This document shows, piece after piece, positions 1 through 32,000 of a stretch of DNA of 32,000 nt. The notes under the pieces were generated by a model. It saw nothing but the letters and a program-made list of their open reading frames with translations, searched no databases and was not told where the DNA came from. This DNA comes from Nonlabens ponticola (GTDB lineage: Bacteria; Bacteroidota; Bacteroidia; Flavobacteriales; Flavobacteriaceae). Position 1 is the stretch's first letter. Each line of letters opens with the position of its first letter. The stretch covers positions 2,760,001 to 2,792,000 of the forward strand of contig NZ_CP034549.1 of the NCBI RefSeq assembly GCF_003966335.1, given 5' to 3'. The translations under genes and the position numbers were made by a program.

Positions 1-528
1 ACTGCCTATTTCAAAGGTTATTTTTTTGTGGGTATTCCGCTTTCGCGAAAGCGTAATCTCTCCAACACTTAACTCACTCGATAACTTGTTCATCCACAAG
101 TCAACCAGCGGCAATGCAAGAAAGTTGTTCTTATATGCCACACTTTCCTGTGGACTGTAACGGCCATACTCATCTTTAACCTGCGGCAAGTACTCTTCAT
201 AGCGCGTAATCAAATAAAATGCGGCGCTAAAAATATCAAATGGCAGGCTACTCGTTTCTGGCGCCGCAAAAAATGCAGGTAAATCATCCCAAAATGTCAT
301 CTCAATCGCGTGATCGTCGATGCCGTGCTCATCTAGCAATCCCATGGACCAGATGAACATCTCGTCGCCCAGCGGCTTATTACCGTATGAAAATTTGATA
401 CCGTCATGACTAACGAATGCACTAAGATCTGATGTGACGTCGTAGTCGGTCTGCATCATCCTTTTAAAGATGTGCTTGAAGATATATTGCTTTCTAGCAG
501 TTAGATCTGGACAGTAGATTAAAATCAT
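1..528 (-). CDS. Conserved Bacteroidota hypothetical protein, N-terminal 176 codons (resembles the N-terminus of polysaccharide-deacetylase-like / DUF7033-type proteins). The 3' end runs off the window.
   Basis: My own translation of the minus strand from ATG (526-528) is open to base 1: MILIYCPDLTARKQYIFKHIFKRMMQTDYDV...EITLSRKRNTHKKITFEIGS. It is absent from the ORF track because it is truncated by the window edge. Its start overlaps the radC stop as ATGA (525-528). It contains palindrome copy 1. Confidence 0.6.
   Translation of the reverse strand, partial: MILIYCPDLTARKQYIFKHIFKRMMQTDYDVTSDLSAFVSHDGIKFSYGNKPLGDEMFIWSMGLLDEHGIDDHAIEMTFWDDLPAFFAAPETSSLPFDIFSAAFYLITRYEEYLPQVKDEYGRYSPQESVAYKNNFLALPLVDLWMNKLSSELSVGEITLSRKRNTHKKITFEIGS
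35..56. repeat. Palindrome family copy 1: TTC-CGCTTTCGCGAAAGCG-TAA (perfect 16-bp core at 38-53)
   Basis: Read directly from the sequence. It lies inside the minus-strand CDS 1-528 and is read as ITLSRKRN. Confidence 0.95.
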
Positions 529-1226
529 GGCATGATCCCATTATCTGCAAAACTGTAGAAATCTCTTGCGGTGACTATAACATGATCCAGCACTTTGATA
601 TCCAGCATTTTTCCAGCTTCCTGAATTTTTTGGGTGATATGCTTATCAGGTGCACTGGGCTTAAGGCTGCCGCTAGGATGGTTGTGTGCTAGTATTAATG
701 CGACGGCTCCCATTTCAATTGCTTTGCGGTAAATCAATCGTGTATCGACATGTGTTGCCGTAATACCACCTTTACTCAATTGATGGGTATCCAGAACCTT
801 GTGTGAGTTATCAAGTAATAAAATCCAAAACTCCTCATGTTTGAGCTCACCTAATGACGGTTGCAAAAGTTTGAATGCGTCATCGCTACAACTTATTCTT
901 GTAATCTTCTCTGGCAATTCCATCGCGCGCCTACGACCCAATTCCATTGCGGCTGCTATGGTAATGGCTTTAGCCTCACCTATTCCCTTATGCTTTTGCA
1001 GTTCTTTAAGGCTTTTGAGTCCCAATTGCTGCAAGGAATTGTCTGCATTATTGAGTATTTGTCGGCTTAAATCCACAGCGCTTATAGACACCGTACCAGA
1101 TCCTAATAAAATGGCCAACAACTCTACCTCGCTTAATGCGCTGGCGCCTTTTTTCAAAAGCTTTTCTCGTGGTCGATCCTCTTGTGACCAGTCCTTGATA
1201 GATATGTAGCTAGGTAGATCAGGCAT
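525..1226 (-). CDS. radC: RadC-family JAB/MPN-domain protein (UPF0758)
   Basis: 233-aa ORF with an N-terminal helix-hairpin-helix-like segment (EVELLAILLGSG) and a JAMM motif (HNHPSGSLKPSAPD). The start is ATG. Confidence 0.9.
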   Translation of the reverse strand: MPDLPSYISIKDWSQEDRPREKLLKKGASALSEVELLAILLGSGTVSISAVDLSRQILNNADNSLQQLGLKSLKELQKHKGIGEAKAITIAAAMELGRRRAMELPEKITRISCSDDAFKLLQPSLGELKHEEFWILLLDNSHKVLDTHQLSKGGITATHVDTRLIYRKAIEMGAVALILAHNHPSGSLKPSAPDKHITQKIQEAGKMLDIKVLDHVIVTARDFYSFADNGIMP

Positions 1227-1231
1227 TCTCT

Positions 1232-1993
1232 CTATCTGATAAATGTAGGTTCCAGCTCATCTTCTGTATGAGACTCACTGTATCTATAACCATTAACATC
1301 AAAGTCATGGATACCTGCTAGGGATGAAACATCATTTTCAACTAGAAATCTAGCCATGCTACCTCTTGCCTTTTTAGCATAAAAAGAAATAATCTTGAGC
1401 TTATCGTTTTTATAGTCTTTGAATACCGGCGATATCAACTTTCCCTTTTGGCTATCAAGATTTATCGCTTTGAAGTATTCATTGCTGGCAAGATTGACAA
1501 GTAATTCATCATCTTTCATCTCGCTATTTAGCTGCGCAGTAATGCGATCATTCCAGAATTCATATAAATTCTTGTCATGACCTAACGACAGGTCTGTTCC
1601 CATTTCTAACCTGTAAGGTTGTATTAAATCCAATGGTCTGAGCACGCCATACATACCTGATAAAATTCTAATACTATCCTGAGCTTTATCTAGGTGATCA
1701 GTGTCAAGTGAATAGGCGTCAAATCCGCTGTACACATCACCAGCGAAGGCATAGATCGCTGGTCTTGAATTGTCCTTATCAAAATGTTCCTGGAAATCTT
1801 GATATCTTGAGTGGTTGAGATCAGCAAGTTTTGCAGAGATGCTCATAAGATCCTGTAAGTCTGCCTTAGTTTGACGTTCCAGTTTTCTATTAATGGTGAT
1901 TGCCTCTTCTTTAAATAAAGGTTGAGTACCTCGAGAAGTTGGCAGTTTGCTTTTATAATCCAGCGTCTTTGCTGGCGACAACAAGATTTTCAT
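1232..1993 (-). CDS. yaaA: Peroxide stress protein YaaA (UPF0246/DUF328)
   Basis: 253-aa ORF with the typical N-terminus [12 protein letters not shown] and the size expected for this family. Confidence 0.85.
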
Positions 1994-1998
1994 TTTCT

Positions 1999-3027
1999 TT
2001 AATTTAATTCAATGCTATTGGTCGCATAGGCTTTCCATTTATCAATACAAGCTTGCATATCCTGTGGTATTTCTGATTCAAAATCCATCCATTTGCGAGT
2101 TGTAGGATGCTCAAAACCTAAAGTGCGTGCGTGTAGTGCTTGTCTAGGCAATACTTTGAAACAGTTATCTACAAACTGCTTGTATTTTGTAAAACTGGTT
2201 CCCTTTAAAATTTTATCACCACCGTAACGCTCATCATTAAATAATGTATGACCTATGTGTTTCATATGTACTCTTATTTGATGAGTACGACCAGTCTCAA
2301 GCTTACATTTGATTAGAGTGACATATCCTAAATCTTCCATCACCTCATAATGGGTTACCGCAGGTTTACCTTTATCACTATCATCGCCGCTCCATACGGT
2401 ATTTTGTAATCGGTTTTTTGGGTGCCTACCTATGTTGCCTTCTACCGTGCCGATGGGCTCATCAAATGATCCCCAAACTATCGCTACGTATTCTCGTTTA
2501 CTCGTTTTGGCGGCAAATTGAGCCGATAAATAACTCATCGCCTGTTCTGTTTTGGCAACTACCAGCAAACCGCTGGTATCTTTATCTATTCGGTGTACCA
2601 ATCCTGGACGATTACTGCTATTGTTAGGTAAGTTCTCAAAGTGATAAATAAGTGCATTGATTAGCGTGCCTTCATAATTTCCATGACCTGGATGTACTAC
2701 CATACCAGCTGGTTTGTTCAAGACGATCAAATCATCATCCTCATACATGATATCCAAGTCAATATTCTGTGCGACCAGAAGGTTCTCATGTGGTGGATGA
2801 TCTAGCAATACTCTTATATCATCACCTGGCTTTACCTTATAATTTGACTTGACTATCTGCTCGTTTACTCTTACACTGCCATCCTTAATGGCTGCCTGAA
2901 TTTTATTGCGCGTAGAATTCTCGATAAAGTTCATCAGGAATTTATCGATACGCAGCGGTACCTGACCATCACTTGCTACAAAATGATGATGTTCATGAAG
3001 ATCTATATTTGAATTATCATCTGCCAT
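1999..3027 (-). CDS. rluD: RluA-family 23S rRNA pseudouridine synthase (RluD-like, with an S4 domain)
   Basis: S4-like N-terminus (RIDKFL...[17 protein letters not shown]) and catalytic motif [15 protein letters not shown]. The track ORF extends to 3105, but that extension overlaps the upstream PASTA gene. ATG at 3025-3027 (MADDNSN...) lies 4 nt after the PASTA stop and is the likelier start. Confidence 0.85.
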
Positions 3028-3031
3028 TGAA

Positions 3032-3643
3032 CTAGTTGTCAATATCTTGTGTAGTATCGTCGCCTGTTGATGCTGGTTCATAGGTAGCGCCAGGACGATT
3101 TCCATCTCCTAAGACAAGATCAATAGAAGAGGCCTTGCGCAACTGCTCACCTGGTTTCAACTCTTCACCATTATAGCGCATTTCTAGAACCATGTCTCGA
3201 GCTATATTAGATTTATAGGTAATATCTCCTATTTCAAAACCTAATGCTTCCAGCGTTGGCACGGCCTGACGCTTTGTTTTAAAAATCACATTAGGTACAG
3301 GTATCTTACCATATCCTGATGGATTAAGTTTTATGTAAATCTTACGATTTTCTTTGACCGCTCTTCCTGCTTCAGGATTTTGTTCAATCACAGATCGCGG
3401 TGGATAATCAGGGTTAAAATTTGCGCTGTCAATAATTTGCCTGCGCAGATCAAGTTCTTCTAGTGATGCATCCACTTGAGACAAGGTCATACGCTCAAGA
3501 TTAGGAACGGTAATTTTTTGATCATGGTTGGTATACCAGTCTAACCAGAATAAATACCCGAAACATAACGCAACGATTAAAACTATTGCTAGAAGGACTT
3601 GCACCCAGAAGGTTTTGGTAAAAATGAACTGTATAAAATTCAT
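3032..3643 (-). CDS. PASTA-domain membrane protein
   Basis: 203-aa ORF with an N-terminal TM helix (VQVLLAIVLIVALCFGYLFWL) followed by repeated PASTA-like modules (VPNL...; VPNV...G.E). It sits upstream of rluD, as is common in Flavobacteriia. Confidence 0.6.
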   Translation of the reverse strand: MNFIQFIFTKTFWVQVLLAIVLIVALCFGYLFWLDWYTNHDQKITVPNLERMTLSQVDASLEELDLRRQIIDSANFNPDYPPRSVIEQNPEAGRAVKENRKIYIKLNPSGYGKIPVPNVIFKTKRQAVPTLEALGFEIGDITYKSNIARDMVLEMRYNGEELKPGEQLRKASSIDLVLGDGNRPGATYEPASTGDDTTQDIDN

Positions 3644-3734
3644 AGTATATTGGTGATTGTATGGTTGGCGTTAAAGGGCTTGTTACACCTTGTAAAGATA
3701 AGGATGTAGATCATTCCTTAAACGGTGGCTTTTG

Positions 3735-3742
3735 TAACTTTG
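3735..3742 (+). promoter_or_regulatory. Bacteroidota-type -7 promoter box TAACTTTG (TAnnTTTG) upstream of ddl
   Basis: Exact match to TAnnTTTG in the 126-bp divergent intergenic region, 27 nt before the ddl ATG. Confidence 0.45.
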
Positions 3743-3769
3743 TTATATGAACACAACAATCCTTGAGCT

Positions 3770-4753
3770 ATGAAAAATGTAGCAGTTATTATGGGCGGCT
3801 ACTCCAGTGAAAAGGAGATCTCAATAAAAAGTGGGCAGATTATCCTTGACCACCTTGATAGCCATAAGTACCACGGTTATGGAATTAATGTAACAGAAGA
3901 TCGCTGGTATCACAAGACAGCTAGCGGGCAAGAGATTAATGTAAACAAGAACGATTTTAGCCTCACAGTCGATGATGAGAAAATAATATTTAACTGTGTT
4001 TATAACACAATCCACGGTACACCAGGAGAAGACGGTAAATTCCAGGCGTACTTAGAAATGATCCAGATACCACAAACATCTGCTGCTTCCTATCAGTCTG
4101 CAATCACATTTAATAAGCGTGATTGTCTTGCAGTTCTCAAACCATGGGATATTTTGACTGGTAAGCATGTTTATGTAAATCAGGAAGACTACATTGATAT
4201 TGACAAGATCATTACTCAGGTAGGATTACCTTGTTTTGTAAAAGCCAATCGAAGCGGTAGCAGCTTTGGTGTGTCAAAAGTGTATCATCGTGACGGCTTT
4301 GAAAAGGCACTAGAAACAGCATTTGCCGTTGATAACGAAATTATTATCGAGTCGTTTTTAGATGGTATGGAAATATCAGTAGGCGTTTACAAGCTAAATG
4401 ATGAAATCATTGCGTTACCACCGACTGAGATCGTAAGCGAAAACGACTTCTTTGACTACGAGGCCAAATACGAAGGAAAGTCTCAGGAAATAACACCAGC
4501 GAGATTGGATAGATCTACGACCAGCATCGTGCAGATCCTAAGCAAGCGTATTTATAAAATCTTAAAGTTGAAAGGTATAGCCCGTGCAGACTTTATCTTT
4601 CACAATGGCGAGCCACATTTCATTGAAATAAACACCAATCCTGGTATGAGTGCAGAAAGTATTGTACCACAACAAATTAAAGCAGCCGGAAACACACTTA
4701 AGGAATTCTTATCTCAAATTATTGAGGATACCATAAAACAACATGCTAAATGA
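3770..4753 (+). CDS. ddl: D-alanine--D-alanine ligase
   Basis: 327-aa ATP-grasp protein. The N-terminus MKNVAVIMGGYSSEKEISIKSG is typical of Ddl, as is the C-terminal EINTNPGM motif. Confidence 0.92.
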   Translation: MKNVAVIMGGYSSEKEISIKSGQIILDHLDSHKYHGYGINVTEDRWYHKTASGQEINVNKNDFSLTVDDEKIIFNCVYNTIHGTPGEDGKFQAYLEMIQIPQTSAASYQSAITFNKRDCLAVLKPWDILTGKHVYVNQEDYIDIDKIITQVGLPCFVKANRSGSSFGVSKVYHRDGFEKALETAFAVDNEIIIESFLDGMEISVGVYKLNDEIIALPPTEIVSENDFFDYEAKYEGKSQEITPARLDRSTTSIVQILSKRIYKILKLKGIARADFIFHNGEPHFIEINTNPGMSAESIVPQQIKAAGNTLKEFLSQIIEDTIKQHAK

Positions 4754-5202
4754 AAAAGGCAGTCTTTCCAGGAAGTTTTGATCCTTTAACCTTAGGTCAT
4801 CAGGATATCATTGATCGAGGTCTCAGGGTATTTGATCATATAATTATCGCGGTGGGCATCAACGCAGATAAGAAATATATGTTTGACCTGGATCAACGCG
4901 TTTCATTCATAGAGGAGTTATATAAAAACAAGAAAAACATCAGCGTCAAAACGTATGATGGCTTGACCGTCGATTTTTGCAAGAAAGAAAATGCACAGTT
5001 CATTTTGAGAGGCTTGCGCAATCCCAATGACTTTGAATTTGAAAAAGCAATTGCACAGGCTAATGCGCAACTTAGCGATATTGAAACGACCTTTTTATTA
5101 ACTAATCCGTCAACCAGCTTTATTTCATCCTCAATTGTGAGAGATGTCATACGTAATCATGGAGATTATAAAAAATTTGTACCACATACTGTAGTATTAT
5201 GA
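4750..5202 (+). CDS. coaD: Phosphopantetheine adenylyltransferase
   Basis: 150 aa. AVFPGSFDPLTLGH is the nucleotidyltransferase (H/T)xGH motif, and SSSIVR lies near the C-terminus. Its ATGA start overlaps the ddl stop. Confidence 0.93.
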   Translation: MKKAVFPGSFDPLTLGHQDIIDRGLRVFDHIIIAVGINADKKYMFDLDQRVSFIEELYKNKKNISVKTYDGLTVDFCKKENAQFILRGLRNPNDFEFEKAIAQANAQLSDIETTFLLTNPSTSFISSSIVRDVIRNHGDYKKFVPHTVVL

Positions 5203-6965
5203 GAAAATCGATTGCATTACTTTCAATATCAATAATGCTACTTTCCTGTAGGGATGATCAAGCAGTAACAGCAACAAGCGATACAGTTGATAAAGAATAT
5301 CTGACTCCGTTTGAAAATGGTAATGGTAATCAAACCACTACCTATGAAGAATGCATCGCCTTTTATGAGAATCTAGCGGCAGATTTTTCTAGCGTAAGTA
5401 TAGAAGAGGTAGGAATGACCGATTCTGGCAAACCATTACACGTCATTCACTTTTCTAAGTCCAGTATTGACTGGAAAGATCCTAATGAGGATCGCATTAA
5501 GATTCTAATAAATAACGGTATTCACCCTGGCGAGAGCGATGGCATTGATGCTACAATGATGCTCATGCGAGACCTAGCCACTGGCGTTATTGAGGTGAGT
5601 GACAAACTTATCTTCAGTGCGATTGCCATCTATAATGTAGGTGGTTCGCTTAACCGCAACTCTACATCGCGTACCAATCAAAATGGTCCAGAAGCTTACG
5701 GCTTTAGAGGTAACTCACGCAACTATGACCTGAATCGTGATTTTATAAAAATGGATACTCGCAATGCTCGCAGCTTTGCACAAGTCTATCATCAAATTAA
5801 GCCAGATCTATTCATTGATAATCACGTAAGCAATGGTGCTGATTATCAATACACCTTGACACATTTATTTACTCAACACAATAGAATGGGTGGCGCAACC
5901 GGCACTTACATTCATGATGTATTGCAACCAGCGCTTGAAAAAAATCTAAGTGATAGAGATCTTGATATCACGCCATACGTCAACGTGTATGGTCAATCGC
6001 CGGATAAGGGTTTTAGTCAGTTTCCTGACGAGCCGCGCTATTCCACTGGTTACACCGCTTTATGGAATACACTGGGCATGATGGTAGAAACCCACATGCT
6101 TAAACCATACAATGATCGCGTGCAGGGAGCACGTGCCATCATGGAAGAGATCATTAATATAGGTCAGGCACAACTAGAGCAAATTAAAGAAGTGCGCAAA
6201 CAGTCATTTGACTACCAGCAGTCCAGAGAATATTTCCCACTCACCTATGAGATTGACAAGCAGCGTGCTGATACCCTAGATTTCAAAGGTTATGAGGCAC
6301 GTCAAGACCCAAATGAACTCACAGGCAATAAACTCATGACTTATAATCGAGAGAAGCCTTTTAATAAAAAAACACCTTTTTACACTTATTTCAATGTCAA
6401 GGATAGTGTGGCAATTCCTGATTTTTATGTGATTCCTCAAGGACAATGGGAAATTCTTGATATGCTCAGGCTCAACAATGTAATCATGGAACCACTTTCA
6501 AAGGACAGCACGATGACTGTAACTGCATACAAAATTGAAGAGTACGATACAGCACGCAATGCTTATGAAGGACACTATCCTCATAGCAATGTAAAAGTTG
6601 CAGGTGAGGTCGTAGAATTACGCTTTCGCGAAAGCGATATCCTCATACCAACCAATCAACCAGGTATCAAATATGTCATGGAAACTCTAGAACCAGCTGC
6701 ACCCGATTCCTTTTTTAAATGGAATTTCTTTGATACTATCCTGCAACAAAAAGAAGGTTTCTCGCCCTATGTTTTTGAGAAAAGTGCTAGAGAATTGCTA
6801 GCAGACGCACCAGAATTGAGACGGGAATTTGATTCTCTCAAGCGTACCAATAAAGCATTTAAAAACAGTAACTACGCACAATTAGACTGGCTGCATAAAA
6901 GATCGCCGAATTATGAAACCGCGCATTTGAGGTATCCTATCTATAAATATCGAGCTGCTAACTAG
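5199..6965 (+). CDS. M14-family zinc carboxypeptidase, predicted lipoprotein
   Basis: 588 aa with a lipoprotein-type signal (LLSISIMLLSC) and the HxxE zinc motif in NNGIHPGESDG. Its ATGA start overlaps the coaD stop. It contains palindrome copy 2 (ELRFRESD). Confidence 0.8.
   Translation: MRKSIALLSISIMLLSCRDDQAVTATSDTVDKEYLTPFENGNGNQTTTYEECIAFYENLAADFSSVSIEEVGMTDSGKPLHVIHFSKSSIDWKDPNEDRIKILINNGIHPGESDGIDATMMLMRDLATGVIEVSDKLIFSAIAIYNVGGSLNRNSTSRTNQNGPEAYGFRGNSRNYDLNRDFIKMDTRNARSFAQVYHQIKPDLFIDNHVSNGADYQYTLTHLFTQHNRMGGATGTYIHDVLQPALEKNLSDRDLDITPYVNVYGQSPDKGFSQFPDEPRYSTGYTALWNTLGMMVETHMLKPYNDRVQGARAIMEEIINIGQAQLEQIKEVRKQSFDYQQSREYFPLTYEIDKQRADTLDFKGYEARQDPNELTGNKLMTYNREKPFNKKTPFYTYFNVKDSVAIPDFYVIPQGQWEILDMLRLNNVIMEPLSKDSTMTVTAYKIEEYDTARNAYEGHYPHSNVKVAGEVVELRFRESDILIPTNQPGIKYVMETLEPAAPDSFFKWNFFDTILQQKEGFSPYVFEKSARELLADAPELRREFDSLKRTNKAFKNSNYAQLDWLHKRSPNYETAHLRYPIYKYRAAN
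6618..6636. repeat. Palindrome family copy 2: TTA-CGCTTTCGCGAAAGCG (perfect 16-bp core at 6621-6636)
   Basis: Read directly from the sequence. It lies inside the M14 peptidase CDS and is read as LRFRES. Confidence 0.95.
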
Positions 6966-7560
6966 AAATCATTGATAGTGGAAACAGCTCACGTATATTG
7001 GCGTAAGATTCTGTGAGAGCATTGGTCACCTCTTCATCGGTGAGCCAGCTGGCTATCTCTATTCCTTCCTTAGCTTGTGGTTTCAGTTTACCTTTGTAAT
7101 CTGTTCGCATCTCGTACCAGTGAGTCAACTTTAGTGACATTTTTCCATTGCGCGAGAAAATATGATAAGTTTTATCTAGGTATTTTGATATTTCGAGGTT
7201 TTTTACGCCTGTCTCCTCTTCTACCTCACGCAATGCCGTTTGTTCTATGCTCTCGTTTTTTTCCGCTTTCCCTTTGGGTAGATCCCATTTGTTGTTGCGA
7301 TAAATGAATAGATACTTTTCATCACTGTTAAGCACCATACCGCCGCCAGCAAGTACCAGTGGTAATTTTTTATGCAGACGCTTTAATAGTTTCTCTTCAT
7401 TTTTGGAATAAAGCAAGACCTTTCCCAACTTTCCTTTTTCAATCCTTTTTACCACTTTGCGCAAGTTTACGCGCTTAAGGTTGAAGTGCTCATATTCTGG
7501 AAAGGAGTTCTTGTCAGAGGTCACGATTATAGCGACTTCTTTGACAAAAACTTTATACAT
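6958..7560 (-). CDS. NUDIX hydrolase
   Basis: Nudix box GKAEKNESIEQTALREVEEETGV. The track ORF extends to 7656, but that part overlaps pyrE. The preferred start is ATG at 7558-7560 (MYKVFVKEV...); 7567-7569 is an alternative. Confidence 0.8.
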   Translation of the reverse strand: MYKVFVKEVAIIVTSDKNSFPEYEHFNLKRVNLRKVVKRIEKGKLGKVLLYSKNEEKLLKRLHKKLPLVLAGGGMVLNSDEKYLFIYRNNKWDLPKGKAEKNESIEQTALREVEEETGVKNLEISKYLDKTYHIFSRNGKMSLKLTHWYEMRTDYKGKLKPQAKEGIEIASWLTDEEVTNALTESYANIRELFPLSMISS

Positions 7561-7563
7561 TTG
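7556..7563 (+). promoter_or_regulatory. -7 box TACATTTG, 4 nt upstream of the pyrE ATG and overlapping the NUDIX start codon on the other strand
   Basis: Exact TAnnTTTG followed by CGGC and then ATG (7568). Confidence 0.45.
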
Positions 7564-7567
7564 CGGC

Positions 7568-8215
7568 ATGGTCAGAAATAAGAATACTGCGGCAAAGACC
7601 GCAGAATTGTTACTGCAAATTAAAGCAATAAAATTGCAACCACAAGACCCGTTCACTTGGGCTAGTGGCTGGCAATCGCCAATTTATTGTGACAATAGAA
7701 TAACCTTATCGTATCCTAGCATACGCAATTTTTTAAGAGAACAACTGGCTAATCAAATAGAAGAACTATACGGCAAGCCAGATGTAATCGCAGGAGTTGC
7801 TACTGGTGCGATAGGTATAGGCATGCTCGTGGCAGACTACATGAACCTGCCATTTGTATATGTGCGCCCAGAAGCCAAAAAGCACGGTCGCAAAAATCAA
7901 GTAGAAGGTCACCTGCAAGCTGGTCAAAAGGTTGTGGTTGTAGAAGATCTCATCAGTACGGGAATGAGCAGTCTCAATGCGGTGACAGCACTCAAGGAGG
8001 CTGGTGCACAAATCAAGGGAATGGTTGCTTTATTTTCTTATGGGTTTGATTTTGCAACGGACAATTTCAAACAGGCTGAAGTTGAACTTACCACCTTGAG
8101 TGATTATAAACACTTGATACAAACTGCGCAAGAGGCAGGACATTTTAACGACAACGATTTACAACTGCTATCCAGCTGGAGAGATGATCCAGCAAACTGG
8201 AGCAATTCAAAATAA
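7568..8215 (+). CDS. pyrE: Orotate phosphoribosyltransferase
   Basis: PRPP-binding motif VVVVEDLISTGMSS. The protein starting at ATG 7568 (MVRNKNTAAKTAELLLQIKAIKL...) has the usual PyrE length. The upstream part of the track ORF (7457-7567) is antisense to the NUDIX gene. Confidence 0.92.
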   Translation: MVRNKNTAAKTAELLLQIKAIKLQPQDPFTWASGWQSPIYCDNRITLSYPSIRNFLREQLANQIEELYGKPDVIAGVATGAIGIGMLVADYMNLPFVYVRPEAKKHGRKNQVEGHLQAGQKVVVVEDLISTGMSSLNAVTALKEAGAQIKGMVALFSYGFDFATDNFKQAEVELTTLSDYKHLIQTAQEAGHFNDNDLQLLSSWRDDPANWSNSK

Positions 8216-8219
8216 AATT

Positions 8220-8606
8220 ATGAACCTAGAGAGTCGCGTTGTTAAAACGCAAAAATCACCTGAAGAACTATACAATTTTCTAACACAGGTAGAGAATTTC
8301 AAGAAATTACTGCCAGAAGATGCAAAGTTTGAATTGCTGGGTGAGGATAAATTCCTTTTTGGATTGAAAGGCATGCCTGAAATAAAGCTCACTCTCAAGG
8401 ACTCTACACCACATTCTCAAGTAGTATTAGGTTCATTGGGCGACAAATTATCGTTCACTCTCACTTGTAATATTAGTCAAGAAGGTGATGGATCACAGGC
8501 ACAATTACTGTTTAATGGCGATTTCAATGCTATGATGGCGATGATGATAAAGGGCCCAATCAATAAGTTTCTAGAACAACTGGCTAAAGGTATCGAGCAG
8601 CTCTAG
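8220..8606 (+). CDS. Small conserved protein, possibly SRPBCC-fold (function unknown)
   Basis: ORF of about 128 aa from ATG 8220 (MNLESRVVKTQKSPEELYNFL...). The longer track ORF from 8184 overlaps the pyrE 3' end. The fold assignment rests on general resemblance only. Confidence 0.45.
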   Translation: MNLESRVVKTQKSPEELYNFLTQVENFKKLLPEDAKFELLGEDKFLFGLKGMPEIKLTLKDSTPHSQVVLGSLGDKLSFTLTCNISQEGDGSQAQLLFNGDFNAMMAMMIKGPINKFLEQLAKGIEQL

Positions 8607-9316
8607 TAAATCATTTTTATCTGCTTTGTCTCATAGGCAGTTACTTGTCCATCAACCTCTAGCAACATGCGACCTTGATCGTCAACACCACGCAGGATAC
8701 CATGGATTTGCCGACCCTCTATTTTATATTGAGCTAGTTGATCTTTTTTGTAAAGTAGTGACTCATACATTGCTACAACCGCATGGTGATGAACTAATTG
8801 ATGATGTAGATACGCCACAAAGCTAAAAAGTAATTCTTCCAGGTGGTACTCTTTTCCAGTGATGGACTGTAGTGATATCGCCCTGGGTAATGCCTCAAAG
8901 TCTAGCTGATTCACGTTGAGACCTATGCCGTGTATCGCATGTACCGTTCCATCGGCTGCATGAACGTTTTCTACTAGAATTCCTGCCAATTTATGATGGA
9001 CTGACACTATGTCGTTAGGCCATTTAACGTGTGTCTGTATTTGGTGTTCCTGGCGCAGCCATCGTGCCAAACAAACCGATATAAATTTCACTTGCTCAAA
9101 ACCCTGTTTGTCGACAGGCACATCGCGCAATAAAGTACTGAATGTTAAGTTTTTACCAGCCTGTGATTGCCACACAGCACCCATCTGGCCGCGACCGGCA
9201 CGTTGATGGTGAGCGTATAATGTGGTGAGGTTGGGAATTACGCTTTCGCGAAAGCGTAACTTCAATTCATCATTTGTGGAGTCAGTGGCATGTATTTTGA
9301 CAAAAGATGGTAACAC
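8603..9316 (-). CDS. birA: Biotin--[acetyl-CoA-carboxylase] ligase
   Basis: GRGQMGAVWQS biotin-binding loop and KWPNDI motif. The start codon is GTG (9314-9316), and no in-frame ATG lies nearby. It contains palindrome copy 3 (KLRFRESV). Confidence 0.88.
   Translation of the reverse strand: MLPSFVKIHATDSTNDELKLRFRESVIPNLTTLYAHHQRAGRGQMGAVWQSQAGKNLTFSTLLRDVPVDKQGFEQVKFISVCLARWLRQEHQIQTHVKWPNDIVSVHHKLAGILVENVHAADGTVHAIHGIGLNVNQLDFEALPRAISLQSITGKEYHLEELLFSFVAYLHHQLVHHHAVVAMYESLLYKKDQLAQYKIEGRQIHGILRGVDDQGRMLLEVDGQVTAYETKQIKMIY
9238..9259. repeat. Palindrome family copy 3: full perfect 22-bp palindrome TTACGCTTTCGCGAAAGCGTAA
   Basis: Read directly from the sequence. It lies inside birA (minus strand) and is read as LRFRESV. 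Confidence 0.97.
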
Positions 9317-9365
9317 AAATAGGCAAGTTTAAACGGCTTAACGTAAGTCGCGTTCAAAAAAAGAA

Positions 9366-9373
9366 TAAATTTG
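9366..9373 (+). promoter_or_regulatory. -7 box TAAATTTG upstream of rsfS-ftsH
   Basis: Exact TAnnTTTG in the 76-bp intergenic region, 19 nt before the rsfS ATG. Confidence 0.45.
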
Positions 9374-9392
9374 TGGATACAAAAAATTTTTA

Positions 9393-9764
9393 ATGGTTAA
9401 AGAAAATGTTTCTACCGATGCACTCATTACGCAGATCATTGCTGGTATTGAAGATGTCAAGGGAAATGAAATTACCATCCTCGACCTAAGAGATATTGAT
9501 AACACGGTTACTAGTTACTTCATTATTTGTAGCGGTACCTCAAACACTCAGGTCAACGCGATTGTCAACTCTGTACAACGCAAGGTAAGCAAGGAATTAC
9601 AGGAAAACGCCTGGCACGTTGAAGGTGCACAGCAGGCAGAATGGGTCCTTATGGATTATGTGGATGTGGTCGTTCACGTTTTTCAAAAACAGACCCGAGA
9701 ATATTATGACCTAGAAGGATTATGGGGCGACGCCAAGGTATCGACTATTGAATCCACTTATTAA
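9393..9764 (+). CDS. rsfS: Ribosome silencing factor RsfS (iojap family)
   Basis: 123 aa. The motifs DYFIICSGTSNTQV-like and WVLMDYVDVVVHVF are typical of RsfS. It lies upstream of ftsH, as in many bacteria. Confidence 0.9.
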   Translation: MVKENVSTDALITQIIAGIEDVKGNEITILDLRDIDNTVTSYFIICSGTSNTQVNAIVNSVQRKVSKELQENAWHVEGAQQAEWVLMDYVDVVVHVFQKQTREYYDLEGLWGDAKVSTIESTY

Positions 9765-9778
9765 TACAGCACAACAGC

Positions 9779-11803
9779 ATGTCTCAAGATAAAAAAAACA
9801 CCACCAAAAAGGCTCCTAAAAAATCTGGATCACCTATGAACCAGAAGCCAAAATTTAGCATCTGGTGGATTGCGGTACCAATTTTATTGGTCTTTCTAGG
9901 CTACAATTTTGTAACCAGTCAACTTACCGCACCCAAAACGACAACGCCTAATGAATTCTTTGAGTATCTAGAAGATGGTGAAGTAAGCAAGGTAGTGGTA
10001 GTCAAGAATCGCAGTATTGCGAGAGTATTCTTGACCGAAGAAGCCATAAAACTTCAAAAGCATAGCAAGTCACAAAAAGATGGTGTGCTAGGTAATTCAG
10101 AAGTACCACAGTATAGTGTTGAATACGGTGACCTGGAACTATTTGAAAAGCGTATTAATGAGATCATTCAAGAACGTAATCTAGAAACCACGCTCAAATT
10201 TGATGCAGAAGATGATGGGTTATGGAATCTACTATTAAGCATTCTACCATTTGTTCTCATTATCGGAATATGGATATTCCTCATGCGCAGAATGTCTGGC
10301 GGCGGCGCTGGCGGCGCAGGTGGACAAATTTTTAATATTGGTAAGTCTAAGGCTAAGCTTTTTGACCAGAAAACAGATATTAAGACGACATTTAAGGATG
10401 TTGCAGGTCTAGAAGGAGCTAAGGAAGAAGTTCAAGAGATCGTGGACTTCCTAAAAAATCCAGAAAAATATACAAGTCTAGGTGGTAAAATACCGAAAGG
10501 TGCATTACTTATTGGGTCGCCTGGAACTGGTAAAACTTTATTGGCTAAAGCGGTTGCCGGTGAGGCAAAGGTTCCTTTCTTTTCTTTGAGTGGTTCTGAC
10601 TTTGTAGAGATGTTTGTGGGTGTAGGTGCGAGCCGTGTAAGAGATTTGTTTAAACAGGCAAAAGAGAAAAGCCCAGCGATCATCTTTATTGATGAGATCG
10701 ATGCTATAGGGCGAGCGCGTGGAAAAAGTAATTTCTCCGGTTCTAACGACGAGCGTGAGAATACCTTGAATCAATTATTGACTGAGATGGATGGTTTTGG
10801 GACTAATACCAATGTAATCGTATTAGCCGCTACCAACCGTGCTGATATTCTTGACAAGGCACTGATGCGTGCTGGTCGATTTGATCGACAGATCTATGTC
10901 GATCTTCCAGATGTAAGAGAACGTGAAGAAATTTTTGAAGTACACTTACGCCCAATCAAGAAAGTAGATGACGGACTTAATACCGAATTTCTAGCAAAGC
11001 AAACTCCAGGTTTCTCTGGTGCTGATATTGCAAATGTTTGTAATGAGGCAGCACTGATAGCCGCCAGAAAAGGTAAAAAAGCAGTAGATCGCCAGGATTT
11101 TCTTGATGCAGTAGATCGCATTGTTGGCGGACTAGAAAAGAAGAATAAACTTATCACACCATCAGAGAAGAAAACTATTGCTTATCACGAGGCTGGTCAC
11201 GCCACGGTAAGCTGGATGACAGAACATGCAGCGCCCTTAATTAAAGTTACAATTGTGCCACGTGGACAATCTTTAGGTGCAGCATGGTACTTACCAGAAG
11301 AACGTCAAATAGTACGTCCAGAGCAAATGCTCGATGAGATGTGTGCTACCATGGGCGGTCGTGCAGCAGAGAAAGTGATTTTTGATAACATATCGACAGG
11401 AGCTTTGAGTGATCTTGAAAAAGTCACAAAACAAGCTAAAGCAATGGTAACGATCTATGGTCTTAACGAGAAAGTAGGTAACATCACCTACTATGATTCT
11501 AGTGGACAGCAGGAATACAGCATGACCAAGCCTTACAGTGAGTCAACTGCAGAGATTATTGATCAAGAAATTTCAAAAATCATTGAGGAGCAATATCAAC
11601 GAGCGATCAAGATCCTATCTGATAACAAGGATAAGTTGACTGAGTTAGCTGAGTTGCTTCTTGATAAAGAAGTAATTTTTAAAGATGACCTTGAAAAGAT
11701 TTTTGGCAAACGTGCCTTTGTTAAAGAAGAGCCTATCGCACTTAAATCATCAAGTAGATCTATGTTGAATGGTTCGACTACTAGCAAAGAGGAAGAAGAA
11801 TAA
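9779..11803 (+). CDS. ftsH: ATP-dependent zinc metalloprotease FtsH
   Basis: Walker A GSPGTGKT, Walker B IIFIDEID, second region of homology, and HEAGH zinc motif. It has two N-terminal TM segments. Confidence 0.97.
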
Positions 11804-11871
11804 AGCTTGTTTGTCATCATGTAAATAAGTACCTATATTTACATTGACCCCTTAAATGATTGCCTTAGGCG

Positions 11872-12495
11872 ATGAGCATATTCAAGAAACTGTTTAATAA
11901 ATCTACTGATTCTGAATCTCAAAGCGGAAAGGCTAAAGGTCGTTCCAAATACATGCCTGAGGAAAAGTTGCCGCTAGACGAGCAGTTTATCCACAACTTT
12001 ACCCAGCAAGGTGGTAGATTCTTATATGCGGTTGATGAGAATCAATTGCAGGATCATTTTGAGGATATCCTAGTAGAACATGACTTCTTTGAGACTGACG
12101 TTTTTTGTTATGACGATCAATTGAAAGATCGGTTCAATCAATTTAATTTGACTTTCAACAACAACAACGTTAATAGTAGTTTCTTTTTATCGACCTGTGA
12201 ATATGTCATTGCTGATAACGGTGCTATTCTATTTTCTTCCAATCAAATTAAGGAGAGTAAACCTGCACAGCTGCCTGAAACCTTTGTGGTAATTGCTAGC
12301 ACAAGTCAAATAGTTGAATCTATTGGCGAAGGATTGCGTGGCATTAAAATTAAAAGCAAAGAAACTATACCAACGAATATTACTACCCTTAAAAACTTTC
12401 AAGATAAGTCCCTTAAAAAAGCCAAAGAAAAAGAGCTTATGAACTACGGTGTTCCTAATAAGCGACTTTATTTACTATTACTTGAGGATTTATAG
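11872..12495 (+). CDS. LUD-domain (LutC/YkgG-like) protein
   Basis: 207-aa ORF. The position between ftsH and cdsA and the C-terminal segment (VIADNGAILFSS...TFVVIASTSQIV) resemble LUD-domain proteins of Flavobacteriia. Confidence 0.55.
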   Translation: MSIFKKLFNKSTDSESQSGKAKGRSKYMPEEKLPLDEQFIHNFTQQGGRFLYAVDENQLQDHFEDILVEHDFFETDVFCYDDQLKDRFNQFNLTFNNNNVNSSFFLSTCEYVIADNGAILFSSNQIKESKPAQLPETFVVIASTSQIVESIGEGLRGIKIKSKETIPTNITTLKNFQDKSLKKAKEKELMNYGVPNKRLYLLLLEDL

Positions 12496-12497
12496 GC

Positions 12498-13334
12498 ATG
12501 AGAGAATTATTAGTAAGATCCATATCTGGGATATTATATGTCTCTCTTGTTGTGCTAAGCGCACTGTACTCTAGAGAGGTTTTTATTTTTCTATTTTGCC
12601 TTTTTGCCTTTATCTGTTTACTGGAGCTTATGCCTATGATAAGATTAAAGCAATGGCTTATACTACCATTACTACCTATTGCTTACTATTTTATAGTATG
12701 GCAAGGCGTACCTACCTATGGTATTTATGCATTGCTGGCAGCTACTCTTTTGGTAAATATTTATTTGATTCGTGATCTTATTCTTGTAGATCGTATTGCG
12801 TTGTTCAATACTAAAAAGCATGTGATAGCACTCTTGTACCTTATAGGATCAAGTTTGTTCCTGGCATTAATTCCTGATATTGTAGAGACACCTGATGGCA
12901 TATCATCTTTCAAACCGCAATTACTCATAGGAATTTTTGCCATCATCTGGACCAATGACAGTTTTGCTTATGTATCTGGTAGATTATTTGGTAAACACAA
13001 ACTCATGAAGCGCATCAGTCCTAAAAAGACTATAGAAGGTTTTGTAGGCGGCCTTGTAATGGCTATCGTCATGGGAATAGCGTTACACTTCTATCTAGAT
13101 TCTATTAATTTGAATGACTACAGTTTGACGGAATGGGCGATCATAGCTTTTGTAGTGGCATTCTTTGGAACTATAGGAGATCTAATCCAGTCAAAGATTA
13201 AGCGTCAGGCAGCTGTAAAAGATAGCGGTAGCATCATGCCAGGTCATGGTGGCATATTTGATCGTATGGACAGTATTATATTTGCTGCACCATTTGCTTA
13301 TCTAACTTTTTTAATCATCAACCATGTTTCATAA
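12498..13334 (+). CDS. cdsA: Phosphatidate cytidylyltransferase
   Basis: Multi-TM protein with the CdsA signature SKIKRQAAVKDSGSIMPGHGGIFDRMDS. Confidence 0.92.
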   Translation: MRELLVRSISGILYVSLVVLSALYSREVFIFLFCLFAFICLLELMPMIRLKQWLILPLLPIAYYFIVWQGVPTYGIYALLAATLLVNIYLIRDLILVDRIALFNTKKHVIALLYLIGSSLFLALIPDIVETPDGISSFKPQLLIGIFAIIWTNDSFAYVSGRLFGKHKLMKRISPKKTIEGFVGGLVMAIVMGIALHFYLDSINLNDYSLTEWAIIAFVVAFFGTIGDLIQSKIKRQAAVKDSGSIMPGHGGIFDRMDSIIFAAPFAYLTFLIINHVS

Positions 13335-13983
13335 AGAAGGTATTGTATCCATTGCTATTGCTGTATCAGTCGCTGCTATATTGTCGATCGTTGCGTTCAC
13401 CGTAGAAATGCCAGTATGGACGCAGATACTTTTGCTGCTTTTAGCCGCATTTGTGTTGATTATCATCCTTCAATTTTTCAGAAACCCGTCAAGGAAAACG
13501 ATTCTTGATGATACGACTATTGTCTCACCTGTCGATGGAAAAGTTGTGGTCATAGAAAAAGTTACTGAAAATGAATACTTCAAGGACGAGCGCATAATGA
13601 TATCCGTTTTTATGTCTCCACTCAATGTTCATGTGACGCGATACCCAGTAGGCGGTAAAGTTGCCTACAGTAAATATCATCCCGGAAAATACCTGGTGGC
13701 ATGGCATCCTAAAGCTAGCGAAGAAAACGAGCGCACAACCGTAGTCATTAACCATAAAAATACAGCCCAAATTCTGTATCGTCAGATCGCAGGCGCGCTA
13801 GCCAAACGGATAGTAAACTATGCAACCCAAGACGATTCAATCGTACAAGGAGCTGATAGCGGATTCATAAAATTTGGATCTAGAGTAGATGTGTATTTAC
13901 CGCTGGATGCTATCATTACTGTAGAGCTCAATCAAAAACTCAAAGGTGGTGAATCTATCTTAGCCAAATTCACGGATGAGTGA
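13324..13983 (+). CDS. psd: Phosphatidylserine decarboxylase family proenzyme
   Basis: 219 aa with N-terminal TM helices and FGSRVD (the G-S self-cleavage site) near the C-terminus. It overlaps the cdsA 3' end by 11 nt. Confidence 0.88.
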   Translation: MFHKEGIVSIAIAVSVAAILSIVAFTVEMPVWTQILLLLLAAFVLIIILQFFRNPSRKTILDDTTIVSPVDGKVVVIEKVTENEYFKDERIMISVFMSPLNVHVTRYPVGGKVAYSKYHPGKYLVAWHPKASEENERTTVVINHKNTAQILYRQIAGALAKRIVNYATQDDSIVQGADSGFIKFGSRVDVYLPLDAIITVELNQKLKGGESILAKFTDE

Positions 13984-14254
13984 CGACAAGCTAGATATAG
14001 CTTTTAATGAAGCCGTCGAGAAAGCTTCAAAGGAAGAACAATCTGATGTTCCTCTAGAACTACAATTGCATTTATACGCATACTATAAGCGAGTGATCAA
14101 CGAGCCGTACGTAAACAACAAGTCTTTTCAAACCAATGACCTGAGAGCTGGTTTCAAGATGAATGCATTGATACAAGTGCAACGCATAAGCAAGACTGAA
14201 GCCAAGAAACGCTACATCGAGATCATTGAATCATTATATCCACGACCGTGGTAA
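13976..14254 (+). CDS. Acyl-CoA-binding protein (ACBP-like)
   Basis: 92 aa, which is ACBP size, with a helix pattern (FNEAVEKA..., LHLYAYYKR, ...EAKKRYIEIIESL) resembling ACBP. It overlaps the psd stop by 8 nt. Confidence 0.6.
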   Translation: MSDDKLDIAFNEAVEKASKEEQSDVPLELQLHLYAYYKRVINEPYVNNKSFQTNDLRAGFKMNALIQVQRISKTEAKKRYIEIIESLYPRPW

Positions 14255-14273
14255 GAGTCAGATTTTGAAACTT

Positions 14274-14363
14274 CTATTTCTTGCGCATCACATAGATCGC
14301 AAGGCTAATCAAACAGACCATCAACGCCCCAAAAATGATTGCTATTAAAGTAAATGGATTCAT
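14274..14363 (-). CDS. Candidate 29-aa single-TM peptide (MNPFTLIAIIFGALMVCLISLAIYVMRKK)
   Basis: My own translation. ATG at 14361-14363 lies 4 nt after the valS stop. It has a hydrophobic helix followed by a basic RKK tail and a TAG stop at 14274-14276. It is too short for the supplied track. Confidence 0.3.
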   Translation of the reverse strand: MNPFTLIAIIFGALMVCLISLAIYVMRKK

Positions 14364-14367
14364 TTGC

Positions 14368-17001
14368 TTATGATTTGAGTGCAGCTATGCTAGTTTCCAG
14401 AGTTTCAATTTTGGCTAAAGCATCTGCCTGTTTTTTCTTTTCCATAGCTACCACTTGATCTGGAGCGCCTGCCATAAATCGCTCATTACCTAGCTTCTTC
14501 TCTACACTTTTTAGGAAGCCTTGAGCTCTAGTGAGTTCAGCAGTTAGTTTTTCAACTTCTGCGACAGTATCTATAGTTCCTTCTAGTGGTATAAAATACT
14601 CGCTAGATTTTACACGATAACTGGCAGCAGCAGCGACCTGTTCAAAAACTAACTCAATATTTTCAACATTACCCATTTTCATAATAAGCTCGTCATAGTC
14701 TGATGAGAGCTTCTCATTATTGATCACCTTAAGTTCAATGGTGTCTTTAAAACTTATCTGTTTCTCCTTACGCACCTTGCGCACGCCTGCAATTACCTCT
14801 TGCACTAATTCAAAGTCAGATAATATCTCATCTTCTACATTTCCTTGCTTTGGCCACGTATCGACACACAGTGACTCCTGAGGCTGCCTGTTGGAAATAG
14901 TTTGCCATATCTCTTCGCTAATAAAGGGTGTAAATGGATGGATCAACCTCAAGTTATCTTCAAATAACGCGATAACCTGAGCCATCGTTTGAGCGTCGAT
15001 AGGTTGTTGATAGGCTGGTTTAACAATCTCCAGCAACCAGCCGCAAAAGTCATCCCATATCAATTTATAACTTGTCATGAGCACATCGCTTATACGATAC
15101 TTTGAATAGTGACCCTCTATTTGCTCAAGAGCCTGAGAAAACCTGTTGCGATACCACTGTATACCTTGTTTAGCGTACAATGGCTGCTCTAACTTCTTAT
15201 CAACTTCCCAGCCTTGAGTAAGCCTAAAGGCATTCCACATTTTATTGACAAAATTCTTCCCTTGTTGGCATAAATCCTCATCAAACATCAAATCGTTACC
15301 AGCCGCGCTACTTAGCAATAAACCAACTCGTACGCCATCAGCGCCATATTCTTCAATTAACTTGAGTGCATCTGGCGAGTTACCCAAGGATTTTGACATC
15401 TTACGGCGTTGTTTATCACGCACCAGACCTGTTAAATACACCTTATCAAAGGGTTTCTCGTCGCGTAATTCATATCCGGCTACAATCATACGAGCCACCC
15501 AAAAAAACAAAATATCTGGTCCTGTAACTAGATCTCGGGTTGGGTAATAGTATTTGATCTCTTCATTCTCAGGCTCCAACACTCCATTGAAAACACTTAT
15601 AGGCCATAACCAGCTAGAGAACCATGTGTCCAGAACATCACTCTCTTGACGCAGATCATTTGCTGTTAGGGTATGGTTATTAGTTTGCTTTCGCGAAAGC
15701 GTAACAGCCTCATCAACACTGGCTGCAACGACAAAGTCTTCCTTACCATCGCCATAGAAATAGGCAGGAATACGCTGACCCCAAACCAGCTGGCGTGATA
15801 TATTCCAGTCACGCACGTTCTCCATCCAATGGAAGTATGTGCTCTTGAATTTAGATGGTAATAGCTCTACTATATCCTCGCGCACTGCATTAATAGCAGG
15901 TTTTGCGAGCTCTTCCATTTTTAAAAACCATTGATCAGAAAGTCGTGGCTCAATCACGGCGCCAGTACGCTCGCTGGTTCCTACTTTATGAACATGATTT
16001 TCTTTTTTGATGAGATAGCCTTTATCTTCTAATTCGGCTGCAATGTTCTTGCGCACTTCAAAGCGATCTTGACCTTGATAATGCAGGCCGAAACTATTGA
16101 GTGTCGCATCGTCATTAAAAATATCAATGACTTCTAGTGAGTGCTTCTCTCCTATTTTTTTATCATTCTCGTCATGTGCTGGCGTGATCTTGAGTGCTCC
16201 TGTACCAAATTCCATATCGACATACTCGTCTGCAATTACAGGAATCTCACGATCTATTATAGGAACCATTACTGATTTACCAACGAGGTGTGTATATCGA
16301 GTATCATCTGGATGAACGCAAATCGCCGTATCGCCTAGAATAGTCTCTGGACGCGTGGTCGCAATGGTGAGTTTCTCGCTGCTACCTTTTACCTGATATT
16401 GCAAATGATAGAGATGACCGTTGCGCTCTTGATAAATGACTTCTTCATCACTCAAGGTGGTTTTGGCTTCTGGATCCCAATTGACCATGCGGTAACCACG
16501 GTAGATTTGTCCTTTAAGATAAAGATCAATGAAAACCTTGATTACACTAGCAGACATGTCGTCGTCTAGCGTGAATTTTGTACGCGACCAGTCACAGCTG
16601 GCTCCCAATTTCTTAAGTTGCTCTAGAATAACGCCACCGTATTCATGCGTCCATTCCCATGCGTGCTCGAGAAATTCCTCTCGGGTCAAGTCATTCTTGT
16701 TGATACCTTGATCCTTGAGTTTTTTAACAACCTTTGCTTCTGTGGCGATGGATGCGTGATCAGTTCCAGGAACCCAACACGCATTATAACCTTTAAGTCT
16801 AGCACGTCGTATCAATACGTCCTGAATAGTATTATTAAGCATGTGCCCCATATGCAACACGCCGGTAACATTAGGTGGTGGAATCACGATGGTATAACTT
16901 TCTCGATTATCGGGCAACGACTTGAAAAAGTCGTGATCCATCCAGTATTGGTACCACTTATCTTCCGCTGCTTTAGAATCGTATTTTGATGCTATGGACA
17001 T
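14368..17001 (-). CDS. valS: Valine--tRNA ligase
   Basis: HIGH motif (PNVTGVLHMGH), KMSKS motif, DVLDTWFSS, and a C-terminal coiled coil. The track start at 17010 is GTG; ATG at 16999-17001 (MSIASKYDSK...) is the likelier start. It contains palindrome copy 4 (TLSRKQ). Confidence 0.97.
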   Translation of the reverse strand: MSIASKYDSKAAEDKWYQYWMDHDFFKSLPDNRESYTIVIPPPNVTGVLHMGHMLNNTIQDVLIRRARLKGYNACWVPGTDHASIATEAKVVKKLKDQGINKNDLTREEFLEHAWEWTHEYGGVILEQLKKLGASCDWSRTKFTLDDDMSASVIKVFIDLYLKGQIYRGYRMVNWDPEAKTTLSDEEVIYQERNGHLYHLQYQVKGSSEKLTIATTRPETILGDTAICVHPDDTRYTHLVGKSVMVPIIDREIPVIADEYVDMEFGTGALKITPAHDENDKKIGEKHSLEVIDIFNDDATLNSFGLHYQGQDRFEVRKNIAAELEDKGYLIKKENHVHKVGTSERTGAVIEPRLSDQWFLKMEELAKPAINAVREDIVELLPSKFKSTYFHWMENVRDWNISRQLVWGQRIPAYFYGDGKEDFVVAASVDEAVTLSRKQTNNHTLTANDLRQESDVLDTWFSSWLWPISVFNGVLEPENEEIKYYYPTRDLVTGPDILFFWVARMIVAGYELRDEKPFDKVYLTGLVRDKQRRKMSKSLGNSPDALKLIEEYGADGVRVGLLLSSAAGNDLMFDEDLCQQGKNFVNKMWNAFRLTQGWEVDKKLEQPLYAKQGIQWYRNRFSQALEQIEGHYSKYRISDVLMTSYKLIWDDFCGWLLEIVKPAYQQPIDAQTMAQVIALFEDNLRLIHPFTPFISEEIWQTISNRQPQESLCVDTWPKQGNVEDEILSDFELVQEVIAGVRKVRKEKQISFKDTIELKVINNEKLSSDYDELIMKMGNVENIELVFEQVAAAASYRVKSSEYFIPLEGTIDTVAEVEKLTAELTRAQGFLKSVEKKLGNERFMAGAPDQVVAMEKKKQADALAKIETLETSIAALKS
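15687..15704. repeat. Palindrome family copy 4: GCTTTCGCGAAAGC-GTAA (perfect 14-bp core at 15687-15700)
   Basis: Read directly from the sequence. It lies inside valS (minus strand) and is read as TLSRKQ. Confidence 0.95.
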
Positions 17002-17030
17002 GTTGCTCACTTAGGTTGACATTTAATCTA

Positions 17031-17038
17031 CAAAAGTA
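17031..17038 (-). promoter_or_regulatory. -7 box TACTTTTG (minus strand) upstream of valS
   Basis: Exact TAnnTTTG on the minus strand, 29 nt before the valS ATG at 17001. Confidence 0.45.
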
Positions 17039-17089
17039 CTTATATCCGCAATTCTAGGCAGCATCGTGAAGTGGTTAAAGAAGAATTGC

Positions 17090-17097
17090 TAACTTTG
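17090..17097 (+). promoter_or_regulatory. -7 box TAACTTTG, 4 nt upstream of the DUF1573 gene ATG
   Basis: TAACTTTG followed by AATC and then ATG (17102). Confidence 0.45.
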
Positions 17098-17101
17098 AAT
17101 C

Positions 17102-17503
17102 ATGTATTTAAATCTAAAATACCTAATTATCATAGTGGTCTGTTTAAGCGGTACCCAATCAATGACGGCTCAAAATAAGGTTTCTGATGAATTGACAACA
17201 ATAGTCTTTGAGCAAAAAACCATCGACTACGGTACCATAGAAAAAGGTAGTGATGGAGAACGTGAATTTATCTTCACTAATACTGGAGAGCACGATTTCA
17301 TTCTTAAGAATATATTCTCTTCCTGCAATTGTGATGTCATTTCAAAACCAGAGGAACCTATTGCTCCTGGAACCAAAGGAAAAATACTCGTGATTTATGA
17401 CACAAAAAAGGTCGGACCTATTGTAAAAACAATGACGATAATGGGTAATATCAAAGAAAAAGTGATCGCTTTAAAGCTAACCGGTGTAGTAAAAGAAGGT
17501 TAA
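17102..17503 (+). CDS. DUF1573-domain secreted protein
   Basis: 133 aa with a signal peptide and the DUF1573-type core FEQKTIDYGTIEKGSDGEREFIFTNTGEHDFIL. Confidence 0.8.
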   Translation: MYLNLKYLIIIVVCLSGTQSMTAQNKVSDELTTIVFEQKTIDYGTIEKGSDGEREFIFTNTGEHDFILKNIFSSCNCDVISKPEEPIAPGTKGKILVIYDTKKVGPIVKTMTIMGNIKEKVIALKLTGVVKEG

Positions 17504-18831
17504 TCGATTACTGGTACTAGTTTGAGAGTGAATTTCTTCTCTCTCTCGCCTCGCTTTACTTTAATTTTTAATCGGGAATAGGGATTTTTGAAAAACTGTG
17601 ATGCTACATTATTGAGTGTCAAATTGGCTTTGGCAATACTGTTTACTCTCACAATTTCATCACCTACTTTAATACCAGCTTTATCCGCAGGTGAATCTTT
17701 ACGTACGGATTGTATAAATAAACTAGGCACCCATTTGTAATTTACGGTTTTACTAGTATTGACGGTTTTTTGACCTCTCAAAGTACCATAAGCGGTGTTA
17801 ACGTCGTCATTGCGACCATCGTCATAATAAGTAAATAACTCTGTATCACCAGCTCTTATTTCAATACCCGCCATATTGTAGAAGAAACCAGCGGCAAATT
17901 CTTCATTGGGCTGCAATTGTACTCTTTTATTTCTATAATCTATAGATAGATTAAATCGACTCAATATCTCACCACCTATTGAGCCCGATAGAATTTGAGT
18001 ACTGTTATTTGAAGTCGTTGAATCCTGATCTGGAAAAGAGACAGTCACCTTGTTCAACTCAATATTGCCTAGCAGGAGTTTCTCAATTTTTGAGCGCCTT
18101 CCAGTAACCCTGCCGTTTAATCCTATGCCTAGAAAATCATCAAAGCCTTTTTCAGGCAACATAAAGTCATCCTCGTCATCTTGAAAAACCCATAGTGCAT
18201 CGCTACTACCAGTGTCAATTAAAATCCTTACCGGATGAATAATACCTGCCGTCACCACTTTTCCATTGATATAGGGTTTATCATTTTCCAGCTCAATGAT
18301 TGCCTCGACACGTCTAGACCGTTTTACTCTGCGCATAGAACTGTTTTTATAGACAGTAATCATAGCATTTAGATAGTCTATATTGACGAGCGCATTCTCA
18401 AAGAAATCTTTACCTAGCAATCCATTAACTTCAACGCCCAGCGTGGGCAGCAAATTAAGTTGTTGATCAACCGTAATGAAAAGACTAGCGGTGCGGTTTG
18501 CATACCCATTAATATTGATGCGATTATTATCGCTATAGTATGCGTCGATAGGCTCTTGATTACCGTAACCCGAAATTTTAAGGGTCTTCCCTGGATTGAC
18601 ATTTAATGAGTCTATGCCATTAAAATTAAAAATCACAGATTTATTAGCTCCGGTATCGAGGATAAAGTCCATACCTACACCATTAACTTCCACGGGTAAA
18701 ATAATGAGGTTATAAACCGATTGAAATGGTATCTCAATCTTATCGACGCCTTCTGGAAAAGAAAAACCTTTTTGGGCATTGATTGATAATGCACTTAACA
18801 TAAAAAGTAAAATCAACCACAACAATCTCAT
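17500..18831 (-). CDS. Secreted retropepsin-like aspartyl protease (two DTG lobes) with a C-terminal PDZ domain
   Basis: Two catalytic-type motifs (FILDTGANKS and LIDTGSSDAL) and a C-terminal PDZ-like segment (GIKVGDEIVRVNS). I prefer the start at ATG 18829-18831 (MRLLWLILLFMLSALSINAQ, a clean signal peptide). The track start at 18849 is also an ATG. Confidence 0.75.
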   Translation of the reverse strand: MRLLWLILLFMLSALSINAQKGFSFPEGVDKIEIPFQSVYNLIILPVEVNGVGMDFILDTGANKSVIFNFNGIDSLNVNPGKTLKISGYGNQEPIDAYYSDNNRININGYANRTASLFITVDQQLNLLPTLGVEVNGLLGKDFFENALVNIDYLNAMITVYKNSSMRRVKRSRRVEAIIELENDKPYINGKVVTAGIIHPVRILIDTGSSDALWVFQDDEDDFMLPEKGFDDFLGIGLNGRVTGRRSKIEKLLLGNIELNKVTVSFPDQDSTTSNNSTQILSGSIGGEILSRFNLSIDYRNKRVQLQPNEEFAAGFFYNMAGIEIRAGDTELFTYYDDGRNDDVNTAYGTLRGQKTVNTSKTVNYKWVPSLFIQSVRKDSPADKAGIKVGDEIVRVNSIAKANLTLNNVASQFFKNPYSRLKIKVKRGEREKKFTLKLVPVID

Positions 18832-18877
18832 GTTATAAATATACCTCATCTACCTTGAGCGTCTTTTAATCACTTAG

Positions 18878-18885
18878 TACCTTTG
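18878..18885 (+). promoter_or_regulatory. -7 box TACCTTTG upstream of the aminotransferase gene
   Basis: Exact TAnnTTTG, 18 nt before ATG 18904. Confidence 0.45.
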
Positions 18886-18903
18886 CACTGCAAAATCAAT
18901 TCC

Positions 18904-20094
18904 ATGCCGCAGATATCCGTAAAAGGAAGGCAAATGCCTTCATCACCAGTACGTAAACTTGTTCCTTATGCCGAGTCGGCTAAAAAACGAGGAACTAACA
19001 TCTATCAGCTTAACATAGGACAACCAGATATTAAAACGCCCGAGCAAGCAATTGCCGCGGTGCGCAACAATTCTATGGAAATCCTAGAATATAGTCACAG
19101 TGCTGGTAATGAGAGTTATCGCAAAAAACTGGTGGCACATTACAACAAACTGGATATGAATCTTGACATCGATGATGTCATCGTATCGACTGGTGGTAGC
19201 GAGGCGTTGATGTTTGCCATGGGAAGCATATGCGATCAAGGCGACGAGGTCATCATACCAGAACCGTTTTATGCCAACTATAATGGCTTTGCCACGGCAA
19301 GTGGTGTTGCGGTAAAACCTATTGCAACCAACATTGAGAATAACTTTGCATTACCAGATATTGAGGCTTTTGAAAATCTGATCACTGATAGAACTAAAGC
19401 CATATTAATCTGCAATCCAGGAAATCCAACTGGTTACCTCTATACTCAAGAAGAGATGGATAAACTGGCAGCACTTGTAATCAAACACGATATATTCCTG
19501 GTTGCAGATGAAGTTTATCGCGAGTTTGCTTATGACGGTCGCGTGCATCACAGTGTGATGAATCAAGCAGGTCTTGAAAATCATGCGATCATGATTGACA
19601 GCGTTTCAAAACGCTACAGCATGTGCGGCGCACGTATAGGCTGCATGGTTTCAAAAAACAAAGAAGTGGTCGCCGCGGCCATGAAATTTGCACAGGCGCG
19701 ATTGAGCCCACCAACCTTTGCACAAATCGCTGCCGAAGCTGCGCTTGACACACCGCAGTCTTACTTTGACGAGGTGATTGAGGAATATATCGACAGGCGA
19801 GACACGCTTATCAGCGGACTCAAAAATATAGAAGGCGTGCAGGTAGCTAATCCTGGTGGTGCCTTTTACTGCGTTGCCCAACTACCCGTCGAGGACGCAG
19901 ATCATTTCGCACAGTGGTTGCTGGAATCCTTTGAGCATGAAGGAGAGACGATAATGGTAGCGCCAGCAGCAGGCTTTTACAGCACTCCAGGCAGCGGTAA
20001 AAACCAGATACGCATTGCCTATGTTCTTGAGAAAAAATCCCTGATTAAAGCTGTTGAAATTTTAGAAAAGGCACTTGAAGCCTACAAGTCGTGA
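18904..20094 (+). CDS. Class I/II pyridoxal-phosphate-dependent aminotransferase (aspartate/aromatic type)
   Basis: PLP-lysine region SVSKRYSMCGARIG and NPGNPTG motif. The track start at 18883 is TTG; the first ATG is at 18904 (MPQISVKGRQMPSSPVRKL). Confidence 0.88.
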   Translation: MPQISVKGRQMPSSPVRKLVPYAESAKKRGTNIYQLNIGQPDIKTPEQAIAAVRNNSMEILEYSHSAGNESYRKKLVAHYNKLDMNLDIDDVIVSTGGSEALMFAMGSICDQGDEVIIPEPFYANYNGFATASGVAVKPIATNIENNFALPDIEAFENLITDRTKAILICNPGNPTGYLYTQEEMDKLAALVIKHDIFLVADEVYREFAYDGRVHHSVMNQAGLENHAIMIDSVSKRYSMCGARIGCMVSKNKEVVAAAMKFAQARLSPPTFAQIAAEAALDTPQSYFDEVIEEYIDRRDTLISGLKNIEGVQVANPGGAFYCVAQLPVEDADHFAQWLLESFEHEGETIMVAPAAGFYSTPGSGKNQIRIAYVLEKKSLIKAVEILEKALEAYKS

Positions 20095-21125
20095 TCCAGA
20101 TACAACATCATGTAGCTCTTAAGGAGTTTAATACGTTTGGGATATCAGCTTTCGCGAAAGCTTACACACCCATAAACATTCCTGCACAATTTAAGGAAGC
20201 GGCATCCTATTATAAAGGTGAACAAGTTTTTTTATTAGGTGGCGGCAGCAATATGTTGTTGATTGATGATATTTCAAGACCAGTATTACATGTTTTAACC
20301 AAAGGAATAGAAACACAAGCCGCACAAAACGGTGAGATACACATCACGGCTCAAGCGGGCGAAAACTGGCATGAATTTGTTCTATACTGCATAAAGAACA
20401 ATTATGCAGGGATTGAAAATCTTTCATTGATCCCAGGAAACATCGGTACGTCACCTATTCAAAATATCGGTGCCTACGGTGTAGAACTTAAGGATGTATT
20501 TAACAGCTGTACGGTTATTGACCTGCAAACTCTAGAAGAGAAGTCTTTAAGCCTTGAAGAATGCAATTTTGGTTATCGAGATAGCGTCTTTAAGAAGGAG
20601 GCTGCTGGTAAATACATCATAACATCAGTCACTTTTAAATTACAGGATTTATCTATAAATCCAGATTATAAGCTCAAGACCAGTTACGGTGCGATTCAAG
20701 AGGAGTTAGATCGTCTAGGAGGCGAGCCCGATATAGCTTTGGTTTCCCAGGCCGTCATTAACATTAGAACCAGCAAACTACCAGATCCCAAAATCATAGG
20801 TAACAGTGGTAGTTTCTTTAAAAACCCAATAATTAAGCGGGATCGTTATGACGAGCTGGTAAGATTGCATCCACATATGCCTTCTTATAATGTGGATGAC
20901 GATCATGTGAAGGTTCCTGCTGGATGGTTGATAGATCAATGTGGTTTCAAAGGTTATCGCAAGGGCGATGCTGGCGTCCATGATAAACAGGCGCTGGTGT
21001 TGGTCAATCATGGTAAAGCAACCGGCAAGGAAATAATATCGCTATCCCGAGAAATTCAAGAAAAGGTAAATTCTAGATTTGGTATATCTATAGATACCGA
21101 GGTTAACCTGATTGAAAATATGTAG
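20091..21125 (+). CDS. murB: UDP-N-acetylenolpyruvoylglucosamine reductase
   Basis: NTFGI N-terminal motif, GGGSN FAD-binding motif, LIPGNIGTSPIQNIGAYG, and AGWLIDQCGFKG. The GTG start overlaps the upstream TGA stop (GTGA), and no in-frame ATG lies nearby. It contains palindrome copy 5 (SAFAKAY). Confidence 0.93.
   Translation: MIQIQHHVALKEFNTFGISAFAKAYTPINIPAQFKEAASYYKGEQVFLLGGGSNMLLIDDISRPVLHVLTKGIETQAAQNGEIHITAQAGENWHEFVLYCIKNNYAGIENLSLIPGNIGTSPIQNIGAYGVELKDVFNSCTVIDLQTLEEKSLSLEECNFGYRDSVFKKEAAGKYIITSVTFKLQDLSINPDYKLKTSYGAIQEELDRLGGEPDIALVSQAVINIRTSKLPDPKIIGNSGSFFKNPIIKRDRYDELVRLHPHMPSYNVDDDHVKVPAGWLIDQCGFKGYRKGDAGVHDKQALVLVNHGKATGKEIISLSREIQEKVNSRFGISIDTEVNLIENM
20147..20162. repeat. Palindrome family copy 5: variant perfect 16-bp palindrome AGCTTTCGCGAAAGCT
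   Basis: Read directly from the sequence. It lies inside murB and is read as SAFAKAY. Confidence 0.95.
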
Positions 21126-21155
21126 AGAGGCTCGCTCTTTGATACTTGTATTGTC

Positions 21156-21163
21156 TAAATTTG
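21156..21163 (+). promoter_or_regulatory. -7 box TAAATTTG, 4 nt upstream of the small Cys-rich membrane protein ATG
   Basis: TAAATTTG followed by CAAC and then ATG (21168). Confidence 0.45.
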
Positions 21164-21167
21164 CAAC

Positions 21168-21374
21168 ATGAAATTACTTTTGATAACATTCGGATTGATG
21201 GCGCTGGCCTTTGCGGGAATTGCGATCAAGATTTGGGGTAAAAAAGACGGTAAATTCTCAGGAACCTGTGCGAGCCAGAACCCATATCTCAACAAGGATG
21301 GACAAGCCTGCAGCATGTGCGGTAAATTGCCAGAAGAGCAAACGGATTGCGATACAGTAGCTAAGGCTTCATAG
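21168..21374 (+). CDS. Small membrane protein with a Cys-rich tail (architecture reminiscent of NqrM/DUF539; function unknown)
   Basis: 68 aa with one N-terminal TM helix (LLLITFGLMALAFAGIAIKIW), followed by GTC...C..CG...C (4 Cys). Confidence 0.55.
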   Translation: MKLLLITFGLMALAFAGIAIKIWGKKDGKFSGTCASQNPYLNKDGQACSMCGKLPEEQTDCDTVAKAS

Positions 21375-21378
21375 AGTT

Positions 21379-22482
21379 ATGCTAGACGTGTTTTTCTACC
21401 TACTATTGGGATGCGTCCTTATCAACACCTTTTACTATTTCTATTTTTCTAAGGCTGCAACGCAGCCAGAAATCGAGCACACAAAAAGCTCTCAACCGGT
21501 TTCCATAATCGTTTGCTCAAAAAATGAGCAGGAAAATCTCAAAGAACTTGTACCGTTGTTAATCTCACAAGATCATCCAGATTATGAGATTATTTTGATT
21601 AACGATGCTAGTAGCGATGATACGCGTTTTGTTATTGAAGGTTTTGCTGCGACACACAACAATATTCACCTAGTCAATGTAGTCAACAACGAGAACTTTT
21701 GGGGTAACAAAAAGTATGCGCTTACATTAGGCATCAAGAAAGCGACGCATGACCATCTAGTTTTTATAGATGCAGATTGTAGACCAGACAGCAATTTATG
21801 GCTTTCACACATGGCGCGACCACTGTCCACCGGTAGCGATATAACTCTAGGTTATGGCGGTTATGAATTTGTGCCTAAATCCTTATTGAATGGTCTCATA
21901 AGATTTGAGACGGTCTTTACGGCATTGCAGTACCTAGGTTATGCGCTGCGCGGCAATGCCTATATGGGCGTGGGCCGTAATCTAGCCTATACATCTACCC
22001 TATTTTATGAGCAAAGCGGCTTTATGAGCCACATGCACATCATGGGTGGTGATGATGATCTTTTTGTGAATAGCGCATCGAGAAAGGCAAATGTCGCGGT
22101 TGCCTCGCATCCCGATTCCTTTACTTACAGCAAGCCTAAAACCAGCTGGAAATCTTGGTGGACGCAAAAACGCAGGCACCTCAAAGTCTCAAAACACTAT
22201 CGCGGTAAGCATAAATCGGCATTGGGATTATTCTTCTTGAGTCAGATCCTATTTTTCATTGTAGCCACGCTCGCATTGGTATTATCTTCATACTGGTTAG
22301 CAATTCTAGCATTGATTTTATGTAGATATGTAGTTGTTTATGTGGTTATGGGTAAGGGTTTGTTACGCTTTCGCGAAAGCGGACTCATTCCATACATCGC
22401 CCTACTAGAAATAATGCTTATCGTTGCCCAACTAGGGATTTTTACAAGCAATTTGATCGATAAACCAAAACACTGGAAGTAG
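21379..22482 (+). CDS. Family 2 glycosyltransferase, membrane-anchored
   Basis: GT2 core (VSIIVCSKNE...LINDASSDDT...FIDADC) and C-terminal TM helices. It contains palindrome copy 6 (LLRFRESG). Confidence 0.85.
   Translation: MLDVFFYLLLGCVLINTFYYFYFSKAATQPEIEHTKSSQPVSIIVCSKNEQENLKELVPLLISQDHPDYEIILINDASSDDTRFVIEGFAATHNNIHLVNVVNNENFWGNKKYALTLGIKKATHDHLVFIDADCRPDSNLWLSHMARPLSTGSDITLGYGGYEFVPKSLLNGLIRFETVFTALQYLGYALRGNAYMGVGRNLAYTSTLFYEQSGFMSHMHIMGGDDDLFVNSASRKANVAVASHPDSFTYSKPKTSWKSWWTQKRRHLKVSKHYRGKHKSALGLFFLSQILFFIVATLALVLSSYWLAILALILCRYVVVYVVMGKGLLRFRESGLIPYIALLEIMLIVAQLGIFTSNLIDKPKHWK
22363..22381. repeat. Palindrome family copy 6: TTA-CGCTTTCGCGAAAGCG (perfect 16-bp core at 22366-22381)
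   Basis: Read directly from the sequence. It lies inside the GT2 glycosyltransferase CDS and is read as LRFRES. Confidence 0.95.
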
Positions 22483-22517
22483 TCAGTTACTCATGACTTA
22501 AACGACTACATAATCAT

Positions 22518-22525
22518 TAACTTTG
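22518..22525 (+). promoter_or_regulatory. -7 box TAACTTTG, 4 nt upstream of the lipA ATG
   Basis: TAACTTTG followed by TATT and then ATG (22530). Confidence 0.45.
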
Positions 22526-22529
22526 TATT

Positions 22530-23408
22530 ATGGAGACAGCAACAACAAGTGTAGCACCGCCAGCAACTAAGGGTAAACCAAAGTGGCTGAGAGTCAAACT
22601 GCCTGTAGGTCAAAAGTATAAGGAATTGCGTGGTGTGGTTGACAAGTACGATCTTCACACCATTTGCACCTCAGGTAGTTGTCCTAACATGGGAGAATGC
22701 TGGACTGAAGGTACTGCTACATTCATGATTCTGGGAAACACCTGCACGAGATCCTGTGGTTTTTGTGGTGTGAAAACCGGCAGACCTGACTCACTAGACT
22801 GGGCAGAACCTGAAAAAGTTGCTCGCAGTATCAAACTTATGGGCATCAAACATGCGGTTATTACCAGTGTGGATAGAGATGACTTAAAGGATATGGGCAG
22901 CATCATCTGGAAAGAAACTGTTGCAGCGATTAGACGCATGAATCCTGAGACAACTCTAGAAACACTGATACCTGATTTTCAAGGAGTAACGCGCAATATT
23001 GATCGTATCGTTGCTGCAAATCCAGAGGTTGTTTCACACAACATGGAAACGGTAAAACGATTGACCAGAGAAGTACGTATTCAAGCAAAATATGAGCGCA
23101 GCCTAGAGGTATTGAGATACCTTAAGCAAGAAGGCATTAATCGCACAAAATCTGGTATTATGCTAGGTTTAGGTGAGCGTGAGGAAGAAGTTATCCAGAC
23201 AATGGAAGATTTGCGTGATAATGATGTAGATGTTGTTACCATAGGTCAATATTTACAACCTTCAAAAAAACACTTGCCTGTACAAGAATTCATTACACCT
23301 GAGCAATTTGGTGTTTATGAAAAGCTGGGTCTAGAAATGGGCTTTAGACATGTTGAAAGTGGCGCTTTAGTGCGCAGTTCTTATAAGGCTCACAAGCATA
23401 TACTTTAA
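22530..23408 (+). CDS. lipA: Lipoyl synthase
   Basis: Both cluster motifs are present: CTSGSCPNMGEC and the radical-SAM motif CTRSCGFC. Confidence 0.96.
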   Translation: METATTSVAPPATKGKPKWLRVKLPVGQKYKELRGVVDKYDLHTICTSGSCPNMGECWTEGTATFMILGNTCTRSCGFCGVKTGRPDSLDWAEPEKVARSIKLMGIKHAVITSVDRDDLKDMGSIIWKETVAAIRRMNPETTLETLIPDFQGVTRNIDRIVAANPEVVSHNMETVKRLTREVRIQAKYERSLEVLRYLKQEGINRTKSGIMLGLGEREEEVIQTMEDLRDNDVDVVTIGQYLQPSKKHLPVQEFITPEQFGVYEKLGLEMGFRHVESGALVRSSYKAHKHIL

Positions 23409-23427
23409 TTTTTCATTCTAATTTTTC

Positions 23428-24417
23428 ATGATTAAAGTTGCGATCAATGGTTTTGGACGTATAGGTCGTACTTTCTTACGCACAGTTTTAAATCATGAAC
23501 ACATCCAAGTGGTCGCTATTAATGATCTTGCGAGTGTCGAGGTGATGGCTCACTTGCTCAAGTATGATTCTATACATGGCGTTTTAGCTCATGAAGTGCA
23601 TCACAACGAGGATAAATTGATTGTTGATGGTAAGGAAATTTCCTTTAGCCATCACGCGGTTCTCAATAAGTTAGATTGGACAGGTGTTGATGTAGTTCTT
23701 GAAGCTACTGGAAAGTTTAAATCAAAAAGACAGCTAGAACAGCATCTTGAAGCTGGTGCGGGCAAAGTTATTCTCACGGCGCCACCAATAGACGACGGCA
23801 TCAAAACCGTTGTATTAGGTGTTAACGATGATGTCATGGATGAGCACGATCTCATTATTTCAAACGCTAGTTGCACCACAAATAATGCAGCACCTATGAT
23901 CAAGGTGCTAGACGAGTTATACGGCGTTGAACAAGCATATATTACCACGGTACATAGTTATACTACAGACCAGAGCCTACACGATCAACCTCATCGGGAT
24001 TTGAGGCGTGCTCGCGCAGCTGGGCAATCTATTGTTCCTACAACAACTGGCGCAGCCAAGGCATTGACAAAGATTTTTCCTCACTTAAGTGATGTCATAG
24101 GCGGTTGTGGAATTAGGGTTCCAGTTCCTAACGGTAGCCTTACCGATATGACTATCAATGTGAAGACTGAAGTTACCATTGAAGAAGTCAATCAGGCATT
24201 TTTGACATACGCAGAAGAAAATCCGGATACATTTTCTTACACTGACGTACCCTTAGTTTCCATAGATATATCTGGTAGTCCTTACTCTTGTATTTATGAT
24301 TCACAAATGACATCTGTGATTGGAAATCTAGTCAAAATCATAGGTTGGTACGACAATGAGAGCGGTTACTCAAACCGTTTGAAAGATCTGATAATGAGAT
24401 TGTCAACAAAAAGTTAA
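23428..24417 (+). CDS. gap: Type I glyceraldehyde-3-phosphate dehydrogenase
   Basis: NGFGRIGR Rossmann N-terminus, active-site SNASCTTN, and WYDNE C-terminal motif. Confidence 0.96.
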   Translation: MIKVAINGFGRIGRTFLRTVLNHEHIQVVAINDLASVEVMAHLLKYDSIHGVLAHEVHHNEDKLIVDGKEISFSHHAVLNKLDWTGVDVVLEATGKFKSKRQLEQHLEAGAGKVILTAPPIDDGIKTVVLGVNDDVMDEHDLIISNASCTTNNAAPMIKVLDELYGVEQAYITTVHSYTTDQSLHDQPHRDLRRARAAGQSIVPTTTGAAKALTKIFPHLSDVIGGCGIRVPVPNGSLTDMTINVKTEVTIEEVNQAFLTYAEENPDTFSYTDVPLVSIDISGSPYSCIYDSQMTSVIGNLVKIIGWYDNESGYSNRLKDLIMRLSTKS

Positions 24418-24512
24418 CAGGAAAATAAGTGTTTATCGATTAACGGTCACAATACCTATCAATATTAAGTGTAATTCACCATTTTGATTACATAGAATTA
24501 TATTTACAAATC

Positions 24513-26900
24513 GTGAATTCCAACCGAAAATATAATTTATTCATCTTAGGTCTGTTGTTTTTATGCAGCCTTACAGCGTTCTCTCAAGAATCTAATTCTA
24601 AACTTTCTAAGGAAAGTCAGGATTTTGTGATTGACGTTATATTGGAACGCGCCAATCTTGCACTACAACGCAATAATTATTTAGAAGCTCAAAAAATACT
24701 CTCAAGCGCCAAAGAAATTGCCGTGGATTCTACCATCCAGTGGAAAGCAGATATTTTTCAGGCAAATTTTTACTCCTTTACTGGTCAACTAGATCAAGCT
24801 GCAAATCAGGTAAATCGCTTGAGTAAAGTCATACCAGAATCAAACGAGTCTTACATTGATTTGATACTGGTTAAGGCAGATGTACTTACCAAGCAAGGTG
24901 ATTATTTAAAGGCTGACCAATCCTTAAAACAAGCTAATTTACTTGTTTCTCAATCGCAAGATCCATCGGTAATTGCCAGAATACAGTTTTTAAGAGCAGA
25001 ATTATTCTTGAAAACCAAAAACACCTATGAGGCCACCAGCCTTTATCAAGATGTAATTCCTAAACTCAAGGAACAGCAGTTATTCTACTATGAAGCAAAA
25101 GCCCGATTCAATCTAGCTCAAGCATATTTTGACAAAACAGATCTTGTCAATGCAGACCTAGCCGCTGAAGATGCCATTGCTACGGCAACTAATTTTGGCT
25201 TTAAAGCTATTGAGATTGAAGGTTACCTGTTGAAATCTCAAATTGCCAAAGGCTTAGGCAATCTTGAGGAAACTGTAGAATTTCTAGATAGATATATAAA
25301 GGCACGTGAGAATTACACAGGAACCGATAGTAGTATTGCAGAGAATCCATCTACATTATTAGCAAGCATCAATGCACTAAAAGAGGCAAACGAAGCGCTA
25401 AAAGCTGAAAATGCCGAACAAGCAAGTACGCTTAAAGGCCGTGGACATTATTCTATCCTGTTATTTGTCATGCTGACCTTACTGTCTTTATTGACCATGT
25501 CACTTTTCAAAAACAACAAATTAAGAGCTCGCAGTAATCAAGCTCTTGAAGGAAAAAACAGCGCGCTTATTGATGAACGTGACCGCGCGCAAGATGCAGC
25601 TAAAATTAAGGCAGACTTCTTATCAACCATTACTCATGAGCTACGTACTCCTATGTATGCCGTTACTGGTTTGACACATTTACTGCTTGAATCAAATCCA
25701 CGAGGAGATCAGGAAGAACACTTACAAACACTCCAATCGTCTGGTGAATACTTGTTATCGCTCATCGACAACATTCTTGATTTCAACAAGCTTGAGGCTA
25801 ATAAAGTAGAACTAGAATCCATACCGTTTGATCTCAAAAAACGTGTTGAGGACATAGCAGTGTCATTGACAAATCAAGCCAAGGACCAGCAAAACAATCT
25901 ATCACTGCAATTTGATAAAGCTATACCATCGCGAGTAAAGGGTGATCCTGTAAAAATTTCACAGATTCTTATCAATCTTGTAGGTAATGCTATCAAGTTT
26001 ACCAAGTCTGGAAATATCTGGATTAGAGTGAATCGTTTGCGAGAAGATAATAACCAATGCTTGATACAGTTTGAAGTTGAGGATAACGGTAAAGGAATTT
26101 CAGAAGAGAAGCAACAGGACATCTTCAATAACTTTACTCAAGAAGGAACCAGCATAACAAGAGAGTACGGTGGTACTGGTCTAGGACTTGCGATTGTTAA
26201 AAACCTAGTCGGGTTGATGGGATCAGAAGTCAAACTAGATAGTAAAGTAGGTCGCGGTAGTATTTTCTCTTTTGAAGTTTGGTTAGAATTACCAGACAGC
26301 AACAAGTTCTATGAAGAAAACAAGCAACCGTCTAACAAGATGTCCATTGAACAATTGCAACAATCAACTCTAGAACTAGAACATAAAGCCGAGACCAAAG
26401 AAGCTGAAGACATTGTCGTTAACGATCCTGAAACAATTCCAGCGATTGAGGAACCAACTCAAAAAAATACCGCAGCAGGAAAAGACACTATTATCAAAGC
26501 TAGCCCTGCAAGCCCTAAAGACTTGATATCTAAAAAGATATTGATCGTTGAAGACAACAAGATCAATCAAATGATTACCCGTAAAATTCTTGAGGGAAAG
26601 AATTTTGAGTGTGATATAGCCAACAATGGTGTTGAGGCTCTAGGTAAAGCACGTGACAACAAGTATGACCTTATACTTATGGATATACACATGCCAGCCA
26701 TGGACGGTAAGCAAGCCACGGCTGAAATACGCAAGTTTGACAGGGAAATACCAATCATTGCCCTAACGGCCGTAACCCTTGATGAGACTGAAAAGGAATT
26801 CTACGAGATAGGTTTTGATGACATCATACCTAAGCCTTTCAAAATGGAAGAATTCTTTGAGAAGATTCAGAAAGCCTTTTCTAGCTACCAGATATATTAA
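24513..26900 (+). CDS. Hybrid sensor histidine kinase/response regulator with an N-terminal TPR-like sensor region
   Basis: Signal/TM segment, TPR-like repeats, a TM helix (SILLFVMLTLLSLLTMSLF), HisKA H-box (ITHELRTPM), HATPase N/G boxes (NLVGNAIKFT, GGTGLGLAI), and a C-terminal REC domain (ILIVEDN...DLILMDIHMPAMDG). The start is GTG, and no in-frame ATG precedes the signal peptide. Confidence 0.9.
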   Translation: MNSNRKYNLFILGLLFLCSLTAFSQESNSKLSKESQDFVIDVILERANLALQRNNYLEAQKILSSAKEIAVDSTIQWKADIFQANFYSFTGQLDQAANQVNRLSKVIPESNESYIDLILVKADVLTKQGDYLKADQSLKQANLLVSQSQDPSVIARIQFLRAELFLKTKNTYEATSLYQDVIPKLKEQQLFYYEAKARFNLAQAYFDKTDLVNADLAAEDAIATATNFGFKAIEIEGYLLKSQIAKGLGNLEETVEFLDRYIKARENYTGTDSSIAENPSTLLASINALKEANEALKAENAEQASTLKGRGHYSILLFVMLTLLSLLTMSLFKNNKLRARSNQALEGKNSALIDERDRAQDAAKIKADFLSTITHELRTPMYAVTGLTHLLLESNPRGDQEEHLQTLQSSGEYLLSLIDNILDFNKLEANKVELESIPFDLKKRVEDIAVSLTNQAKDQQNNLSLQFDKAIPSRVKGDPVKISQILINLVGNAIKFTKSGNIWIRVNRLREDNNQCLIQFEVEDNGKGISEEKQQDIFNNFTQEGTSITREYGGTGLGLAIVKNLVGLMGSEVKLDSKVGRGSIFSFEVWLELPDSNKFYEENKQPSNKMSIEQLQQSTLELEHKAETKEAEDIVVNDPETIPAIEEPTQKNTAAGKDTIIKASPASPKDLISKKILIVEDNKINQMITRKILEGKNFECDIANNGVEALGKARDNKYDLILMDIHMPAMDGKQATAEIRKFDREIPIIALTAVTLDETEKEFYEIGFDDIIPKPFKMEEFFEKIQKAFSSYQIY

Positions 26901-27864
26901 TTCTTAGCGGCTGACCTATAAATCTTGTTTTGATAGGTAAATAAAACAAGTTATTCATCTTCAATTTCCGCAACTTCACATAATCTTTTTCGGTAGTAAT
27001 AGTGATTTGGGAATTATCTAGCTCCTGCAAGTCGAGAGTATCATATTCATGATGATCCTTGAACTTAAAATGCTTAACAGTTGTAAACTGTTCTAAATAT
27101 TCTAGCAAATACTGTGGCTTCGCAATTCCTGTAATTAGATTGATGTTAGAATTTGCAATGGACGACAGCTGCTTTACACCAATTGCACTTTTAAGCTCAG
27201 TATCATATTGGATCGAAGAAAAATATACTTCTTGACTTTTAATAGGATTGATTTGAGATAGAATATGTTGCTGCTCCCTTTGAGAAAGATCCGGTGGGCA
27301 TTTAGTAACTACTATATGGTCAGCACGTCTTGAGCCTCGACGGTTTTCTCGCAAGTTGCCCGCTGGCAAAACGTGATCCTTATAATAAGGAGCGTTGTAA
27401 TCAGTTAGCATGATATATTGGGACGCTTTTACATATCGATGTTGATAAGCATCATCCAGCAAAATCACATCAAGATCATGAGAACTAATTAATTGCTCTA
27501 TTCCATCCGCTCGTTTTTCACAAACAGCTACTATGATGTCATCACCATATTTCAGTTTGAATTGTAATGGCTCATCTCCTACTTCGCTCGCATCGCTGTT
27601 ATTTGTTACCTCAAGAAAACCTTTAGTTTTTCTTCCATAGCCGCGACTTAAGACAGCGACTTTTTTACCTGCTAATTGTTCGATGCAATATTCAATCATA
27701 GGCGTTTTCCCTGTACCGCCAGTACTCAAATTACCTATGGCAATTACAGGAATATCAAAGGTGGTTTGTTTCAAGACACCAGCGTCAAACGCACTGTTGC
27801 GCAAACCAGTAACACCATCATACAACACTGAAAATGGGTAAAGTAAAATTCGCCATGACGCCAT
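26881..27864 (-). CDS. lpxK: Tetraacyldisaccharide 4'-kinase
   Basis: P-loop GNLSTGGTGKTP and typical LpxK length. Its 3' end overlaps the kinase gene by 20 bp (convergent). Confidence 0.9.
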   Translation of the reverse strand: MASWRILLYPFSVLYDGVTGLRNSAFDAGVLKQTTFDIPVIAIGNLSTGGTGKTPMIEYCIEQLAGKKVAVLSRGYGRKTKGFLEVTNNSDASEVGDEPLQFKLKYGDDIIVAVCEKRADGIEQLISSHDLDVILLDDAYQHRYVKASQYIMLTDYNAPYYKDHVLPAGNLRENRRGSRRADHIVVTKCPPDLSQREQQHILSQINPIKSQEVYFSSIQYDTELKSAIGVKQLSSIANSNINLITGIAKPQYLLEYLEQFTTVKHFKFKDHHEYDTLDLQELDNSQITITTEKDYVKLRKLKMNNLFYLPIKTRFIGQPLRINISGS

Positions 27865-27869
27865 AGTTT

Positions 27870-27877
27870 CAAAAGTA
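27870..27877 (-). promoter_or_regulatory. -7 box TACTTTTG (minus strand), 5 nt upstream of the lpxK ATG
   Basis: The minus strand reads TACTTTTG followed by AAACT and then ATG (27864). Confidence 0.4.
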
Positions 27878-27911
27878 GCTTAAATTTTATCTTTACCTTA
27901 CAAACCAGTTT

Positions 27912-29003
27912 ATGCAGATCAGAGATATCACCAGCGCTTTAGAAGAGCTAGCACCGCTACAGTATGCTCAAGATTTTGACAATGTTGGGTTACTGGTAGG
28001 CAATCACCAGGAAAATGTTACAGGAGTTTTAATCACGCTTGACTGTCTAGAATCTGTCGTTGATGAGGCGATTGAGAAAAAGTGTAACCTTATAGTCACC
28101 TTTCACCCAATCATATTTTCTGGACTCAAGCATTTGAGAGAAACAGACTATGTACGACGCACAGTAGTAAAAGCGATCAAGAACAACATCGCCATTTATG
28201 CCACGCACACAGCACTTGATATGGCGCATGGCGGTGTAAGCCACCGCATGGGATCGCAATTACAGCTACAAAATGTCAAAACCCTCATTCCAGAAAATGG
28301 CCTACTACATAAATTATCCATTCACGTACCACAGGATCATTTAGAAATCGTGAGAGAAGCCATCTTTCAAGCAGGTGCAGGAAAGATCAGTAATTATAGC
28401 GATTGCAGTTTTACAACATCTGGCACTGGAACGTTTCAGCCAGGCGAGCAATCGCAGCCATTTTCTGGTAAAAGCGGACAACGATCTACTGTTGATGAAT
28501 ATAATCTGGAAGTAATTTTGCTACCGCATAAAAAGAAGGAGATCCTAAGCGCGATGCAGGACACGCATCCCTATGAAGAAATTTCCTATCAAATCATCAA
28601 GCTAGAAAATGAGTACAATCGCATAGGTATGGGCGCGATTGGTGAGTTACCTAATGCCATCTCGCAAGATGATTTTCTAGCAACGATTAAAAATGTATTT
28701 AATAGTGGCGTGGTAAGGAGCTCGCTTTCGCGAAAGCGTAACATCAAAAAAGTTGCAGTGTTAGGAGGTTCTGGAGCGTTTGCCATAAAAAATGCCCTGC
28801 AAGCTGGTGCAGATGCATTTGTCACAGCAGATCTTAAGTATCACGACTTTTTTCAAGGCGAAAACATCCTGCTATGCGATGTTGGACATTATGAAAGTGA
28901 GCAGTTTACAAAAAACTTATTACAAGAATATCTTACAGAAAAATTTAGTAATTTTGCAATCCTTTGTGCACAGGCACAAACAAACCCAGTTAATTACACA
29001 TAA
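27912..29003 (+). CDS. Nif3-like dinuclear metal centre protein (GTP cyclohydrolase 1 type 2 homologue family)
   Basis: 363 aa. N-terminal DNVGLLVG and LIVTFHPIIF, and C-terminal VTADLKYHD motifs, with an inserted PII-like domain. It contains palindrome copy 7 (SLSRKRN). Confidence 0.88.
   Translation: MQIRDITSALEELAPLQYAQDFDNVGLLVGNHQENVTGVLITLDCLESVVDEAIEKKCNLIVTFHPIIFSGLKHLRETDYVRRTVVKAIKNNIAIYATHTALDMAHGGVSHRMGSQLQLQNVKTLIPENGLLHKLSIHVPQDHLEIVREAIFQAGAGKISNYSDCSFTTSGTGTFQPGEQSQPFSGKSGQRSTVDEYNLEVILLPHKKKEILSAMQDTHPYEEISYQIIKLENEYNRIGMGAIGELPNAISQDDFLATIKNVFNSGVVRSSLSRKRNIKKVAVLGGSGAFAIKNALQAGADAFVTADLKYHDFFQGENILLCDVGHYESEQFTKNLLQEYLTEKFSNFAILCAQAQTNPVNYT
28723..28741. repeat. Palindrome family copy 7: CGCTTTCGCGAAAGCG-TAA (perfect 16-bp core at 28723-28738)
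   Basis: Read directly from the sequence. It lies inside the Nif3-like CDS and is read as SLSRKRN. Confidence 0.95.
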
Positions 29004-29006
29004 CAG

Positions 29007-29786
29007 ATGGCAAAAAAGACCGAGGCGACTGTAGAAGATAAGTTGAGAGAGCTTTATGACCTACAATTAATCGATTCAAGAATTGACGAGATACGCAACG
29101 TACGTGGTGAATTACCTCTTGAAGTTGAAGATCTTGAGGATGAAGTAGAAGGATTGAATACTCGAGTTGCAAAACTTGAAGCACACCTAGAAGAGCTTAA
29201 TGACCAGATCAAAGGGAAGAAAAACCTCATCGAGGAAGCTAAAACCTTGATCAAAAAATATACTGAGCAGCAAAAGAACGTACGTAATAATCGTGAGTTC
29301 AACTCTCTTTCTAAAGAAGTTGAATTTCAAGAGCTGGAAATTGAATTAGCCGAAAAGCACATACGTGAATTTAAAGCACAGATCGAGCAACAAAATGAGG
29401 TCATCGAGGAAAGTAAATCCCGAGTTGGTGAAAGAGCTGAGCACCTCAAGCACAAGAAGGCAGAACTAGAAGAGATTCTTAAGGAGACTCAAAAAGAAGA
29501 AGAAGCGCTGATGAAGATGTCTGCAGATCATGCAAAGTCTATTGAAGAGCGTTTACTTAAAGCTTATACTCGCATACGTACTAATGTTAAGAATGGTCTT
29601 GCAGTAGTGCCTATCGAGCGTGGAGCATCTGGTGGATCCTACTTTACCATACCACCACAGGTACAGGTCGAGATTGCTAGTCGCAAGAAAATCATAGCAG
29701 ATGAGCACAGTGGTCGTATCCTTGTCGATGCAGCACTAGCTCATGAGCAAGCAGAAAAAATGCAAAGCACTTTTTCTAAACTCTAG
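29007..29786 (+). CDS. COG1579/DUF164-type coiled-coil protein with a degenerate (Cys-less) C-terminal zinc-ribbon motif
   Basis: 259 aa with a long coiled coil. The C-terminus GASGGSYFTIPPQ...ADEHSGRILV matches the C4 zinc-ribbon pattern CxxC...CxxCGRIL, but with S, S, D and S at the ligand positions. It has the conserved position downstream of Nif3. Confidence 0.8.
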   Translation: MAKKTEATVEDKLRELYDLQLIDSRIDEIRNVRGELPLEVEDLEDEVEGLNTRVAKLEAHLEELNDQIKGKKNLIEEAKTLIKKYTEQQKNVRNNREFNSLSKEVEFQELEIELAEKHIREFKAQIEQQNEVIEESKSRVGERAEHLKHKKAELEEILKETQKEEEALMKMSADHAKSIEERLLKAYTRIRTNVKNGLAVVPIERGASGGSYFTIPPQVQVEIASRKKIIADEHSGRILVDAALAHEQAEKMQSTFSKL

Positions 29787-29806
29787 AAAAACCGCATAAA
29801 ATTTAC

Positions 29807-29842
29807 AAAGCCCACTAGCCCAGCTAGTGGGCTTTTATTTTA
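29807..29842 (+). terminator. Rho-independent terminator after the Nif3/COG1579 operon
   Basis: 12-bp perfect stem AAAGCCCACTAG (29807-29818) / CTAGTGGGCTTT (29824-29835), a 5-nt loop, then a T-rich tail TTATTTT. Confidence 0.85.
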
Positions 29843-29876
29843 ACCTCAATTTAATAGAGGAGCATAGTTGCCATTC

Positions 29877-29884
29877 TACTTTTG
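29877..29884 (+). promoter_or_regulatory. -7 box TACTTTTG upstream of msrA
   Basis: Exact TAnnTTTG, 16 nt before ATG 29901. Confidence 0.45.
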
Positions 29885-29900
29885 AAATAAATAATTGACA

Positions 29901-30560
29901 ATGAAATTTTTAACCATAATAGCTTTTCTAGCTATAGCAAATAGCTGCAATCAGGATCCTAGCTCAAGTAATGAAAATGTAGCATCAAATGATGAAGAAC
30001 CGATTGAAGTAGCGACCATGCAAGGACGTGAAAAGGCATATTTTGCCAGCGGTTGCTTCTGGTGCGTCGAGGAGATTTATGAGAGTGTAAAAGGCGTTGA
30101 CGAGGCTATTTCTGGGTACAGCGGTGGTACTACCAAAAACCCAACATACGAGCAATCCAATACAGGAAATACTGGTCATGCAGAAGCTAATGAAATTATC
30201 TATGATCCAACCGTAGTAAGTTTTGAAACACTAGTCGATGTGTATTTTGCATCCCAGAACATTGAGCAGGTAAACGGACAAGGACCAGATCGTGGCTCGC
30301 AATATCGTAGTATCGTGTTTTATCAAAACGATGAACAAAAGAAGATCATCAATGACAAGATCGCTCAACTAGAAGCTGATGGCTACGACGTTGCTGCTGA
30401 GGTCAAACCATTCCAGAAATTTTGGGTGGCAGAGGATTATCATCAGGATTATGCAGAACGTAATCCTAGCAACGGATATATTCAAAACGTGTCCATACCT
30501 AGATGGAGAAGATTTGCCAAAGAAATGCCTGAAGTGATCAAAGATGGCGTTAGTCATTAA
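29901..30560 (+). CDS. msrA: Peptide-methionine (S)-S-oxide reductase, lipoprotein form
   Basis: Active-site GCFWCVE and a lipoprotein signal (FLAIANSC). The track start at 29895 is TTG; ATG at 29901 is preferred. Confidence 0.93.
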   Translation: MKFLTIIAFLAIANSCNQDPSSSNENVASNDEEPIEVATMQGREKAYFASGCFWCVEEIYESVKGVDEAISGYSGGTTKNPTYEQSNTGNTGHAEANEIIYDPTVVSFETLVDVYFASQNIEQVNGQGPDRGSQYRSIVFYQNDEQKKIINDKIAQLEADGYDVAAEVKPFQKFWVAEDYHQDYAERNPSNGYIQNVSIPRWRRFAKEMPEVIKDGVSH

Positions 30561-30580
30561 GCAAGTTTCAATAAATTTTA

Positions 30581-30616
30581 AAAAGGGTTTCAAAATAATT
30601 TGAGACCCTTTTTTAT
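30581..30616 (+). terminator. Rho-independent terminator after msrA
   Basis: Stem AAAAGGGTTTCA (30581-30592) / TGAGACCCTTTT (30601-30612), 12 bp with one G.U pair, an 8-nt loop, and a T-run extending to 30616. Confidence 0.8.
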
Positions 30617-30709
30617 CTCAACTCTATTATTGACCGTGGTTCGGCTAATCTTCTAGCATTTGATTATCAATCGTTTCAGCCTTATTTTAAAATAAACTTG
30701 GTCAATAAA

Positions 30710-30717
30710 TAATTTTG
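30710..30717 (+). promoter_or_regulatory. -7 box TAATTTTG upstream of the Asn leader ORF and asnB
   Basis: Exact TAnnTTTG, 17 nt before the leader ATG (30735). Confidence 0.5.
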
Positions 30718-30734
30718 CCTACATTTACCACATC

Positions 30735-30785
30735 ATGAAAAACATGAATAATAATAACGAGAATAATAATCCTTTACTAACGTAA
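30735..30785 (+). CDS. Candidate asparagine-rich leader peptide MKNMNNNNENNNPLLT (16 codons, 8 of them Asn)
   Basis: My own translation: ATG AAA AAC ATG AAT AAT AAT AAC GAG AAT AAT AAT CCT TTA CTA ACG TAA. It lies between a -7 box and a terminator, directly upstream of asnB. Confidence 0.6.
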   Translation: MKNMNNNNENNNPLLT

Positions 30786-30842
30786 GGTAGATCTCGTTGT
30801 TTGCAAAAAATCAAAAGGTCTACTGTAAAGTAGGCCTTTTTT
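30786..30842 (+). promoter_or_regulatory. Candidate attenuator RNA in which an antiterminator (30786-30794 pairing with 30816-30824) competes with a terminator
   Basis: GGUAGAUCU (30786-30794) can pair with AGGUCUACU (30816-30824) over 9 bp (7 Watson-Crick plus 2 G.U). The latter segment is also the 5' arm of the terminator stem. Confidence 0.55.
30813..30842 (+). terminator. Intrinsic terminator between the leader ORF and asnB
   Basis: Stem 30813-30824 (AAAAGGTCTACT) / 30829-30840 (AGTAGGCCTTTT), 12 bp with one G.U pair, a GTAA loop, and a T6 run at 30837-30842. It ends 22 nt before the asnB ATG. Confidence 0.75.
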
Positions 30843-30864
30843 CATTTAAAAAAACCAACCAACC

Positions 30865-32000
30865 ATGTGTGGAATTGTAGCAGTATTTGATCTAAAAAAG
30901 GAAAGCAGTGATCAGCGGGAAAAAGTTCTAGAGCTTTCAAAAAAACTAAGGCATCGAGGACCAGACTGGTCTGGAATCTATTGTGGTGATAATGCCATTC
31001 TCGCTCATGAGCGATTGACCATTGTTGATCCGCAATCTGGCGGACAACCGTTATACAGTCCAGATGGCAAAATAGTGCTTGCGGTGAATGGTGAGATCTA
31101 CAACCATCAAGAAATTAGAGATCGCTATGCAGCCTCTTATAAATTCAAAACAAAATCTGATTGTGAGGTCATCCTGGCTTTGTATCAAGACAAGGGCATG
31201 GATTTTTTAGATGAGCTTACAGGTATGTATGGATTTGCGCTATACGATAGCGACAAAGATATATTCATGGCGGCGCGTGATCATCAAGGGATTATTCCAT
31301 TGTATTATGGCCGCGACGACATGGGTCAACTGTACATTGCTAGCGAGCTTAAGGCGCTAGAAGGTACCTGCAAGGAAATTGCACCATTCCCACCAGGACA
31401 TTATTATACTAGTACGAGCAATGAATTTGTAAAATGGTATGATCGTGACTGGAAAGAGTACAATGCAGTAAAAGATAATACCAGCAGTGTGGCTGATCTT
31501 AAAAAGGCTATGGAAGATAGCGTTCATAGACACCTGATGAGTGACGTACCTTACGGCGTGCTATTGTCTGGTGGTCTGGATAGCTCTATCGTTAGTGCCG
31601 TTGCAAAAAAATATGCCGCACGACGCGTAGAGTCTGGTGACCATGCAGATGCCTGGTGGCCTCAATTACACTCTTTTGCCATAGGACTTGAAGGCAGTCC
31701 AGATCTAGAGGCCGCACAAGTGGTTGCAGATCATATTGGCACCGTGCATCATAGTGTAAACTTTACAATTCAAGAAGGATTAGACGCGGTAAAAGACGTG
31801 ATCTATTATCTTGAAACCTATGATGTAACCACAGTACGGGCATCAACACCTATGTACTTGCTGGCACGAGTGATCAAGTCAATGGGAATCAAGATGGTCC
31901 TTTCTGGTGAAGGAAGTGACGAGATTTTTGGTGGGTATTTATATTTTCACAAGGCACCTAATGCACAGGAATTTCATAAGGAAACAGTACGCAAACTGGA
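30865..32000 (+). CDS. asnB: Asparagine synthase B (glutamine-hydrolysing), N-terminal 378 codons. The 3' end runs off the window.
   Basis: My own translation from ATG 30865: MCGIVAVFDLKK...RLTIVDPQSGGQPL... (Cys2 Ntn-amidotransferase). The PP-loop SGGLDSS is at 31567-31587. It is absent from the track because it is truncated at the window edge. Confidence 0.93.
   Translation, partial: MCGIVAVFDLKKESSDQREKVLELSKKLRHRGPDWSGIYCGDNAILAHERLTIVDPQSGGQPLYSPDGKIVLAVNGEIYNHQEIRDRYAASYKFKTKSDCEVILALYQDKGMDFLDELTGMYGFALYDSDKDIFMAARDHQGIIPLYYGRDDMGQLYIASELKALEGTCKEIAPFPPGHYYTSTSNEFVKWYDRDWKEYNAVKDNTSSVADLKKAMEDSVHRHLMSDVPYGVLLSGGLDSSIVSAVAKKYAARRVESGDHADAWWPQLHSFAIGLEGSPDLEAAQVVADHIGTVHHSVNFTIQEGLDAVKDVIYYLETYDVTTVRASTPMYLLARVIKSMGIKMVLSGEGSDEIFGGYLYFHKAPNAQEFHKETVRKL

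Follow-up and report, generated by a model that had tools for sequence, protein, structure and literature searches.

Genome-wide DNA words with roles in uptake or recombination have been described in several bacterial lineages. The uptake sequences USS and DUS evolve by point mutation and occur at even intervals, with 35-65% of them in ORFs and an enrichment in non-coding DNA (PMC1939737). The cyanobacterial HIP1 is periodic and conserved within and between ORFs (PMC5861425), and the way in which it raises natural transformation has been likened to Chi (10.1101/2024.09.10.611283). Closer to the organism studied here, Riemerella, also of the Flavobacteriales, is competent for natural transformation and favors DNA of its own kind; its uptake signal has yet to be defined (PMC7965970). 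In the window, by which we mean the whole 32-kb stretch of Nonlabens ponticola DNA that was analyzed, the best explanation of a recurrent palindrome is that its seven copies belong to a "highly iterated palindrome" specific to one lineage of marine Flavobacteriaceae, the Nonlabens/Dokdonia clade. We found no earlier description of this palindrome in the literature and, by analogy, it seems to add a new case to the self-DNA tags represented by uptake sequences, Chi and HIP1.

The palindrome in the window and across the clade

The 14-mer GCTTTCGCGAAAGC starts at positions 39, 6622, 9242, 15687, 20148, 22367 and 28724 of the window, where dinucleotide-preserving shuffles yield 0.00 expected copies, so that the excess claimed in the original prediction is real; no further copies with one or two mismatches were found in the window. 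Its invariant core is a 14-bp dyad of the half-sites GCTTTCG and CGAAAGC. Copy 1 (38..53, core 39-52) is the 16-bp palindrome CGCTTTCGCGAAAGCG in a minus-strand DUF7033-family ORF that continues past the window start and reads TLSRKR at the site. The same 16-mer constitutes copy 2 (6621..6636, core 6622-6635; plus-strand ORF 5199-6965, frame LRFRES), copy 6 (22366..22381, core 22367-22380; plus-strand GT2 glycosyltransferase gene 21379-22482, codon 330, frame RFRES) and copy 7 (28723..28738, core 28724-28737; plus-strand NIF3/DUF34 gene 27912-29003, codon 271, frame SLSRKR). Copy 3 (9238..9259, core 9242-9255) is the full 22-bp palindrome TTACGCTTTCGCGAAAGCGTAA, which includes CGCTTTCGCGAAAGCG and occupies codons 21-25 of a minus-strand birA-like ORF (8603-9316; frame LRFRES), within the Pfam domain match. 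Copy 4 (15687..15700), whose perfect symmetry does not extend past the 14-bp core, lies at codon 437 of minus-strand valS (14368-17010; frame TLSRKQ), and copy 5 (20147..20162, core 20148-20161) is the variant 16-bp palindrome AGCTTTCGCGAAAGCT (AGC...GCT) at codons 19-24 of plus-strand murB (20091-21125; frame SAFAKA), within the NCBI-annotated 343-aa protein. The earlier tally of lengths is thus slightly off, since its five 16-mers already count the 22-mer, and one copy is a 14-mer only. As had been proposed, the site is read in all three frames, as LRFRES three times, T/SLSRK(R/Q) three times and SAFAKAY once. Family matches support the site-bearing ORFs as DUF7033, BPL_LplA_LipB (birA-like), ValRS, MurB, GT2 and NIF3; ORF 5199-6965 has no Pfam or NCBIfam match, which leaves its label as an M14 peptidase unsupported.

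Beyond the window, the word is frequent along whole chromosomes of Nonlabens, Dokdonia and uncultured Flavobacteriaceae related to them, a scan with the 16-mer returning mostly Dokdonia and Nonlabens blocks so distributed, while the syntenic Kordia locus (21 kb) holds no copies. In 903 kb of clade DNA, perfect, one-mismatch and two-mismatch copies number 204, 17 and 17, a 12-fold preponderance of perfect over one-mismatch copies, and the 10-mer TTTCGCGAAA is nearly always found within the 14-mer (211 against 194). Because blocks from dozens of separate assemblies, both isolate and MAG, contain the 14-mer word, an assembly artefact is excluded. A fluke of the window is likewise excluded by a censoring-corrected median gap of ~4.3 kb elsewhere, as compared with 4.6 kb per site in the window. 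Kaplan-Meier estimates for the gaps further give S(1 kb)=0.98 and S(7 kb)=0.15. Spacing is quasi-regular, with gaps mostly of 2-7 kb and about one site per 4.5 kb, and the sites repel one another: gaps below 1 kb amount to 4% versus 27.5% under uniform placement, and those in the window have a coefficient of variation of 0.42 (P=0.024). For a genome of 3 Mb, extrapolation from this spacing would give some 650-750 copies. All seven window copies lie in ORFs, but the claim that every copy is inside a protein-coding gene reflects an accident of the window: of 201 sites in other genomes, 28% are not covered by an open frame of 100 aa or longer and ~36% fall outside crude gene calls, versus 11% non-coding bases. 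Intergenic sites, roughly 3-fold enriched, usually lie directly after stop codons, and promoter-proximal DNA is avoided.

Origin by substitution and conservation within the genus

Site-free orthologues of ValS, MurB, ACBP and GAPDH are identical in length to the site carriers in codon alignments without indels, and sites therefore arise by substitution. Where carriers read TLSRKQ in ValS and SAFAKAY in MurB, the Kordia proteins read LALAKAA and DAKAKFF, respectively; AFAKA is found in most Nonlabens-type MurB proteins, with DAKAK as the Kordia counterpart. New sites in N. dokdonensis involve 5-7 substitutions each, non-synonymous changes among them. Judged from these orthologues with and without the site, the copies were demonstrably made in place by point substitutions and not by insertion, and the analogy drawn to the Rickettsia RPEs fails accordingly, nothing having been inserted.

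Once formed, sites persist within the genus. The valS codon of copy 4 also bears a site in N. dokdonensis and in a Nonlabens MAG, and the GT2 and NIF3/DUF34 sites of copies 6 and 7 recur at the same codons in L161 and L162, the GT2 proteins being just 53-58% identical. Three Nonlabens species have identical sites in valS, murB, GT2 and NIF3, whose proteins are 53-82% identical, with site codons unchanged in 32/32 cases versus a background of 0.44, and further within-genus orthologous pairs with common sites have 64-80% nucleotide identity. These comparisons show sites held invariant at the DNA level, as read from the alignments, despite saturated synonymous change. Of about 4 site positions compared between Dokdonia and Nonlabens, 0 were common to both, and individual sites are therefore dispensable over long time spans; on the same comparison, sites evidently turn over between genera.

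The word also occurs in phage DNA. Temperate phage contigs from IMG/VR, with baseplate hub, tape-measure protein and integrase genes, carry 3-6 sites each, with the same flanks as chromosomal sites and gaps mostly of 3-6.5 kb; in the cultured Nonlabens phage P12024S the word is absent. A density in prophages that resembles that of the host could stem from long residence instead of a benefit to the phage.

Flanks, symmetry and competing explanations

The element extends beyond the palindrome, as it has strand-asymmetric flanks, which, together with even spacing and positional conservation within the genus, the original prediction had missed. Graded half-site preferences reach ~24 bp (aTTAC-core-GTAAt), each half-site favoring TTAC, and intergenic copies show this extended consensus more sharply. 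The 5' side of the core is occupied on each strand by a tract of ~25-30 nt that is rich in GT and poor in C, with C frequency dropping from 0.19 to 0.09 at positions -7 to -18 and TGT, GTG, GGT and AGG enriched ~2-fold, while the 3' flank is G-poor, somewhat C-rich and A-rich. Such flanks, alike in composition between sites and not in sequence, are present at 7/7 window copies; at copy 6, the full footprint (22337..22410, ~74 bp, its extent taken from the family-wide profile) comprises on the top strand a GT-rich, C-poor stretch of ~30 nt (GTGGTTATGGGTAAGGGTTTGTTAC), the core, and a CA-rich, G-poor stretch of ~30 nt. The skew holds in every frame, for either gene orientation and at each of the three codon positions, and intergenic copies have it too; these frame, strand and intergenic controls exclude codon usage as its cause. 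Arm complementarity is the same within sites (7.67 matches) as with arms swapped between sites (7.68), and this lack of co-variation argues for a symmetric protein as the reader, as opposed to a hairpin. That the word is a selected, substitution-born and protein-read one we hold to be very probable.

What the word is for can be weighed against several other readings. It is unlikely, though conceivable, that a clade-specific nucleoid-associated or ParB/Noc/SlmA/MatP-like dimer binds the palindrome as one of many evenly placed anchors for organizing the nucleoid or for coordinating segregation and division, uptake and recombination not being involved. The perfect 14-22-bp dyad with independent half-sites, the quasi-regular, chromosome-wide spread, the strong within-genus positional conservation and the avoidance of promoter-proximal DNA all suit such anchors, as does the TTTC...GAAA inverted-repeat flavor shared with parS and the Noc-binding site. 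Yet the spacing is TTTC-2-GAAA here and TTTC-4-GAAA in parS and NBS, several hundred sites contrast with about 4-70 per genome in the known parS, NBS, SBS and matS sets, a duplex-binding protein leaves the ~25-nt strand-asymmetric GT-rich tract at all codon positions unexplained, and selection on the host hardly explains why temperate phages should acquire the full set of features at host density. A similar architectural reading has been given to the periodicity of HIP1 (PMC5861425). Quite improbable, in turn, is a functionless word regenerated by an orphan or restriction-modification methyltransferase or a mismatch repair nuclease acting at TCGCGA/CGCG, with very-short-patch-like repair or conversion bias as the mode of regeneration. 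Known repair biases shape 4-6-bp words, whereas this one measures 14-24 bp plus ~25-nt flanks; nor does neutral replenishment predict same-codon sites at 53-82% protein identity or mutual repulsion below 2 kb, new sites would require 5-7 simultaneous changes, some non-synonymous, and TCGCGA outside the palindrome (2 copies in 32 kb) is without obvious avoidance or enrichment. In favor of such a word are the TCGCGA/CGCG center of the palindrome, an all-or-none distribution that would fit efficient conversion, CpG transitions in 5 of 17 single-mismatch variants, which hint weakly at 5-methylcytosine, and the tie of HIP1 to orphan methyltransferases (PMC4390886).

A role at the RNA level, in which a transcript hairpin and the G-poor, C-rich downstream tract would act in both directions as a Rho-dependent or processing signal that might, for instance, halt antisense transcripts, is highly improbable. 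The palindrome does yield identical RNA from both strands, its downstream flank resembles rut sites and intergenic copies mostly follow stop codons directly, but the core hairpin is weak (-2.1 kcal/mol only), the arms do not covary, a 3' U-tract and any Rfam match for the element are absent, and structure alone does not demand invariance of all 14 positions. The flank of ~25-30 nt is moreover short for a rut site, and its skew is equal on sense and antisense sides though transcription levels differ greatly. We give next to no credence to a mobile origin, in which a small selfish element (RPE-like, MITE or REP/RAYT-type) would have inserted in frame and then decayed until the core alone was left. 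The large number of dispersed copies, their palindromic form, a core-adjacent GTAA/TTAC that loosely recalls the GTAG head of REPs, and indels adjoining conserved sites in two orthologous pairs would speak for it; against it stand the equal-length site-free orthologues, flanks common in composition only, the absence of target-site duplications and terminal repeats, sites that repel rather than cluster, and a preponderance of perfect copies opposite to that of a decaying repeat family. For the examined sites a mobile origin is refuted, in keeping with the initial view that this is no MITE, IS remnant or classical REP. Among the options first listed, the evidence favors a dimeric protein-binding site and an uptake or recombination signal.

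A putative self-DNA tag and its relation to known systems

We propose that a two-fold symmetric, homodimeric sequence-specific protein would read the core on duplex DNA, and that the GT-rich arms may act at the single-strand level, since cutting or unwinding at the core would leave precisely these strands, on either side, with 3' ends there. The stability of RecA filaments is highest on TGG/TG-rich triplets and lowest on CCA (PMC3763553), and a symmetric reader combined with RecA-favored arms suggests a genome-wide self-DNA tag that would promote uptake and/or RecA-dependent recombination of conspecific DNA. Its abundance might be maintained by selection, or by an uptake/recombination drive rewarding one tag per few kb. 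From the sequence evidence assembled here, we tentatively put the probability of an uptake/recombination function at about 0.45.

The GT-rich "islands" around E. coli Chi offer a weak precedent for the flanks, as they were later ascribed to codon usage according to work cited in PMC3763553 (refs 22, 23 therein). The closest functional analogue that we propose is HIP1, with USS/DUS and Chi as further relatives in function. Known uptake sequences and Chi sites are asymmetric words of 5-12 nt, whereas the 14-22-bp perfect dyad described here has a form more usual for an operator or a parS, NBS or homing-type site; and while Chi works by orientation, the palindrome has none.

Recurrence of the palindrome in the window and in related genomes

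The 14-bp palindrome GCTTTCGCGAAAGC is found seven times in the 32-kb window, at 39, 6622, 9242, 15687, 20148, 22367 and 28724, against an expected count of 0.00 in dinucleotide-preserving shuffles of the same DNA, which confirms both the positions and the excess over chance reported in the original prediction. Allowing up to two mismatches adds no further copy in the window, and every TTTCGCGAAA 10-mer and GCTTTCGC 8-mer that the window contains falls within one of the seven copies (7/7 for GCTTTCGC). In order along the window, the perfect palindrome extends over 16, 16, 22, 14, 16 (a variant with AGC...GCT ends), 16 and 16 bp; the earlier tally of five 16-mers, one 22-mer and one variant 16-mer was therefore slightly off, with its 22-mer and its variant standing and one of its 16-mers shrinking to 14 bp. 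All seven copies lie in open reading frames, among which the DUF7033, birA-like BPL ligase, ValRS, MurB, GT2 glycosyltransferase and NIF3 families are recognizable, and they are read as LRFRES three times, as T/SLSRK(R/Q) three times and as AFAKA once, just as had been described. The label of M14 peptidase given to the 588-aa ORF at 5199-6965 (+) is not supported: at E ≤ 0.001, neither Pfam nor NCBIfam has a family that matches it.

Two further features of the window deserve mention in their own right. A RadC-like JAB-domain gene at 525-1226 (-) adjoins the first palindrome copy; this family has historically been linked to competence and repair, and because it is widespread the adjacency is probably a coincidence. 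When read from their first start codons, the NUDIX ORF at 6958-7656 (-) and the phosphoribosyltransferase ORF at 7457-8215 (+) overlap by 200 bp on opposite strands, and at least one of the two probably begins at a start codon further downstream.

An exact scan of species-representative genomes (596 Gb) for the 16-mer CGCTTTCGCGAAAGCG yielded at least 120 blocks of up to 8 kb each, most of them the full 8 kb; as these were selected for holding at least one 16-mer, raw counts and position -1 of the site profile are biased, and the gap analysis presented below was corrected for the selection. Among the matches listed, 45 come from Dokdonia and 36 from Nonlabens, the rest being mostly from uncultured Flavobacteriaceae (labels taken from record titles), together with a small number of isolated hits in unrelated taxa, in line with chance for a search of this size. 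Single hits in one Leeuwenhoekiella block (L136) and in three Saprospiraceae blocks (L095, L134 and L159) are compatible with the same chance expectation for 596 Gb. Two bins labelled 'uncultured Aquimarina sp.' (L085 and L110) have a conserved orthologous site in common, and L110 carries two sites 0.9 kb apart, which may mean either that the word is not confined to Nonlabens and Dokdonia or that the bins bear wrong labels. The matches listed are scattered along chromosomes, as at 0.88, 1.38, 2.15 and 2.82 Mb of Dokdonia sp. R86516 (CP138998), and this spread over 0.9-2.8 Mb of a complete chromosome rules out a parS-like cluster at the origin. The syntenic 21-kb locus of Kordia, used as the outgroup, holds no copy of the word and no repeated palindrome, hence no 'dialect' word either.

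The 903 kb of clade DNA in the selected blocks contain 204 perfect, 17 one-mismatch and 17 two-mismatch copies, while the 27 three-mismatch copies are about the estimated chance number. The TTTCGCGAAA 10-mer occurs 211 times in the blocks and the 14-mer 194 times, and the 14-mer is therefore the unit; since nearly every 10-mer in the blocks, like every 8-mer in the window, is part of a complete palindrome, half-sites are never found alone. Relative to composition, the word is over-represented by orders of magnitude, both in the window and in the blocks. Among the 17 variants with one mismatch, five have a transition in the central CpGs (GCTTTTGCG..., ...GCAAAAGC and ...TCACG...), where ~1.6 would be expected if all changes were equally likely; examples of variants are found at L130:1091, L157:994, L132:4472, L082:6426 and L056:6351 of the blocks. 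This excess may be a weak hint of cytosine methylation of the word, or it may reflect a transition bias.

Origin, placement and maintenance of the sites

In a codon alignment of the window with the corresponding DNA of N. dokdonensis (L161), a Nonlabens MAG (L162) and Kordia (L163), the valS, murB, GT2 and NIF3 sites occupy identical codons in all three Nonlabens. At valS and murB, where Kordia orthologues were available for comparison, Kordia has LALAKAA in place of TLSRKQ and DAKAKFF in place of SAFAKAY, respectively, with equal numbers of residues in both proteins. The same holds across 120 MurB homologues, in which the Nonlabens-type ...NTFGISAFAKAY... and the Kordia-type ...NTFGIDAKAKYF... 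are aligned with no indels; the MurB of the window is 100% identical to the N. ponticola protein, and ~71% identity is reached by the next relatives. Two sites specific to N. dokdonensis repeat the pattern within the genus, with AAFAKAS at codon 13 of ACBP facing EAFEKAS in the site-less orthologue and LAFAKAN at codon 260 of GAPDH facing TYAEEN and NFADKN; between each site and the site-less sequence there are 5-7 substitutions, non-synonymous ones among them, and no indels. The original prediction had left the choice between substitution and insertion to an orthologue comparison of this kind, while drawing an analogy with the palindromic elements of Rickettsia (RPEs). The comparison speaks for substitution, and the analogy falls, as nothing has been inserted and no length difference separates ValS or MurB from their Kordia counterparts, or ACBP or GAPDH between Nonlabens species. 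An RPE or MITE reading is therefore rejected. Only 14-24 bp are specified and the flanks share composition, not sequence, which rules out a mobile palindrome with element-wide sharing, and k-mer and half-site listings reveal compositional bias only, which does the same for a decayed mobile element with common flank sequence. A scan of the 27 ORFs of the window produced no transposase-family hit, and no RAYT gene was noticed in the DNA examined. In two orthologous pairs from the blocks (L079:4583 vs. L157:3686 and L100:998 vs. L131:3162) indels directly border a perfectly conserved site, with gaps of ~24 nt in total in each; the flanks may be hotspots of length change, or the sites may lie in regions encoding indel-tolerant loops.

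That every copy lies in a gene, as the original prediction emphasized, proves to be an accident of the window. The wider count of coding and intergenic copies and of frame usage that it had proposed, made here on 201 sites, places 72% in open frames of at least 100 aa (77 read as AFAK, 35 as LSRK and 32 as FRES) and 28% outside such frames; by gene calls that are crude for these blocks, 88.6% of the bases are coding and only about two thirds of the sites, which amounts to a ~3-fold intergenic enrichment. Between tandem genes, roughly 72% of the intergenic sites are closer to the upstream gene's stop codon, from which about half are no more than 20-25 nt away; sites inside genes are uniformly placed. 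In several proteins that look secreted, the site is translated as ...LLLFMTAFAKAQ... or ...FLFVSAFAKAQQ... (L064:1303 and L112:3059 from Dokdonia; L085:7055 and L110:157 from the bins labelled Aquimarina), where AFA|KA would fall at an apparent signal-peptidase A-x-A cleavage site, a placement that may be one reason why AFAK is the commonest frame (77 of the 144 coding sites).

Once established, the sites are held in place within the genus. All four window sites in the syntenic region recur at unchanged codon positions in two further Nonlabens species, and the codon comparisons inside the valS, murB, GT2 and NIF3 sites are identical in 32 out of 32 cases, in genes with a nucleotide identity of 57-74% in which a degenerate amino acid, where conserved, is encoded by the same codon with a probability of 0.44. 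Other within-genus orthologous pairs, with 64-80% nucleotide identity, have perfect sites in common amid flanks that diverge, even with indels, although the proportions are indicative only, the pairs having been drawn from blocks selected for holding a site. Orthologous positions are conserved beyond the synonymous expectation, and the word is kept by strong constraint at the DNA level. Between Dokdonia and Nonlabens, none of ~4 comparable positions is shared; with the word present in both genera, individual sites therefore turn over on that time scale.

The sites also keep their distance from one another. Only 3 of the 74 gaps in the blocks (4%) are shorter than 1 kb, against 27.5% for uniform placement, and 19% are shorter than 2 kb, against 49.5%; Kaplan-Meier estimates, corrected for block ends, give S(1 kb) = 0.98, S(2 kb) = 0.90, a median of ~4.3 kb and S(7 kb) = 0.15. 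Spacing is accordingly quasi-regular at short range, with a density of ~1 site per 4.5 kb that implies several hundred sites per genome, and the seven copies of the 32-kb window, with a coefficient of variation of 0.42 for their gaps (P = 0.024), conform to it. Such mutual repulsion is consistent with selection or drive that favours 'one tag per few kb' and inconsistent with transposition or a mutational hotspot.

Site architecture, phage copies and candidate functions

The profile of 197 sites reads TTAC-core-GTAA, its position -1 being partly biased by block selection. The extension is sharper in the intergenic copies (A 0.47 at -5, T 0.53 at -4, T 0.84 at -3, A 0.55 at -2 and C 0.92 at -1), which suggests an optimal site of 22-24 bp of which the coding copies are compromises. 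Further out, in the ~30 nt 5' of the core on each strand, the frequency of C falls from 0.19 to 0.09 at -7 to -18 and is 0.14 out to -30; the triplets TGT, GTG, GGT, AGG, GTT and TTG are raised about 2-fold, C-containing triplets are depleted 2- to 3-fold, and T peaks at -4, -7, -10 and -13. The skew is present upstream and downstream of the core in genes, in all three reading frames and around intergenic copies, and it is ~2-fold and about equal at codon positions 1, 2 and 3; codon usage and a mutational footprint of a simple kind therefore both fail to account for it, and it is either selected or a condition on where sites can establish themselves. A footprint of stalled transcription is ruled out by its equal strength on the sense and antisense sides.

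The dyad does not continue into these arms. Complementarity between left and right arms is 7.67 matches within a site and 7.68 with arms taken from other sites, fold energies are equal, and the 14-mer hairpin itself is worth -2.1 kcal/mol only. Mirror alignment, arm swapping and folding show no complementarity beyond position-specific composition, which disposes of a longer hidden palindrome or hairpin, and a known RNA family is set aside by the lack of an Rfam match. With arms that are not co-complementary and a weak hairpin, the symmetry therefore consists of two independently specified half-sites. We infer that a two-fold symmetric protein reading the duplex, and not selection for a hairpin, would leave such a signature.

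Copies of the word are also carried by phages. Scanning IMG/VR for the 16-mer retrieved 40 stretches, among which 17 low-GC contigs hold 2-6 copies each, at ~1 per 4-10 kb, with flanks as C-poor as those in the genomes and gaps mostly of 3-6.5 kb. Two of the 17 have genes for a baseplate hub, a tape-measure protein and an integrase, and the databases offer no relatives of them other than Bacteroides phages. They represent real and probably temperate phages of Bacteroidota. One copy, at 2734-2749 of contig 3300036669_000050 (L006), sits in a 28-bp gap directly after the 3' end of an integrase gene (2756-3952, -) and could mark a prophage/host junction or attachment region. In contrast to the temperate-phage contigs of IMG/VR, in which the word reaches host density, the cultured Nonlabens phage P12024S (JQ823122, 1-35700; 35.7 kb) has no copy, even with two mismatches allowed; its genes include an ERF/YqaJ recombination module of its own and a DNA methyltransferase.

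In light of these results, we propose, with a probability of roughly 0.45, that the word may act as a self-DNA tag in uptake and/or RecA-mediated recombination, a reading favoured by the population-genetic signature that it shares with USS/DUS and HIP1 and by the precedent of Riemerella. The core would be read by a homodimeric sequence-specific protein, and cutting or unwinding of the duplex at the core would leave the GT-rich strand on either side with its 3' end there, so that arms and core together would have the geometry that a bidirectional recombination or uptake signal needs. The stability of RecA filaments is highest on TGG/TG-rich triplets and lowest on CCA (PMC3763553). A more specific version, which we put forward tentatively and consider less likely than not, would make the word the first sequence-specific uptake/recombination signal of Bacteroidota and a composite of new design, in effect a bidirectional Chi/uptake site, with a dimer that reads the core and perhaps cuts or opens it at its centre, and GT-rich arms that supply RecA-optimal 3' tails from whichever side the DNA is processed.

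The main rival, unlikely in our estimate, is a binding site for an architectural protein, which accounts for the dyad and the spacing but leaves the single-strand-type flanks and the phage copies unexplained. We give still less credit to the word as a by-product of methylation or repair, since neither the positional conservation nor the repulsion between sites would follow from it. An RNA-level element, against which the weak hairpin and the Rfam search speak, is largely excluded and would surprise us greatly; a mobile element, set against alignments that contain no insertion, is largely excluded as well and is the least credible of these explanations.

If the composite-signal version applies, natural transformation that favours self-DNA would be expected to be common among marine Flavobacteriaceae (Nonlabens and Dokdonia), and temperate phages of these genera would mimic the tag. 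Nonlabens and Dokdonia may take up or recombine tagged DNA preferentially, the GT-rich arms suggesting how the word could be coupled to single-strand processing and RecA. On the practical side, the 22-mer, added to constructs, might aid genetics in a group that is hard to transform, and the word can serve as a simple marker by which metagenomic contigs and temperate phages are linked to this host clade.

Relation to known genome-wide words

No description of the word was found in literature on its sequence, on palindromes of Dokdonia or Nonlabens, or on iterated palindromes or uptake sequences of Bacteroidetes and Flavobacteriaceae. To our knowledge, genome-wide self-DNA words are known in few lineages, namely USS/DUS in two proteobacterial families, HIP1 in cyanobacteria and Chi in scattered species, and their biology is debated. 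An unusually long and clean all-or-none example in the abundant marine Flavobacteriaceae provides an independent case in which to ask whether such words arise by selection or by drive.

HIP1 resembles GCTTTCGCGAAAGC as a palindromic word that is hugely over-represented in one bacterial lineage, occurs in coding sequence in all frames and in non-coding sequence, is conserved at orthologous positions beyond codon constraint, is quasi-periodically spaced and has no peptide or RNA role. It is reported to be conserved within and between ORFs and periodic (PMC5861425), and, after a long time with no assigned function, to raise natural transformation in a methylation-dependent, 'Chi-like' manner; it has been proposed as an uptake signal (10.1101/2024.09.10.611283; 10.64898/2026.06.24.733823). 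Cognate (orphan) DNA methyltransferases belong to the HIP1 type of word, and for these the weak excess of CpG transitions among one-mismatch variants gives the sole hint here. The two are the same kind of thing and different members of it: HIP1 is the 8-bp cyanobacterial word GCGATCGC, of which GCTTTCGCGAAAGC, at 14-24 bp and in Flavobacteriaceae, is not a close variant. HIP1 reaches more than 1 copy per gene, compared with ~1 per 4.5 kb here, its reported periodicity is 10-90 kb, compared with a regular spacing of 2-7 kb here, and strand-asymmetric GT-rich flanks are not known from HIP1 reports.

The USS of Pasteurellaceae and the DUS of Neisseriaceae arise by point mutation of existing sequence and not by indels; ORFs contain 35-65% of them, non-coding DNA is nevertheless enriched for them, their spacing is even and mismatched forms are in deficit (PMC1939737). 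Substitution origin, use of all frames, non-coding enrichment, even spacing and the deficit of mismatched forms are found for GCTTTCGCGAAAGC as well, and both are lineage-specific words at hundreds to thousands of copies with an extended consensus and flank preferences. Conversely, USS/DUS are asymmetric words of 9-12 nt, read in one orientation, that occur in inverted pairs in only ~10% of cases, whereas GCTTTCGCGAAAGC is a perfect dyad with no solitary half-sites, and the ratio of perfect to one-mismatch copies is ~2:1 for the H. influenzae USS and ~12:1 here. Within Flavobacteriales, Riemerella is the sole member for which natural competence and a preference for its own DNA are described, with no uptake signal defined (PMC7965970). 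Preferential uptake and a receptor have been demonstrated for USS/DUS (ComP in Neisseria), whereas the uptake role of GCTTTCGCGAAAGC is putative.

Chi occurs about once per 4.5-5 kb in E. coli, is mostly intragenic, is associated with GT-rich sequence that RecA prefers on the strand destined to form the 3' tail (PMC3763553) and can be adopted by phages, and the word has a similar density, a mostly genic placement, GT-rich sequence on what would be the 3'-tail strand and phage copies. Chi sequences are asymmetric, 5-8 nt long, read as ssDNA within RecBCD/AddAB and co-oriented with replication, and GCTTTCGCGAAAGC, a dyad without orientation, departs from them in length and symmetry. RPEs share with it a palindrome inside coding genes that leaves the frame unbroken; they are mobile elements whose insertion, of ~100-150 bp, lengthens the protein, whereas here only 14-24 bp are specified, and neither an insertion relative to empty sites nor sharing over ~100 bp or more with terminal repeats or target duplications was found. 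REPs, too, are lineage-specific palindromes at hundreds of copies, and the intergenic copies of GCTTTCGCGAAAGC just after stop codons recall them. REPs, however, are imperfect palindromes of 20-40 nt that carry a GTAG head, lie outside genes, frequently form clusters or doublets and owe their spread to a RAYT (IS200/IS605-like) transposase, whereas GCTTTCGCGAAAGC is born by substitution, its sites repel each other, and it lies mainly in long ORFs (7/7 copies in the window and ~64-72% family-wide). Finally, parS (TGTTTCACGTGAAACA) and NBS (ATTTCCCGGGAAAT) are perfect dyads of 14-16 bp with TTTC...GAAA, often intragenic and read by a dimer, as GCTTTCGCGAAAGC would be. Their consensus has 4 bp between TTTC and GAAA, compared with 2 bp here, they number from a few to ~70 sites per genome, compared with the several hundred implied here, and neither is known to have asymmetric flanks. 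The kind of word is thus already known from HIP1, USS/DUS and Chi; what is new is the phylum, the length of 14-24 bp, the perfect dyad, the all-or-none form, the short-range spacing and the GT-rich arms.

Follow-up and report, generated by a model that had tools for sequence, protein, structure and literature searches.

An asparagine-rich open reading frame upstream of asnB

The gene asnB, which encodes a glutamine-hydrolysing asparagine synthetase, is separated from the preceding gene msrA by 304 bp in the DNA analysed here (32,000 nucleotides of the Nonlabens ponticola genome, henceforth the window), as had been noted before and was read again from the sequence. The encoded AsnB carries the Pfam domains GATase_7, GATase_6 and Asn_synthase, and is 100% identical to N. 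ponticola asparagine synthase B. The question raised by this locus is what the intergenic region, with a G+C content of 29%, contributes to the expression of asnB. From its sequence and modelled folding, we consider it very likely that the region specifies a ribosome-mediated leader-peptide transcription attenuator, which would sense charged tRNA-Asn and control asnB (Table 1).

Table 1. Coordinates of genes, candidate promoter elements and RNA regions at the msrA-asnB locus (positions within the window)
Feature	Position	Strand	Remarks
msrA	end 30560	+	PMSR domain
Intrinsic terminator of msrA, upstream context	30585-30614	+	stem GGGUUUCAAA/UUUGAGACCC, then U6; read from sequence
Conserved TTG, candidate -33 promoter element	30698-30700	+	identical alignment columns in 11/15 relatives
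Previously proposed -7 box TAATTTTG	30710-30717	+	same columns in relatives read GAAAAACA, ACATTTTA, AGATTTTT and others
Conserved TAnnTTT[G/A] box TACATTTA, candidate sigma-A -7 element	30720-30727	+	alignment of relatives
Leader ORF MKNMNNNNENNNPLLT with stop TAA (30783-30785)	30735-30785	+	sequence; Asn-rich ORF conserved in relatives
Asn codons of leader ORF	30741-30743, 30747-30758, 30762-30770	+	
Region 1, 5' arm of 1:2 helix AAUAACGAGA	30753-30762	+	inside Asn and spacer codons; MFE fold
Apical hairpin of 1:2 structure, CUUUAC-UAAC-GUAAGG	30772-30787	+	holds stop codon and first two G of antiterminator arm
Region 2	30786-30801	+	30786-30794 GGUAGAUCU, antiterminator 5' arm; 30792-30801 UCUCGUUGUU, 3' arm of 1:2 helix
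Region 3, terminator 5' arm AAAAGGUCUACU	30813-30824	+	30816-30824 pairs alternatively with region 2
Region 4, terminator 3' arm AGUAGGCCUUUU (30829-30840) and U6 (30837-30842)	30829-30842	+	terminator scan, fold
asnB, glutamine-hydrolysing asparagine synthetase	30865-32000	+	cut by window end; regulated gene in the proposal

All coordinates of the preliminary description that were checked proved correct. The 16-codon ORF recognised there was retrieved unchanged, with Asn at eight of its codons in runs of four and three. It is exceptional within the window, since among 437 ATG-initiated ORFs of 10-30 amino acids in six frames only this ORF and its own nested start contain at least six Asn codons. 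Furthermore, asnB is a biosynthesis gene for the very amino acid that half of the leader codons specify; in classical attenuators, too, tandem codons for the cognate amino acid lie in a short ORF ahead of the operon that makes it. Such an ORF might nevertheless have arisen by chance in an AT-rich spacer, beside an ordinary terminator or insulator hairpin and with no regulatory link to asnB: AAT codons are common at this intergenic G+C content, and a short hairpin followed by a T run is a frequent occurrence. Against this, an ORF with at least six Asn codons appeared in merely 21 of 5000 shuffled versions of the intergenic region (0.4%), and an insulator would follow a gene that already possesses its own terminator. 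The latter implies, in addition, a separate promoter for the leader.

Candidate promoter and transcription start

The -7 box assigned by the preliminary description is indeed present in the sequence, but it is not conserved in relatives. A second box, ten nucleotides further downstream, is more likely to be the sigma-A -7 element: in the alignment from promoter to asnB (alignment A2), its T31, A32 and T35-T37 (numbered on the first aligned sequence) never vary, and the leader ATG follows its end at a distance of 4 nt in two of the 15 relatives and of 7 nt in the other 13. In a flavobacterium, a box of the TAnnTTTG type occupies positions -12 to -5 (PMC9723704). Transcription is accordingly predicted to start at approximately position 30732, 3 nt 5' of the leader ATG, which would place the conserved TTG at -34 to -32. 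Because the conserved box sits where it does, the leader mRNA is predicted to be nearly leaderless, with a 5' untranslated region of 0-3 nt, and we assume that translation initiates efficiently on such an RNA.

Competing RNA structures in the leader

The leader region folds with -31.8 kcal/mol (z = -5.84), a stability reached by none of 200 shuffled sequences. The intrinsic terminator described previously, with a 12-bp stem, a GUAA loop and a U6 tract ending 22 nt before the asnB ATG, was returned as the same hairpin by a terminator scan. Its designation as strong is only partly borne out, as the hairpin is present but just four of its 12 stem pairs are G-C, while its core comprises eight base pairs, GGUCUACU/AGUAGGCC, one of them G-U, with an A-U extension that borrows part of the U tract. 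The proposed alternative pairing between the segment that follows the leader stop codon and AGGUCUACU (30816-30824) likewise stands, extending over 9 bp (seven Watson-Crick and two G-U) and occupying exactly the terminator 5' arm. Duplex formation between these regions 2 and 3 amounts to -11.0 kcal/mol; shuffled versions averaged -4.25, and 11 of 2000 were as good.

A further helix was overlooked in the preliminary description, namely a 1:2 (anti-antiterminator) helix. Its 5' arm overlaps the regulatory codons, and its duplex energy of -11.9 kcal/mol was equalled by six of 2000 shuffles (mean -4.95). When the energies of the alternative structures were compared, as had been suggested, values of -12.1 (1:2), -10.1 (2:3) and -15.3 kcal/mol (3:4) were obtained. 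Since the terminator is thermodynamically more stable than the antiterminator, any switch between them must be kinetic. The terminator of classical attenuators is likewise the more stable of the two structures.

Conservation and patchy distribution among relatives

The suggested survey of related genomes recovered 15 distinct Nonlabens-type relatives, all of which possess an Asn-rich ORF of 15-17 codons, located 121-134 nt 5' of the asnB ATG and followed by the same terminator. Four to nine Asn codons are kept, mostly in two runs, whereas the remaining residues drift; between the runs, for example, FRT, IRI, IG or E may be found. Mean column identity is 69% from the promoter to the asnB ATG (alignment A2) and 75% across the leader itself (alignment A3), while the relatives' AsnB proteins are 79-88% identical to that of the window, and these relatives are therefore not near-identical strains. 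The upstream neighbour varies (msrA, an Nramp gene and others), yet the element always immediately precedes asnB, and five different neighbourhoods are represented.

Five further Bacteroidota asnB loci were found to carry Asn-rich leaders with other helix sequences in the same layout, i.e., an Asn-rich ORF, a hairpin at the stop codon and an antiterminator arm right after the stop. Four of these (L031, L042, L093 and L107, the Bacteroidales type) share the antiterminator GGAAAGC:GCUUUCC and the terminator GGCUUUCC/GGGAAGCC, and the fifth (L136) has a third set of helix sequences. A covariance model built from the Nonlabens leaders alone scores these five at 29-56 bits. The persistence of the ORF, the Asn runs, the spacing of the last Asn codon from the stop and the helices across 15 diverged relatives, and their recurrence in these five loci, leave a chance ORF beside an unrelated hairpin as a scarcely credible explanation.

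The leader is absent from three loci of the same clade (L166, L168 and L172), whose AsnB proteins are 81-85% identical to that of the window, and is therefore dispensable. Two other sets of candidates were discarded, as the apparent Asn ORF of L066 represents the 3' end of the upstream gene, and a conserved small ORF in L007, L008 and L011 is an out-of-frame piece of the coding end of the upstream gene.

The conserved layout might alternatively serve a product that acts in trans, the terminated leader RNA functioning as an sRNA or the peptide as a small protein, with control of asnB secondary or absent. Precedents for sRNAs derived from attenuators and for active leader peptides are rnTrpL and peTrpL of Sinorhizobium (PMC7968998, PMC7298713), and termination would leave a stable asnB leader RNA of approximately 110 nt with a hairpin at its end. 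The peptide is not conserved outside the Asn runs, however; its spacer codons co-vary with their RNA partner, the amino acid not being preserved, and the constant attachment to asnB speaks against this reading too. A role in trans is thus considered quite improbable as a replacement for attenuation, with which it would nevertheless be compatible as an added function.

Covariation of the helices

The terminator-state structure (1:2 and 3:4) is 89.6% paired in the raw MAFFT alignment, with nine double-changed pairs (a number reached by one of 500 shuffles), and 91.2% paired in the model-fitted alignment, with ten such pairs (none of 500 shuffles); slid controls gave 40-55% pairing. Most of the covariation of the element sits in the 1:2 structure, where the helix and the stop-codon hairpin are 82-87% paired and double changes occur in 7-8 of 15 pairs. 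For example, where relatives differ in their stop codon (UAA, UAG or UGA), the pairs of the stop-codon hairpin change with it. RNAalifold, when applied to the MAFFT alignment, recovered the terminator alone, since in three sequences, those of the window, L006 and L167, the 5' arm of helix 1:2 is shifted by one codon. The structure was therefore specified by hand and its pairs counted; realignment with the covariance model left these three sequences out of register, and as their 1:2 cells were scored as unpaired, the pairing figures are conservative.

The compensatory changes proposed as a check on the preliminary description were found in the terminator helix, but not in the antiterminator. 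In the terminator, 97.8% of cells pair, and two stem positions show compensatory changes (one pair reads UA, UG or CG, and another goes from AU to GC). A tract of U5-U7 comes after the hairpin in 14 of the 15 Nonlabens-type leaders, the exception being L163 with UUUUCU, and also in all four leaders of the Bacteroidales type. The hairpin ends 19-30 nt before the asnB ATG and leaves the start of asnB unsequestered; the terminators of L031, L136 and L163 were checked by eye on folds. Both antiterminator arms are nearly invariant among the 15 Nonlabens-type leaders, which show no compensatory change there. The 9-bp antiterminator is conserved in part, namely as a 5-bp core, GGUAG:CUACU, plus two to three further pairs. 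Eleven of 15 relatives have a mismatch at its sixth pair (30791:30819), which in L006 is lost through a change favourable to the terminator. Every leader has the potential to pair regions 2 and 3, in the Bacteroidales type with different sequences. Of 19 leaders scanned, 18 gave energies of -5.4 to -12.4 kcal/mol; the outlier, L031, had its arm mis-detected and was recovered in the fold, and L136 was checked by eye.

These results also bear on whether asnB is instead regulated by Rho-dependent polarity, mRNA stability or control of its own translation, with the hairpin and U tract playing a minor part. The short terminator core with its G-U pair, the predicted nature of the terminator and an antiterminator devoid of covariation would all suit such control. 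The conserved U tract, the compensatory changes in the stem, the accessible asnB start and an alternative pairing that takes precisely the terminator 5' arm point in the other direction, and regulation by any of these other means is judged unlikely, although a little less so than a product acting in trans.

Leader geometry and simulated ribosome stalling

Apart from the helices, the leader also keeps a constant spacing. Exactly four sense codons separate the last Asn codon from the stop in each of the 15 Nonlabens-type leaders, in three of the four Bacteroidales-type leaders and also in L136 (NNNPSMR). In every Nonlabens-type leader, the start of the antiterminator arm falls at -3 to +1 nt relative to the end of the stop codon. 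The stall logic set out in the preliminary description was reproduced in a simulation that rests on an assumed footprint, the ribosome covering the RNA to 15 nt past the first base of its P site. Only with the A site somewhere from the first Asn codon to slightly beyond the last did the antiterminator form, roughly at codons 4-13. With the ribosome at the first codons, at the last two to three codons or at the stop, or without a ribosome, it was absent in 11 of the 15 Nonlabens-type leaders, and the window sequence gave the same codon range above a 4-bp background. In the simulated system, the stop codon is therefore placed such that a terminating ribosome would mask region 2, while an Asn-stalled ribosome would not. 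For L083, L169 and the Bacteroidales-type leaders, the simulated ribosome-free RNA already favours the antiterminator, indicating that termination in the absence of translation is not a general property.

Proposed mechanism of asnB attenuation

From the sequence elements and their conservation, the covariation of the 1:2 and terminator helices, the fixed spacing and the simulated folding, we infer a transcription start, translation of the ORF, ribosome stalling and a response to asparagine that would be connected as follows. Transcription would start just 5' of the leader ATG, and a ribosome would translate the leader while RNA polymerase makes the next ~60 nt. With plentiful Asn-tRNA, the ribosome would reach the stop codon and cover the antiterminator 5' arm, or else the 1:2 hairpin (30753-30801) would re-form after its release; region 3 would then pair with region 4, and transcription would end ahead of asnB. 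With scarce Asn-tRNA, the ribosome would stall on either Asn run and cover region 1. As the last Asn codon lies four codons before the stop, its front edge would come to rest just short of region 2, which would then pair with region 3, so that no terminator forms and polymerase continues into asnB. In the window leader, the lack of any translation would allow the 1:2 hairpin to form and transcription to terminate.

Leader-peptide attenuation is a classic example of the coupling of transcription and translation. To our knowledge, the amino acids sensed in this manner are few (Trp, His, Leu, Thr, Ile/Val and Phe, with Cys in Actinobacteria), and we know of no leader-peptide attenuator tested in depth in Bacteroidota. 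If true, the present proposal would add a new specificity, account for asnB control in some Bacteroidota and provide a compact natural Asn-responsive switch of ~110 nt. Bacteroidota ribosomes operate without Shine-Dalgarno pairing, and a promoter box that ends 4-7 nt before the ATG would offer a clean case for studying how a nascent RNA with almost no leader acquires its sensing ribosome.

A related tryptophan leader on the other side of asnB

In Nonlabens relatives, a Trp leader, MKRTNHTWWWNNTAQQP, is found between asnB and a trpE-like gene, a location that falls beyond the end of the window. The two leaders thus occur in the same genomes on opposite sides of asnB, and the Trp leader is retained in loci that lack the Asn leader. 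Both possess a TAnnTTTG box, mostly ending 7 nt before the ATG, and a near-identical terminator module, AAAGGUCU[A/G]CU-loop-[A/G]G[U/C]AG[G/A]CCUUUUUU. Within a genome, the two modules are 62-88% identical, with a 34-nt identical stretch in L002, and the covariance model of the Asn leader scores the Trp leader at 34-64 bits. In contrast, the regulatory codons of the Trp leader encode WWW, the similarity of the ORF and middle part to those of the Asn leader is no higher than that of shuffled sequence, and a UUAAC loop is conserved, the antiterminator seeming, by eye, to lie on this loop and the 3' arm instead of the 5' arm. A generic terminator repeat was rejected as the source of the shared module, as neither the window nor any of the 172 loci, albeit a small sample, has the motif anywhere but at the Asn and Trp leaders.

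Sibling attenuators on either side of asnB would represent a concrete case of specificity change, in which the codons and the antiterminator have been rewired around a retained terminator module. A more far-reaching reading would combine an old, patchily retained Bacteroidota family attached to asnB, the first Asn-specific attenuator, ribosome loading on a leaderless or 3-nt-leader RNA, and a terminator shared with the Trp attenuator through duplication or gene conversion; as a whole, it is put forward tentatively, as the probability that every part holds appears to be below even.

Comparison with known attenuation systems

Searches against Rfam yielded no match for the whole window at the gathering threshold, no leader family (Trp_leader, His_leader, Leu_leader, Thr_leader, Bacteroid-trp or the leu/phe leader) and no T-box for positions 30400-31000 at E<=10, and no relevant family for five related loci at E<=0.1. 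Matches to STnc370 and STnc50 were dismissed as weak and below threshold, over the region ending in the terminator hairpin. An Asn-codon leader or an asnB attenuator was not found in the full-text literature, subscription journals lying outside the scope of this search.

In Firmicutes, T-boxes upstream of Asn-related genes sense tRNA charging and switch between terminator and antiterminator. The T-box RNA, however, binds uncharged tRNA directly and involves no ORF, and the asnB leader, at ~110 nt, is also shorter than T-box leaders.

Closer in phylogeny are the leaders described within the same phylum, namely Bacteroid-trp (RF01692, PMC2864571; no match of this model to the window) and those of Flavobacterium psychrophilum, where leader-peptide attenuators have been reported for the trp, his, ilv and aromatic amino acid operons (PMC9723704). 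With these, including the ilvE and aromatic leaders and the 129-nt hisG leader that encodes a 19-residue peptide (PMC9723704), the asnB leader shares the TAnnTTTG promoter type and a short ORF rich in cognate codons, followed by an intrinsic terminator. They differ in that none is directed at Asn or asnB, and the F. psychrophilum asnB gene itself, in the context remC-asnB-murB, has no leader in the published tables (PMC9723704).

The sensing logic would be the same as that of the enterobacterial trpL, hisL, leuL, thrL, ilvL and pheL leaders (Rfam RF00513, RF00514, RF00512, RF00506), with which the asnB leader has in common regions 1:2, a candidate 2:3 antiterminator, the 3:4 terminator with its U tract, and a stop codon that lies in the 1:2 hairpin and adjoins region 2. 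It differs from them in its amino acid (Asn), its target (the single gene asnB), its host phylum (Bacteroidota), its lack of a Shine-Dalgarno sequence, its predicted 5' untranslated region of 0-3 nt and the absence of sequence or covariance-model similarity. Asparagine would appear to be a new specificity for leader-peptide attenuation as far as the literature searched extends, while the control mechanism itself is that of the textbook, by which the asnB leader, judging from its sequence and simulated folding, very probably turns the gene on when asparagine runs short.

An asparagine-codon leader between msrA and asnB

The 304-bp gap between msrA (end at 30560; PMSR domain in the product) and asnB (start at 30865; GATase and Asn_synthase domains) holds a short ORF in which eight of the sixteen codons specify Asn, as runs of four and three, and an intrinsic terminator whose U6 tract ends 22 nt before the asnB ATG. 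The partial AsnB of the window is 100% identical to the Nonlabens ponticola asparagine synthase B. A preliminary description had proposed a ribosome-mediated Asn attenuator here, and all of its coordinates (ORF, terminator, 9-bp alternative pairing and gap) proved correct on direct reading of 30400-31100. With three corrections to that description, the attenuator reading of the asnB leader is considered very probable.

Features of the asnB leader region and of related leaders
Feature	Position	Strand	Remarks
msrA intrinsic terminator	30585-30614	+	GGGUUUCAAA...UUUGAGACCC, then U6
TTG	30698-30700	+	conserved in 11/15 relatives
TAnnTTT[G/A] box TACATTTA	30720-30727	+	kept in relatives
Leader ORF	ATG 30735, stop TAA 30783-30785	+	16 codons, MKNMNNNNENNNPLLT
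Antiterminator 5' arm GGUAGAUCU	30786-30794	+	9-bp pairing potential with 30816-30824, 2 bp being G-U
Leader terminator hairpin	30813-30824/30829-30840, U6 to 30842	+	GUAA loop; same hairpin from terminator scan
Asn-rich asnB leaders, other Bacteroidota	L031:2838-2958, L042:2838-2953, L093:1348-1463, L107:1329-1455, L136:1291-1417		
Trp leader	L161:2719-2828, L081:3216-3331, L002:4716-4832 and 12 other loci		beyond window end in N. ponticola

L numbers denote asnB loci collected for comparison.

The msrA terminator, which stands between msrA and the leader promoter, was not picked up by a simple terminator scan. Weak matches to the leader model occur on the minus strand (window 30806-30908 and equivalent sites in relatives); the leader terminator has an A tract on one side and a U tract on the other, so that either strand presents a hairpin with a U tract, and no convergent gene is present to use the minus-strand reading.

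The leader features exceed chance expectation. The folding energy of the leader is -31.8 kcal/mol (z = -5.84). The six frames of the window hold 437 ATG ORFs of 10-30 aa, of which only the leader ORF and its nested start contain at least six Asn codons; an ORF of that kind arose in 21 of 5000 spacer shuffles, and shuffled arms were as strong as the real alternative duplexes in 11/2000 and 6/2000 cases.

In the minimum-energy fold, AAUAACGAGA (30753-30762), an arm that falls within Asn and spacer codons, forms a 10-bp helix with UCUCGUUGUU (30792-30801). A small hairpin (30772-30777/30782-30787) caps this helix and takes in the stop codon together with the two leading G residues of the antiterminator arm. 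In the predicted fold this capped helix is the classical 1:2 anti-antiterminator structure, which the preliminary description had overlooked. The 1:2, 2:3 (antiterminator) and 3:4 (terminator) structures, at -12.1, -10.1 and -15.3 kcal/mol, respectively, are all found in the window, and therefore all four textbook attenuator regions are present.

Distribution and conservation of the leader

Related loci were drawn from a one-genome-per-species scan (80 asnB loci), a metagenome scan (80 further loci) and contigs carrying AsnB proteins with 75-88% identity to the query (12 more). The predicted conservation of an Asn-run ORF and helices upstream of relatives' asnB was borne out in 15 distinct Nonlabens-type sequences, including those of N. 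ulvanivorans, N. dokdonensis, N. agnitus, N. antarcticus, Nonlabens sp. Hel1_33_55, several Nonlabens MAGs, one Flavobacteriaceae MAG and metagenome contigs. All 15 possess an ORF of 15-17 codons with 4-9 Asn codons, 121-134 nt upstream of the asnB ATG (for example MLQNNNFRTNNNPSQT, MSLNNNIRINNNSLRT, MNNNNNNGTNNNPLYR and MININNNINFNNSLLR). The Asn runs are retained and the remaining residues vary freely, a pattern that would be expected of a sensor ORF and not of a functional peptide. The gene upstream of the leader also varies (msrA, an Nramp gene and others), the leader remaining attached to asnB. It is absent upstream of asnB in three same-clade loci (L166:740-1000, L168:740-1000 and L172:740-1000), whose AsnB is 81-85% identical to that of the window and whose upstream neighbour is a divergent gene, encoding MatE in L166 and L172 and with no recorded domain in L168. 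An Asn leader is also missing from most of the sampled Bacteroidota that are more distant; at L007:2650-2981, L008:2670-3000 and L011:2670-3000 (Paludibacteraceae and related), where no leader was found, the region is occupied by the preceding gene's coding end and terminator.

Covariation was assessed for the terminator-state structure, comprising 9 bp of the 1:2 helix, the 6-bp stop-codon hairpin and the 12-bp terminator. In an unfitted MAFFT alignment 89.6% of cells were paired (slid controls, 40-55%), with nine pairs changed on both sides (matched by 1/500 shuffles) and a covariation score exceeded in 0/500 shuffles; a model-fitted alignment gave 91.2% and ten double-change pairs (0/500 shuffles), counts that are supportive and do not amount to a formal test, as the shuffles take no account of relatedness. 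The stop-codon hairpin varies with the stop codon (UAA with UUUA, UAG with CUA, UGA with UCA), terminator pair 30819:30834 is U-G, U-A or C-G among relatives, and in L169 pair 30822:30831 is G-C in place of A-U, the antiterminator partner U still pairing, as U-G. Compensatory changes, anticipated for both helices, are thus found in the terminator but not in the antiterminator (30786-30794/30816-30824), which shows no double changes among the 15 Nonlabens-type sequences. The proposed 9-bp antiterminator exists in the window, but its full length is restricted to the window's genome and a small number of others: a 5-bp core, GGUAG:CUACU, is retained in 13-15 of the 15 sequences, the sixth pair is mismatched in 11/15, and 2-3 more pairs lie beyond. 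On these comparisons the antiterminator is weaker evidence than the terminator-state structure.

Asn-rich asnB leaders with other helix sequences were found in lake Bacteroidales MAGs (L031 and L042) and metagenome contigs (L093 and L107), encoding MAQNFNTVFNNNNPFPD, MFTTTNSAFNYNPQAD, MLIKTNTNFNNNPVTG and MFNTNTHFNSFNNYNPV. In these four Bacteroidales-type leaders the stop codon lies within a hairpin, and directly 3' of the stop is GGAAAGC, complementary to the 5' arm of a terminator, GGCUUUCC-loop-GGGAAGCC-U5-7. The L136 leader, MFIPNNNNLLFNNNPSMR, has a third set of arms. A 30-nt block, GGAAAGCUGUAUUGUGUUUGAAAAAUCAUA, is common to four of these five leaders with at most one mismatch; the genes flanking the loci are unrelated. 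Since a Nonlabens-only leader model scores all five at 29-56 bits, they may be distant homologues. One design with differing helix sequences is the strongest argument for selection on the design itself.

Spacing, simulated stalling and leader transcription

Exactly four sense codons separate the last Asn codon from the stop in all 15 Nonlabens-type leaders, in three of the four Bacteroidales-type leaders and in L136 (peptide NNNPSMR), and the antiterminator arm starts -3 to +1 nt from the stop-codon end in 15/15 Nonlabens-type leaders. The residue after the last Asn is often Pro (NNNP), and the CC of its codon opens the stop-codon hairpin (window 30762-30785 and relatives).

The ribosome was assumed to cover up to 15 nt beyond the first P-site base, the footprint generally known from toeprints. 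On this assumption, a ribosome awaiting Asn-tRNA at the last Asn codon stops just short of region 2 (30786-30801), while one at the stop codon covers it. When the nascent RNA extending to region 3 (30813-30824) was folded under these constraints, the antiterminator reached -5.9 to -15.4 kcal/mol in the stalled state and essentially nil (0 to -1.4 kcal/mol) once the ribosome stood at the stop codon; the ribosome-free RNA adopts the 1:2 hairpin in 12 or more of the 15 Nonlabens-type leaders. The proposed logic, in which stalling on Asn codons releases the antiterminator and a ribosome at the stop masks region 2, is accordingly reproduced in simulated folding with an assumed footprint. In a codon-by-codon A-site scan, antiterminator formation was confined to positions running from roughly the first Asn codon to one codon beyond the last (L003 profile: 0 0 0 8 8 8 8 8 8 8 8 8 8 7 0 0 0), the exceptions being L083 and L169, which favour it even without a ribosome, and L005, where it forms at every early codon.

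The -7 box originally put forward, TAATTTTG (30710-30717), is present but unconserved in relatives; the conserved box is TAnnTTT[G/A] at 30720-30727, which reads TACATTTA in the window. As the sigma-A box of a flavobacterium spans -12 to -5 (PMC9723704), the leader transcript would start near 30732. Seven nucleotides separate the conserved box from the leader ATG (four in L002 and L167), suggesting a 5' UTR of 3 nt in 13/15 relatives and no 5' UTR in the other two; ribosomes would have to translate the sensing ORF from a transcript whose 5' UTR measures 0-3 nt. Leaderless mRNAs make up 5.5% in that flavobacterium (PMC9723704). In the Bacteroidales type, TATCTTTG lies 25-28 nt before the leader ATG.

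A Trp leader downstream of asnB

In every Nonlabens-type locus reaching past the asnB end, the leader model also matches (34-64 bits) the interval that separates asnB from a trpE-like chorismate-binding gene. This spacer holds a Trp leader, MKRTNHTWWWNNTAQQP; in most relatives 7 nt lie between its TAnnTTTG box and its ATG, the same promoter spacing as in the Asn leader. It is retained in L166, L168 and L172, the loci without the Asn leader. The terminator modules of the two leaders are nearly the same (62-88% identical within a genome, with an identical 34-nt stretch in L002), whereas similarity between their ORFs and middle parts is at background level, and the window and the 172 loci contain no further copy of the terminator motif; the attenuators flanking asnB therefore share a terminator module, which may have arisen by either duplication or gene conversion.

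Comparison with known attenuators

Leader-peptide attenuation is a textbook mechanism class. Within Bacteroidota, Rfam lists Bacteroid-trp as a family (RF01692; PMC2864571), and in F. psychrophilum leader peptides have been proposed for ilvE, hisG and aromatic amino acid genes; the annotated F. psychrophilum asnB has no leader listed (PMC9723704). Rfam gave no matching family for the window, for the related loci scanned or for the Trp leader in the three loci scanned (L161, L081 and L002). No Asn-codon leader was found in full-text searches of literature outside subscription journals, and earlier comparative-genomics work may have listed this one. The mechanism is familiar; as far as could be established, what is new relative to known attenuators is the amino-acid specificity for Asn, the target gene, the unusual, nearly leaderless start of the leader mRNA and the sibling attenuators on either side of asnB.
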